A DNA stretch of 35,195 bases, from positions 1 through 35,195 of the forward strand of contig CAYULJ010000003.1 in assembly GCA_964445715.1 (NCBI GenBank), read 5' to 3'. The notes under the pieces are model-generated. The model was not told the origin of the DNA and did no database searches. It was given only the letters and a program-made list of their open reading frames with translations. This document shows, piece after piece, positions 1-35,195 of the stretch. Both the position numbers and the translations under genes were made by a program. Origin of the DNA: an uncultured Planctomycetia bacterium (GTDB lineage: Bacteria > Omnitrophota > Gorgyraeia > Gorgyraeales > Gorgyraeaceae). Within the stretch, counting starts at the first letter, position 1; each line of letters begins with the position of its first letter.

Positions 1-2
1 AA

Positions 3-254
3 CTATTAGACGGCGATTATGTCGATACTTTAGAGGTCTTTAAGTGTCCGTCATCCAATAGCGATATCCCCTCGAGCGCAGATAGTGGAGATTATTTATA
101 TCAGTCAGGCCTTACAGAATCAGCAGATTCAGATACGCCTATAGCCTGTGACAAGCCTGAAAATCACAGGCAGAAGGGCGGGAATGTTCTATATGTAGGC
201 GGACATATAAAATGGCGATCTGCTTCTGGAGGAGAATGGGCTCCGCCGTTTTAA
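3..254 (+). CDS. C-terminal fragment of a pilin-like / H-X9-DG (DUF1559-like) type protein; 5' end lies outside the window
   Basis: Own translation of frame 3 is open from the window edge to TAA 252-254. It ends ...CDKPENHRQKGGNVLYVGGHIKWRSASGGEWAPPF, resembling the H-x9-(D/G)GH C-terminal motif of prepilin-type N-terminal-cleavage proteins. Confidence 0.4.
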   Translation, partial: LLDGDYVDTLEVFKCPSSNSDIPSSADSGDYLYQSGLTESADSDTPIACDKPENHRQKGGNVLYVGGHIKWRSASGGEWAPPF

Positions 255-318
255 TGGATAGAAGGATTCTTACAACGTGTAGCCGCATTTTTAAAGGTTA
301 CACGTTTTTGCTTTTTAG

Positions 319-393
319 GGCGACGTAGCCAAGAGGCAAGGCAGGAGTCTGCAAAACTCTTATTCACCGGTTCGAGTCCGGTCGTCGCCTCCA
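319..393 (+). tRNA. tRNA-Cys (anticodon GCA), CCA encoded
   Basis: Cloverleaf read by eye. Acceptor GGCGACG/CGTCGCC, anticodon loop CTGCAAA (GCA at 351-353), T-arm ACCGG-TTCGAGT-CCGGT, 3' TCCA. Confidence 0.9.
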
Positions 394-405
394 AAATTTT
401 GAATA

Positions 406-1071
406 ATGCCACATAAAAGAAAAGACTTAAAAATTAAGGGATCGAATCTTTGGTATTTAGTGGGATTGATAACTAGCGATGGATGTTTATCTCCGGACGG
501 AAGGCATATTGATATAACGTCTAAAGATCGAGACTTTTTAAAAGGCTTGACCGAAAAATTAAACATTACTAATAGGGTTACTGTTAAGAATAGTGGCACA
601 AAAAAGCAGGCCTATCATATTCAATTCGCTAATAGAAATTTTTATGATTTTCTCCAGTCTATTGGATTGACACCGAGAAAATCTCTGACCATAGATAGTT
701 TAGATATACCTGGTATATATTTTTTAGATTTTTTGAGGGGGATGATAGACGGGGATGGATGTATACGAAAATGGACACACCCAACCAATAAAAGGGAACA
801 ATGGAGTTTGCGCGTTTATTCTGGTTCGGCTCCCTTTATTAGATGGCTAGCAGATGCAATTGAATTTTCGTTAAGAGCAAAAGGCCGGATTTACAAAAAC
901 AAAGGTCGTAGAAGTAGAGATTGTGTATTAAAATATGGGAAAATGGCTGCTAGGGAAATTGTTAAAAAATGTTATTATGATGGCTGTGTTGGCTTAGAGA
1001 GAAAAAGGTTATTAGCGCAGGAGTGCGTAGGTTCTTATAAAGGCTGGAGTAAAAGTTTTACTGTTAATTGA
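406..1071 (+). CDS. double-motif LAGLIDADG homing endonuclease, free-standing between tRNA genes
   Basis: 221-aa ORF with two LAGLIDADG-type motifs, LVGLITSDGCL and LRGMIDGDGCI, about 100 aa apart. It starts 13 nt after tRNA-Cys and ends 10 nt before tRNA-Leu. No obvious SD. Confidence 0.8.
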   Translation: MPHKRKDLKIKGSNLWYLVGLITSDGCLSPDGRHIDITSKDRDFLKGLTEKLNITNRVTVKNSGTKKQAYHIQFANRNFYDFLQSIGLTPRKSLTIDSLDIPGIYFLDFLRGMIDGDGCIRKWTHPTNKREQWSLRVYSGSAPFIRWLADAIEFSLRAKGRIYKNKGRRSRDCVLKYGKMAAREIVKKCYYDGCVGLERKRLLAQECVGSYKGWSKSFTVN

Positions 1072-1081
1072 TTATTTTATT

Positions 1082-1169
1082 GCCGAGATGTTGGAACTGG
1101 CAGACAATATGGACTTAAAATCCATTGAGCCAAAAGCTCGTGTGGGTTCGAATCCCACTCTCGGCACCA
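1082..1169 (+). tRNA. tRNA-Leu (anticodon TAA), long variable arm, CCA encoded
   Basis: Acceptor GCCGAGA/TCTCGGC, anticodon stem-loop ATGGA-CTTAAAA-TCCAT, long variable arm, T-arm GTGGG-TTCGAAT-CCCAC, ACCA end. Confidence 0.9.
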
Positions 1170-1170
1170 T

Positions 1171-1247
1171 GGGCTCATGGCGCAGTTGGATAGCGCGCTT
1201 CCTTGACATGGAAGAGGTCAGAGGTTCGAGTCCTCTTGGGCCCACCA
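1171..1247 (+). tRNA. tRNA-Val (anticodon GAC), CCA encoded
   Basis: Acceptor GGGCTCA/TGGGCCC (one G:T), anticodon stem-loop CTTCC-TTGACAT-GGAAG, T-arm AGAGG-TTCGAGT-CCTCT, ACCA end followed by a T-run. Confidence 0.9.
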
Positions 1248-1396
1248 GTTTTTGTTTTTTTATATTTGTGGCGCAACAGGACTCGAAACGAGTGAGCGCC
1301 GAGCAGATAGCGAGGAAAAGGCCGTAAGTCCGAATGGACCGGCCGACAGCGAATGAGGTGGGCCTCCGCAGCGAGGCTACGTCCGAGCGTAGGAGG

Positions 1397-1417
1397 CGAG
1401 TCCTCTTGGGCCCACCA
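1397..1417 (+). repeat. 21-nt direct repeat of the tRNA-Val 3' end (copy of 1227-1247)
   Basis: CGAGTCCTCTTGGGCCCACCA occurs at 1227-1247 and again at 1397-1417. Both copies are followed by a T-rich tract. The 149 bp between them is GC-rich. Confidence 0.9.
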
Positions 1418-1425
1418 TTATTTTT

Positions 1426-1466
1426 GTTAAGTTCACACTTTAACAATGTTAAAGTGTGAACTTAGG
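1426..1466. repeat. 41-bp palindromic element, family A (TTCACAC subfamily, degenerate ends)
   Basis: gttaagttcacactttaacaatgttaaagtgtgaacttagg; arms complementary. Confidence 0.9.
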
Positions 1467-1478
1467 GATCGATGTTAT

Positions 1479-3197
1479 ATGAAAAAAGAATTAGATGCAC
1501 TACGACATAGTTGTTCTCACGTAATGGCAGATGCCGTGAAGAAGCTTTTCCCAAAGGTAAAGCTTGGCTTTGGCCCTGCTATTGAAGACGGGTTCTACTA
1601 TGATTTTGATTTACAGGATGGCTTTGCCTCAGAAGACCTTCACAAGATAGAAAAGGAGATGGCAAAGATCATAAAGCAAGATCTAGGGTTCAAGAGAGAA
1701 GATATTTCTAAAAAAGAAGCGCTTAAGTTATTCAAAAAATTAAAAGAGCTTTACAAGGTCGAACTTATAAACAACTTAGATTCGGATACAGTTTCTATTT
1801 ATAAGCACGGGAAATTTGTAGATCTTTGTAAAGGCCCGCACGTTGAGTCTACAGGCAGGATCAAGGCATTTAAGCTTCTGAGCATTGCAGGTGCGTATTG
1901 GCATGGCATTGAAACAAACCCAATGTTACAGCGAATATATGGTACTTGCTTTGAAAGCAAAAAGGCATTAGAAGATTTTCTGAGATTAAGGGAAGAAGCG
2001 AAGAAGAGAGATCACAGGAGACTCGGTAAGGATCTGGATTTATTCAGTATTCACGACGATGTCGGGCCTGGCCTTGTTTTTTATCACCCCAACGGCGCTC
2101 TCGTCAGGATGTTGGTGGAAGATTATATAAAAAAGGAACACTTGAAACGCGGCTATCAGATCGTGATGGGGCCTCATATTTTGAAATCCGATATATGGGT
2201 CACCTCCGGACATTACGATTACTACAAAGAAAATATGTACATATTTAAGGTAGAGAAGGATGAATACGTGATCAAGCCAATGAATTGTCCGGCGCATATG
2301 CTTATTTATAAATCAAAGACTAGAAGCTACAGAGATCTACCTATGCGATATTTTGAATTGGGCAATGTGCACCGAAGGGAAAAATCAGGTGTATTGCACG
2401 GACTTCTCAGGGTGCGGGGCTTTACCCAGGATGATGCGCATATATTTTGTCTGCCTGAACAGGTCGAGAAAGAGATTGTCGGCGTGATAGATTTTGTCAT
2501 CGATACGATGAAGGTGTTTGGTTTTATTGATTACAAGATCGATCTTTCCACAAGGCCGCCAAAATTTATTGGAAGCTTTAAGATCTGGGATGAAGCTACA
2601 AATGCGTTGAAAAAAGCGCTCGAGTCCAAAGGCATGACATATGATATCAATGAAGGCGAGGGCGCGTTTTACGGACCAAAAATAGATATCATGGTAAAGG
2701 ATGCATTGGGCAGGCCCTGGCAGTGTGCGACTGTGCAGTGCGACTTTGCACTACCTGAAAGATTTGATTTGGCATATATATCAAAGGACGGGAAAAAAGA
2801 ACGTCCAGTGATGTTGCACCGCGTAATACTGGGCAGCATGGAGAGATTCTTAGGCACCCTTATTGAGCATTATGCAGGCGCATTCCCTGTGTGGCTAAGT
2901 CCTCAGCAGGTCACTGTGATCCCCATTACTGAGAGGGCGCATGATTATGCGGATGAGACTTTGAGTAGATTGCAGGAAGAAGGAATAAGGGCTGAAGTCG
3001 ATAAAAGAAACGAAAAGCTACAGTATAAGATAAGAGAAAAGGAAACACAGAAACTGCCTTATATGTTGATCGTAGGCGACAAGGAAAAAGAAACGGGCAC
3101 GGTTTCGCTTCGAGCGCGAAAAGAAGGAAACCTCGGAAGCATAAAGCTGGAAGAATTTCTTTCTAGGATAAAGGACGAGATCGCAAATAAAAAATAA
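1479..3197 (+). CDS. thrS: threonine--tRNA ligase (no N-terminal TGS domain)
   Basis: ORF 1446-3197. Motifs RHSCSHV (editing domain), KRDHRRLGKDLDLF, PMNCPAH, FYGPKID and the anticodon-binding C-terminus. The first 11 codons (MLKCELRDRCY) are repeat-derived, so the start is moved to ATG 1479. The TAA stop lies in the terminus of the next repeat. Confidence 0.9.
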   Translation: MKKELDALRHSCSHVMADAVKKLFPKVKLGFGPAIEDGFYYDFDLQDGFASEDLHKIEKEMAKIIKQDLGFKREDISKKEALKLFKKLKELYKVELINNLDSDTVSIYKHGKFVDLCKGPHVESTGRIKAFKLLSIAGAYWHGIETNPMLQRIYGTCFESKKALEDFLRLREEAKKRDHRRLGKDLDLFSIHDDVGPGLVFYHPNGALVRMLVEDYIKKEHLKRGYQIVMGPHILKSDIWVTSGHYDYYKENMYIFKVEKDEYVIKPMNCPAHMLIYKSKTRSYRDLPMRYFELGNVHRREKSGVLHGLLRVRGFTQDDAHIFCLPEQVEKEIVGVIDFVIDTMKVFGFIDYKIDLSTRPPKFIGSFKIWDEATNALKKALESKGMTYDINEGEGAFYGPKIDIMVKDALGRPWQCATVQCDFALPERFDLAYISKDGKKERPVMLHRVILGSMERFLGTLIEHYAGAFPVWLSPQQVTVIPITERAHDYADETLSRLQEEGIRAEVDKRNEKLQYKIREKETQKLPYMLIVGDKEKETGTVSLRARKEGNLGSIKLEEFLSRIKDEIANKK

Positions 3198-3233
3198 GTT
3201 CACAATTCAACAATGTTAAAGTGTGAACTTAAA
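3193..3233. repeat. 41-bp palindromic element, family A (TTCACAC subfamily, degenerate)
   Basis: aataagttcacaattcaacaatgttaaagtgtgaacttaaa; its TAA at 3195-3197 is the thrS stop codon. Confidence 0.85.
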
Positions 3234-3249
3234 CGAGGAGGTGGTAGTT

Positions 3250-3780
3250 ATTCCACGGCCGTTACGAGTAAACCAAAAAATAAGGGTGAAAGAAGTAAGA
3301 TTGATAGGGCCTGATGGAGAACAGATGGGCACGGTTCTTACTCAGGATGCGTTACAAAAGGCGCAGGAGCTAGGGCTTGATCTGGTAGAGGTAGCTTTTC
3401 AGGCAAAACCGCCTGTCTGCCGTATAATGGATTATAGCAAGTATAAATACGACCAAGAGAAAAAAGAAAGAGAGGCCCGCAAGCATCAAAAGGTCGTGCA
3501 CCTGAAACAGATAAAGATAAAGCCAAATATAGAAGAGCATGACTATCAGGTTAAGCTTCACCATCTTAAGAGATTTCTGTCAAGAGGGGACAAAGCAAAA
3601 CTTATCATGATCTTTCGCGGGAGAGAGATGAGCCATATTGAGATAGGCAAGAAGGTCGTGGATAGGATGATCTCTGATCTTTCAGACGTGGGGGAGCTGG
3701 AAAAGAACCCTGTCAAAGAAGGAAGGAGCATAATAGTCAACTTTTTGCCAAAATCCAGCGTAGTGAAGGTTAAGAAATAG
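3250..3780 (+). CDS. infC: translation initiation factor IF-3, probable ATT start
   Basis: IF3 motifs KEVRLIGPDGEQMG and KPPVCRIMDYSKYKY. GGAGG at 3237-3241 lies 8 nt before ATT 3250. The track's GTG 3223 start is inside the repeat. AUU starts are a known conserved feature of infC. Confidence 0.85.
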   Translation: MPRPLRVNQKIRVKEVRLIGPDGEQMGTVLTQDALQKAQELGLDLVEVAFQAKPPVCRIMDYSKYKYDQEKKEREARKHQKVVHLKQIKIKPNIEEHDYQVKLHHLKRFLSRGDKAKLIMIFRGREMSHIEIGKKVVDRMISDLSDVGELEKNPVKEGRSIIVNFLPKSSVVKVKK

Positions 3781-3795
3781 ACAAGGAGCGTATAA

Positions 3796-3993
3796 ATGCC
3801 AAAGTTAAAAACAAACAAAAGCGCAAAGAAAAGACTTAAATTAACAAAAAAAGGTAAACTCAAGAGGTTTAAACCAGGGAGAAGGCATCTTTTGACCTCC
3901 AAGTCTTCCAACAGAAAGCGCGGCATGAGAAAAGGTGCGCTTGTCGAAGGAACGGTAGGAAAGATCACAAAGAAGCTTTTGCCTTATGGATAA
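3796..3993 (+). CDS. rpmI: 50S ribosomal protein L35
   Basis: 65 aa, basic, begins MPKLKTNKSAKKR; AAGGAG SD upstream; conserved infC-rpmI-rplT order. Confidence 0.9.
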   Translation: MPKLKTNKSAKKRLKLTKKGKLKRFKPGRRHLLTSKSSNRKRGMRKGALVEGTVGKITKKLLPYG

Positions 3994-4006
3994 GGAGAGG
4001 TAGATT

Positions 4007-4357
4007 ATGGCGCGCGTAAAATACGGACCAGCATCTAGGGCGAGAAGGAAAAAAGTCTCAAAGATGGCCAAAGGCCAGAGAGGCGGGAGAAGCAAGTGGC
4101 ATAGGGTTACAATGGAATCTGTGAACAAAGCGCTTGCTTATGGAACCAGAGATAGAAAAGCTAAGAAAAGGACATTCAGACAACTCTGGATCTTGAGGGT
4201 CTCCAATGCCTGCAAGGAACTCGGGATTTCCTATAGCAAGTTCATGAAGAAGTTATCGGATTCCAAGATACGCCTTAACAGAAAGATTCTCGCAGACATA
4301 GCAACGAACGACACAAAGGCTTTCAAAAAGCTCGTAGATACCGTCAATAAGAAATAA
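4007..4357 (+). CDS. rplT: 50S ribosomal protein L20
   Basis: 116 aa, begins MARVKYGPASRARRKKV; GGAGAGG SD; synteny. Confidence 0.9.
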   Translation: MARVKYGPASRARRKKVSKMAKGQRGGRSKWHRVTMESVNKALAYGTRDRKAKKRTFRQLWILRVSNACKELGISYSKFMKKLSDSKIRLNRKILADIATNDTKAFKKLVDTVNKK

Positions 4358-4360
4358 TCC

Positions 4361-4401
4361 CTTAAGTTTACACTTTAACATTGTTGAAGTGTAAACTTAA
4401 G
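4361..4401. repeat. 41-bp palindromic element, family A (consensus, T..G form on + strand)
   Basis: cttaagtttacactttaacattgttgaagtgtaaacttaag. Confidence 0.95.
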
Positions 4402-4421
4402 CTAGTAAATTGCATATTAAC

Positions 4422-5786
4422 ATGACTATACGTCGCTTAAAACCGCCACAGGTAGTAGTATTTAGCTTCCTTATAACGATTTTTGTCGGGGCGCTACTCT
4501 TGTCTTTGCCTCAGAGTTCCAGTAACGGTGCTTCTATTGGACTCGTGGACGCATTTTTTACTGCGACAAGCGCTACCTGCGTTACAGGGCTAATCGTCAA
4601 AGACACGGGCGCTGATTTTTCAAACTTTGGACAGTCGGTGATATTGTTTTTGGTGCAGATAGGCGGCTTGGGCATAATGACCATGTCTACTTTTTTCGCG
4701 ATACTCTTGGGCAGAAAATTAACGGTTCGCGAGAATGTTGTTATAAAGGGCGCTTTGGACCACCACTCCGTAGAAGGGTTAAAGACCCTTATAATGTATA
4801 TATTGGGCATGACTTTTGTTATTGAAGCCATAGGCGCGTTTTTTTTATATCGTAGTTTCGGAGACATATATCCGTCCGTATTCCACTCTATATCTAGTTT
4901 TTGCAATGCCGGGTTTTCTCTTAACTCGACAAGTTTTATCACTCATGCCCAAGACAGCTATGTCAATCTCGTAATGATTACACTGATTATACTGGGAGGG
5001 ATCGGCTTCGTTGTTCTTATAGATATCCCAAAGGTTTTCAGGTGGTGTTTTAGAAGAGTGTTCTTAAAAAGAAAAGAAGACATAATGCATTTGATCTCGA
5101 AGATAAGCCTTCAGTCAAAAGTCGCAGTTACTGTCAGCGCGATATTGCTGCTATTAGGAACAGTTGTTTTCTTTTTATTGGAGAACCATAAGGTTTTATA
5201 TGGGCTGGGGCTGGACAGGAAGATCTTGGCTTCTTTTTTCCAATCCGCGACTTCCAGAACAGCAGGATTTAATACAGTGCCGATAGGTAGGCTTGCAAGC
5301 CCGACATTGTTTTTTCTCATAATACTGATGTTTATAGGCGCTTCACCGGGGTCAACAGGAGGAGGCATAAAGACTTGCACATTGGGCGTTCTTTTGGCAG
5401 GGGCATGGAGCATGATAAAAAATAAGGGCAGTATACATATATTCAAAAAGACTATCCCCAGATCGATATTTAGAAAAGCTGTTATGATTGCAGGGCTTGC
5501 TGTGACATGGATAGTTCTTTTTACTATGCTTTTGAGTTTTGTCGAAGACCACAACGAGGCAATGCCCAATTATTTTTTGAGGATCTTATTCGAGGTGACT
5601 TCCGCGTTTGGCACTGTTGGGTTGTCGACAGGCATTACGCCTATTTTGAGTCCCATCGGCAAGATATTGATAATGCTTACTATGTTTGTCGGTAGGCTCG
5701 GTCCTTTGACGCTTGCGCTTGCAGTTGCAATGAAGGAACATAAGATTTTCTACAAGTACCCCGAGGAAAAGGTGATGGTGGGTTAA
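4422..5786 (+). CDS. trkH: TrkH/KtrB-family K+ uptake membrane subunit
   Basis: Polytopic membrane ORF with repeated pore-loop-like glycine motifs (GGLG, GGIG, TGGG, TVGLSTG). ATG 4422 is preferred over the track's TTG 4410. Confidence 0.85.
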   Translation: MTIRRLKPPQVVVFSFLITIFVGALLLSLPQSSSNGASIGLVDAFFTATSATCVTGLIVKDTGADFSNFGQSVILFLVQIGGLGIMTMSTFFAILLGRKLTVRENVVIKGALDHHSVEGLKTLIMYILGMTFVIEAIGAFFLYRSFGDIYPSVFHSISSFCNAGFSLNSTSFITHAQDSYVNLVMITLIILGGIGFVVLIDIPKVFRWCFRRVFLKRKEDIMHLISKISLQSKVAVTVSAILLLLGTVVFFLLENHKVLYGLGLDRKILASFFQSATSRTAGFNTVPIGRLASPTLFFLIILMFIGASPGSTGGGIKTCTLGVLLAGAWSMIKNKGSIHIFKKTIPRSIFRKAVMIAGLAVTWIVLFTMLLSFVEDHNEAMPNYFLRILFEVTSAFGTVGLSTGITPILSPIGKILIMLTMFVGRLGPLTLALAVAMKEHKIFYKYPEEKVMVG

Positions 5787-5805
5787 CCGCAGAGATACGC
5801 GGAAG

Positions 5806-5858
5806 CTTAAGTTTACACTTTAACATTGTTAGAGTGTAAGTTAGAGTGTAAACTTAAG
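5806..5858. repeat. family A element with about 12-nt internal duplication of the right arm (53 bp)
   Basis: cttaagtttacactttaacattgtt-agagtgtaagtt-agagtgtaaacttaag. Confidence 0.9.
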
Positions 5859-5970
5859 GCTATTATAACAAGATCCTGAGAGTGCTTCTAATTAGTTGCA
5901 TTCCCAGGATAAATTCGCACTTAATAATCCGCCTGAGGCGGATTATGTGCTCATTTAAAGGAGAAATATC

Positions 5971-6654
5971 ATGAGGCAATTCGCAGTAATAGGCTTAGGA
6001 AGATTTGGTTGGAGCGTAGCTGAGACGTTGAGCGAAAAGGGACATCAGGTGCTTGCAATAGACAAGGATGAAGAGTTGGTGCAGGAGGCGTCTGATTTCG
6101 TGACAGAGGCAGTCCAGGTAGATTCTACGGATGAAAAGGCAATGAAGGCCGTGGGCATACAAGAGGTGGACGTAGCTATTATAGGCATAGGCACAAATCT
6201 GGAGGCCTCGGTTTTGACTGCTTTGATTTTAAAAGAGCTCGGCGTGCAACACATCGTTGCGCGGGCAGTTACTGAGGAGCACGGCAAGGTACTAGAGAGA
6301 GTCGGTGCGACAAGGGTCGTGTTTCTTGAAAGAGACATGGGCATAAGGATTGCGAATTCCCTGCTTTCTCCGTCAGTCCTTGAGCACATAGAGCTTTCAG
6401 GCGAATCAAGTATAATGGAGACAGTGTCGCCGAAAGAGTTTATAGGAAAATCTATCAGAGATCTCGACATCAGGGCAAAGCATGGACTGAATATCATTGC
6501 AGTGCGAAAAAAAGAATCGACTGCAGAGGGAGCATGCGAATTGGACGTGGCTCCTAAGGCGGATTATATTGTTAAGCAGGATGACATCTTTGTGATCATT
6601 GGTTCAAACGACAATCTGGAGAAATTTAGAAAGAAATACCATATCGAAAAATAA
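5971..6654 (+). CDS. trkA: TrkA/KtrA-type RCK-domain K+ uptake regulatory subunit
   Basis: VIGLGRFG Rossmann motif (RCK-N) plus an RCK-C domain; 227 aa; adjacent to trkH; GGAG SD. Confidence 0.85.
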   Translation: MRQFAVIGLGRFGWSVAETLSEKGHQVLAIDKDEELVQEASDFVTEAVQVDSTDEKAMKAVGIQEVDVAIIGIGTNLEASVLTALILKELGVQHIVARAVTEEHGKVLERVGATRVVFLERDMGIRIANSLLSPSVLEHIELSGESSIMETVSPKEFIGKSIRDLDIRAKHGLNIIAVRKKESTAEGACELDVAPKADYIVKQDDIFVIIGSNDNLEKFRKKYHIEK

Positions 6655-6671
6655 CCATCAGACTACACAGG

Positions 6672-6712
6672 CTTAAGTTTACACTTTAACATTGTTAAAG
6701 TGTAAACTTAAG
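6672..6712. repeat. 41-bp palindromic element, family A (fully symmetric T..A form)
   Basis: cttaagtttacactttaacattgttaaagtgtaaacttaag. Confidence 0.95.
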
Positions 6713-6724
6713 AGGGAGAAGACG

Positions 6725-7744
6725 ATGAAATTATTAGAAAAGTTACGGGCGATAGAGAAAATCGCAGCAAAAGAAGCAGTAGAGGCTTCCAATTTAGAAG
6801 AACTGGAGCAGGCCAGGGTGAAATATCTTGGCAGAAAAGGAGAGCTTGCCTTTGCCATTAAGAGCATGAAGAGCGTTGCTAAAAGAGATAAACCAAAAGT
6901 GGGGAAATTTATAAATGAGCTTAAGAAAAAATTGACAGCTCTTTTAGATGAAAAAGAGGCCTCGTTTCGAGAACAAGAACAGGCGCTTTTTGAAAACAAC
7001 GATATAACGCTTCCGGGTATTACAACAGAAATCGGGCACAAACATCCTTTGGTTAAGACGCTAGAGGACATAATAGACATATTCGTCAAGATGGGTTTTA
7101 AGGCCGTGGAGACCCCAGAGGTCGAGACAGAATTTTATAACTTTGAAGGGCTTAATATTCCAAAAAACCATCCTTCAAGGGAGACATTTCACACTTTTTA
7201 TATCGAAGACGGGACCAGGCTTTTGCGCAGCCAGACCTCCACTGCCCAGATAAGGATAATGGAAAAAGAAAAACCGCCTCTACAGATAATCCATGCAGGA
7301 AAGGTCTACAGGCCAGATGCAGTCGATGCCAGTCATTCGTTTATGTTTTATCAGATAGAAGGTTTTATGGTCGATAAAAATATCGTGTTCTCTGATTTAA
7401 AAGGTGTGTTAGAGCGCTTTGCAAAAGAATATTTTGGCGAAGGCGTGAAGATGAGATTCAGACCTCATTATTTTCCTTTTACAGAGCCATCAGCAGAAGT
7501 GGATATCTCTTGTTTTATCTGTGGCGCAAAAGGCTGCAGGGTTTGTTCTTACAAGGGATGGCTCGAAGTGCTGGGTGCGGGCATGATAAATCCTCGTGTA
7601 TTTGAGGCTGTGAAATATGACCCGCGAGAATACACTGGTTTTGCATTTGGCATGGGCGTTGACAGGATATGCATGCTCAAGCATGGCATAGATGATATAA
7701 GGTTGTTCTATGAGAACGACGTACGTTTTTTGAAACAATTTTAA
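6725..7744 (+). CDS. pheS: phenylalanine--tRNA ligase alpha subunit
   Basis: Class II motifs FRPHYFPFTEPSAEVD, GAGMINP and AFGMGVDR. The track start 6692 (MLKCKLKREKT) is repeat-derived. ATG 6725 is preceded by GGGAGAAG. Confidence 0.9.
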   Translation: MKLLEKLRAIEKIAAKEAVEASNLEELEQARVKYLGRKGELAFAIKSMKSVAKRDKPKVGKFINELKKKLTALLDEKEASFREQEQALFENNDITLPGITTEIGHKHPLVKTLEDIIDIFVKMGFKAVETPEVETEFYNFEGLNIPKNHPSRETFHTFYIEDGTRLLRSQTSTAQIRIMEKEKPPLQIIHAGKVYRPDAVDASHSFMFYQIEGFMVDKNIVFSDLKGVLERFAKEYFGEGVKMRFRPHYFPFTEPSAEVDISCFICGAKGCRVCSYKGWLEVLGAGMINPRVFEAVKYDPREYTGFAFGMGVDRICMLKHGIDDIRLFYENDVRFLKQF

Positions 7745-7766
7745 CAGCAGCTTTTAGCAACTGTAG

Positions 7767-7784
7767 GGCACACTTTAGTGTGCC
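7767..7784 (+). other. small hairpin GGCACAC-TTTA-GTGTGCC downstream of pheS
   Basis: 7-bp stem with a 4-nt loop and no following T-run. Its core CACACTTTA..GTGTG resembles the family A core. Confidence 0.5.
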
Positions 7785-7802
7785 AAAATAACGGAGGACA
7801 TT

Positions 7803-8192
7803 ATGCAGAGGATGGGAAAAATATTAATGGCAGCATTATTTTGTGTGTTGTGCGCGGGTGTTTATAGTATTGCTGAAGAGATTACACTTACGACTTATTA
7901 TCCTGCACCCTATGGGAACTATGAAGAACTACAGGCTACGAAATTCGCTGTAGGCTCTACGACGACCATGCCTTTAGGCGATGGCGATTTGACAGCGGAC
8001 GGCACCATACAGGCAAATACTGCATTTAATCTTAATGGTAACAATGGCGTTAGCGAAGTTTATACTGTGGTGACCGGACTACAAATAGTCGGCAATATGC
8101 TACAGCAGCAGACAAGAGATATTACAGCAGAAGGCGGGATAATAACTGATACTGGCACTCCAGTCTGGAGTGATGTAGGACTTATTAATTAA
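7803..8192 (+). CDS. small secreted/exported hypothetical protein
   Basis: 129 aa with an N-terminal hydrophobic signal-like segment (ILMAALFCVLCAGVYSIA), then ITLTTYYPAPYGNYEEL and a Gly/Thr-rich remainder. GGAGG lies 5 nt upstream of the ATG. Confidence 0.6.
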   Translation: MQRMGKILMAALFCVLCAGVYSIAEEITLTTYYPAPYGNYEELQATKFAVGSTTTMPLGDGDLTADGTIQANTAFNLNGNNGVSEVYTVVTGLQIVGNMLQQQTRDITAEGGIITDTGTPVWSDVGLIN

Positions 8193-8224
8193 CATTTCAA
8201 CAATAAATTTATAGAGAGGTACTC

Positions 8225-10288
8225 ATGCGAGTTACTTTGGATTGGTTAAGAGATTATGTTGATGTAAAAGACAGGGCGGAAAATATCCAGGACGCGCTTA
8301 CAATGATAGGGTTGGAGGTCACGTCTAGTATCGATGCAGAAGAAGACCGTGTCATGGATATTGAGATCACTCCAAACAGGCCTGATTGTCTGTCTCTGTT
8401 AGGCGTGGCAAGAGAGCTTGCAGCAGCAAAAAATAAACCCTTAAAGATACCATCGTCCATAAAAAAGTTTTATATGAAAAAAGGCCCGGCACGCGGAGGA
8501 GCAAAGATAAGTGTTTTGGATAAAAAAGCATGCCCTAGATATGCAGGCTGCGTTATAAAAAATGTAAAAGTAGGCCTCTCTCCAAAGTGGCTTGTCGCTA
8601 GATTAAGTGCGATGGGCGTACGCTCGGTAAATAATATAGTCGACATAACAAATTATGTGCTTTTTGAGACAGGGCAGCCGCTTCACGCCTTTGACCTGGA
8701 TAAACTTCAGGGCAAAAAGATAGTGGTTAGAAAGGCCAAAAAGTCCGAGACCATTGTCACTATTGACGGCGTCAGAAGAGAACTAGATCCCAACATGCTG
8801 GTCATCGCAGATGCATTCTTACCTGTTGCCATAGCAGGGATAATGGGCGGGAAAGATACAGAGATATCCGAAGGGACAAAAAATGTTTTATTGGAAAGCG
8901 CATATTTTGATCCAGTATCAATAAGAAAGACTCAACGAAAACTCGGGCTCGCTTCTGAGTCCAGCTACAGATTTGAAAGAGGCGTTGATTTCAGCATGAT
9001 CTTGGCTGCGAGCGCAAGAGCGCAGGGATTGATAAAGGAAATAGCAGGAGGCAGGGTAAAAGGCACAGTCAGTGACGTAGGCGGCAAGAAAATAAAAGAA
9101 AAAGAGGTCGCCTTGTCTTTGGAAGAAATACCAAGGGTTTTGGGCGTCGAGATAGATGCTAAAAAAGTAATCGGTTTTTTGAAAAGACTGGATCTTAAGG
9201 CTACAAAAAAAGCAAAAGGTAAAATTTCGGTAAAGATACCTTCTTACAGAAAGGATTTAGAGAAAGAGATAGATCTGATAGAAGAAGCAGTCAGGCTATA
9301 TGGTTATGAGAACGTGCCTGTAAAGATCCCTATCTTCAAAACCCAAAAGACCTATGAAGAGGAAAAGAAATCGCTTTCATCTCTGAAAAAAGAAGCAAAA
9401 GGAATCCTGTATTCTCTTGGATTGAGCGAGGTCGTGACCTATACCTTGACCTCTAGATTGTCGATAGAGAACATGGGCATGCCTTTTGAAGATCTTGTGC
9501 GGCTACAAAATCCCTTGAGCTCGAACCAGGAGTTTATGAGGCCCAGTCTATTGCCAGAGATGCTGGATGTTTTGAACTGGAATCTCAATAGAAAAAACAC
9601 CTATCTAAAGCTTTTCGAACTGAACAAGATCTACCGAATGAATAAGGACAAAGGCGAGGTAGAGGAAAGATCAAATCTGTCAATCGGTATGTGCGGTGTG
9701 ACCTCTGGGAACTGGAAAGAAAAGCCGAGAGATGTGGATTTTTTTGATCTGAAAGGTGCGATCATCCAGTTTTTGAATTTTTTGGGCGTAAAAGGTTTCG
9801 TGATCGAAAAGTGCGAATCTTTTATATTTACAGATGCAATGTCATGCTGCATAAAAATAGATGGCAATGTAATAGGCAAGTTAGGAGAGGTGAAGCCAGA
9901 CATTGCGAGAAAATTTAACATAAAGCACAAGATATATATGGCTGAGATAGCCTTTGAAGAATTATTAAATTATGTAAAGCTGAGAAAACTATTTAAATCT
10001 CTTGCTCGCTATCCTTCAATAAAGAGAGACATCTCTGTATTGGCGGATGATTCTATTAGTGCCTCCAGTGTATTTGATCTCATAAGAGAAGAGGGGAAAG
10101 ACATCGTGAAGTCTGTGGATGTCTTCGACCTTTATAAGGGCCAGCAGATAGAGCAGGGTAAAAAGAGCTTAGCTTATACAGTAGAATACCGTTCGGACGA
10201 AAAGACTCTTAAGGACGAGGACGTTAGCGATATACATAAGAAAATTCAGGAGGCTTTAGTTAAAAAGTTAGGCGTTCAGATACGATAG
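8225..10288 (+). CDS. pheT: phenylalanine--tRNA ligase beta subunit (lacks the N-terminal OB tRNA-binding domain)
   Basis: 687 aa. N-terminus MRVTLDWLRDYV...GLEV runs directly into ITPNRPDCLS (B3/4 domain). Has a B5 region and a C-terminal FDX-ACB-like end. Confidence 0.9.
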   Translation: MRVTLDWLRDYVDVKDRAENIQDALTMIGLEVTSSIDAEEDRVMDIEITPNRPDCLSLLGVARELAAAKNKPLKIPSSIKKFYMKKGPARGGAKISVLDKKACPRYAGCVIKNVKVGLSPKWLVARLSAMGVRSVNNIVDITNYVLFETGQPLHAFDLDKLQGKKIVVRKAKKSETIVTIDGVRRELDPNMLVIADAFLPVAIAGIMGGKDTEISEGTKNVLLESAYFDPVSIRKTQRKLGLASESSYRFERGVDFSMILAASARAQGLIKEIAGGRVKGTVSDVGGKKIKEKEVALSLEEIPRVLGVEIDAKKVIGFLKRLDLKATKKAKGKISVKIPSYRKDLEKEIDLIEEAVRLYGYENVPVKIPIFKTQKTYEEEKKSLSSLKKEAKGILYSLGLSEVVTYTLTSRLSIENMGMPFEDLVRLQNPLSSNQEFMRPSLLPEMLDVLNWNLNRKNTYLKLFELNKIYRMNKDKGEVEERSNLSIGMCGVTSGNWKEKPRDVDFFDLKGAIIQFLNFLGVKGFVIEKCESFIFTDAMSCCIKIDGNVIGKLGEVKPDIARKFNIKHKIYMAEIAFEELLNYVKLRKLFKSLARYPSIKRDISVLADDSISASSVFDLIREEGKDIVKSVDVFDLYKGQQIEQGKKSLAYTVEYRSDEKTLKDEDVSDIHKKIQEALVKKLGVQIR

Positions 10289-10293
10289 GCTTG

Positions 10294-10334
10294 CTTAAGT
10301 TTACACTTTAACAATGTTAAAGTGTAAACTTAAG
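10294..10334. repeat. 41-bp palindromic element, family A (symmetric T..A form, centre A)
   Basis: cttaagtttacactttaacaatgttaaagtgtaaacttaag. Confidence 0.95.
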
Positions 10335-10364
10335 CACCATGCCCTGCCCGGACTTTTGTTGATA

Positions 10365-10393
10365 TTGATTTATGCTCCTAGGTATGTTATAAT
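10365..10393 (+). promoter_or_regulatory. sigma70-type promoter (TTGATT-N17-TATAAT with TGT extended -10)
   Basis: TTGATT 10365-10370, 17-nt spacer, TATAAT 10388-10393 preceded by TGT. Sits at the head of a 190-nt non-coding stretch. Confidence 0.6.
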
Positions 10394-10399
10394 ATAACT

Positions 10400-10590
10400 A
10401 TCCCTACAGTGTGCGCGTTGGAACAGGGTTTTTTGGACCAACATGATTGATATGGGAGCCTGACTTTAGATGTGGCTGTAAACCTTGTGGTAATAAAAGC
10501 AAGGGAACATTAAACATTTAAGAGGGCACCCACCTTAAAACCGGGTTCAATAAGACATCTTTCAACGCGGCATTAGTGGGGATTTTTTTT
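10400..10590 (+). ncRNA. candidate structured sRNA, 6S RNA-like (ssrS?)
   Basis: About 190 nt with no ORF. The 5' ATCCCTAC pairs with the 3' GTGGGGAT, and CGCGTTG (10414-20) pairs with CAACGCG (10563-69). An apical hairpin CCTTG/CAAGG lies at the midpoint. Ends in T8 (10583-10590). Confidence 0.4.
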
Positions 10591-10598
10591 GGAATGTC

Positions 10599-11906
10599 AT
10601 GCCTGATTTATTTGAATCAACGCGAAAAAAGAATAACAAGAACGTTCCTCTCGCTGTAAGGATGCGGCCCAGGACTTTGAGTGAATTTGTGGGGCAGTCG
10701 CATATACTTGGCGAAGGCAAGCTTTTGCGTCGCGCCATAGACGCGGACAGGATTGCTTCACTTATTTTATACGGCCCTCCTGGAACAGGCAAGACTGCTC
10801 TCGCGCATGTTATCGCAGGTATTACAAAGGCGCATTTCCACGAGATAAACGCAGTGATCTCTAATGTTCAGGAGCTAAGAGATGCTATAAGGGCCTCAAA
10901 GGAGCGCGAGAGGGCAAATGATAAAAAGACAATCCTTTTTATAGATGAGATCCATAGGTTCAACAAGGCGCAGCAGGATGTATTGATGCCTGATGTAGAA
11001 AAGGGCAATCCTGTCTTAATAGGCGCGACAACTCACAATCCGTTTTTTTCATTGGTGTCGCCTTTGATTTCCCGCTCAATAGTTTTTGAATTAAAAAAAC
11101 TCTCAAAAGAAGATGTGATAAAGATTTTGAAAAATGCGGCGAAAGATAAAGAGCGAGGGTTAGGAAAGATTTCTGTTAAAATCAGCGAAGATGTTTTGAG
11201 TTTTCTCGCAGAGGCTTCAGACGGTGATGCGAGAAAGGCGCTTAATGCATTAGAGGTAGGAGTTTTGACTACCAGGCCTGACAAAAAGGGCGCGATAGAT
11301 TTTAATATAAAAATAGCAGAAGAATCTATCCAGAAAAAGTCAGTCGTGTATGACAAGGACGAAGACGGGCATTACGATACGATATCCGCATTTATTAAAA
11401 GCATGCGCGGCTCTGATCCTGATGCGGCTCTCTATTGGCTTGCGAAGATGCTCTACGCAGGAGAGGATCCGAGGTTTATCGCGAGGCGCATCGTGATCTG
11501 CGCCGCAGAGGATGTCGGCAACGCAGACCCGCAGGCGATTGTTGTGGCAAATGCAGCATTTCAGGTGTCTGAGTTTGTCGGAATGCCAGAGTGCAGAATC
11601 CCTCTTGCGCAGGCAGTTTGCTACATCGCATGCGCGCCTAAGAGTAACGCCGTCTACCTTGGTATCGACAAGGCGATGAAAGATGTGGAGGAGTCAAGGA
11701 CATTAGAGGTACCGATTTACCTTAAAGACGCGAGTTATCGCGGCGCAAAAAAATTAGATCATGGTCAGGGCTACAAATATGCTCACCAATACGACGGTCA
11801 TTACGTAGAACAGGACTATATCCCTGAAAAAAGAATATATTACGAGCCTACCGATATCGGTTACGAGAAGAAGATAAAAGAGTATCTGGACAGACTCCGA
11901 AAATAA
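10599..11906 (+). CDS. rarA: replication-associated recombination protein A (RarA/MgsA AAA+ ATPase)
   Basis: Walker A GPPGTGKT, Walker B/sensor FIDEIHRFNK, MgsA C-terminal domain. The TAA stop (11904-11906) lies in the repeat terminus. Confidence 0.9.
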   Translation: MPDLFESTRKKNNKNVPLAVRMRPRTLSEFVGQSHILGEGKLLRRAIDADRIASLILYGPPGTGKTALAHVIAGITKAHFHEINAVISNVQELRDAIRASKERERANDKKTILFIDEIHRFNKAQQDVLMPDVEKGNPVLIGATTHNPFFSLVSPLISRSIVFELKKLSKEDVIKILKNAAKDKERGLGKISVKISEDVLSFLAEASDGDARKALNALEVGVLTTRPDKKGAIDFNIKIAEESIQKKSVVYDKDEDGHYDTISAFIKSMRGSDPDAALYWLAKMLYAGEDPRFIARRIVICAAEDVGNADPQAIVVANAAFQVSEFVGMPECRIPLAQAVCYIACAPKSNAVYLGIDKAMKDVEESRTLEVPIYLKDASYRGAKKLDHGQGYKYAHQYDGHYVEQDYIPEKRIYYEPTDIGYEKKIKEYLDRLRK

Positions 11907-11942
11907 GTTCACACTTTAACAACGTTAAAGTGTGGACTTAAG
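11902..11942. repeat. 41-bp palindromic element, family A (TTCACAC subfamily, degenerate)
   Basis: aataagttcacactttaacaacgttaaagtgtggacttaag. Confidence 0.85.
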
Positions 11943-11955
11943 CGGGCGGATTGTT

Positions 11956-12954
11956 ATGAAGAAAAAAGCAGTTGCGTTATTTTCTGGTGGATTGGATAGT
12001 ATGCTAGCGATAAAGCTTATGCTTGAGCAGGGCATAGATGTCCATGCCTTGAATTTTCTGACCCTGTTTTGCACATGTACCTCTAAAGGCTGCATGCACC
12101 AGGCTACAAAGGCAGCAGGAGAATTGGGTGTACCTTTAAAGGTAATGAATATAACAAAGGAATACATGAAGATAGTCGAGAAACCAAAGCATGGCCGCGG
12201 CAGAAACATGAATCCCTGCATAGATTGTAGGATTTTTACTTTTGTCAAAGCCAGGGATTTTATGAAAGAGATCAGTGCTTCGTTTGTCATAACAGGCGAA
12301 GTGCTGGGAGAAAGGCCAATGTCGCAAAGGAGACAGGCAATAGAGATCATAGAAACAGAGTCAGGCCTGAGCGGGCTTATTGTAAGGCCTTTATCTGCAA
12401 AATTATTTGAGCCAACTGTACCGGAAAAAGAAGGTATTGTGGATAGAGAAAAATTATTGGATATACAAGGCCGCATGCGCACAAAACAGATCAGCCTTGC
12501 AAAAGAAAAAGGCATAAATGACTATCCGTGTCCTGCTGGCGGTTGCCTCCTGACTGATAGAGGTTTTTCCAATAGGCTAAAAGATCTTTTTAAACACAAA
12601 CCAGATTATGATCTAAATGATCTCCATCTTTTAAAGGTAGGAAGGCAGTTCAAGATAAAAGACTCCGCGAAATTAATCGTTGGCCGCGACGAAAAAGAGA
12701 ATGAAAAATTACTCAATTTTTTACAGCCAGGCGATTATGTCCTTGATGTAATCAATATCCCCAGCCCGATTGCTGTAGTTAGGGGAAACATTAATAGCGA
12801 AGAGCTAGAGCTAGTTTCTTCTATTCTAGCAAGATATTCTGACGGAAAAAATAGCAGCGTAAAAGTTTCCTATAAGATTCTCCCTTCAAACGACTCAAAA
12901 TTTCTCACCGCCTCTCCTGCCAAAGAAGACCTTGTCTCTTCCTTGCGAATCTAA
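11956..12954 (+). CDS. PP-loop ATP pyrophosphatase, ThiI/MnmA-like tRNA sulfurtransferase family
   Basis: SGGLDS PP-loop at the N-terminus, PCIDCR cysteine pair, ITGEVLGERPMSQ resembling the ThiI AANH domain. ATG 11956 is chosen because the track's earlier start lies in the repeat. Confidence 0.7.
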   Translation: MKKKAVALFSGGLDSMLAIKLMLEQGIDVHALNFLTLFCTCTSKGCMHQATKAAGELGVPLKVMNITKEYMKIVEKPKHGRGRNMNPCIDCRIFTFVKARDFMKEISASFVITGEVLGERPMSQRRQAIEIIETESGLSGLIVRPLSAKLFEPTVPEKEGIVDREKLLDIQGRMRTKQISLAKEKGINDYPCPAGGCLLTDRGFSNRLKDLFKHKPDYDLNDLHLLKVGRQFKIKDSAKLIVGRDEKENEKLLNFLQPGDYVLDVINIPSPIAVVRGNINSEELELVSSILARYSDGKNSSVKVSYKILPSNDSKFLTASPAKEDLVSSLRI

Positions 12955-12955
12955 T

Positions 12956-12996
12956 CTTAAGTTTACACTTCAACAATGTTAAAGTGTAAACTTAAG
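12956..12996. repeat. 41-bp palindromic element, family A (consensus, C..A form on + strand)
   Basis: cttaagtttacacttcaacaatgttaaagtgtaaacttaag, the exact reverse complement of the 4361 copy. Confidence 0.95.
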
Positions 12997-13092
12997 CCGC
13001 GTATGACTATTTTTTGCTGTTATAAAATAGTGAAATGTCTGCTTTTAAAGCGGGGTATGGTAATATGCTTTCTTTAACTATGGAGGTTAAGC

Positions 13093-13696
13093 ATGCAGGC
13101 ATATTATCCAAAACCCGCACTGGAGCGGGCAATGAAGGTGCAGGCCTGATCAAAAGACAACCCAAGCGCGATACACACCGCAGGAGGCGTCCCCGTAAGC
13201 CCCTTCCGGGCATGATGCTTCACATGGATGGTTCTCCTCATGACTGGTTCAAGGATTCATCAGAATATACAATAGTTACTCTTTATGATGATGCCAATAA
13301 CTATCTTTACGATATAGAGATTGTAAGAGAGGAAGACTCTTTTACATGCATGAACATGATAAAGACCCTCGTCGAGAAGAAAGGCATATTTTGCTCTCTC
13401 TATACAGACAGAGCCAGTCACTTCTTCTTAACAAAAAAAGCGGGAGACGGGGTAGCAAAAGACTCTTTAACTCAGATAGGTAGAGCGCTAGGGGAACTTG
13501 GAATACATCATATCCCTAGTTATTCTCCTCAGGCAAGAGGCAGATCTGAAAGATTAAACCAGACTCTTCAGGGAAGAATTCCACAAGAATTAAGACTTCG
13601 AGACATAAAGACAATAGATGAAGCAAACGGATACCTAAAAGAAAAAGGACTACTACTACATTTAACCAAAAGCGGACATCTTGACATGTTAGCTAC
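13093..13696 (+). pseudogene. decayed DDE (rve-fold) transposase, ISNCY-like; N-terminal DNA-binding region and C-terminus missing
   Basis: DDE-like residues in LHMDGSPHDWF, LYTDRASHF and SPQARGRSERLNQTLQ. No HTH domain, only a 19-codon out-of-frame stub (13093-13149, MQAYYPKPALERAMKVQA). The frame runs out into a half repeat. Confidence 0.65.
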
Positions 13697-13712
13697 AAAG
13701 TGTGAACTTAAG
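13697..13712. repeat. family A half-element (right arm only)
   Basis: aaagtgtgaacttaag with no left arm nearby; abuts the transposase remnant. Confidence 0.8.
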
Positions 13713-13750
13713 CTTGCATGTCGCGATTCTATATGGTATGCTTTGTAAAA

Positions 13751-14347
13751 ATGAAAACTGCAATAAAATTAGTCCAAATTTTTATCACGATTCAAATTGT
13801 ATCCGCAAACCCTGCCTATGGTGTTCAAATAACTGACAGAAATGAATACCTCTATGATGTACGGGATGATGACGGAAATATTTACAGAAATCGCCTCTCG
13901 ATCCATAAAAAATTAGATACCTACGACATAGACATGTCAGGTTTTGGAGAAGTCCAGTGGAATTTCAAGTTAAATGACTGGGAAAAATTAATGTTAGGCG
14001 TGGAGGCCGAGAAAAAACTATTCAGATACTTCTATATAGGTCAATCTTTTCAATTCATATCAGGTCAGATGCTAGACTATATGGTCTTTGACGCGGATTC
14101 TAGATCCATAGACACTACTACAAAAATAGTTTTCAGCTATCCCCTGCTCGAATACCTAGACTTTAAGCTTTTTGAGGAATATTCCATAAATCTCGAGGAA
14201 GGAAGAGATGAATGCAATGAAGTGGGCGCTGAGATTATCTACAACCTAAAGGATTCTTGCTCTTTAGGGGTGGGTTGGCGCCATACTGACAGGATTCACA
14301 ATTTTGACACTGACTACGTAACCTCGTCTATTAAATTACGCTTTTAA
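13751..14347 (+). CDS. hypothetical protein, putative outer-membrane beta-barrel
   Basis: Signal-like N-terminus MKTAIKLVQIFITIQIVSANPAYG, alternating aromatic/hydrophilic pattern, C-terminal ...SSIKLRF (terminal Phe). ATG 13751 is preferred to 13718. Confidence 0.5.
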   Translation: MKTAIKLVQIFITIQIVSANPAYGVQITDRNEYLYDVRDDDGNIYRNRLSIHKKLDTYDIDMSGFGEVQWNFKLNDWEKLMLGVEAEKKLFRYFYIGQSFQFISGQMLDYMVFDADSRSIDTTTKIVFSYPLLEYLDFKLFEEYSINLEEGRDECNEVGAEIIYNLKDSCSLGVGWRHTDRIHNFDTDYVTSSIKLRF

Positions 14348-15457
14348 TCCTGAGAGATACGCCTCGCAACTTCTCTTTGTCTCTGAAATATTATCTCCGC
14401 CAAATTTTTCCAACGCCGCATTTGCTATGACAAAAGCACACACTGCCTCAGCCACGACTCCTGCGCTCGGCACAGCGCACACATCAGACCTTTCTGTAAC
14501 TGCCTTTTTGGCCTCTTTGGTCGCGATGTCTATTGAATTCAACCCCTTCATCAATGTGCTGATCGGTTTCATGTAGCCGCGGATAATTATATTCTCGCCG
14601 TTCGAGACTCCGCCTTCAATGCCGCCTGCGTTATTGGTCTTTCTGTATATGCCTTTGGGCTTGGAATAAAATATCTCGTCGTGCACTTTTGATCCTAATT
14701 TTTTAACTGCCTCGATACCTTCTCCGATCTCAACTGCCTTCACTGCCGGTATAGACATAATGGCAGAAGCAATCATTGCGTCAAGTCTCCGGTCACTCTC
14801 TACATAACTCCCAAGACCTGGCGGCACACCTTCTAGAATCACCTCGAATATGCCCCCTAAAGTATCCTTTTTTTCTTTTGCACTATCTATCTCCTCTATC
14901 ATCAATTTCTCAGAAGCCTTATCAGCGCAATTCAATTTAGACTTAGTCGTATTTTTAATTATCTCGTCAAAACTTAAGCTAGAGGTATGGGCCTTAACGC
15001 CGCCGATCATGACAACGTGGCTTAACATGCGCATCTTTAATTCTTTTAGAAAAATCTTACAGACCGCACCCAGCGCAACCCTCATGGCTGTCTCTCTTGC
15101 AGAGGCCCTCTCAAGGACAGAACGCGCTTCCTTGAAGCCGTATTTCAAAATCCCTGCAAGGTCAGCATGTCCTGGTCTGGGATTTTTGACATCAGGCAAT
15201 TTATCTATGGAGAAATCCTTGTTCTCTATGAGAATGGAAATGGGGCTCCCTATGGTCACGCCACCCCTCAGACCTGAAACTATCTCGGCGCGGTCCTCTT
15301 CTATATTCATCCTGTCGCCTCTGCCATAGCCTTGTTGGCGGCGCTTAAGTTCTTCGTCTATAAAGTCTGCGTCGACTTTTAATGCAGCTGGCATGCCTTC
15401 TAGGATACCAATTAATGCTTCACCATGAGATTCACCTGCAGTCAAATATCGTAACAT
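14336..15457 (-). CDS. aroC: chorismate synthase
   Basis: 373 aa. MLRYLTAGESHGEAL N-terminus, GRGDRMNIEED and RSDVCAVPSAGVV motifs. Confidence 0.92.
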   Translation of the reverse strand: MLRYLTAGESHGEALIGILEGMPAALKVDADFIDEELKRRQQGYGRGDRMNIEEDRAEIVSGLRGGVTIGSPISILIENKDFSIDKLPDVKNPRPGHADLAGILKYGFKEARSVLERASARETAMRVALGAVCKIFLKELKMRMLSHVVMIGGVKAHTSSLSFDEIIKNTTKSKLNCADKASEKLMIEEIDSAKEKKDTLGGIFEVILEGVPPGLGSYVESDRRLDAMIASAIMSIPAVKAVEIGEGIEAVKKLGSKVHDEIFYSKPKGIYRKTNNAGGIEGGVSNGENIIIRGYMKPISTLMKGLNSIDIATKEAKKAVTERSDVCAVPSAGVVAEAVCAFVIANAALEKFGGDNISETKRSCEAYLSGLKA

Positions 15458-15460
15458 AAT

Positions 15461-16231
15461 CTACCTCCCCATTATCCACTTTAATATACTCTGGCCCCAA
15501 ATCATAGCAACGAAGCTGGCCATTGCGATACAAGGCCCATAAGGAATAATATCCTGTTTTTTCCTAAATTTCAAATAAATCCCGGCCGGGGAGCCGAAAA
15601 AAGGAGCGAGAAAGAAAATAAGGATCGCCATTTTCCAGCCCAAAAAAGCCCCCAGCATGGCCATGAGTTTCACATCTCCTCCGCCCATGCTTTCTTTTTT
15701 AAACGCCAGGCTTCCTAAAAATCCAGTCAAATACATCAGTGCCCCGCCTGTAAACACTCCTAATAATGAAGTTATAACTGACGCCTTCCATGTAATGGTA
15801 TGATGGAGCGACGGCACTAAGGCACTGATAAAAATTCCAAAAAATAAACCTCCGATACTAAATCGATCAGGTATAATCTGAAATTCAAAATCGATAAAAG
15901 TTATTGCGATTAAAACAGCTGTCAATAAGCTGTATATATAAAACTTGCCGGAAAATCCAAAATTTAAAAATAGGGTCAAAAACGCCAACGCGCTTATGAG
16001 CTCAACAATAAAATAGCGGGGCGAAATCTTTTGTTTGCAGGATCTGCATTTACCTCTAAGCAGCAGGTAGCTCAAAAAAGGTATATTGTCGTACCACGCT
16101 ATTGTCTTTTTGCAATGCACGCATCTCGAGCGGGAAAAGCCAATGGATTCATTGCGCGGTATCCTGTATATACATACGTTCAGGAAACTCCCGATCACTG
16201 CACCAAAGATAAATATAAATATATGTGTCAT
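15461..16231 (-). CDS. pilD: prepilin peptidase (A24 family)
   Basis: N-terminal CxxC...CxxC (CVHCKK...CRSCKQ), polytopic, GGGDVKL active-site-like motif. Confidence 0.88.
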   Translation of the reverse strand: MTHIFIFIFGAVIGSFLNVCIYRIPRNESIGFSRSRCVHCKKTIAWYDNIPFLSYLLLRGKCRSCKQKISPRYFIVELISALAFLTLFLNFGFSGKFYIYSLLTAVLIAITFIDFEFQIIPDRFSIGGLFFGIFISALVPSLHHTITWKASVITSLLGVFTGGALMYLTGFLGSLAFKKESMGGGDVKLMAMLGAFLGWKMAILIFFLAPFFGSPAGIYLKFRKKQDIIPYGPCIAMASFVAMIWGQSILKWIMGR

Positions 16232-16241
16232 CTCATCCCGT

Positions 16242-16282
16242 CTTAAGTTTACACTTTAACATTGTTGAAGTGTAAACTTAAG
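16242..16282. repeat. 41-bp palindromic element, family A (consensus, T..G form on + strand)
   Basis: cttaagtttacactttaacattgttgaagtgtaaacttaag; overlaps the last 8 codons and the stop of aroE. Confidence 0.95.
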
Positions 16283-17155
16283 GGCTTGTCTCATTGTCTC
16301 AACTACCTTTGAAGCCGGCACTCCTGTCCAAAGAGAAAAACTAAAAGCACCCTGAGCCGCAAGCATTCCTATGCCATTTTCAGCCCGCGCTCCTTTAGTT
16401 CTTGCATCATTAACTAATTCTGTCTCTCTATTGTATACTAAATCATATATAAACAGATCTTTACGAAGGAGTTTTTTATCTATAATAGATCCATCACCCT
16501 CTTTCATGCCTATGCTGGAAGCATTGACCAATAACTGACATTCTTTAATCTTCTCGGATATTTTATCTTCGCTGATAAACTCTATTTTTTCTCTTAAATA
16601 ATCTCCTATTTTAGCTAAATTAAAAAAATGTTTTTCTGCAGAAGAAACAGCTTTTCTATTGATATCATATACATATATTTTCGTAACAGAAGCACCTCTC
16701 CAACTTAAAGCTGAAATAACTGCCCTGCCAGCCCCACCGCAACCAAAAAGAAAAACGTTCTTATACTCAACGTTAAATTTTAAATCTTGCTCTAAAGAAT
16801 GCGCAAAGCCTGTTGCATCAGTGTTATAATATTCTATTTTCTCTCCAACTCTTTTTACTGTATTTATAGCTCCTGATAATTTAACATAGTACAAAAATTG
16901 CTCTGGAATAGTCACATCTTTATCCAGAGGAAATCTCTGTTCAAGAATCTCTCCCGCCTTCACCTTATGAGGGATTGTTATATTAAATCCTTTTACTTCT
17001 TTTCTTTTTAGAAGAAAATCTTCAAGATCTTCCGGCTTTACTTCAAACTTTTTATATTCAGCATTGTTGATACTCAGCTTTTTAAATGCAGCGTTGTGCA
17101 TTGCCGGGGACAAGCTGTGTTTTATTGGCCAACCTATTACGCCGTATATATCCAT
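16256..17155 (-). CDS. aroE: shikimate dehydrogenase
   Basis: IGWPIKHSLSPAMHN, GFNITIPHK and GCGGAGRAV motifs. Start moved to the ATG at 17155 (MDIYGVIG, GAGG SD). The C-terminal LKFTLQQC* is encoded by the repeat. Confidence 0.88.
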   Translation of the reverse strand: MDIYGVIGWPIKHSLSPAMHNAAFKKLSINNAEYKKFEVKPEDLEDFLLKRKEVKGFNITIPHKVKAGEILEQRFPLDKDVTIPEQFLYYVKLSGAINTVKRVGEKIEYYNTDATGFAHSLEQDLKFNVEYKNVFLFGCGGAGRAVISALSWRGASVTKIYVYDINRKAVSSAEKHFFNLAKIGDYLREKIEFISEDKISEKIKECQLLVNASSIGMKEGDGSIIDKKLLRKDLFIYDLVYNRETELVNDARTKGARAENGIGMLAAQGAFSFSLWTGVPASKVVETMRQALKFTLQQC

Positions 17156-17175
17156 CCTCGTTCCATATAAACTTA

Positions 17176-17198
17176 GGGGCGGATTACTAGTCCGCCCC
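17176..17198 (-). terminator. GC-rich hairpin GGGGCGGA-N7-TCCGCCCC between leuA and aroE
   Basis: 8-bp GC stem. On the - strand it is followed by TAAGTTTATAT, a weak U tract. Confidence 0.35.
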
Positions 17199-17207
17199 AA
17201 TACTTGC

Positions 17208-17247
17208 CTTAACTTTACACTTTAACATTGTTAAAGTGTAAAGTTAG
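17208..17247. repeat. family A element, AACTTT/AAAGTT subfamily
   Basis: cttaactttacactttaacattgttaaagtgtaaagttag; contains the leuA stop (17244-17246). Confidence 0.9.
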
Positions 17248-18791
17248 AGGTCGAGTTCTTTCTGTTGAGGCTTTGTTTTTCGCGATCGTGCGAAAAAGAG
17301 CCTGTTTGTTGCGTTCAGGTATGCCTTTGCGCTGGCCTCGATTATATCCGTAGAGGCTCCTCTTCCTGAAACTTCTTCGCCCTTGCCAGGTTTTATCCTG
17401 ACAGAAACCTCGCCCAGGGCGTCCTTGCCTCTTGTTATAGACTTTAGAGAATAATCCAGAAGCGCACAACTGAGACCTGTTATCTTATCAATGGCTTTGT
17501 AGCACGCATCCACAGGCCCGTCGCCAGTAGAAGATTTTTTAAGCATCTTCGCGCCTTTTTTTAGCACCACTGTGGCACGCGGCACGATCTTACTGCCGCT
17601 TACTATGCTTAGATCTTCCAGTCTATATGTCTCCGGTATAGAGATAATTTCGTCCTCGACAATAGTCAACAGATCCTCGTCAAATATCTCCTTCTTTTTA
17701 TCTGAGAGATTCTTAAATCGCTTGAATGCCTTCAAAAGATCCTTTTTGTTAAGTTCGAACCCTAGCTTCTTCAATCTCTCGGAAAATGCGTGCTTGCCTG
17801 AATGTTTCCCGAGTACAAGCCGCGTCTCGCCGAAGCCCACATCCTCTGGTTTCATGATCTCATAGGTTGTGCGCTTCTTCAGGATGCCGTCCTGGTGCAC
17901 ACCAGCCTCGTGGCTGAATGCATTGCGGCCTACTATTGCCTTGTTCGGCTGCACTACAATGCCTGTGAGTTTACTCACCAAGCGGCTCGCCTTATAAAGC
18001 TCCTTTGTATTTATCGACGTGGAAGATGCAAAAATATCCTTTCGCGTGTCCAACGCCATTACAATTTCTTCCAAGGACGCATTGCCTGCCCTCTCGCCAA
18101 TGCCGTTGACAGTGCATTCTATTTGCTCAGCGCCGTTCTCGATAGCTGCGAGAGAATTGCTGACGCCGAGCCCGAGGTCATTGTGGCAATGCACGCTCAG
18201 TATGGCCTTGTTCGAATTAGGGACTTTGTTTTTTATTGTGCCTATGAGCGAACCGAATTCGATCGGGATTGCGTAGCCGACTGTGTCAGGGATATTCACT
18301 GTCTTCGCGCCTGCGGATATGACTGCTTCGACCACGCGACACAGAAAATCCTTTTCAGAGCGCGAAGCATCTTCCGGCGAAAATTCGACATCATCGCAAA
18401 ACTTACGCGCGTATTCCACAGCCCACGCTGCCTGTCTCAATATTTCGCTCTCTGCCTTTTGTAACTTATACTGCATGTGGATCTTGGATGTTGCCAAAAA
18501 TACATGGATGCGCGGCTTTTTCGCTTTTTTGACAGCGCGGGCACACGTCTCTATATCCTGCTTTGTGGCCCTTGCAAGGCCGCAGATACTCGGCCCTTTG
18601 ATTTCAGAGGCGACTTTGCTGACTGCATCAAAATCCCCTTTTGAGGCAATGGGAAAACCCGCCTCAATCACGTCAACGCCGAGCCTTGCCAATTGCCTTG
18701 CAATGTCGATCTTTGCCTTTATATCGAGGCTTGCTCCCGGCGACTGCTCGCCGTCTCTCAGGGTTGTGTCGAATATTATTATTCTCTTCAT
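17244..18791 (-). CDS. leuA: 2-isopropylmalate synthase
   Basis: [29 protein letters not shown] and a LeuA dimer/regulatory C-terminal domain. The track start at 18821 ([10 protein letters not shown]) is repeat-derived, so ATG 18791 is used. Confidence 0.88.
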
Positions 18792-18800
18792 AATCACGTG

Positions 18801-18841
18801 CTTAAGTTTACACTTTAACATTGTTGAAGTGTAAACTTAAG
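18801..18841. repeat. 41-bp palindromic element, family A (consensus, T..G form)
   Basis: cttaagtttacactttaacattgttgaagtgtaaacttaag. Confidence 0.95.
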
Positions 18842-18857
18842 GCTTATCTATGCCTTT

Positions 18858-19847
18858 TTACTTTATCCAGTCCATCATGCCTCTTAATTTTTTGCCTATT
18901 ACCTCTATTGGATGACTGTCGTCTTTTTTCCTTAATTCATTGAATGCTGAGCGGCCCTTTTCATTTTCCTTTATCCACTCCTTAGCGAACTCGCCTGACT
19001 GCACCTCTTTCAAGATCTTTTGCATCTCCTTGCGAGTCCCATCAGTTATAACTCTTTTGCCTCTCGTAAGGTCACCATACTCTGCTGTGTCTGAAACACG
19101 CTTTCTCATTCCCTGAATGCCTGTCTTGTAGATCAAATCCGTAATAAGTTTCAACTCGTGAAGACATTCAAAATACGCTATCTCCGGCTGATATCCGGCA
19201 TTGACAAGCGTCTCAAATCCTGCCTTTATGAGCTCAGTGACTCCGCCGCAAAGCACTGTCTGCTCTCCGAAAAGATCTGTCTCAGTCTCTTCCTTAAAAG
19301 TCGTCTCTATGACACCTGCTCTTGTGCCACCTATACCTTTTGCATAGGCAAGGCCTATCTTCGCGGCATTGCCAGAGGCGTCCTGAAAAACTGCCAAAAG
19401 ACACGGCACGCCTTTCTTCTCTTCATACATCTGTCTTACGAGCGCACCCGGACCTTTTGGCGCCACCATGAAAACATCCACATCTTTCGGCGGCACGATC
19501 TGTTTAAAATGTATGTTGAAACCGTGCGAAAACACAAGCGACTTGCCTTTTTTCAAATTCGGCTCGATTGCCTGCTTGTAGACTTTTGCCTGCACATGGT
19601 CCTGCGTGAGTATCTGGATGACGTCAGCCTCTTTTGCGGCATCGCTCGCTGAGACAGGCGCAAACCCGTCCTTCTGCGCGATTTTGTAATTTTCAGTGTC
19701 TTCTAATTCACTCACGATCACATCGAGCCCACTGTCCCGCAGATTCAATGCCTGGCCACGGCCCTGAATACCATAACCCATGATCGCTATTTTTTTTCCT
19801 TTTAACACATTTAGATCAGCATCCTTGTCATAATACATCTTTGTCAT
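18858..19847 (-). CDS. ilvC: ketol-acid reductoisomerase
   Basis: [26 protein letters not shown], class I KARI about 330 aa. AAGGAGG SD precedes the ATG at 19847. Confidence 0.92.
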
Positions 19848-19881
19848 TGCTGTACTCCTCCTTATCAATGTCAATCGAAAG

Positions 19882-19922
19882 CTTAAGTTTACACTTTAAC
19901 ATTGTTGAAGTGTAAACTTAAG
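19882..19922. repeat. 41-bp palindromic element, family A (consensus, T..G form)
   Basis: cttaagtttacactttaacattgttgaagtgtaaacttaag. Confidence 0.95.
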
Positions 19923-19947
19923 GTGGTGGGGTTATTTTGTTTTCTCT

Positions 19948-20421
19948 TTATTTACGGCCCATGGCGATCCGGCCGGTCCTGACAATCTCTGAAATCCCAA
20001 AGGGCCTCATAATCTCTATAAACGATCTTATCTTATTCCCGTCGCCTGTAACCTCTATTACTGCTGCCTCTTTCTTGACGTCGTCTATCTTTCCCTGAAA
20101 CGTATCTGCTATCTGCAATATCTCGGAGCGATTTTTGTTGTCAAGTCTGACCTTGACCATAACAAGTTCCCGGTCAACAAAATCCTCGCCCGTAAGATCG
20201 ATAACCTTTATAACATCTATAAGCCTGTTGAGCTGCTTCTTGACCTGCTCCAATGTCTTTTCGTCGCCGTCAACTACAATGGTCATCCTCGAGATACTAG
20301 GGTCCTCAGTCTCGCCTACGGCAAGGGAGTCGATATTGAAACCCCTTGCACTAAATAAACCTGATACGTGCGTGAGCACGCCAAAGTGATTCTCAACCAA
20401 GACTGAAATTATTTTTTTCAT
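19948..20421 (-). CDS. ilvN: acetolactate synthase small (regulatory) subunit
   Basis: ACT-domain N-terminus ISVLVENHFGVLTHVSGLFSARGFNIDSL; 157 aa; downstream of ilvB. Confidence 0.9.
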   Translation of the reverse strand: MKKIISVLVENHFGVLTHVSGLFSARGFNIDSLAVGETEDPSISRMTIVVDGDEKTLEQVKKQLNRLIDVIKVIDLTGEDFVDRELVMVKVRLDNKNRSEILQIADTFQGKIDDVKKEAAVIEVTGDGNKIRSFIEIMRPFGISEIVRTGRIAMGRK

Positions 20422-20435
20422 CGCCTCTCTCTCTT

Positions 20436-20529
20436 CTTAAGTTCAAAAATAGGGACAGACACCTATTTTTTATGACCTATTTTTAGAAACTAATAAAAAT
20501 AGGTGTCTGTCCCTATTTTTGAACTTAAG
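20436..20529. repeat. 94-bp composite palindrome, family B (family A termini plus a different core)
   Basis: cttaagttcaaaaatagggacagacacctattttt...aaaaataggtgtctgtccctatttttgaacttaag; 35-nt arms perfectly complementary. Contains the ilvB stop (20525-20527). Confidence 0.95.
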
Positions 20530-22195
20530 CTAATGCGCCGATCATTTTGTTGATTGCCTGACCTGCCGGCACCATTGGAAACACGTTCTCCTCCGGCTCG
20601 ACTTTAAAATCCAAGATCACAGGCTTCTTGATGCCCAGCGCCTTTTTTATTGCCTTTCTCACTTCACTCTTCTTCGTGACTCTTATCCCGCAAGCGCCAT
20701 ACGCCTCTGCGAGTTTTACAAAATCAGGGGAAGACTCTAATATCGTCTGAGAATATCTCTTTTTATAAAAAAGCTCCTGCCACTGCCTGACCATACCAAG
20801 ACAATTATTATTCAGTATCGCAATCTTGACCGGTAGTTTGTTCGCGACAGCAGTGGTGAGTTCCTGGATATTCATCTGGATGCTTCCGTCGCCCGCAATA
20901 TCAAAAACGATTTTATTCGGGCAGCCGACCTGTGCGCCGATCGCCGCGGGAAAACCATAGCCCATTGTGCCTAGCCCGCCGCTCGAAATAAATTGGCGCG
21001 GTCTTGTGTATTTGTAGAACTGCGCAGCCCACATCTGATTTTGTCCGACCTCAGTCGTAATAATGGCCTTGCCTTTCGTAAGTTCACATATTTCCTCGAC
21101 GACATATTGCGGCCTGAGCTTAGAATCTCTTTTGTAAGCCAATGGGAATTTTTTCTTCCACTCTTCTATCTGCTTATGCCACTTCGAGATATCATGCTTC
21201 TTTATATCTTTCATAAGATCTTGCAGAACGCCATTGGCATCACCCACTATCGGCACGTCGACCTTTACATTTTTACTTATTGCGCATGGATCGATGTCAA
21301 TATGGATTATCTTTGCATGCGGCGCAAATTCATCGATCTTTCCAGTCACCCTATCATCGAAGCGGGCGCCCACTGCTATTATGAGGTCTGACTCCTGTAT
21401 CGCATGATTCGCATACGCAGTCCCGTGCATGCCCAGCATGCCGAGAGAAAGTTTATGCGTGGTCGGAAACGTGCCCAGGCCCATGAGAGTCATCGTAACC
21501 GGGATCTCTGTCTTTTTGACAAATTCAAATAATCTCGTAGAAGCATTTGAAATAATCACTCCACCGCCGACATAAAGCACAGGCCGCTTACTATGGGCAA
21601 CGAGTCTCGCCGCCCTTTTTATCTGACCGATGTGTCCTTTACACGTGGGCTTGTAACCTCTTATATCAGCCTTCTCAGGATATTGAAAATTTGCTTCCTG
21701 TATCTGTATGTCTACGGGCAGATCGACTGAAACCACGCCGGGCCTGCCTGTAGAAGCTATATGAAAGGCATTCTTTATGACAGTCGCTATATTATTGACA
21801 TCCTTTACAAGATAGTTATGTTTTGAAATGGGCCGCGTTATGCCGCTGACATCCACCTCTTGAAACGCGTCGTTTCCTATAAGAGAAGTCCTGACCTGAC
21901 CCGTAATAGCGACAATAGGCACGGAGTCCATGTTGGCTGTCGCGAGCCCCGTGACGAGATTTGTCGCGCCCGGGCCAGACGTAGCGAGACACACGCCGAC
22001 CTTTCCTGTTGCGCGCGCGTAGCCGTCTGCTGCGTGGGCTGCGCCCTGCTCATGTCTCGTCAGTATGAATTTTATGTCACTGTCGTAGAGGACGTCGAAA
22101 ATCGGAAGCACCACGCCGCCCGGATAACCAAAGATTATCTCCACGCCCTCTTTCTTAAGCGATTCTATTAATATTTTAGCGCCTGTCAATCTCAT
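20525..22195 (-). CDS. ilvB: acetolactate synthase large (catalytic) subunit
   Basis: 556 aa ThDP enzyme with GYPGG, GPGATN and [16 protein letters not shown] motifs. Confidence 0.92.
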
Positions 22196-22212
22196 AAACT
22201 TACCTCTATGTC

Positions 22213-22253
22213 TTTAAGTTTACACTTCAACAATGTTAAAGTGTAAACTTAAG
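22213..22253. repeat. 41-bp palindromic element, family A (C..A form; first base T)
   Basis: tttaagtttacacttcaacaatgttaaagtgtaaacttaag. Confidence 0.95.
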
Positions 22254-22263
22254 CGTAGATTTC

Positions 22264-23919
22264 TTAGCTTTCCAATACTGCGCCTTTGCTCGCAGAGCTG
22301 ACAAAGCGGCTGTACCTGGAAAGCCAGCCTTTTGTCACCTTTGGCCTAGGTTTCCGCCAGTTTCTAAGCCGTCTTTTGACTTCACTGGCTGAAACTTGCA
22401 GATTTATACGTCGCTTTTTTATGTCTATTTCGATCCTGTCATTATTCTTGATAATAGAGATCGGCCCGCCTTTTGCTGCCTCAGGTGCAACATGACCTAT
22501 GCACGGCCCCCTTGTGCCGCCTGAAAATCTGCCGTCGGTGATGAGCGCAACATCATTGGACAGACCCATGCCTACAATAGCTGACGTCGGTGAAAGCATC
22601 TCCCGCATACCAGGTCCGCCGCTTGGGCCCTCGTATCGAATGACAACGACATCACCCTTCTTGATCTTGCCTTTTAATATTGCAGACATAGCCTCTTCTT
22701 CAGAATTAAATACTTTTGCCTTGCCTGCGAACGTCATTGCGTCTTCCTCGATCGCGCCTTGCTTCACAACAGCTCCTTCAGGCGCAATGTTTCCCTTTAA
22801 GATGGCAATGCCGCCTTCCTCTTTATATGGCTTATCCGGATCGCGTATCACTTCCTCGTCGTAGATCTTGCTCGTCCTCGCAATCTGCTTTATGGACGGG
22901 CCACTGACTGTTGGATTATCACTCAGCTTCGACTCCAGCCTCTTCAAAACCGCTGGTATGCCGCCCGCAACTTCCAAGTCCTCGAGAAAATATTCGCCAC
23001 TCGGCCTCAAATCGCAGATCTTCGGTGTCTTGCGGCTGATTTGATCGAATGTAGCAAGTGGAAGCGCCACGCTTGCTTCTTTCGCGATCGCAGCCAAATG
23101 CAAGACCGTATTTGTCGAGCCACCCAATGCCATGTCGATCATTATCGCGTTCAAAAACGCTTTTCTATTTAGAATGCTGCGTGGCTTAATGTTTTCTTTG
23201 ACCAGCTCCACTGCGCGCTTGCCACTCTCATGAGCAATCCGCGCCTTTTTACTCGAGACTGCAAGTGATGTTGCGCAGCTAACGAGCGACATGCCCATTG
23301 CCTCAGTCAGACAGCTCATTGTATTCGCGGTGAAAAGCCCCTGGCATGAACCTGGCCCAGGACACGCGTTGATCTCCAGCTGCTCCATGTCATACTTGGA
23401 GATATCACCCTTCTTATATTGCCCCACTGCCTCAAACGTGTCGCGAACAAGATCGAGACGCCTGCCTTTGTAATGTCCGGTGAGCATCGGACCTGCCGTG
23501 ACTATGATCGTAGGAATGTTGATCCTCGCGCACGCCATGAGCATGCCCGGCGTGATCTTATCGCAATTCGTCAATAGCACAAGGCCATCCAACGCATACG
23601 CGCCTGCCATTGTCTCGACCATATCCGCAATAAGCTCCCTCGACGCCAGAGAATATTTCATGCCAAAGTGGCCCATTGCAATGCCGTCACAAATTCCTGG
23701 TATGCCAAAGACAAACGGTCTGCCTCCGCCTGCATAAATGCCGTTTTCGATAGCGCGCTCCAATGACCGCATGTGTATATGGCCTGGCACAAGGTCAGTA
23801 AAGCTCGACGCAATACCAATAAAAGGCTTACCCAAATCCTTAGCGCACACCCCTGTCGCGTACAGAAGCGCCCTATTCCCGGCCCTTGAAATACCTTTCT
23901 TAATAATATCACTCTTCAT
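22264..23919 (-). CDS. ilvD: dihydroxy-acid dehydratase
   Basis: 551 aa with [25 protein letters not shown] and [14 protein letters not shown] motifs. Confidence 0.92.
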
Positions 23920-23955
23920 AATAGGCTCCTAAATATCTAGACTTCTAATCTTGTT

Positions 23956-23984
23956 ATTATCTCATTTTCTCCCAAAAATTGCAA
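23956..23984 (-). promoter_or_regulatory. putative sigma70 promoter for ilvD-ilvBN-ilvC-leuA (TTGCAA-N17-GATAAT)
   Basis: On the - strand, TTGCAA (23984-23979), 17-nt spacer, GATAAT (23961-23956). Lies about 37 nt upstream of the ilvD ATG. Confidence 0.45.
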
Positions 23985-23990
23985 TAGAAT

Positions 23991-24100
23991 CTTAAGTTTA
24001 CCAAAAATACAAAAATAGGGACAGACACCTATTTTTTCTTATTTTCTAAAATAGATTACGAAAAAAATAGGTGTCTGTCCCTATTTTTGGTAAACTTAAG
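23991..24100. repeat. 110-bp composite palindrome, family B (11-nt family A termini)
   Basis: cttaagtttaccaaaaatacaaaaatagggacagacacctattttt...aaaaataggtgtctgtccctatttttggtaaacttaag. The left arm carries an extra 8-nt (aaaaatac) tandem duplication. Confidence 0.95.
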
Positions 24101-24102
24101 CG

Positions 24103-24579
24103 CTAATCCCGCGATATCTTTATGACTTTATATTTCAATGTACCTGCTGGCACACTTATATTGACGATCTCACCTTTCTTACGGCCCAAAAGCGCCTTGC
24201 CCACAGGCGATGAAATCGAAATCCTGCCTTGGCTAAAATCTGCCTCGTCTTCAGTCACTAATTTATAATCTATCTTCTCCTTGGAATTCAGGTCTTCCAA
24301 CTTCAGATTAGCTCCTACATAAGCCTTGTCCGTAGAAATACTCTCGTTTTCAATGATCTTGGCACATCCGAGCTTATTTACAAGCTCGGCGATCCTCTTC
24401 TCGTTTATTGCCTGTGCTTGCTTTGCAGAATCGTATTCCGCGTTCTCGCTCAAGTCCCCCAAAAGCCTTGCTTTCTCGAGCGCGTCTGCTATCTCCCTGC
24501 GCTTTTCTCCTTTAAGAAATTCCAAGTCTTTCCTGAGCTTCTCAAAACCTTTTTTAGTCAAAAACACGCCTTCTGACAT
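24103..24579 (-). CDS. greA: transcription elongation factor GreA
   Basis: 158 aa with LTKKGFEKLRKDLEFL and GDLSENAEYDSAKQAQ. The start overlaps the alr stop (TAATG). Confidence 0.92.
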   Translation of the reverse strand: MSEGVFLTKKGFEKLRKDLEFLKGEKRREIADALEKARLLGDLSENAEYDSAKQAQAINEKRIAELVNKLGCAKIIENESISTDKAYVGANLKLEDLNSKEKIDYKLVTEDEADFSQGRISISSPVGKALLGRKKGEIVNISVPAGTLKYKVIKISRD

Positions 24580-25703
24580 TATTTCCTCCTCCTATATATC
24601 CGCGGCACACGTCGCCCGATATTGCAAACCACTTCGTATGGAATTGTGCCCATGATATCAGCGAGCTCTTCCGTTCTTATTACCTCTTTTCCCTGTTTTC
24701 CGATCAAAACCACGTCATCGCCTGATTTTGCGCCTTGCAAATGTCCTACGTCGACCATGCACATGTCCATGCAAATCCTTCCTGCTATCGGGGCGCGCTT
24801 CCCTCTTATCAAGACATGCGCTTTATTTGACAGATGCCGTGAATAACCATCTCCGTAACCCACAGGTATTGTGGCAATCCGCGTTTCATTCTTTGTAACA
24901 TAGGTCCTTCCATAACTTATTGACCTGCCCTTCGGCACTGATTTCACATGCGTCACTTTTGTCTTCAATGTCATGACCGGTTTTAATCCAAGTCTCTTTA
25001 TAAGATCTTGCCTAGGGTGCAGGCCATAAATTATAAGCCCTGGCCTCACTATATTCATATGCGAATCTTTAAAATCCACAAGCGCCATGCTGTTCGAGGC
25101 ATGCTTGAAAGGGATGTTAATATTGCAAGCTGAGAGCTCCTTCATGAGAAGATTAAAATCTCTTATTTGACGCTGGGTAAATCTTTTATCGTCTTCTGCG
25201 CTCGGAAAATGTGTAAAAATCCCGTCGATTACAATGTTCTTGAGTGCTGCTATTTTCTTTACAAACTCTATAGCCTCCTGATGCCAAAAACCAATCCTCC
25301 CCATGCCTGTATCAATCTTTACGTGTACCTTTATATTTCTCTTTTTGGCCTGACCGAGTTTTGAAAGCAGCCTCGCAATCTTCAAGTCAGACACAGCCTG
25401 AATCACATTGAATTTTAGTACACCTTCTATCTCTTCTGGTAAAATTGCGCCGAGAACAATAATTTTACTTTTGATCCCAGCCTTGCGTAACTCCCGCGCC
25501 TCGTCAAGCGACGCAACTCCAAGATACTCCACGCCTTCCTCCACAAGTACCCTCGAGACCTCTCCCATGCCATGGCCATACGCATCGGCCTTTACCACGC
25601 CGAGTATCCTGACGTCAAGCGCAACCAGCTGTCTTATCTTGCGCAGATTATGACGCAACGCATCCATATCTATCTCTGCAAATGTCGGTCTATAAAATCT
25701 CAT
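24579..25703 (-). CDS. alr: alanine racemase
   Basis: 374 aa with VVKADAYGHG (PLP Lys) and a SYGRTY...PVGYGDGY C-terminal domain. Confidence 0.92.
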   Translation of the reverse strand: MRFYRPTFAEIDMDALRHNLRKIRQLVALDVRILGVVKADAYGHGMGEVSRVLVEEGVEYLGVASLDEARELRKAGIKSKIIVLGAILPEEIEGVLKFNVIQAVSDLKIARLLSKLGQAKKRNIKVHVKIDTGMGRIGFWHQEAIEFVKKIAALKNIVIDGIFTHFPSAEDDKRFTQRQIRDFNLLMKELSACNINIPFKHASNSMALVDFKDSHMNIVRPGLIIYGLHPRQDLIKRLGLKPVMTLKTKVTHVKSVPKGRSISYGRTYVTKNETRIATIPVGYGDGYSRHLSNKAHVLIRGKRAPIAGRICMDMCMVDVGHLQGAKSGDDVVLIGKQGKEVIRTEELADIMGTIPYEVVCNIGRRVPRIYRRRK

Positions 25704-25739
25704 CCTATCGTCTTTCTAATCAATGAAGCATTGATATTC

Positions 25740-25780
25740 CTTAAGTTTACACTTCAACAATGTTAAAGTGTAAACTTAAG
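25740..25780. repeat. 41-bp palindromic element, family A (consensus, C..A form)
   Basis: cttaagtttacacttcaacaatgttaaagtgtaaacttaag; contains the tsaB stop (25776-25778). Confidence 0.95.
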
Positions 25781-26480
25781 GCTTTGAACTTGACTTTACC
25801 TGGCAATATTTCGAATATATATACAAAGGCTTAAGCTTGCCGAGGTCTTGTTTTCTGCGCCTTTTTATATTTTTAAGGCTCAATTTTATAAGACTGCTAG
25901 CCTTTGGATACCAATATTTCTCATCTAAAAAAATTGCGTTTCGGCAAACCCTATGTATTTTTTCTTTGTAAAGATTTATACCGTCACCTAAAAATATTGC
26001 AGGGCCTTTGATCTTTTTCATGAGATCATCTATAGTCAATAAAAGATAAGCCGAAACCTTGGAAATATCATTATTTTTTTTCTTATATATCGCAGAATAC
26101 ACCTGGCTTCTCTTTGCATCGATCACCGGCACTATAGCTATCTCTTCGCCATCCGCATTCATTGCCAATGCATCAATGCTTGCCACGCCAATACATGGCT
26201 TCCTTGTAGCAATACCAAACCCTTTTATGGAACTCACGCCTATACGTAGACCTGTAAACGAGCCCGGTCCGAGACCGACGACAAACGCGTCAATATCACC
26301 AATGTTCGAATTGCATTTCTCCAAGAGCTCCTTGACTTTCGGCACCAAGAGAGCCGAGTGCTGCCTGTCAAGCAGATGCGACTCCTCTGAAATAATAAAA
26401 TTATCCTCTCCCAGTGCTATATTTAAAAATTTAGAACTCGTATCAATCGCCAGAATTTTCATTTTTTGCGCTTTTGTCAT
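25776..26480 (-). CDS. tsaB: tRNA t6A biosynthesis protein TsaB
   Basis: KILAIDTSS N-terminus and GPGSFTGLRIG motif. The start is either ATG 26480 (inside the GC hairpin) or ATG 26462 (MKILAID). Confidence 0.85.
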   Translation of the reverse strand: MTKAQKMKILAIDTSSKFLNIALGEDNFIISEESHLLDRQHSALLVPKVKELLEKCNSNIGDIDAFVVGLGPGSFTGLRIGVSSIKGFGIATRKPCIGVASIDALAMNADGEEIAIVPVIDAKRSQVYSAIYKKKNNDISKVSAYLLLTIDDLMKKIKGPAIFLGDGINLYKEKIHRVCRNAIFLDEKYWYPKASSLIKLSLKNIKRRRKQDLGKLKPLYIYSKYCQVKSSSKP

Positions 26481-26499
26481 TCCCGCGAAAGCGGGAATC
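26476..26499. repeat. GC-rich hairpin element, family C (GTCATTCCCGC-GAAA-GCGGGAATC)
   Basis: 8-bp stem ATTCCCGC/GCGGGAAT with a GAAA loop. Directly abuts the family A copy at 26500. A second copy is at 34777. Confidence 0.85.
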
Positions 26500-26540
26500 C
26501 TTAAGTTTACACTTCAACAATGTTGAAGTGTAAACTTAAG
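26500..26540. repeat. 41-bp palindromic element, family A (C..G fully paired form)
   Basis: cttaagtttacacttcaacaatgttgaagtgtaaacttaag; contains the tsaE stop (26536-26538). Confidence 0.95.
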
Positions 26541-26943
26541 CAATGATTATTTCTCTCTTGTTTTCGTCTTTGACCTTAAGCTTCACGGTTATACAATATT
26601 TAGGCAAGATCTCTTTTATCTTCTCTGCCCATTCTATCACAGTCACGCCGTCCCCATAAATATATTCTTTTACGGCAATGTCCTCTATATCCTGCAGTCT
26701 CTCGAGTCTATATAAATCCAGGTGATACATCGGCAACCTGCCCATGTACTCTTTTATTAAAACAAAAGTAGGGCTATTTATGTGACGCGCGTTCTTTACT
26801 CCAAGGCCCTTGCCTATGCCTTTGGTAAATGTGGTCTTGCCGCTTCCCAGATTCCCGCAAAGAGCAATGACGTCTCCAGCTGAAAGCTTCTTGGCCAGCT
26901 TCGCTCCCAATTCTATTGTATCTTTAGGACTTTTGCTTATCAT
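26536..26943 (-). CDS. tsaE: tRNA t6A biosynthesis ATPase TsaE
   Basis: 135 aa with P-loop GNLGSGKTTFTKG and HLDLYRL motifs. Confidence 0.9.
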   Translation of the reverse strand: MISKSPKDTIELGAKLAKKLSAGDVIALCGNLGSGKTTFTKGIGKGLGVKNARHINSPTFVLIKEYMGRLPMYHLDLYRLERLQDIEDIAVKEYIYGDGVTVIEWAEKIKEILPKYCITVKLKVKDENKREIIIA

Positions 26944-26951
26944 GATCCCGC

Positions 26952-26990
26952 CTAACTTTACACTTTAACGTTGTTGAAATGTAAAGTTAG
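26952..26990. repeat. family A element, AACTTT/AAAGTT subfamily (39 bp, diverged)
   Basis: ctaactttacactttaacgttgttgaaatgtaaagttag; contains the thiL stop (26987-26989). Confidence 0.85.
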
Positions 26991-27889
26991 AAGTGTGAAT
27001 AGCCTGAGGCTTTTATCTTTTGTTCACTTCTGTTCTTCTTTATTATACAAAATCCTTTGCGCCTGCCGCAAATCCTCCCGATCCTGGAAAGACGCGTTCT
27101 AAACGGCCATGTCTTTTCTAATTTAAGAGCTGCTTTTTGCGACAATGTAAAGACCAGCTCAAAATCCTCGCCTTCTCTTACAGCTGCGCTGAAACTCCTC
27201 ACATTCTTGGACAATGGCACACTTTTCTCGCAAACCACTGCGCCTACTTCACTCGCCTCCAGTATATGGCCCAGGTCAGCTAATAGGCCGTCAGAGACGT
27301 CTATCATGGAATTTATTTTGAAATTTTTTACCAAAAAACGAGATTCCTTAAGGCGCGGGGTGAAATTCAAATGCTTGCCTTCTGAGGCACCGCCAATGTT
27401 CCCTGTAACAAATATCGCATCGCCTACTTTGGCGTTACTACGCAAGACCAATTGTTTTTTTTCAACGCTGCCCAAAACTGCGATGTTCACGATTATCTTT
27501 TTTGAAGCAACCGTATCCCCGCCTACTAAATCAACGCCAAACCTCTTAGCCACATCTCTCATCCCTTTATACAGCACCTCTACATATCTAACATTGAGAG
27601 ATGGTGGCACGCCCAAAGAAACCAATGCAAACTCAGGCACTCCTCCCATAGCCGCAATATCGCTTATGTTAGAAGAAATGCATTTTTTCCCGACCAGGCT
27701 CGCCTCTGCTCGTCTATAAAAATGCGCGCCTTCCAAAAGCATGTCAGAGGTAAACAGAAGATATTTATCTTTCGTATATCTCAAAACAGCTGCATCATCT
27801 CCTATGCCATTTGCTACTTTCCTGGAGAGCTTTACGCGCGCCGAAATCCTCTTTATTAAATTAAATTCTCCTAAATCTCTTAATATCAT
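26987..27889 (-). CDS. thiL: thiamine-monophosphate kinase
   Basis: GEFNLIKRI, GIGDDAAV, FTSDMLLEGAHF and GGDT motifs of the PurM-like ThiL fold. Confidence 0.88.
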   Translation of the reverse strand: MILRDLGEFNLIKRISARVKLSRKVANGIGDDAAVLRYTKDKYLLFTSDMLLEGAHFYRRAEASLVGKKCISSNISDIAAMGGVPEFALVSLGVPPSLNVRYVEVLYKGMRDVAKRFGVDLVGGDTVASKKIIVNIAVLGSVEKKQLVLRSNAKVGDAIFVTGNIGGASEGKHLNFTPRLKESRFLVKNFKINSMIDVSDGLLADLGHILEASEVGAVVCEKSVPLSKNVRSFSAAVREGEDFELVFTLSQKAALKLEKTWPFRTRLSRIGRICGRRKGFCIIKKNRSEQKIKASGYSHF

Positions 27890-28934
27890 ATACGCCTGAT
27901 TCAGTTATTATGGCAGTTATAAGTTTATTGGGAGTAACATCAAACGCTGGGTTAAACACCTTGGCATTCTTTGGAGCAGTTTGCTTTGCTCCTACATATA
28001 TCAACTCCTCGCGCTTCCTCTCTTCTATGGGGATATCCTTGCCTGTCTTTATATTTCTGTCAATCGTGGAGCTCGGCGCTGCTATATAAAAAGGTATCTT
28101 GTGATATTTTGCTAAGACAGCCAAGCCGTAAGTCCCGATCTTATTCGCAGCGTCCCCGTTTCTTGCAATCCTATCAGCGCCCACAATGATCTTTGTAGCG
28201 CGTTTCTCTCTTATTGTCGCAGCTGACATGCCATCGCATATAAGTGTCGCGTCAATACCGTTCTTCATGAGTTCCCACATAGTGAGACGCGAACCTTGCA
28301 TCAGCGGCCTTGTCTCATCCGCATACACCTTAAATCGCTTGCCCTGTTTTTTTGCCTCATAAAAAACAGAAAGGGCAGTGCCGTAGCCTGCGGTCGCGAG
28401 CATGCCTGCATTGCAATGCGTGAGCACAATATCTTTGCTCTTTATTAATTTTGCGCCGTTTTTGCCAATTGCACGACACATGTCCCTGTCTTCTTTTAGA
28501 ATGCGAAGAGCCTCGTCTAAGACAGCTTTTTTTGCTCTTGCGACCGAGGACGAAATATCCGAGGAAGTGCCGAGCCCATCCGTGGCGAGGCCGACTGAAA
28601 ACTGCCTACAACTGTTAAATTTATCCTGCATCCTCTTAAGCGCCCAAAAAAGATTAACTGCAGTCGGCCTTGTCTTTCTTAACTTATCCGACGCCACACC
28701 CAAATCTCTCCTAAGGCCGCTTAATGTCTTTGACTTTGAATTTATTGCAGCCAATGCATAGCCCAGCGCAACACTTACTCCTATAAGTGGCGCCCCGCGG
28801 ACCTTCAGCTTTTTTATTGCCTCGCACAACACATTAATATCTCTGCATCTTATGAATTTAAGCGTCAACGGTAACTCTGTCTGGTCAATAAAAACTATAC
28901 TTTTCTTCTCCCACTTTATCGGCTCCAGCAACAT
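27861..28934 (-). CDS. mtnA: S-methyl-5-thioribose-1-phosphate isomerase (eIF-2B/MtnA family)
   Basis: IDQTELP, VRGAPLIGV, THCNAG and GADRIARNGDAANKIGTY motifs. The 3' end overlaps the thiL start by 29 nt. Confidence 0.8.
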   Translation of the reverse strand: MLLEPIKWEKKSIVFIDQTELPLTLKFIRCRDINVLCEAIKKLKVRGAPLIGVSVALGYALAAINSKSKTLSGLRRDLGVASDKLRKTRPTAVNLFWALKRMQDKFNSCRQFSVGLATDGLGTSSDISSSVARAKKAVLDEALRILKEDRDMCRAIGKNGAKLIKSKDIVLTHCNAGMLATAGYGTALSVFYEAKKQGKRFKVYADETRPLMQGSRLTMWELMKNGIDATLICDGMSAATIREKRATKIIVGADRIARNGDAANKIGTYGLAVLAKYHKIPFYIAAPSSTIDRNIKTGKDIPIEERKREELIYVGAKQTAPKNAKVFNPAFDVTPNKLITAIITESGVYDIKRFRRI

Positions 28935-28954
28935 AAATCCTCTCTTCTTCTCAT

Positions 28955-28970
28955 CTTAAATTTACACTTT
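28955..28970. repeat. family A partial left arm
   Basis: cttaaatttacacttt, 8 nt upstream of a complete copy. Confidence 0.75.
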
Positions 28971-28978
28971 TGGTAGTG

Positions 28979-29019
28979 CTTAAGTTGACACTTCAACAAT
29001 GTTAAAGTGTCAACTTAAG
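28979..29019. repeat. 41-bp palindromic element, family A (TTGACAC/GTGTCAA subfamily)
   Basis: cttaagttgacacttcaacaatgttaaagtgtcaacttaag. Confidence 0.95.
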
Positions 29020-29033
29020 CCAAGTACTCTACT

Positions 29034-30137
29034 CTACAGACCAAGACCCTTTGCCAGTATATTGCGCCTCAGGCCAACTGCGTTATGTGGACAGACCTCA
29101 TGACAACACATGCACTTGATGCATTTAACTGCGTCAATGACCGACTTCTCTTTATTTATTGTAATCACGGACACTGGACACGTCTCTGCACAAATATTAC
29201 ATTTCTTGCAAAGTTCTTCCTTTATATATGGTCCGAATTTAACAAGGCTCGCAAGCGTCCTTATAAGAAAATTCGGAAATTTCAAAATAAGCCTTGAATG
29301 GGGGAGCTTAAAATCCTTTATAATATTCTCTTCTAATTCTTCCCCTAAAATCTCTATTTTTTGCATGCGTATCTCACCAAGTCCCCTCTTGGCAGCCTCT
29401 TTAGTGCTTAAAACTCTCGAGGGATTGACGCCTACCAAATACGAAAACACAGCGTCTGCTGCCACGCTATCGAAACTCGCGATCAAAAGACCTGTTGACT
29501 TTAAGTCCCCGGCCGTTGGCCCGTCTCCATGCATTGCAACCACACCGTCCATGAGGACAAGCTGAGGTTTTAAAGTTTCGAAAACATCGACTAAAACATT
29601 GCAAAAATCCTCCTCCTTAGGAAACTTCTTATGGCACTCAGTCTTATTAAGGCCCGCTACTGCACCAAACATATTCTTTATCGCACCCGTCAACACCATG
29701 AGATTGTGCGTCTTCATCTTTGGTAAAGATATTATTTTATCGCACTCAAAAAAATAGGATGCGATCGGTAAACCTTTGACCATCTTGACATTCTTTGCTT
29801 CCAAAAGTTCAACACCTTCTTCTCTTGCGACCTCTGCTAAGCCTGAAGCTTCATATGTCTCTTTAGCACCTTTAGGCCCTCCTGGGGTGTCTCCTATTAA
29901 AGGCTGCGCGTTACATTCTTTTACCAATCTCACCACAGCTCTGACAACCTCCGGGTGAGTATTTACTCCTTTTTCCGGTGGCTGAGAAGACAGCATGTTA
30001 GGCTTGATCAGCACCTTTTCCTTTTTCTTTATAAACGCGGATATGCCACCTAAAAGGTCAAAGGCCTGGCGCACACACGGCCCCAAGACCTCTTGGTCAT
30101 ACGTCTTACATTTTACAATCGAAACCTTTGTCTTCAT
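29034..30137 (-). CDS. DUF362-domain protein with C-terminal 2x[4Fe-4S] ferredoxin-like domain
   Basis: N-terminal VSIVKCKTYD...VLIKPNML (DUF362-like). C-terminal CKKCNICAETCP and CIKCMCCHEVCP clusters. Confidence 0.75.
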   Translation of the reverse strand: MKTKVSIVKCKTYDQEVLGPCVRQAFDLLGGISAFIKKKEKVLIKPNMLSSQPPEKGVNTHPEVVRAVVRLVKECNAQPLIGDTPGGPKGAKETYEASGLAEVAREEGVELLEAKNVKMVKGLPIASYFFECDKIISLPKMKTHNLMVLTGAIKNMFGAVAGLNKTECHKKFPKEEDFCNVLVDVFETLKPQLVLMDGVVAMHGDGPTAGDLKSTGLLIASFDSVAADAVFSYLVGVNPSRVLSTKEAAKRGLGEIRMQKIEILGEELEENIIKDFKLPHSRLILKFPNFLIRTLASLVKFGPYIKEELCKKCNICAETCPVSVITINKEKSVIDAVKCIKCMCCHEVCPHNAVGLRRNILAKGLGL

Positions 30138-31171
30138 CCCGTTACCATTAGTTCTTTTATAAAAAACACGAAGCCAATGATGATCGAATTATGCACGACG
30201 TGCACTGTCATTGAAGCAACAAGAGATCCTGTCCTTTCATAAAGGTAGGCCAAAAGCAAGCCCAATACCATAATCGGCAAAAAGCCCACGATATTAGTAT
30301 GCAGAAGGCTGAAAATTGACGCGCTTATAAATGCCGCCCCTATTATGCCAATTCGCTTCTTGATCGCATTATACATAAACCCTCGAAAGAATATTTCTTC
30401 TATGATAGGGCCTAAAATGGAAACGAATATCGTAAAGAATAAAAGAAATCCACATCTCTCCTCTTCCATAAATACTTCAAATACAGGCTGAGGTTCGGGT
30501 TTATAACCCAAGAGATTCGATATCCATACAGAAAAAAGCAATACTGCAAACAAAAGCGGCAGAATAAAAACATAACCTGCTATGCCTGATGAAATATTCT
30601 TAAACAAAAAAAACGATCTCAAGCCTAAGGAAGTTATTGTGTCTTTACGTCTAATCACTACAAAATATAGCACCACTACGACCACAGCAATATCTATAAA
30701 AAAGGTATTGACCATCATGCTTAAATTGATCCCGATATTTAATTGAAATAGCTCATAAATTACACTTTGTGCCAAACCTAAGATGTAACTCATAAAAACA
30801 ATGACAATGCTCGCCCTTAAAAGATCGGAGACGCCCCAAGAAACAAGGCCTCTTTTCCCTTCTGAAGACAAACTAATAACAAAAGGCCTTATCCCAAAAA
30901 TAAAAGCTAAATTCATTACAACGGAAAACATGAATACCAGAAATCCCAAGACTATCGCATATTTAAAAAACCTTGCGCTTAGCTTATCAGAAGCCAGAAA
31001 ATCTTTGACTCTCTCTTCAGTAATGCCAATGTCCTCGAAGGTCATTTCTGAAAAGGATTTTTCGGTCTTGACTTCCTCTTTCTTTGGCTGACCAGCGCTC
31101 ATAAAATTCACGGCCAACACAAAAAGAATCATGAATATGTATATTTTTTCTCGTCTTATAAAATCCAACAT
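30134..31171 (-). CDS. CPBP-family intramembrane glutamic endopeptidase
   Basis: Polytopic, with EEIFFRGF and SLLH...HVVHN motifs (CAAX/Abi fold). The track start at 31204 (MLKCELKWDIS) is repeat-derived, so ATG 31171 is used. ATGA overlap with the upstream gene. Confidence 0.8.
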   Translation of the reverse strand: MLDFIRREKIYIFMILFVLAVNFMSAGQPKKEEVKTEKSFSEMTFEDIGITEERVKDFLASDKLSARFFKYAIVLGFLVFMFSVVMNLAFIFGIRPFVISLSSEGKRGLVSWGVSDLLRASIVIVFMSYILGLAQSVIYELFQLNIGINLSMMVNTFFIDIAVVVVVLYFVVIRRKDTITSLGLRSFFLFKNISSGIAGYVFILPLLFAVLLFSVWISNLLGYKPEPQPVFEVFMEEERCGFLLFFTIFVSILGPIIEEIFFRGFMYNAIKKRIGIIGAAFISASIFSLLHTNIVGFLPIMVLGLLLAYLYERTGSLVASMTVHVVHNSIIIGFVFFIKELMVTG

Positions 31172-31183
31172 AGAAATATCCCA

Positions 31184-31224
31184 CTTAAGTTCACACTTTA
31201 ACATTGTCGAAATGTGATCTTAAG
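31184..31224. repeat. 41-bp family A element (TTCACAC subfamily, right arm decayed)
   Basis: cttaagttcacactttaacattgtcgaaatgtgatcttaag; contains the tatD stop (31220-31222). Confidence 0.85.
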
Positions 31225-31987
31225 GTAATGAAAAGAGTTTTTTTGCGTTGGTGGTCGTGATCCTGGCCACTTCTTCGAGACTCCTGCCTTTTATCTTCGC
31301 GATCTCTTCTGCCAGGTACTTCACATAACTCGGCTCGTTTCGTTTGCCCCTGAATATCTGCGGCGCCAAAAACGGTGCGTCAGTCTCAAGAAGAAGTCTT
31401 TCTATGGGCACCTTATTCGCGACCTCCCGCAGCTTGTCAGCATTTTTAAAAGTAAGATTGCAGGTAAACGATACATGAAGTCCCATATCCAAGCAATCCG
31501 TCAGAAATTTCTCGTCTCCAGAGAAACAATGCATGACACCCTTTAGCTTGTTTCCCATAATCTCCTTTAATATAGCCAATATATCCTCATGCGCATCGCG
31601 ATTATGTATGATTATCGGCAAATCCCTTTCCCTTGCCTCGCTCAATAAAATCCTAACCAGCTTTTTCTGATTTTCTTTCGAGGAAATATTTTTAAAATAA
31701 TCCAGGCCGATCTCCCCGATCGCAACCACTTTATCTCTGCCGAGAAGCATCCTAAACTCTTCTAAATGCTTCTCTGGCACGCTGTCAGCTTCGTGAGGGT
31801 GGATCCCGGCTGCCGCATAGATAAAATCATTCTTCTCAGCGATCTCTATCGAGGCCTTTGTCCCCCGAAGGCTTGAGCCGACATTGACGATCAGACCCAC
31901 GCCCTCTTTCCTAGAGCGCTTTATGACCTCGTCCCTGTCAGATTCAAAGTCTTTGAAATCTAGATGACAGTGAGTATCTGTCAGCAT
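31220..31987 (-). CDS. tatD: TatD-family metal-dependent hydrolase (DNase)
   Basis: MLTDTHCHLDF N-terminus and GEIGLDY, HCFSG, ETDAPFL motifs. The ATG at 31987 overlaps the nifS stop (ATGCTGA). Confidence 0.88.
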   Translation of the reverse strand: MLTDTHCHLDFKDFESDRDEVIKRSRKEGVGLIVNVGSSLRGTKASIEIAEKNDFIYAAAGIHPHEADSVPEKHLEEFRMLLGRDKVVAIGEIGLDYFKNISSKENQKKLVRILLSEARERDLPIIIHNRDAHEDILAILKEIMGNKLKGVMHCFSGDEKFLTDCLDMGLHVSFTCNLTFKNADKLREVANKVPIERLLLETDAPFLAPQIFRGKRNEPSYVKYLAEEIAKIKGRSLEEVARITTTNAKKLFSLP

Positions 31988-33138
31988 AACGGTGACATCT
32001 CTCTGAGTCTTTTTACTATCGGCGGGATTTCGACCAGGCAATACTCAACGTCCTTTTCAGCATTCTCATAGCCGAAAGAAAATCTAATAGAGCCTTGTAA
32101 AATATCAGGCGGAACGCCCATTGCAGTCAATACGTGAGAAGGCTCAAGCGAACCAGAAGTACAAGCAGAACCAGTGGAAGCAGAAATGCCTTTCATATCA
32201 AAATTCAATACCAAAGATTCGCCCTCGATATATCTGAAGCTTATATTGAGCGTATTGGAAAGGCGATACTCGGGGTGCCCGTTTAGATATATCTCGTTGA
32301 GCTCCTTCTTTAAGCCTCCAAGAAATTTATCCGCGAGCTTCTTGAGATGCTTGTTTGTCTTCTTCATGTCCTTCACGGCAATTTCTACTGCTTTTGCAAA
32401 ACCCACAATGCCAGGCACGTTTAAAGTCCCTGCCCTCAATCTCCTCTCATGATGTCCGCCAGTCTGATAGGGCAAGACCTTGACGCCCTTCCTTATATAT
32501 AGCGCGCCTGCACCTTTAGGCCCGTTCAACTTATGCGCTGAAAAAGAACAGAGATCAACGCCAAGACTTTCGACATCTATAGGCTCTTTACCAAGGGCCT
32601 GGACCGCGTCTGTGTGAAAACATATACCGTTCTTTTTTGCTATTTTCCCGATCTCTTTTATTGGCTGTATAGTGCCTGTCTCGTTGTTGGCAAACATGAT
32701 CGAAATCAAAACAGTGTCTTTTCTTATAGAGTCTTTCAATTTATTCAGGTCGACAACACCGTGTTTATCAACAGGGAGCCGAGTGACTTCAAAACCCAAC
32801 TCTTCTTCGGCAAATTTGCATGATTCCAAAACTGCGAGATGTTCTATCTCGCTAGTTATTATGTGCCTACCTTTGGCCAGGTTCGCAACAGCCACCCCTT
32901 TTATAGCAAAATTATCTGATTCAGTGCCGCCTGAGGTAAAGATAATATCCACTGGCTCTGTGCCAATTGCGTGCGCGACAACTTCTCTCGACGCTTCGAC
33001 TGCCTTGTGGGCTATCTGGCCCTTGGAATGCACACTCGAGGCATTCCCGCACTCGTCGGAAAAATACGGCATCATCGCCTCCAGCACCTCTTTGCGCACT
33101 GGCGTTGTCGCATTGTGATCCAAATAAATCTGTCTCAT
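31981..33138 (-). CDS. nifS: cysteine desulfurase (NifS/IscS class I)
   Basis: IYLDHNATTP, SAHKLNGPKGAGALY (PLP Lys) and SSGSACTSGSLEPSHVL active-site Cys loop. Confidence 0.9.
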   Translation of the reverse strand: MRQIYLDHNATTPVRKEVLEAMMPYFSDECGNASSVHSKGQIAHKAVEASREVVAHAIGTEPVDIIFTSGGTESDNFAIKGVAVANLAKGRHIITSEIEHLAVLESCKFAEEELGFEVTRLPVDKHGVVDLNKLKDSIRKDTVLISIMFANNETGTIQPIKEIGKIAKKNGICFHTDAVQALGKEPIDVESLGVDLCSFSAHKLNGPKGAGALYIRKGVKVLPYQTGGHHERRLRAGTLNVPGIVGFAKAVEIAVKDMKKTNKHLKKLADKFLGGLKKELNEIYLNGHPEYRLSNTLNISFRYIEGESLVLNFDMKGISASTGSACTSGSLEPSHVLTAMGVPPDILQGSIRFSFGYENAEKDVEYCLVEIPPIVKRLREMSPLC

Positions 33139-33152
33139 ATCATCACTCCCAC

Positions 33153-33193
33153 CTTAAGTTTACACTTTAACATTGTTGAAGTGTAAACTTAAG
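33153..33193. repeat. 41-bp palindromic element, family A (consensus, T..G form)
   Basis: cttaagtttacactttaacattgttgaagtgtaaacttaag; contains the metG stop (33189-33191). Confidence 0.95.
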
Positions 33194-34718
33194 ATTCTAT
33201 TCTTGGAAAGAGGGGTTTTCCTTTATTGATCTTTGTTCCTGATTTTGCCGTGTCCCAAGATAAATCATTTAAACTTTTTTTGCCCGCCTTTAAACCAAGC
33301 TGGTGCGTCATTTTTTCAGAAGTCGTTGGCAAAAATGGCCACAGCGCCACTGATATAATCCTCAAGATTTCATAAAGATCATACATCATATCCTTAAGAT
33401 CGTCTTCTTTGTTTTCTTTTGAAAGCTTCCATGGCGCCTTTTGCTCTATGAATTTGTTGGCCATATTTATCAATTGCCAAATAGCGCCGAGCGCCTGGCT
33501 AAAATCTATTTTGTCCATCGCCTTAGAGATCTCGGATTTTAAATTCTTTGCTTTGTCAATAAGCGGAGCTGTAAACTCGTCTGCTGTTCTAATGTCTCGT
33601 CTCTTGGGAATCTTTCCAGAAAAATATTTCTCTATCATGGACAATGTCCTGTGCAAAAGATTCCCCAGGTCATTGGCGAGATCGCTATTGATCCTAGATA
33701 TAAGCGCAGTCTCGGAAAAAGAACCATCTGCGCCAAACGGCACTTCTCTTAATAAGAAAAACCTATACGCGTCCACGCCAAACTTATCGATCATCTCAAG
33801 CGGATTTACTATATTACCTTTGGACTTGGACATCTTGTCCTCGCCTATCTTCCACCAACCATGCGCAAACACTGTCTTGGGTAGTTCGAGTCCGATGGCG
33901 CGAAGCATGATAGGCCAATAAACAGTATGCGGCCTCAAGATATCCTTTCCTATCATATGCACGTCAGCTGGCCAGAATCTTTTGAATCTCTTTGGGTCAT
34001 CGCCATAACCACACAAGCTAATATAATTTATGAGTGCGTCAAACCAGACATACGTCACATGGTCTTCACTAAAAGGTATCTTAACACCCCACGAAAGCCT
34101 GGACTTGGGCCTTGAGATACACAAGTCATTCAACGGATTCTTAAGAAAACTCAGGATCTCGTTTCTTCTTATAACAGGCAATATAAAATCTTCGTGCGAA
34201 TTAATATATTCCACCAGCCAATTTTGATATTTCGAAAGCCTGAAAAAAAAATTCTTTTCTTTTATGTGCTCGACCTGTCTCTTGCAGTCAGGGCAATTGC
34301 CATCTAGCAGCTGGCCCTTGGTCCAAAAACTCTCACACGGCGTGCAATACCACCCACTGTATTCGCCTTCATACAGGTCGCCGTTTTTATACAATATCTC
34401 CAATATCTTTTTCACGACATCTTCATGTCTCTTTTCTGTCGTGCGAATGAAATCGTCGTACGAAATGCCTAGCTTCTCCCACAGGTCTTTAAATCTCGGA
34501 ACCACTGTATCCACGAATGCTCGAGGCTCCATACCTTTTTCACTGGCTGCCTCTTTTATCTTCTGGCCATGCTCGTCAGTGCCTGTAGAAAACAATACCT
34601 CTGTGCCTGCAAGCCGTTTGAACCTCGCGAGCGCGTCACACGCGATATTAGTATACGAATGCCCGATATGAGGATTGCCATTAACATAATATAGAGGTGT
34701 CGTTATATAAAATTTCAT
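33189..34718 (-). CDS. metG: methionine--tRNA ligase (short form, no C-terminal tRNA-binding domain)
   Basis: HIGH-type NGNPHIGH, KMSKS, and zinc knuckle CTPC...CPDC; 509 aa. Confidence 0.92.
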   Translation of the reverse strand: MKFYITTPLYYVNGNPHIGHSYTNIACDALARFKRLAGTEVLFSTGTDEHGQKIKEAASEKGMEPRAFVDTVVPRFKDLWEKLGISYDDFIRTTEKRHEDVVKKILEILYKNGDLYEGEYSGWYCTPCESFWTKGQLLDGNCPDCKRQVEHIKEKNFFFRLSKYQNWLVEYINSHEDFILPVIRRNEILSFLKNPLNDLCISRPKSRLSWGVKIPFSEDHVTYVWFDALINYISLCGYGDDPKRFKRFWPADVHMIGKDILRPHTVYWPIMLRAIGLELPKTVFAHGWWKIGEDKMSKSKGNIVNPLEMIDKFGVDAYRFFLLREVPFGADGSFSETALISRINSDLANDLGNLLHRTLSMIEKYFSGKIPKRRDIRTADEFTAPLIDKAKNLKSEISKAMDKIDFSQALGAIWQLINMANKFIEQKAPWKLSKENKEDDLKDMMYDLYEILRIISVALWPFLPTTSEKMTHQLGLKAGKKSLNDLSWDTAKSGTKINKGKPLFPRIES

Positions 34719-34728
34719 AAAATTATCG

Positions 34729-34769
34729 CTTAAGTTTACACTTCAACAATGTTAAAGTGTAAACTTAAG
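34729..34769. repeat. 41-bp palindromic element, family A (consensus, C..A form)
   Basis: cttaagtttacacttcaacaatgttaaagtgtaaacttaag. Confidence 0.95.
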
Positions 34770-34776
34770 AAAGGAT

Positions 34777-34800
34777 GTCATTCCCGTGTAAACGGGAATC
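34777..34800. repeat. GC-rich hairpin element, family C (GTCATTCCCGT-GTAA-ACGGGAATC)
   Basis: Stem ATTCCCGT/ACGGGAAT. Differs from the 26476 copy by a compensated C>T/G>A pair. Lies 7 nt from the family A copy. Confidence 0.85.
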
Positions 34801-34805
34801 TAGCT

Positions 34806-35195
34806 TTACTTATTATAGTCCAGCTCGATGTGCCTGCCTTCTTCCAGCTCCACTACGACCTTGCGCTTCAATGCATTGACGCTTATAACCCTGCCCTTAC
34901 CCTGTTTTGTCTTGATCTTTTCGCCCTCCTTCGGAAGGCCTTTTAAATATTTCCTGTAATTCTCATACTCATAACCGAGGCAACACATCAGCCTGCCGCA
35001 ACACCCTGAGATCTTAGAAGGGTTGAGCGGCAGGTTCTGTTCCTTTGCCATTTTTATCGTCACTGGCTCAAAGCCCTTTAAAAAACTAGCACAACACAAT
35101 GACCTCCCGCAATGCCCGAATCCTCCCAGCATGCGCGCCTCATCCCTCACGCCTATCTGCCTCAGCTCTATTCTCACCTTGAAAATAGAAGCCAG
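34806..35195 (-). CDS. PSP1-domain protein (YaaT/RicT-like), 5' end outside the window
   Basis: Cys-rich PSP1 C-terminal domain (GHCGRSLCCASFL, GCCGRLMCCLGYE). The frame stays open to the window edge. Confidence 0.8.
   Translation of the reverse strand: MASIFKVRIELRQIGVRDEARMLGGFGHCGRSLCCASFLKGFEPVTIKMAKEQNLPLNPSKISGCCGRLMCCLGYEYENYRKYLKGLPKEGEKIKTKQGKGRVISVNALKRKVVVELEEGRHIELDYNK

Follow-up and report, generated by a model that had tools for sequence, protein, structure and literature searches.

The short palindrome that recurs between the genes of the 35,195-nt stretch of Candidatus Omnitrophota DNA analyzed here (the window) is best explained as a mobile, non-autonomous, REP/MITE-like DNA repeat that forms a hairpin, a reading to which we assign a probability of roughly 0.7. 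The window holds 20 copies, 13 at no more than two mismatches to the consensus and seven more diverged, along with two half copies and two longer composites with the same ends (Table 1); together these make up 3.0% of its DNA. A pattern search with the consensus of the preliminary description, allowing up to three mismatches, recovered 13 copies (11 exact, one with one mismatch and one with two), against none in 100 shuffles of the window. The other seven starts listed there are recognizable copies with four to seven mismatches and 14–17 of 19 Watson–Crick stem pairs, and the count of 20 full copies stands; among the starts themselves, the copy at 5806 proved to be 53 bp long (5806–5858), and the correct register of the one placed at 26952 begins at 26951. 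Eight copies share one 41-mer at 41/41, as had been stated, five in one orientation (4361, 16242, 18801, 19882, and 33153) and three as its exact reverse complement (12956, 25740, and 34729). Conservation extends over a 37-bp unit, TAA-S-TTTACA...TGTAAA-S-TTA, which reaches 41 bp in the dominant subfamily of the window and includes a TAA in each of the six reading frames. An assembly artefact is excluded, since the same sequences reappear in independent assemblies: part of the window has 100% matches in two independent Logan assemblies, and the family of a sister genome is identical across six.

Table 1. Copies, fragments, and composites of the palindrome in the window (A and B, subfamilies).
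Position	Element	Location	Remark
1426–1466	copy, TTCACA/TGTGAA	tRNA-Val/thrS gap	no copy here in sister genome
3193–3233	copy, TTCACA/TGTGAA	thrS/infC	TAA 3195–3197 is thrS stop; sister copy at same position
4361–4401	master copy A (41/41)	rplT/trkH	
5806–5858	53-bp copy, 12-bp internal duplication	trkH/trkA gap	
6672–6712	copy, perfect 19-bp stem	trkA/pheS	site empty in sister genome
10294–10334	perfect copy	3' of pheT, upstream of 6S RNA gene	
11902–11942	diverged copy, TTCACA/TGTGGA		TAA 11904–11906 is stop codon of upstream gene
12956–12996	master copy A, reverse	edge of synteny break	
13698–13712	right-arm half copy, broken at loop	adjoins ISNCY remnant	orthologue is full sister copy (L003 ~16125)
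16242–16282	master copy A	aroE/pilD	
17208–17248	B copy (AACTTTACA)	leuA/aroE	leuA stop codon within copy
18801–18841	master copy A	ilvC/leuA	genes overlap in outgroup L078
19882–19922	master copy A	ilvN/ilvC	3-nt gap in outgroups L078, L079
20436–20529	94-bp composite	ilvB/ilvN	CTTAAGTTC ends, inner inverted repeat AAAAATAGGGACAGACACCTATTTTT
22213–22253	copy, one mismatch	ilvD/ilvB	
23991–24100	110-bp composite	greA/ilvD	CTTAAGTTTAC ends, inner inverted repeat as in 20436–20529
25740–25780	master copy A, reverse	tsaB/alr	
26500–26540	perfect copy	tsaE/tsaB	20-nt gene overlap in all three outgroups
26951–26991	B copy	thiL/tsaE	position, orientation, subfamily as in sister genome
28955–28970	arm fragment	adjoins copy at 28979	
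28979–29019	copy, compensated pair TTGACA/TGTCAA	DUF362/mtnA-like gap	
31184–31224	diverged copy, 5 mismatches	between tatD-like and CPBP genes	
33153–33193	master copy A	metG/cysteine desulfurase	sister: B, same position, opposite orientation
34729–34769	master copy A, reverse	ricT/metG	

Copies occupy 23 of the 24 protein-gene junctions of the window longer than ~40 bp, in line with the earlier claim that nearly every such gap is filled; the sole exception, pheS/7803, has only a short hairpin at 7767–7784. The sister species (~82–87% DNA identity to the window) was represented by the MAG GCA_964415355.1, in which at least 243 copies were counted in ~540 kb, about a third of that genome, and none of them lies inside a credible ORF. 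About half of the sister gene junctions are occupied, with copies in both orientations: 46–59% of co-directional and divergent junctions (17 copies at the latter) and 35% of convergent ones (11 copies). Where a copy is missing, co-directional and convergent neighbors lie close together (median gaps 11, 7, and −11.5 nt), and the median gap between divergent neighbors is 81 nt. In 109 of the 219 co-directional sister copies the upstream gene stops at the TAA at positions 3–5 of the element, and stops of its other frames are used in only 13; the translation signals of the downstream gene (ribosome-binding site and start codon) usually come 7–15 nt past the unit.

Since TTTACA and TAAACT-like hexamers occur on both strands, with a start codon within ~10–15 nt downstream, and three copies pass a loose terminator scan, the palindrome could be a transcription signal, either a U-tract-less terminator or a promoter acting in both directions (TTTACA, 19 nt, TAAACT/TAAAGT) before nearly every gene. 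However, 0 copies pass a sigma-70 scan at 16–18 nt spacing, the spacer being 19 nt, and no T-run follows the copies, a point already made for the window. Occupancy is moreover similar at co-directional, divergent, and convergent junctions, and copies are found inside operons whose genes overlap in relatives; we regard this explanation as the least probable of those considered.

Each genome contains one master sequence surrounded by a cloud of near-copies. Identical 37-mers account for 9 of 20 copies in the window and, with a different master sequence, for 114 of 243 in the sister genome. As so many copies are identical although the genomes are only 82–87% identical, the copies are younger than the split between the two or have been homogenized. 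The copies at 17208 and 26951 belong to the sister subfamily B, AACTTTACA...TGTAAAGTT, and a third subfamily, TTCACA...TGTGAA, comprises those at 1426, 3193, 11902, and 31184 and the half copy at 13698. In the two composites of the window, CTTAAGTT ends enclose a different inverted repeat; composites that share their ends and differ in their interiors exist in two to three copies each. Several subfamilies are present together within one genome and are distinguished by changes in both stem arms: 94.6% of stem cells form pairs, 5 of the 17 pairs are changed on both sides, and the observed covariation score was reached by 0 of 500 shuffles.

This covariation bears on a DNA-level site for a dimeric protein (a nucleoid protein, regulator, uptake receptor, or recombinase), whose preference would have spread and homogenized the palindrome. 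The symmetry of the two half-sites suits such a protein, and the density of ~1 copy per 1.7–2.2 kb and the lineage-specific consensus resemble the ~1 per 1–2 kb and the "dialects" of the uptake sequences of Neisseriaceae and Pasteurellaceae (DUS/USS), among which DUS often form inverted pairs after genes. However, DUS/USS are 9–12 bp, sequence-defined, and common inside genes, whereas the palindrome is strictly intergenic and its arms change so as to keep pairing rather than sequence, in several subfamilies per genome; the uptake or protein-binding signal suggested earlier is accordingly not supported. Integron attC sites are likewise single-strand hairpin sites, used in recombination and placed after genes, and the subfamily B ends, (G)CCTAAC...GTTAGG(C), fit the attC core motifs (RYYYAAC...GTTRRRY). 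The AAC/GTT core is nevertheless absent from subfamily A of the window, the 41-bp unit is shorter than attC sites (at least ~55 bp), neither extrahelical bases nor an unpaired spacer interrupts its stem, and the flanks are syntenic, conserved housekeeping operons rather than cassettes. The gene tables of the Pfam-annotated loci, which define the scope of the integrase check, contain no intI and no integrase gene save one Xer-like integrase in outgroup L077. A protein-binding site is thus considered very unlikely.

Comparison with relatives indicates that the copies are insertions, since syntenic, more distant relatives have tight or overlapping junctions without the element. In the outgroups L077, L078, and L079, gene order is kept and tsaE/tsaB, ilvB/ilvN, ilvC/leuA, and aroE/pilD overlap or abut; none of the three carries the palindrome at the junctions it occupies in the window and the sister genome. 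Two related palindromes occur in L079, at junctions other than these. Between the window and the sister genome, presence differs at four junctions and orientation at 4 of 15 shared ones, and at many shared junctions the copies are offset by a few nucleotides or are of different subfamilies. In a relative whose IlvC is 95% identical, ilvB/ilvN is filled by another subfamily and ilvN/ilvC has no copy. A majority of junctions carry copies in both sister species, and the position agrees to the nucleotide for ~8 of 19 shared copies; such filling also fits old, retained copies homogenized by gene conversion, and the retention of shared copies could mean present host use. The copy at 26951 was probably inherited from a common ancestor, as its position, orientation, and subfamily agree with those in the sister genome. 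Polymorphic sites carry extra indels, and no clean empty/filled pair in this comparison shows a target-site duplication; transposition is therefore deduced from population structure and not from a footprint. The actively spreading REP/MITE-like element, one of three options raised in the preliminary description with no choice made among them, is supported by the master-copy populations, the two orientations, the subfamilies, and the multiplied composite derivatives, as well as by the presence/absence differences between close relatives and the absence from more distant syntenic ones.

The shared positions could alternatively reflect an intercistronic RNA hairpin used by the host for RNase III-type processing, end protection, or translation uncoupling, its uniformity being due to gene conversion. 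The regular layout (stop codon, hairpin, then ribosome-binding site and start codon), the covarying arms, and the stable predicted RNA fold of −17 to −22 kcal/mol point in this direction, as does the unrelated hairpin held at ilvD/ilvB and leuA/aroE by every relative examined. However, the same operons in the outgroups have overlapping genes and no hairpin at most such junctions, and copies also lie at divergent junctions, where no transcript is shared. The two orientations of the window master copy are 4 kcal/mol apart in RNA fold, and no bias toward the more stable one was observed (122 versus 97 overall; 4 versus 5 for the master copy). Additionally, the master sequence keeps a mismatch in 114 identical copies, and half copies and composites are tolerated. 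This reading is thus judged unlikely, and the mRNA punctuation hairpin proposed earlier survives only as a probable side effect.

As to the mobile repeat itself, the palindrome has no match in Rfam or phage records and a single weak partial match in plasmid records (25 nt, E = 0.5), and the literature searched yielded no description, consistent with the earlier statement that it is not a described family. Only three species with the element are among the matches listed in a scan of GTDB species representatives. At one copy per 1.7–2.2 kb and about half of all junctions, its density is presumably several times above published REP copy numbers. The closest known systems are the REP/REPIN repeats with RAYT (TnpA-REP) of Enterobacteria, Pseudomonas, and Stenotrophomonas, which share extragenic palindromes of 20–40 bp in hundreds of copies, a master sequence with near-copies, compensatory changes that keep the hairpin, and presence inside operons (PMC3733652, PMC2817692, PMC8049555). 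REPIN populations are built around a master sequence (PMC8049555), and GTAG REP termini have been reported to donate stop codons to the neighboring ORF (PMC3733652). In contrast to classical REPs, the palindrome lacks the GTAG or CGTC tag, has its own ends, TAA(G/C)...(C/G)TTA, is mostly one near-perfect hairpin with a 3-nt loop rather than REP doublets or BIMEs, and belongs to a different phylum; it is also smaller than typical MITEs. The Correia elements (CREE/NEMIS) of Neisseria and TA-target MITEs are likewise non-autonomous inverted repeats with no known transposase in the genome, and they share TA flanks, ~2–3% of the genome, intergenic placement, co-transcription, and a hairpin fold open to RNase III binding (PMC2649163, PMC2229807, PMC10969869). 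Correia elements, however, span 100–155 bp and have a core of their own, an IHF site, and ends that form promoters, whereas the palindrome consists of two arms and 3 nt, shows no sequence similarity to them, and has no demonstrated TA duplication.

No RAYT/IS200-like ORF, multi-copy IS, or other mobilizing gene was found in the ~610 kb examined, which weighs against mobility; the sister genome was covered to roughly one third, and the genome of the window over 35 kb. As observed earlier, neither a RAYT nor an IS200 gene lies in the window, but a truncated ISNCY transposase remnant is present at 13035–13748.

We propose that the repeat multiplied within one small lineage of uncultured Omnitrophota until most tolerable sites, i.e., short intergenic spaces, were occupied. 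Each new copy would be made from the whole unit, since the C·A mismatch and T·G wobble of the master are passed on intact, and the single-stranded hairpin may be the form recognized or selected, because subfamilies differ on both arms with pairing kept. The mobilizing enzyme presumably acts in trans and is most likely a single-copy reader of hairpin structure, i.e., a RAYT/IS200-like HUH transposase, and less likely an IS630-type DDE transposase that targets TA. Copies would survive chiefly where no gene is broken, and as the unit brings its own stop codon, these sites may extend to the last bases of a gene or to the region where two genes overlap. Recombination between copies could produce chimeric arms and swap subfamily or orientation in place. 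Inside operons, the inserted unit would be passively transcribed as a hairpin without terminating transcription, and any effect on mRNA stability or processing would be a by-product. On this reading, the palindrome is a new, exceptionally dense family within an already known class, the small mobile hairpin repeats (REP/MITE-like), and not a new kind of signal.

The palindrome in the gene gaps of the window is best explained as a mobile repeat of the REP/MITE kind, non-autonomous and hairpin-forming. Its anatomy was defined on 265 copies from the window and ~540 kb of a sister genome, the MAG GCA_964415355.1, with at least 243 copies in the latter and 20 in the 35-kb window. The element measures 37–41 bp, and the conserved unit corresponds to positions 3–39 of the 41-bp consensus of the preliminary description, i.e., TAA-(G/C)-TTTACA...TGTAAA-(C/G)-TTA; the predicted RNA fold comprises a stem of 17–19 bp and a 3-nt loop (−16.6 to −22.1 kcal/mol). 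Positions 1–2 and 40–41 are strongly conserved only in subfamily A, the dominant type of the window (CT...AG), and weakly in the sister genome (C, C/T ... G/A, G).

When the window was searched with the 41-bp consensus, allowing three mismatches, 13 matches were obtained (11 exact, one with one and one with two mismatches), against none expected in shuffled sequence. The remaining seven of the 20 starts listed in the preliminary description are copies too, with four to seven mismatches to the consensus and 14–17 of 19 stem pairs intact; the copy placed at 26952 is in register from 26951. The eight identical 41-mers described there were likewise recovered, five of them in one orientation and the other three exactly reverse-complemented. 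In half copies, the break falls at the loop or close to it, and copies, half copies and composites together amount to 1,067 bp, or 3.0% of the window. By the ORF map of the window, 23 of the 24 junctions between protein genes that exceed ~40 bp carry a copy, in agreement with the earlier claim, the single exception being the junction between pheS and ORF 7803, which has a short hairpin only. Mechanical ORF calling runs four genes into the palindrome, whereas their true starts lie a few codons downstream, past a ribosome-binding site; gene callers can thus extend ORFs into the repeat and create false N-termini such as MLKCELK.

Coordinates of repeat variants and other features of the window
Feature	Position (strand)	Remarks
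Subfamily B copies	17208, 26951	AACTTTACA...TGTAAAGTT
Third, compensated variant	1426, 3193, 11902, 31184; half copy 13698	TTCACA...TGTGAA
Longer composites	20436-20529, 23991-24100	CTTAAGTT ends as in the other copies; inner inverted repeat unlike theirs, common to both composites
Copy of 53 bp	5806	Length due to a 12-bp internal duplication
Short hairpin between pheS and 7803	7767-7784	
ORF starts called within the palindrome (thrS, pheS, leuA, CPBP protease)	1446, 6692, 18821, 31204	False N-termini MLKCELK, LLKCKLK, MLKCKLK
Second small palindrome	26479-26498, 34780-34799	ATTCCCG-N6-CGGGAAT, within GTCATTCCCG...CGGGAATC; abuts copy 26500 directly; 10 nt from copy 34729
ISNCY-family transposase remnant	13035-13748 (+)	Profile positions 91-271 of 368; truncated
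Synteny break with the sister genome	between 12995 and 13697	9135-12995 matches contig 3, 13697 onwards contig 1; bounded by full copy 12956 and a loop-broken half copy (to 13712)
6S RNA gene	10398-10586 (+)	Rfam RF00013, 91 bits; in the 310-nt gap after pheT, ~60 nt downstream of copy 10294
Free-standing LAGLIDADG_3 homing-endonuclease ORF	406-1071 (+)	E = 2.9e-14; flanked by tRNA-Cys (319-393) and tRNA-Leu (1082-1169)

The subfamilies differ by changes in both arms of the stem, with G-C replaced by C-G at positions 6/36, T-A by A-T at 8/34, and T-A by C-G or G-C at 9/33. Across 67 distinct sequences, 94.6% of the stem cells are paired and both bases vary in five of the 17 stem pairs, and the observed covariation score was matched by none of 500 shuffles. 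Judged from this variation, the data point to base pairing, in a single-stranded hairpin of DNA or RNA, as the constrained property rather than a double-stranded recognition sequence; symmetrising repair inside the palindrome could contribute to the two-arm changes. About 25 of the 265 copies are chimeras that combine an arm of subfamily A with one of subfamily B, and one chimera exists in ten identical copies. Thus, copies recombine with one another, and pairing at that position is not essential. DNA uptake sequences are short, sequence-defined motifs, frequent inside genes and read by a matching receptor. In this usual sense the palindrome is not one, given that no copy lies inside a credible ORF in the window or the ~540 kb of sister genome and that variation keeps the pairing, not the sequence; the protein-binding or uptake reading offered earlier is thereby weakened.

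With one copy per 1.7–2.2 kb, the element occupies about half of all junctions. Of the copies with a called gene on each side, 220 lie between co-directional, 17 between divergent and 11 between convergent genes. In the loci examined, occupancy is 46–59% for co-directional and divergent junctions and 35% for convergent ones. Junctions without a copy leave little room where genes are co-directional or convergent (median gaps of 11, 7 and −11.5 nt), and at empty divergent junctions the median is 81 nt. The presence of copies at all junction types speaks against both a promoter and a terminator. A spacing of 19 nt separates the TTTACA and TAAACT-like hexamers, and a scan for sigma-70-type promoters with 16–18-nt spacing accepts none of the copies. 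An intrinsic terminator has a G+C-rich stem ahead of a U-tract and lies where transcription units end. Here, G-C accounts for only five of the 19 pairs in the stem, a T-run is missing after the copies, as already stated in the preliminary description, and copies occur inside operons and at divergent junctions, all of which excludes a canonical intrinsic terminator.

Read directly from the sequence, TAA occurs at positions 3–5, 16–18 (or 25–27) and 32–34, and the unit therefore leaves no frame open on either strand. The TAA at positions 3–5 serves the upstream gene as its stop codon in 109 of 219 co-directional copies, while in-element stops of the other frames end only 13 genes. The next start codon mostly lies 7–15 nt past the unit, leaving space for little beyond a ribosome-binding site. 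Orientation, as given by the asymmetric loop, shows no significant bias relative to transcription (122 versus 97) or to replication.

The repeat is biological and genome-wide within this lineage, since independent assemblies reproduce the copies and the sister genome is full of matches. Window positions 13670–16190, including the half copy, are found at 100% identity in two independent Logan assemblies, and six independent assemblies of the syntenic region of the sister genome are identical, elements included, which disposes of the concern that the copies might be confined to this contig as an artefact. The exact subfamily A pattern had no match in the GTDB species representatives, JGI metagenomes or IMG/VR; only the looser core pattern TTYACAYTTYAACRWYGTTRAARTGTRAA revealed the sister family, matching at least 68 stretches in the GTDB species representatives, and among the matches listed, 66 are in GCA_964415355.1 and one each in two other MAGs. 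With gathering as well as with permissive thresholds, Rfam gave no match to the copies apart from chance matches to microRNA models, and the palindrome is not a known RNA family. No meaningful match was found in plasmid and phage collections, and nothing relevant was found in the literature on palindromes or repeats of Omnitrophota.

The closest proteins to the IlvC of the window are labelled Candidatus Omnitrophota or Omnitrophica, and the IlvC of the sister genome is 97% identical to it. Although GCA_964415355.1 is titled "uncultured Planctomycetia bacterium", its gene order is common with Omnitrophota MAGs and the closest named homologues of its type of IlvC are all labelled Omnitrophota or Omnitrophica; by these sequence comparisons, the Planctomycetia label looks wrong. 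Short-read assemblies of the window organism and its closest relatives (L001, L002, L080, L081) consist of contigs of only 1.4–2.7 kb or contain runs of N, one of which in L080 falls at the element-bearing junction of ilvC and leuA. So dense and uniform a repeat may be the reason why short-read assembly yields short contigs for this organism and some of its close relatives; the Logan contig ends that were checked lie ~50 nt or more from the nearest copy and do not coincide with copies.

Evidence for multiplication comes from the uniformity of the copies. In the sister genome, 114 of 243 copies are one identical 37-mer, in either orientation, whose C.A mismatch and T.G wobble are inherited intact; in the window, nine of 20 copies share another master. 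Since the two genomes are only 82–87% identical in DNA, and copies as old as their split would have diverged, these copies are younger than the split or have been homogenised. Composites with the same ends and different interiors occur in two to three copies per type, namely AAAAATAGGGACAGACACCTATTTTT in the window and, in the sister genome, one type with a 35-nt insert and one with a ~150-nt insert in the loop. The latter insert, present in two copies (L035, 5044–5237, and L070, 790–984; 91% identical), is highly structured and without an Rfam match, and may represent a small RNA or a further mobile element nested there.

Insertion is revealed by comparison of orthologous junctions. Three more distant Omnitrophota, L077, L078 and L079 (Candidatus Gorgyraea atricola), whose IlvC is 86–89% identical, served as outgroups and keep the order DUF362 – mtnA-like – thiL – tsaE – tsaB – alr – greA – ilvD – ilvB – ilvN – ilvC – leuA – aroE – pilD – aroC. 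In all three, tsaE and tsaB overlap by 20 nt; in L078, ilvB/ilvN, ilvC/leuA and aroE/pilD overlap and the gap between ilvN and ilvC is 3 nt; and outgroup gaps, where present, contain unrelated hairpins. The junctions filled in both the window and the sister genome were therefore opened by insertion. Two junctions are filled in the window only (1426, 6672) and two in the sister genome only, between pilD and aroC (a 3-nt gap in the window) and between CPBP and DUF362 (a 4-nt overlap in the window). As in MITEs, which are non-autonomous derivatives of DDE transposons, the arms form inverted repeats, and presence differs at four orthologous junctions, where the outgroups carry no copy. A relative with 95% IlvC identity carries a further subfamily, AAGTATACA, between ilvB and ilvN, and its junction between ilvN and ilvC is empty. 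Where both genomes have a copy, that of the window is mostly of subfamily A and that of the sister genome of B, the exact position is shifted by a few to ~20 nt at roughly half of these junctions, and the orientation differs at four of 15; the copy between thiL and tsaE is alike in subfamily, position and orientation and looks inherited. These masters, subfamilies, insertion polymorphisms and tight outgroup junctions bear out the first reading of the preliminary description, a spreading REP/MITE-like element.

The main rival, still a live one, casts the hairpin as intercistronic RNA punctuation in the service of the host, for which the regular stop–hairpin–ribosome-binding-site layout and the high occupancy common to both sister species argue; however, the outgroups do without the hairpin, the better-pairing orientation is not favoured, and copies lie at divergent junctions too, which weakens this reading as well. 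In a further, unlikely reading, the lineage would have come to rely on the repeat as a prefabricated module between cistrons, which would supply the upstream stop codon, a 17–19-bp hairpin as the site of cutting or stabilisation of the polycistronic RNA, and a G-rich 3′ edge seeding the next ribosome-binding site. Hairpin punctuation would then have replaced translational coupling via gene overlap genome-wide, in a manner likened to the tRNA punctuation of mitochondrial transcripts, and uniformity would stem from conversion off a master copy or from a domesticated single-copy enzyme.

For the mobile hairpin repeat, the whole unit would be copied each time, since the mismatches of the master are inherited, and a trans-acting enzyme would recognise the hairpin. 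Copies would persist mainly where no gene is broken, and insertion into the final codons of a gene, or where two genes overlap, may be tolerated because the unit closes all six frames; the upstream gene would be re-terminated at the TAA of the unit, and the downstream gene would start after it. The excess of stops at positions 3–5 could arise from insertion into the TA of stop codons, from selection against translating into the hairpin, or from deletion of the spacer until the TAA of the unit takes over. Since the original stop was not always TAA or TAG, with tsaE ending in TGA in all three outgroups, stop-codon targeting cannot alone explain the excess.

Searches by motif and tblastn, with approximate IS200/YafM queries, found no RAYT or IS200 gene in ~610 kb, with about a third of the sister genome and 35 kb of the window genome covered, and self-BLAST of the sister loci (about a third of the genome) found no multi-copy IS. 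The only repeat obtained was a conserved coding stretch of 158 bp common to two genes, probably paralogues, which we take, by eye, to be release factors. No solo left and right ends bracket an ORF in the incomplete genomes read. In RAYT systems, one Y1 HUH transposase gene is present, with the repeats on both sides of it. Over the DNA covered, finding no IS in multiple copies is easier to reconcile with a RAYT-like enzyme encoded once than with an active IS; an IS ending in TAAGTTTACAC or TAACTTTACAC, if present, would speak for a MITE origin. TA is invariant at positions 3–4 and 38–39 and the flanks favour C-TA...TA-G, which corresponds to the CTAG target of IS630-type elements. TA is also part of the palindrome. 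Among polymorphic sites and tandem copies, no empty/filled pair was clean enough for a target-site duplication to be read.

The earlier statement that the window contains no mobilising gene holds for RAYT and IS200, but a truncated ISNCY-family transposase remnant is present, at the synteny break with the sister genome. Gene orientation and GC skew switch at this break, and the cumulative skew peaks at ~12–14 kb. The remnant was rejected as parent element: its protein is truncated at both ends, the adjoining half copy has a full copy as its orthologue in the sister genome, no copy of the remnant occurs in the sister loci, and it is cut by a rearrangement rather than bounded by ends of its own.

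Small palindromic repeats have been studied mostly in Proteobacteria. Like REPs and REPINs, the present family has many copies, master sequences, a conserved structure, members inside operons and units that donate stop codons. REPs are imperfect extragenic palindromes of ~20–40 bp with more than 100 copies per genome; the present element is likewise short, extragenic and numerous, its hairpin kept by compensatory changes. Donation of stop codons by the termini has been reported for GTAG REPs (PMC3733652), and shared traits of REP populations are also described in PMC2817692 and PMC8049555. However, two defining REP features fail. The position matrix shows no conserved GTAG or CGTC tag in the unit or up to 10 nt beyond it, the ends being TAA(G/C)...(C/G)TTA, whereas REPs are defined by GT(A/G)G or CGTC at one end (PMC3733652); and the doublets of REPINs and BIMEs are lacking, with only eight pairs of copies less than 90 nt apart among 265 and all others single hairpins. 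The literature does recognise palindromic repeat families that lack such a tag (PMC3733652). Correia-type MITEs are alike in TA flanks, lack of a known transposase, genome share and co-transcribed hairpins (PMC2649163, PMC2229807); the present element is far smaller.

The subfamily B ends CCTAAC...GTTAGG resemble the attC core motifs of integrons. An attC site lies at the 3′ end of a mobile promoterless cassette next to intI and is a folded strand with extrahelical bases and an unpaired spacer. Here, the flanking genes are syntenic housekeeping genes common with the outgroups, not cassettes, the stem is nearly perfect, and subfamily A lacks AAC/GTT cores; attC was thus rejected.

Other palindromes accompany the family or occur in its relatives. 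The second small palindrome of the window, the form of which recalls the neisserial dRS3 repeat, has counterparts in hairpins flanking sister-genome copies (e.g., L009, L012). More distant Omnitrophota carry other dispersed palindromes (L077, 10991–11079; L079, 14516–14715, 13551–13744 and 16360–16431); members of one family, GGACRTGACTTACG...CGTAAGTCAYGTCC, occupy junctions that differ between two genomes, and Gorgyraea atricola has two hairpins with ends related to the present family, TAACTTTACATTT...AAATGTAAAGTTA and CTAACCTGACACTTTAAG.... Such occurrences suggest that palindromic repeats may be common across the phylum.

The family is new and its kind is known; it has multiplied from master copies, is polymorphic in insertion, is restricted to intergenic positions, donates stop codons and conserves its pairing, and it stands out by its density, its minimal, near-perfect hairpin and its host phylum. 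Its hosts belong to an uncultured phylum of small genomes, and it illustrates the extent that such a repeat can reach: operons that overlap in relatives have been pried apart, about half of the junctions are occupied, and about half of the upstream genes have adopted its TAA. The element is a striking case, though not a new kind, and two sister species with different masters at the same junctions allow a tractable comparison, a natural experiment that sets turnover of intragenomic replicators against their conversion.

Follow-up and report, generated by a model that had tools for sequence, protein, structure and literature searches.

REP elements of E. coli that lie about 15 nt or less from stop codons reportedly lower translation of the upstream gene, and the MIRUs of Mycobacterium are said to be intercistronic operon repeats that reach at their ends into the stop and start codons of adjacent genes. 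For IS200/IS605 elements, insertion takes place 3' of a fixed tetranucleotide. GTAG-tagged REPs have been grouped with their RAYT transposases as REPtrons (Di Nocera, De Gregorio and Rocco 2013, BMC Genomics 14:522; PMC3733652). Provision of TAG stops by GTAG REPs is already published; the TAA variant reported here is new and is notable for its scale. In Coxiella burnetii, some twelve functional genes extend by 1–50 bp at their 3' ends into the MITE-like repeats QMITE1 and QMITE2, leaving protein size little changed; for enhC, it depends on an indel whether the stop precedes the QMITE element or lies within it (PMC5896051).

The window, meaning the whole 35,195-nt stretch of DNA analysed, contains 20 copies of a 41-nt hairpin and two longer palindromes with the same caps (family B). 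The hairpin is the palindrome CTTAAGTTTACACTTTAAC-ATT-GTTGAAGTGTAAACTTAAG, with a 19-bp stem, a 3-nt loop and an RNA folding energy of -22.1 kcal/mol (z = -9); CTTAAG occurs 49 times in the window versus 13.6 expected. Genome-wide, 365–379 copies were counted in the source genome (G000), a tiny genome of a marine Omnitrophota member, and 551 in a sister species of the same genus (G001). A 41-nt palindromic hairpin, in high copy number and mostly extragenic, agrees with the description of REPs as short palindromes of 20–40 bp, and, as with GTAG REPs, these short palindromes lie mostly just 3' of genes and a Y1 (HUH) gene is flanked by the repeat. Unlike GTAG REPs, the hairpin carries no GTAG or CGTC tag and ends in CTTAAG, CTAAC or AACAAC; its copies are single hairpins rather than doublets (all window copies are single, with start-to-start spacing of at least 451 nt, and adjacent pairs of the inverted-doublet, REPIN/BIME-like kind are rare); its Y1 protein has a C-terminal helix-turn-helix (HTH); and its scale is far larger, reaching 9–20% of all genes. 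The REPs of E. coli are likewise stable extragenic hairpins at or a few nt from termination codons inside operons, but there the hairpin follows the stop, whereas here the stop lies inside the stem foot. MIRUs share the intercistronic position in operons and the ends overlapping codons of flanking genes, but are tandem direct repeats carrying small ORFs and not a single palindromic hairpin. QMITEs also overlap gene 3' ends, but are larger, contain direct repeats, involve few genes, and have neither a conserved terminal stop nor a linked Y1 gene.

The hairpin stem is A+T-rich, and the bases 3' of the element are A/G-rich (T 9–29%). No U-tract was found in these bases, and many copies lie within operons; with the A+T-rich stem, these features led us to reject an intrinsic (Rho-independent) terminator, in which a U-tract follows a G+C-rich hairpin. 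An Rfam 15 scan of the window at the gathering score returned only 6S RNA and three tRNAs, leaving the hairpin unmatched.

The original prediction had placed the stops of nine window genes inside an element terminus, and both the ORF list and the gene calls put all nine on the terminal TAA of CTTAAG-capped palindromes, a state hereafter called fused. It had also placed the aroE stop inside an element and four further stops within 1–5 nt of one, which likewise proved correct. Gene names were confirmed with NCBIfam; the profile matches reach the C-terminal end of the profiles, and the proteins are therefore not truncated. The elements are as follows, all without an assigned strand; M3 denotes a third species.

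1426..1466, hairpin that follows a tRNA cluster and involves no gene stop; absent in G001
3193..3233, hairpin; thrS stop 3195-3197 is the terminal TAA, with the outer CT replaced by AA; G001 is likewise fused and shows compensatory changes in the stem
4361..4401, hairpin 3 nt after the rplT stop; G001 fuses the same protein end to the element TAA and is 8 nt shorter
5806..5858, 53-nt hairpin with a 12-nt internal duplication
6672..6712, hairpin; absent in G001, where a TAAG footprint is kept, and present in M3
10294..10334, hairpin 5 nt after the pheT TAG stop; fused in G001, which is 10 nt shorter and shares the far junction
11902..11942, hairpin; rarA-like stop 11904-11906 is the terminal TAA; fused in M3, whereas G001 has its own TGA stop and a spacer
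12956..12996, hairpin 1 nt after the PP-loop ATPase stop; G001 fused, 6 nt shorter, with the loop in the opposite orientation
16242..16282, hairpin; aroE stop 16256-16258 inside the stem, at offset +24
17208..17248, hairpin of the CTTAAC subfamily; leuA stop 17244-17246 (minus strand) is the terminal TAA
18801..18841, hairpin 16 nt after a stop (offset -19)
19882..19922, hairpin at offset -28
20436..20529, 94-nt family B palindrome, CTTAAGTTCA caps around a AAAAATAGGGACAGACACC core; ilvB stop 20525-20527 is the terminal TAA
22213..22253, hairpin at offset -13
23991..24100, 110-nt family B palindrome, 2 nt from the greA stop (24103-24105)
25740..25780, hairpin; tsaB stop 25776-25778 is the terminal TAA, last codon CCT
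26500..26540, hairpin; tsaE stop 26536-26538 is the terminal TAA, last codon GCT
26951..26991, hairpin of the G001-like CCTAAC type; thiL stop 26987-26989 is the terminal TAA
28979..29019, hairpin with a compensated TTGACA/TGTCAA stem variant, at offset -17
31184..31224, hairpin; tatD stop 31220-31222 is the terminal TAA; in G001 and M3, tatD reads into the element (+24)
33153..33193, hairpin; metG stop 33189-33191 is the terminal TAA, last codon TCT
34729..34769, hairpin at offset -39, with a dRS3-like hairpin between the copy and the stop

Counts over both genomes, for genes called with a crude longest-ORF caller with a codon score, confirmed that the hairpin repeat supplies the stop of about one gene in ten, and of one in five in the sister species: its terminal TAA is the stop of 138 of 1,482 called genes in G000 (9.3%) and 276 of 1,390 in G001 (19.9%), which puts the share of proteins now ending at the repeat at up to one fifth. 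The original prediction was right in holding the overlap to be non-random and the terminal TAA to be central to it: of the in-element stops, 138 of 176 fall on the terminal TAA in G000, and in G001 276 of 319 do so (binomial versus 1/3 by frame, p = 1.9e-34 and p = 2.4e-86, respectively), and frame +2 dominates. Viewed from the element, 36% of the copies in G000 and 50% in G001 are fused. Replacement of the outermost C/T by coding sequence, proposed earlier, holds only for a minority such as thrS; fused gene ends retain C1 in 72% and T2 in 80% of cases, and because these bases are mostly kept, the last residue is Ala, Ser, Pro or Thr in 71% of fused genes versus 19% of other genes.

The terminal TAA is part of the hairpin itself. 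Stem positions 3–5 (TAA) pair with positions 37–39 (TTA) in 98–100% of copies, and compensatory changes are seen at position 6 (GC in 335 copies, CG in 35) and position 9 (TA in 299, CG in 70), together with one-base deletions paired in both stem arms of some copies. Positions 2 and 40 vary nearly independently, and a conserved TAAS tag (TAA-S-TTyACA) marks each end, at the two feet of the near-perfect 19-bp stem. TAA is invariant at the stem foot across many genera; the sister genus g7 has CAA...TTG where TAA/TTA stands elsewhere. TAA and TTA are thus paired stem bases and not a duplicated target.

This bears directly on the origin first suggested for the overlap, insertion into TA, TAA or TTAA with target duplication, under which the element would be a MITE mobilised by a DDE transposase and the terminal TAA would be partly target-derived. 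The terminal inverted repeats, and the TA-containing end in G000, are indeed like those of TA/TTAA MITEs (Neisseria Correia elements, IS630/Tc1-mariner derivatives, piggyBac), the G000 caps CTTAAG...CTTAAG contain direct TTAA repeats, and TAAG stands at the junction of a few empty alleles. The ends of the G001 consensus, however, are inverted and not direct (CTAAC...GTTAG), and those of the g7 relatives (AACAAC...GTTGTT) lack TA altogether. Junctions of empty alleles, some of which are secondary losses, were not enriched relative to the gene-end background for TA (33% vs 29%), TAA/TTA (30% vs 28%) or TTAA (12% vs 11%), and among 60 filled/empty pairs no target-site duplication was seen, junction microhomology (slide) being 0–1 nt in 46. 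Two apparently empty sites with TAAG are filled in M3 and so represent footprints of loss; the copy at 6672..6712, for example, is present in M3 and was therefore lost secondarily in G001. Neither G000 nor G001 (genomes about 90% complete) gave a match to PF13358 (DDE_3, IS630) or PF01609 (DDE_Tnp_1, IS4/IS5), and no long element with hairpin caps enclosing a transposase was found. Insertion into such target words with duplication finds no support in these data and fails the refuting condition that the original prediction had set, and we regard this origin as very improbable.

Comparison between species points instead to events at sites already occupied. Hairpin sites common to G000 and G001 number 222; among the 205 one-to-one shared sites, 72 are fused in both species. 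A further 35 (+11) are unfused in G000 and fused in G001, and 12 (+4) show the reverse. Such near/fused pairs have the same C-terminal protein residue and a far junction identical from the first base, and differ only in the gene's own stop, the spacer and element positions 1–2; among the long spacers inspected by eye, none reappears on the far side of the hairpin. Fusion was also seen to arise by stop loss, a mutated TGA permitting read-through to the in-frame TAA (KPK* to KPRRA*), and at one site by a +1 frameshift. These in-place pairs indicate that short deletions, stop losses and frameshifts can merge gene ends with the outermost hairpin stop.

Both genomes are extremely compact. The median element-free gap between tandem genes is 12 nt in G000 but 4 nt in G001, and the more compact G001 has the higher fused share of copies. 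The next start codon lies a median of 13–14 nt from the element, and the far-end AG/G belongs to an SD-like AGGA/GGAG in 17–20% of copies. Because 48% of element-free orthologous gaps changed length, indel turnover is fast enough for merging. Most likely, very tight gene packing pushed gene ends into the repeat, and the overlap does not stem from targeting of TTAA sites.

The account that we favour as a whole, and hold to be somewhat more probable than the reverse, is as follows. The element would be a non-autonomous, REP-like hairpin belonging to a superfamily with the stem foot TAA-S-TTyACA...TGTrAA-S-TTA. A conserved Y1 (HUH, RAYT-like) transposase, or else gene conversion, most likely maintains its copies and homogenises them inside each genome; in G000, 190 of 205 copies resemble that genome's consensus more closely than the G001 ortholog, and loop orientation agrees at no more than 122 of the 222 common sites despite their identical junctions. 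Each copy would sit tightly between the 3' end of the preceding ORF and the ribosome-binding site that serves the following gene. Short deletions, which TAx...TAA microhomology may favour, would remove the spacer separating the hairpin from the gene's own stop, or that stop would itself be lost through mutation or frameshift, and by either route the ORF would then terminate at whichever in-frame hairpin stop lies outermost. The fused state would act as a sink, because further deletion would damage the protein or the hairpin, and as copies are homogenised the final sense codon would tend to be rewritten as NCT or NCC.

Some observations count against merging. With three roughly equidistant species to compare, most near/fused changes have only a presumed direction, and at five sites G001 and M3 are fused and G000 alone is unfused. 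Lineage-specific copies in G001 are fused as often as shared ones (0.61 vs 0.63), whereas slow erosion predicts otherwise unless these copies are old and were lost elsewhere. The exactness of fusion, with protein length unchanged in 56 of 75 fused/unfused comparisons, needs microhomology or strong selection, and among the stops replaced by fusion an excess of TAA was not significant (26:9:4 vs 21:8:9.5, p = 0.11).

The repeat is linked to a candidate mobilising enzyme. In five genomes (G000, G050, G051, G010 and G025), a conserved 263-aa Y1+HTH gene has the local form of the palindrome on its flanks. In G000 this gene (C5:25560-26351) has a hairpin copy on each side and its own stop inside one of them, and in G050 four palindrome copies lie within 1.7 kb around it (Poisson p = 1.5e-8). 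Close orthologs of the Y1 gene are associated with genomes holding at least 9 capped hairpins (Fisher odds ratio 13, p = 2.8e-4). The protein sequence shows motifs of the HUH (HIHLL) and YIHHNP types and the C-terminal helix-turn-helix, and the best and only strong match was to the RAYT equivalog NF047646, at 64 bits versus the 80-bit cut-off.

This cognate gene invites a different explanation, in which Y1 inserts the single-stranded hairpin directly 3' of TAA without duplication and copies are born fused; TAA stops would be the main landing sites because there is almost no intergenic DNA. In its fuller form, which we likewise consider unlikely, the Y1+HTH enzyme would insert, and keep replacing in place, a stop-footed hairpin 3' of TAA, as a self-spreading cassette of stop, hairpin and SD. 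If true, stop codons would be natural landing pads where intergenic DNA is nearly absent. The invariant TAA, the dominance of frame +2, the lack of a target-site duplication, the exact retention of the original protein C-terminus in fusions and the equal fused share of lineage-specific and shared copies all agree with it. Y1 transposase and lack of duplication are also features of the IS200/IS605-derived PATE, but the present element is one symmetric hairpin, without asymmetric ends bearing distinct subterminal hairpins and without replication strand bias (orientations 166:137 in G000, 191:156 in G001). As a fixed 5' word of the IS200/IS605 kind, TAA is invariant but inseparable from the stem, and the empty alleles show no excess of it; in about 25 trace-free empty alleles, tallied by eye, the gene's own stop was TAA in 11, TAG in 8 and TGA in 6. 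Length differences between filled and empty alleles spread widely (IQR 40–57 nt) with no sharp mode, and the 46 + 16 shared sites that changed state in place with the same far junction do not fit copies born fused. Copies of the g7 genus, which lack TAA, also abut gene stops. Divergent gaps carry the hairpin as often as other gaps (31% in G000, 59% in G001), and the element is therefore not tied to gene 3' ends; nor was any orientation bias found relative to gene or replication direction. We accordingly think insertion at stop codons improbable, and retain merging of gene ends into resident copies as the preferred explanation.

Selection on the hairpin itself was also weighed. Selection for a stop immediately before the hairpin, the alternative offered in the original prediction, lies nearer to the evidence than target duplication, but what is directly seen is merging after insertion. 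A stronger version, which we consider unlikely, takes the element as a functional RNA or DNA hairpin with UAA at its foot and the next SD across the stem, coupling termination, mRNA processing or stability, and re-initiation, so that selection would favour fusion. Stem maintenance by compensatory changes, including the paired deletions, would be expected of such a cassette, as would the SD-like far ends, the 222 sites common across species in genomes tolerating almost no spacer DNA, and a mild excess of U.G over C.A on the mRNA strand in G000 (72 vs 41). Against this, the two orientations are nearly equally common, copies also occupy divergent (promoter) gaps, the dominant G001 sequence has two non-Watson-Crick positions, and the U-tract is lacking. 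Copies are, in addition, freely gained and lost, and unrelated palindromes (family B and GTAG REPs among them) take their place at the very position they occupied.

These other repeats differ in their distribution between the species. Family B is represented by 53 half-cores in G000 and 0 in G001. A separate GTAG REP family occurs in the same genomes as the TAAS-tagged hairpin, and in G001 the classical GTAG REP coexists with its own RAYT.

The source genome (G000, a marine Omnitrophota) comprises 1.59 Mb in 153 contigs, and the window (contig C3) carries 20 copies of a 41-nt palindrome, CTTAAGTTTACACTTTAAC-ATT-GTTGAAGTGTAAACTTAAG, together with two longer palindromes (family B) that share its CTTAAGTT caps; CTTAAG occurs 49 times in the window against 13.6 expected. 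Genome-wide, 365–379 copies of the 41-mer were counted. Folded as RNA or as a DNA strand, it forms a 19-bp stem with a 3-nt loop (−22.1 kcal/mol, z = −9), and a search of Rfam returned no match to it. The consensus in a sister species of the same genus (G001) was CCTAACTTTACACTTTAAC-GTT-GTTGAAATGTAAAGTTAGG, with ends that are inverted, not direct, and a 41-nt sister element in another genus of the family (g7) was AACAACTT(G/T)ACA...TGT(C/A)AAGTTGTT, with ends lacking TA. Positions 3–5 were paired with 37–39 in 98–100% of copies in both G000 and G001, compensatory changes were found at the stem pairs neighbouring TAA (3–5/37–39), and subfamilies carried one-base deletions matched between the two arms. 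The terminal TAA thus belongs to the stem and does not represent target duplication. Extension of the stem through −1/+42 pairing was rejected, since only 21–30% of these pairs were Watson–Crick and the positions were merely G/C-rich.

The original prediction had placed nine gene stops of the window inside element termini, and all of its coordinates proved correct. NCBIfam upheld the gene names (thrS, RarA-like ATPase, leuA, ilvB, tsaB, tsaE, thiL, tatD, metG and aroE), and profile matches of these ten proteins extended to the C-terminal end of the profile. Tallies from our own crude gene caller revealed that stops within elements fall mainly at the terminal TAA (offset +2, hereafter fused): 138 in G000, with 17 at +15, 16 at +31 and five elsewhere, and 276, 13 and 21 at +2, +15 and +31, respectively, in the whole G001 genome. 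This overlap exceeds the one-in-three frame expectation (p = 1.9e-34 in G000 and 2.4e-86 in G001). Of all called genes, 9.3% in G000 and 19.9% in G001 stop at the terminal TAA, and another 31 genes of G000 finish in CT-TAA-G with a variant, composite or family B element behind it. No frame bias was detected among unfused G000 copies (58:48:53). The proposal that coding sequence replaces the outermost C/T of the element held only for a minority of fused ends, as C1 was retained in 72% and T2 in 80%. Fused genes therefore often finish with one of the residues that the NCT/NCC of the repeat encodes, namely Ala, Ser, Pro or Thr: 71% do so in G000 and 46% in G001, compared with 19% and 16% of other genes.

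A TA, TAA or TTAA target duplication, as had been suggested for these junctions, was contradicted by the stem pairing of TAA, the inverted ends in G001 and the TA-less ends in g7. It also found no support in 60 filled/empty site pairs between G000 and G001, where TA, TAA/TTA and TTAA stood at the junction of the empty allele in 33%, 30% and 12% of cases versus a gene-end background of 29%, 28% and 11%. Junction microhomology was 0–1 nt in 46 of these pairs, and the filled-minus-empty length was broadly distributed (median 47.5, IQR 40–57) without a sharp mode. Two apparently empty G001 sites with TAAG (window 6672 and C97:5754) were occupied by the element in a third species (M3; 59 contigs recovered from the JACKQG01 metagenome, 80–90% identical to both G000 and G001), and are therefore footprints of loss. 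Neither G000 nor G001 contained transposase genes of the IS630 (PF13358) or IS4/IS5 (PF01609) type, and no long autonomous element with the caps at its ends was found.

Comparison of 205 one-to-one shared sites between G000 and G001 provided a direct view of how fused ends differ between species. Both were fused at 72 sites and both unfused at 41, and discordant sites comprised 35 (+11) fused only in G001 and 12 (+4) fused only in G000, with rplT, pheT and the PP-loop ATPase as examples in the window. Discordant pairs shared the final protein residue and had a far junction identical from the first base, differing solely in three features: the native stop of the gene (TAA, TAG or TGA), the spacer (0–36 nt) and element positions 1–2. 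None of the long spacers checked by eye recurred past the element in the other species, so the discordant pairs do not represent insertion at shifted positions. Additional routes to fusion were mutation of the native TGA, so that the gene reads on into the in-frame TAA, a +1 frameshift bringing the frame onto TAA, and switches between the +15 and +2 frames by one-base indels. Length had changed in approximately 48% of element-free orthologous gaps, an indel turnover high enough for merging. The genomes are extremely compact (median element-free tandem gap 12 nt for G000 and 4 nt for G001), and the fused share was higher in the more compact G001. Elements lay a median of 13–14 nt from the next start codon, with the AG/G at the far end contributing to an SD-like AGGA/GGAG in 17–20% of copies. 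They are not restricted to 3′ gene ends, occupying 31% (G000) and 59% (G001) of divergent gaps, and showed no orientation bias relative to transcription.

On the basis of the in-place differences, the additional routes, the indel turnover and the parallel between compactness and fused share, we interpret fusion as a sink: the hairpin would be protected, while deletional compaction and stop loss around it would drive gene ends toward fusion. A Y1 enzyme that inserts the hairpin 3′ of TAA without duplication would account for the high exactness of the fusions (protein length unchanged in 56 of 75) and for a fused share that is equal in lineage-specific and shared copies, i.e., without age dependence. 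Moreover, the three species are roughly equidistant, leaving most changes without direction, and five sites are fused in G001 and M3 and unfused solely in G000. These observations keep such insertion alive, but we regard it as unlikely, because states changed in place at shared sites, empty alleles are not enriched in TAA, insert lengths are broad, g7 copies lack TAA yet still adjoin stops, and elements occupy divergent gaps.

The copies are homogenised within each genome. Among 205 G000 copies, 190 were nearer to their own-genome consensus than to the G001 ortholog, 222 shared sites had the same junctions but just 122 of them (55%) the same loop orientation, and the last codon of fused genes matched the species consensus (NCT in G000, NCC in G001). 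Copies are therefore overwritten at their existing sites, through either gene conversion or enzyme-mediated replacement. Taken as a test of orthology, the 55% agreement in loop orientation first suggested independent insertions, but re-insertion at shifted points was rejected because far junctions were identical despite the flipped orientation.

Both G000 and G001 encode Y1 (PF01797) proteins, among them a 263-aa protein with an HUH-type motif, a YIHHNP-type motif and a C-terminal helix-turn-helix (Y1+HTH), whose best NCBIfam match was the REP-associated tyrosine transposase model (64 bits, under the 80-bit cut-off). In G000 its gene has an element copy on each side and its own stop within one of them ('...LKFTL*'). 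Close orthologs were present in 16 of 61 relatives, and the local version of the palindrome flanked the Y1 gene at every ortholog locus inspected, including those in G051, G010 and G025. In G050, of genus g7, four copies lie within 1.7 kb at the Y1 gene in a genome with just 26 (Poisson p = 1.5e-8), and the stop of this gene is also inside a copy. Of the 61 relatives, at least 22 carry hairpins whose outer arms read TAA-S-TTyACA...TGTrAA-S-TTA and whose inner stems are lineage-specific (128 copies in G010, for example). The presence of such hairpins was associated with that of the Y1 ortholog, with a Fisher odds ratio of 13 (p = 2.8e-4). The hairpin-flanked Y1 loci and shared outer arms therefore define a REP-like superfamily in a REPtron-like arrangement, without the GTAG tag by which classical REPs are defined. 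A recent gain of TAA in this genus relative to the CAA of g7 was rejected; since many other genera, and another family, have TAA-capped relatives, CAA is probably the derived state.

A separate RAYT gene in G001 (NF047646, 116 bits, above the cut-off) was rejected as partner of the 41-mer because a different, classical GTAG REP flanks it. It lies between TTATCCACA-GTAGGGGAGCCTTAAGGCTCCCCTAC copies at C1:179330–179960 (loci L035/L107), forming a classical REPtron; this REP has 10–16 copies per genome, and tblastn detected no close ortholog of the RAYT in G000.

Association of repeats with gene ends has precedents, as E. coli REPs lie near stop codons and MIRUs overlap stops and starts. In Coxiella, about a dozen genes have QMITEs overlapping their 3′ ends (PMC5896051). 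Given these cases and the GTAG REPs that supply TAG stops (Di Nocera et al. 2013, PMC3733652), the kind of event is already known. Three aspects are new: Omnitrophota have a symmetric, non-GTAG, TAA-footed hairpin family that comes with its own Y1+HTH gene, the effect reaches up to a fifth of all genes, and comparison across species shows directly how fusions arise. To our knowledge, no TAAS-tagged REP-like superfamily with a cognate Y1 transposase had been described in this phylum; one is now defined, with a candidate transposase. The case illustrates how deeply a hairpin repeat, whether selfish or semi-domesticated, can be built into gene structure: it ends 9% and 20% of the proteins of two uncultured marine Omnitrophota species. 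Gene calling and C-terminal comparison in these genomes are affected as well. Homogenisation within a genome combined with orientation flips at fixed junctions also makes a clean system for studying repeat maintenance.

Other repeats were observed alongside the 41-mer. Family B lies at window 20436–20529 and 23991–24100, with core AAAAATAGGGACAGACACCTATTTTT within CTTAAGTT caps; its half-cores number 53 in G000 and none in G001, and at several sites it occupies in G000 the exact position of a 41-mer in G001. A degenerate GTAG-type REP, CTGTAGGGCACACTTTAGTGTGCC (window 7762–7784), sits in a gap that holds a 41-mer in G001; thus different palindrome families replace each other at one and the same position behind a stop. 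A third hairpin family, TGTCATTCCCGCGAAAGCGGGAATC (window 26475–26499 and 34776–34800; 16 copies in G000 and 60 in G001), is also found near gene ends and matches the ATTCCC-N8-GGGAAT form of Neisseria dRS3 repeats. Composite copies, in which a small hairpin (ACCACTTCGTGG...) is nested in 41-mer arms, suggest that elements insert into one another:

G000 C10:4977–5032, composite copy
G000 C29:3885–3960, composite copy
G001 C4:91215–91270, composite copy

Two G001-type copies on one contig of G023 (C130:873–2677; genus g12, 73% complete) may reflect mis-binning, not true presence. Logan short-read contigs from four seawater metagenomes (runs X1, X4, X7 and X8) break at most hairpin copies in the window and span only a few that vary in sequence, such as 5806–5858 and 11902–11942; no alleles skipping a copy were seen among them. 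The repeat thus probably explains why the genome is split into 153 contigs. Window 10398–10586 (+ strand), flanked by pheT and the rarA-like gene, carries a gene for 6S RNA (Rfam RF00013, 91 bits). It follows the hairpin copy at 10294–10334 by about 60 nt, and the stretch is highly conserved in G001. At window ~13700–14400, where cumulative GC skew peaks, + strand genes with positive skew give way to − strand genes with negative skew, which fits a replication terminus or merely convergent transcription units.
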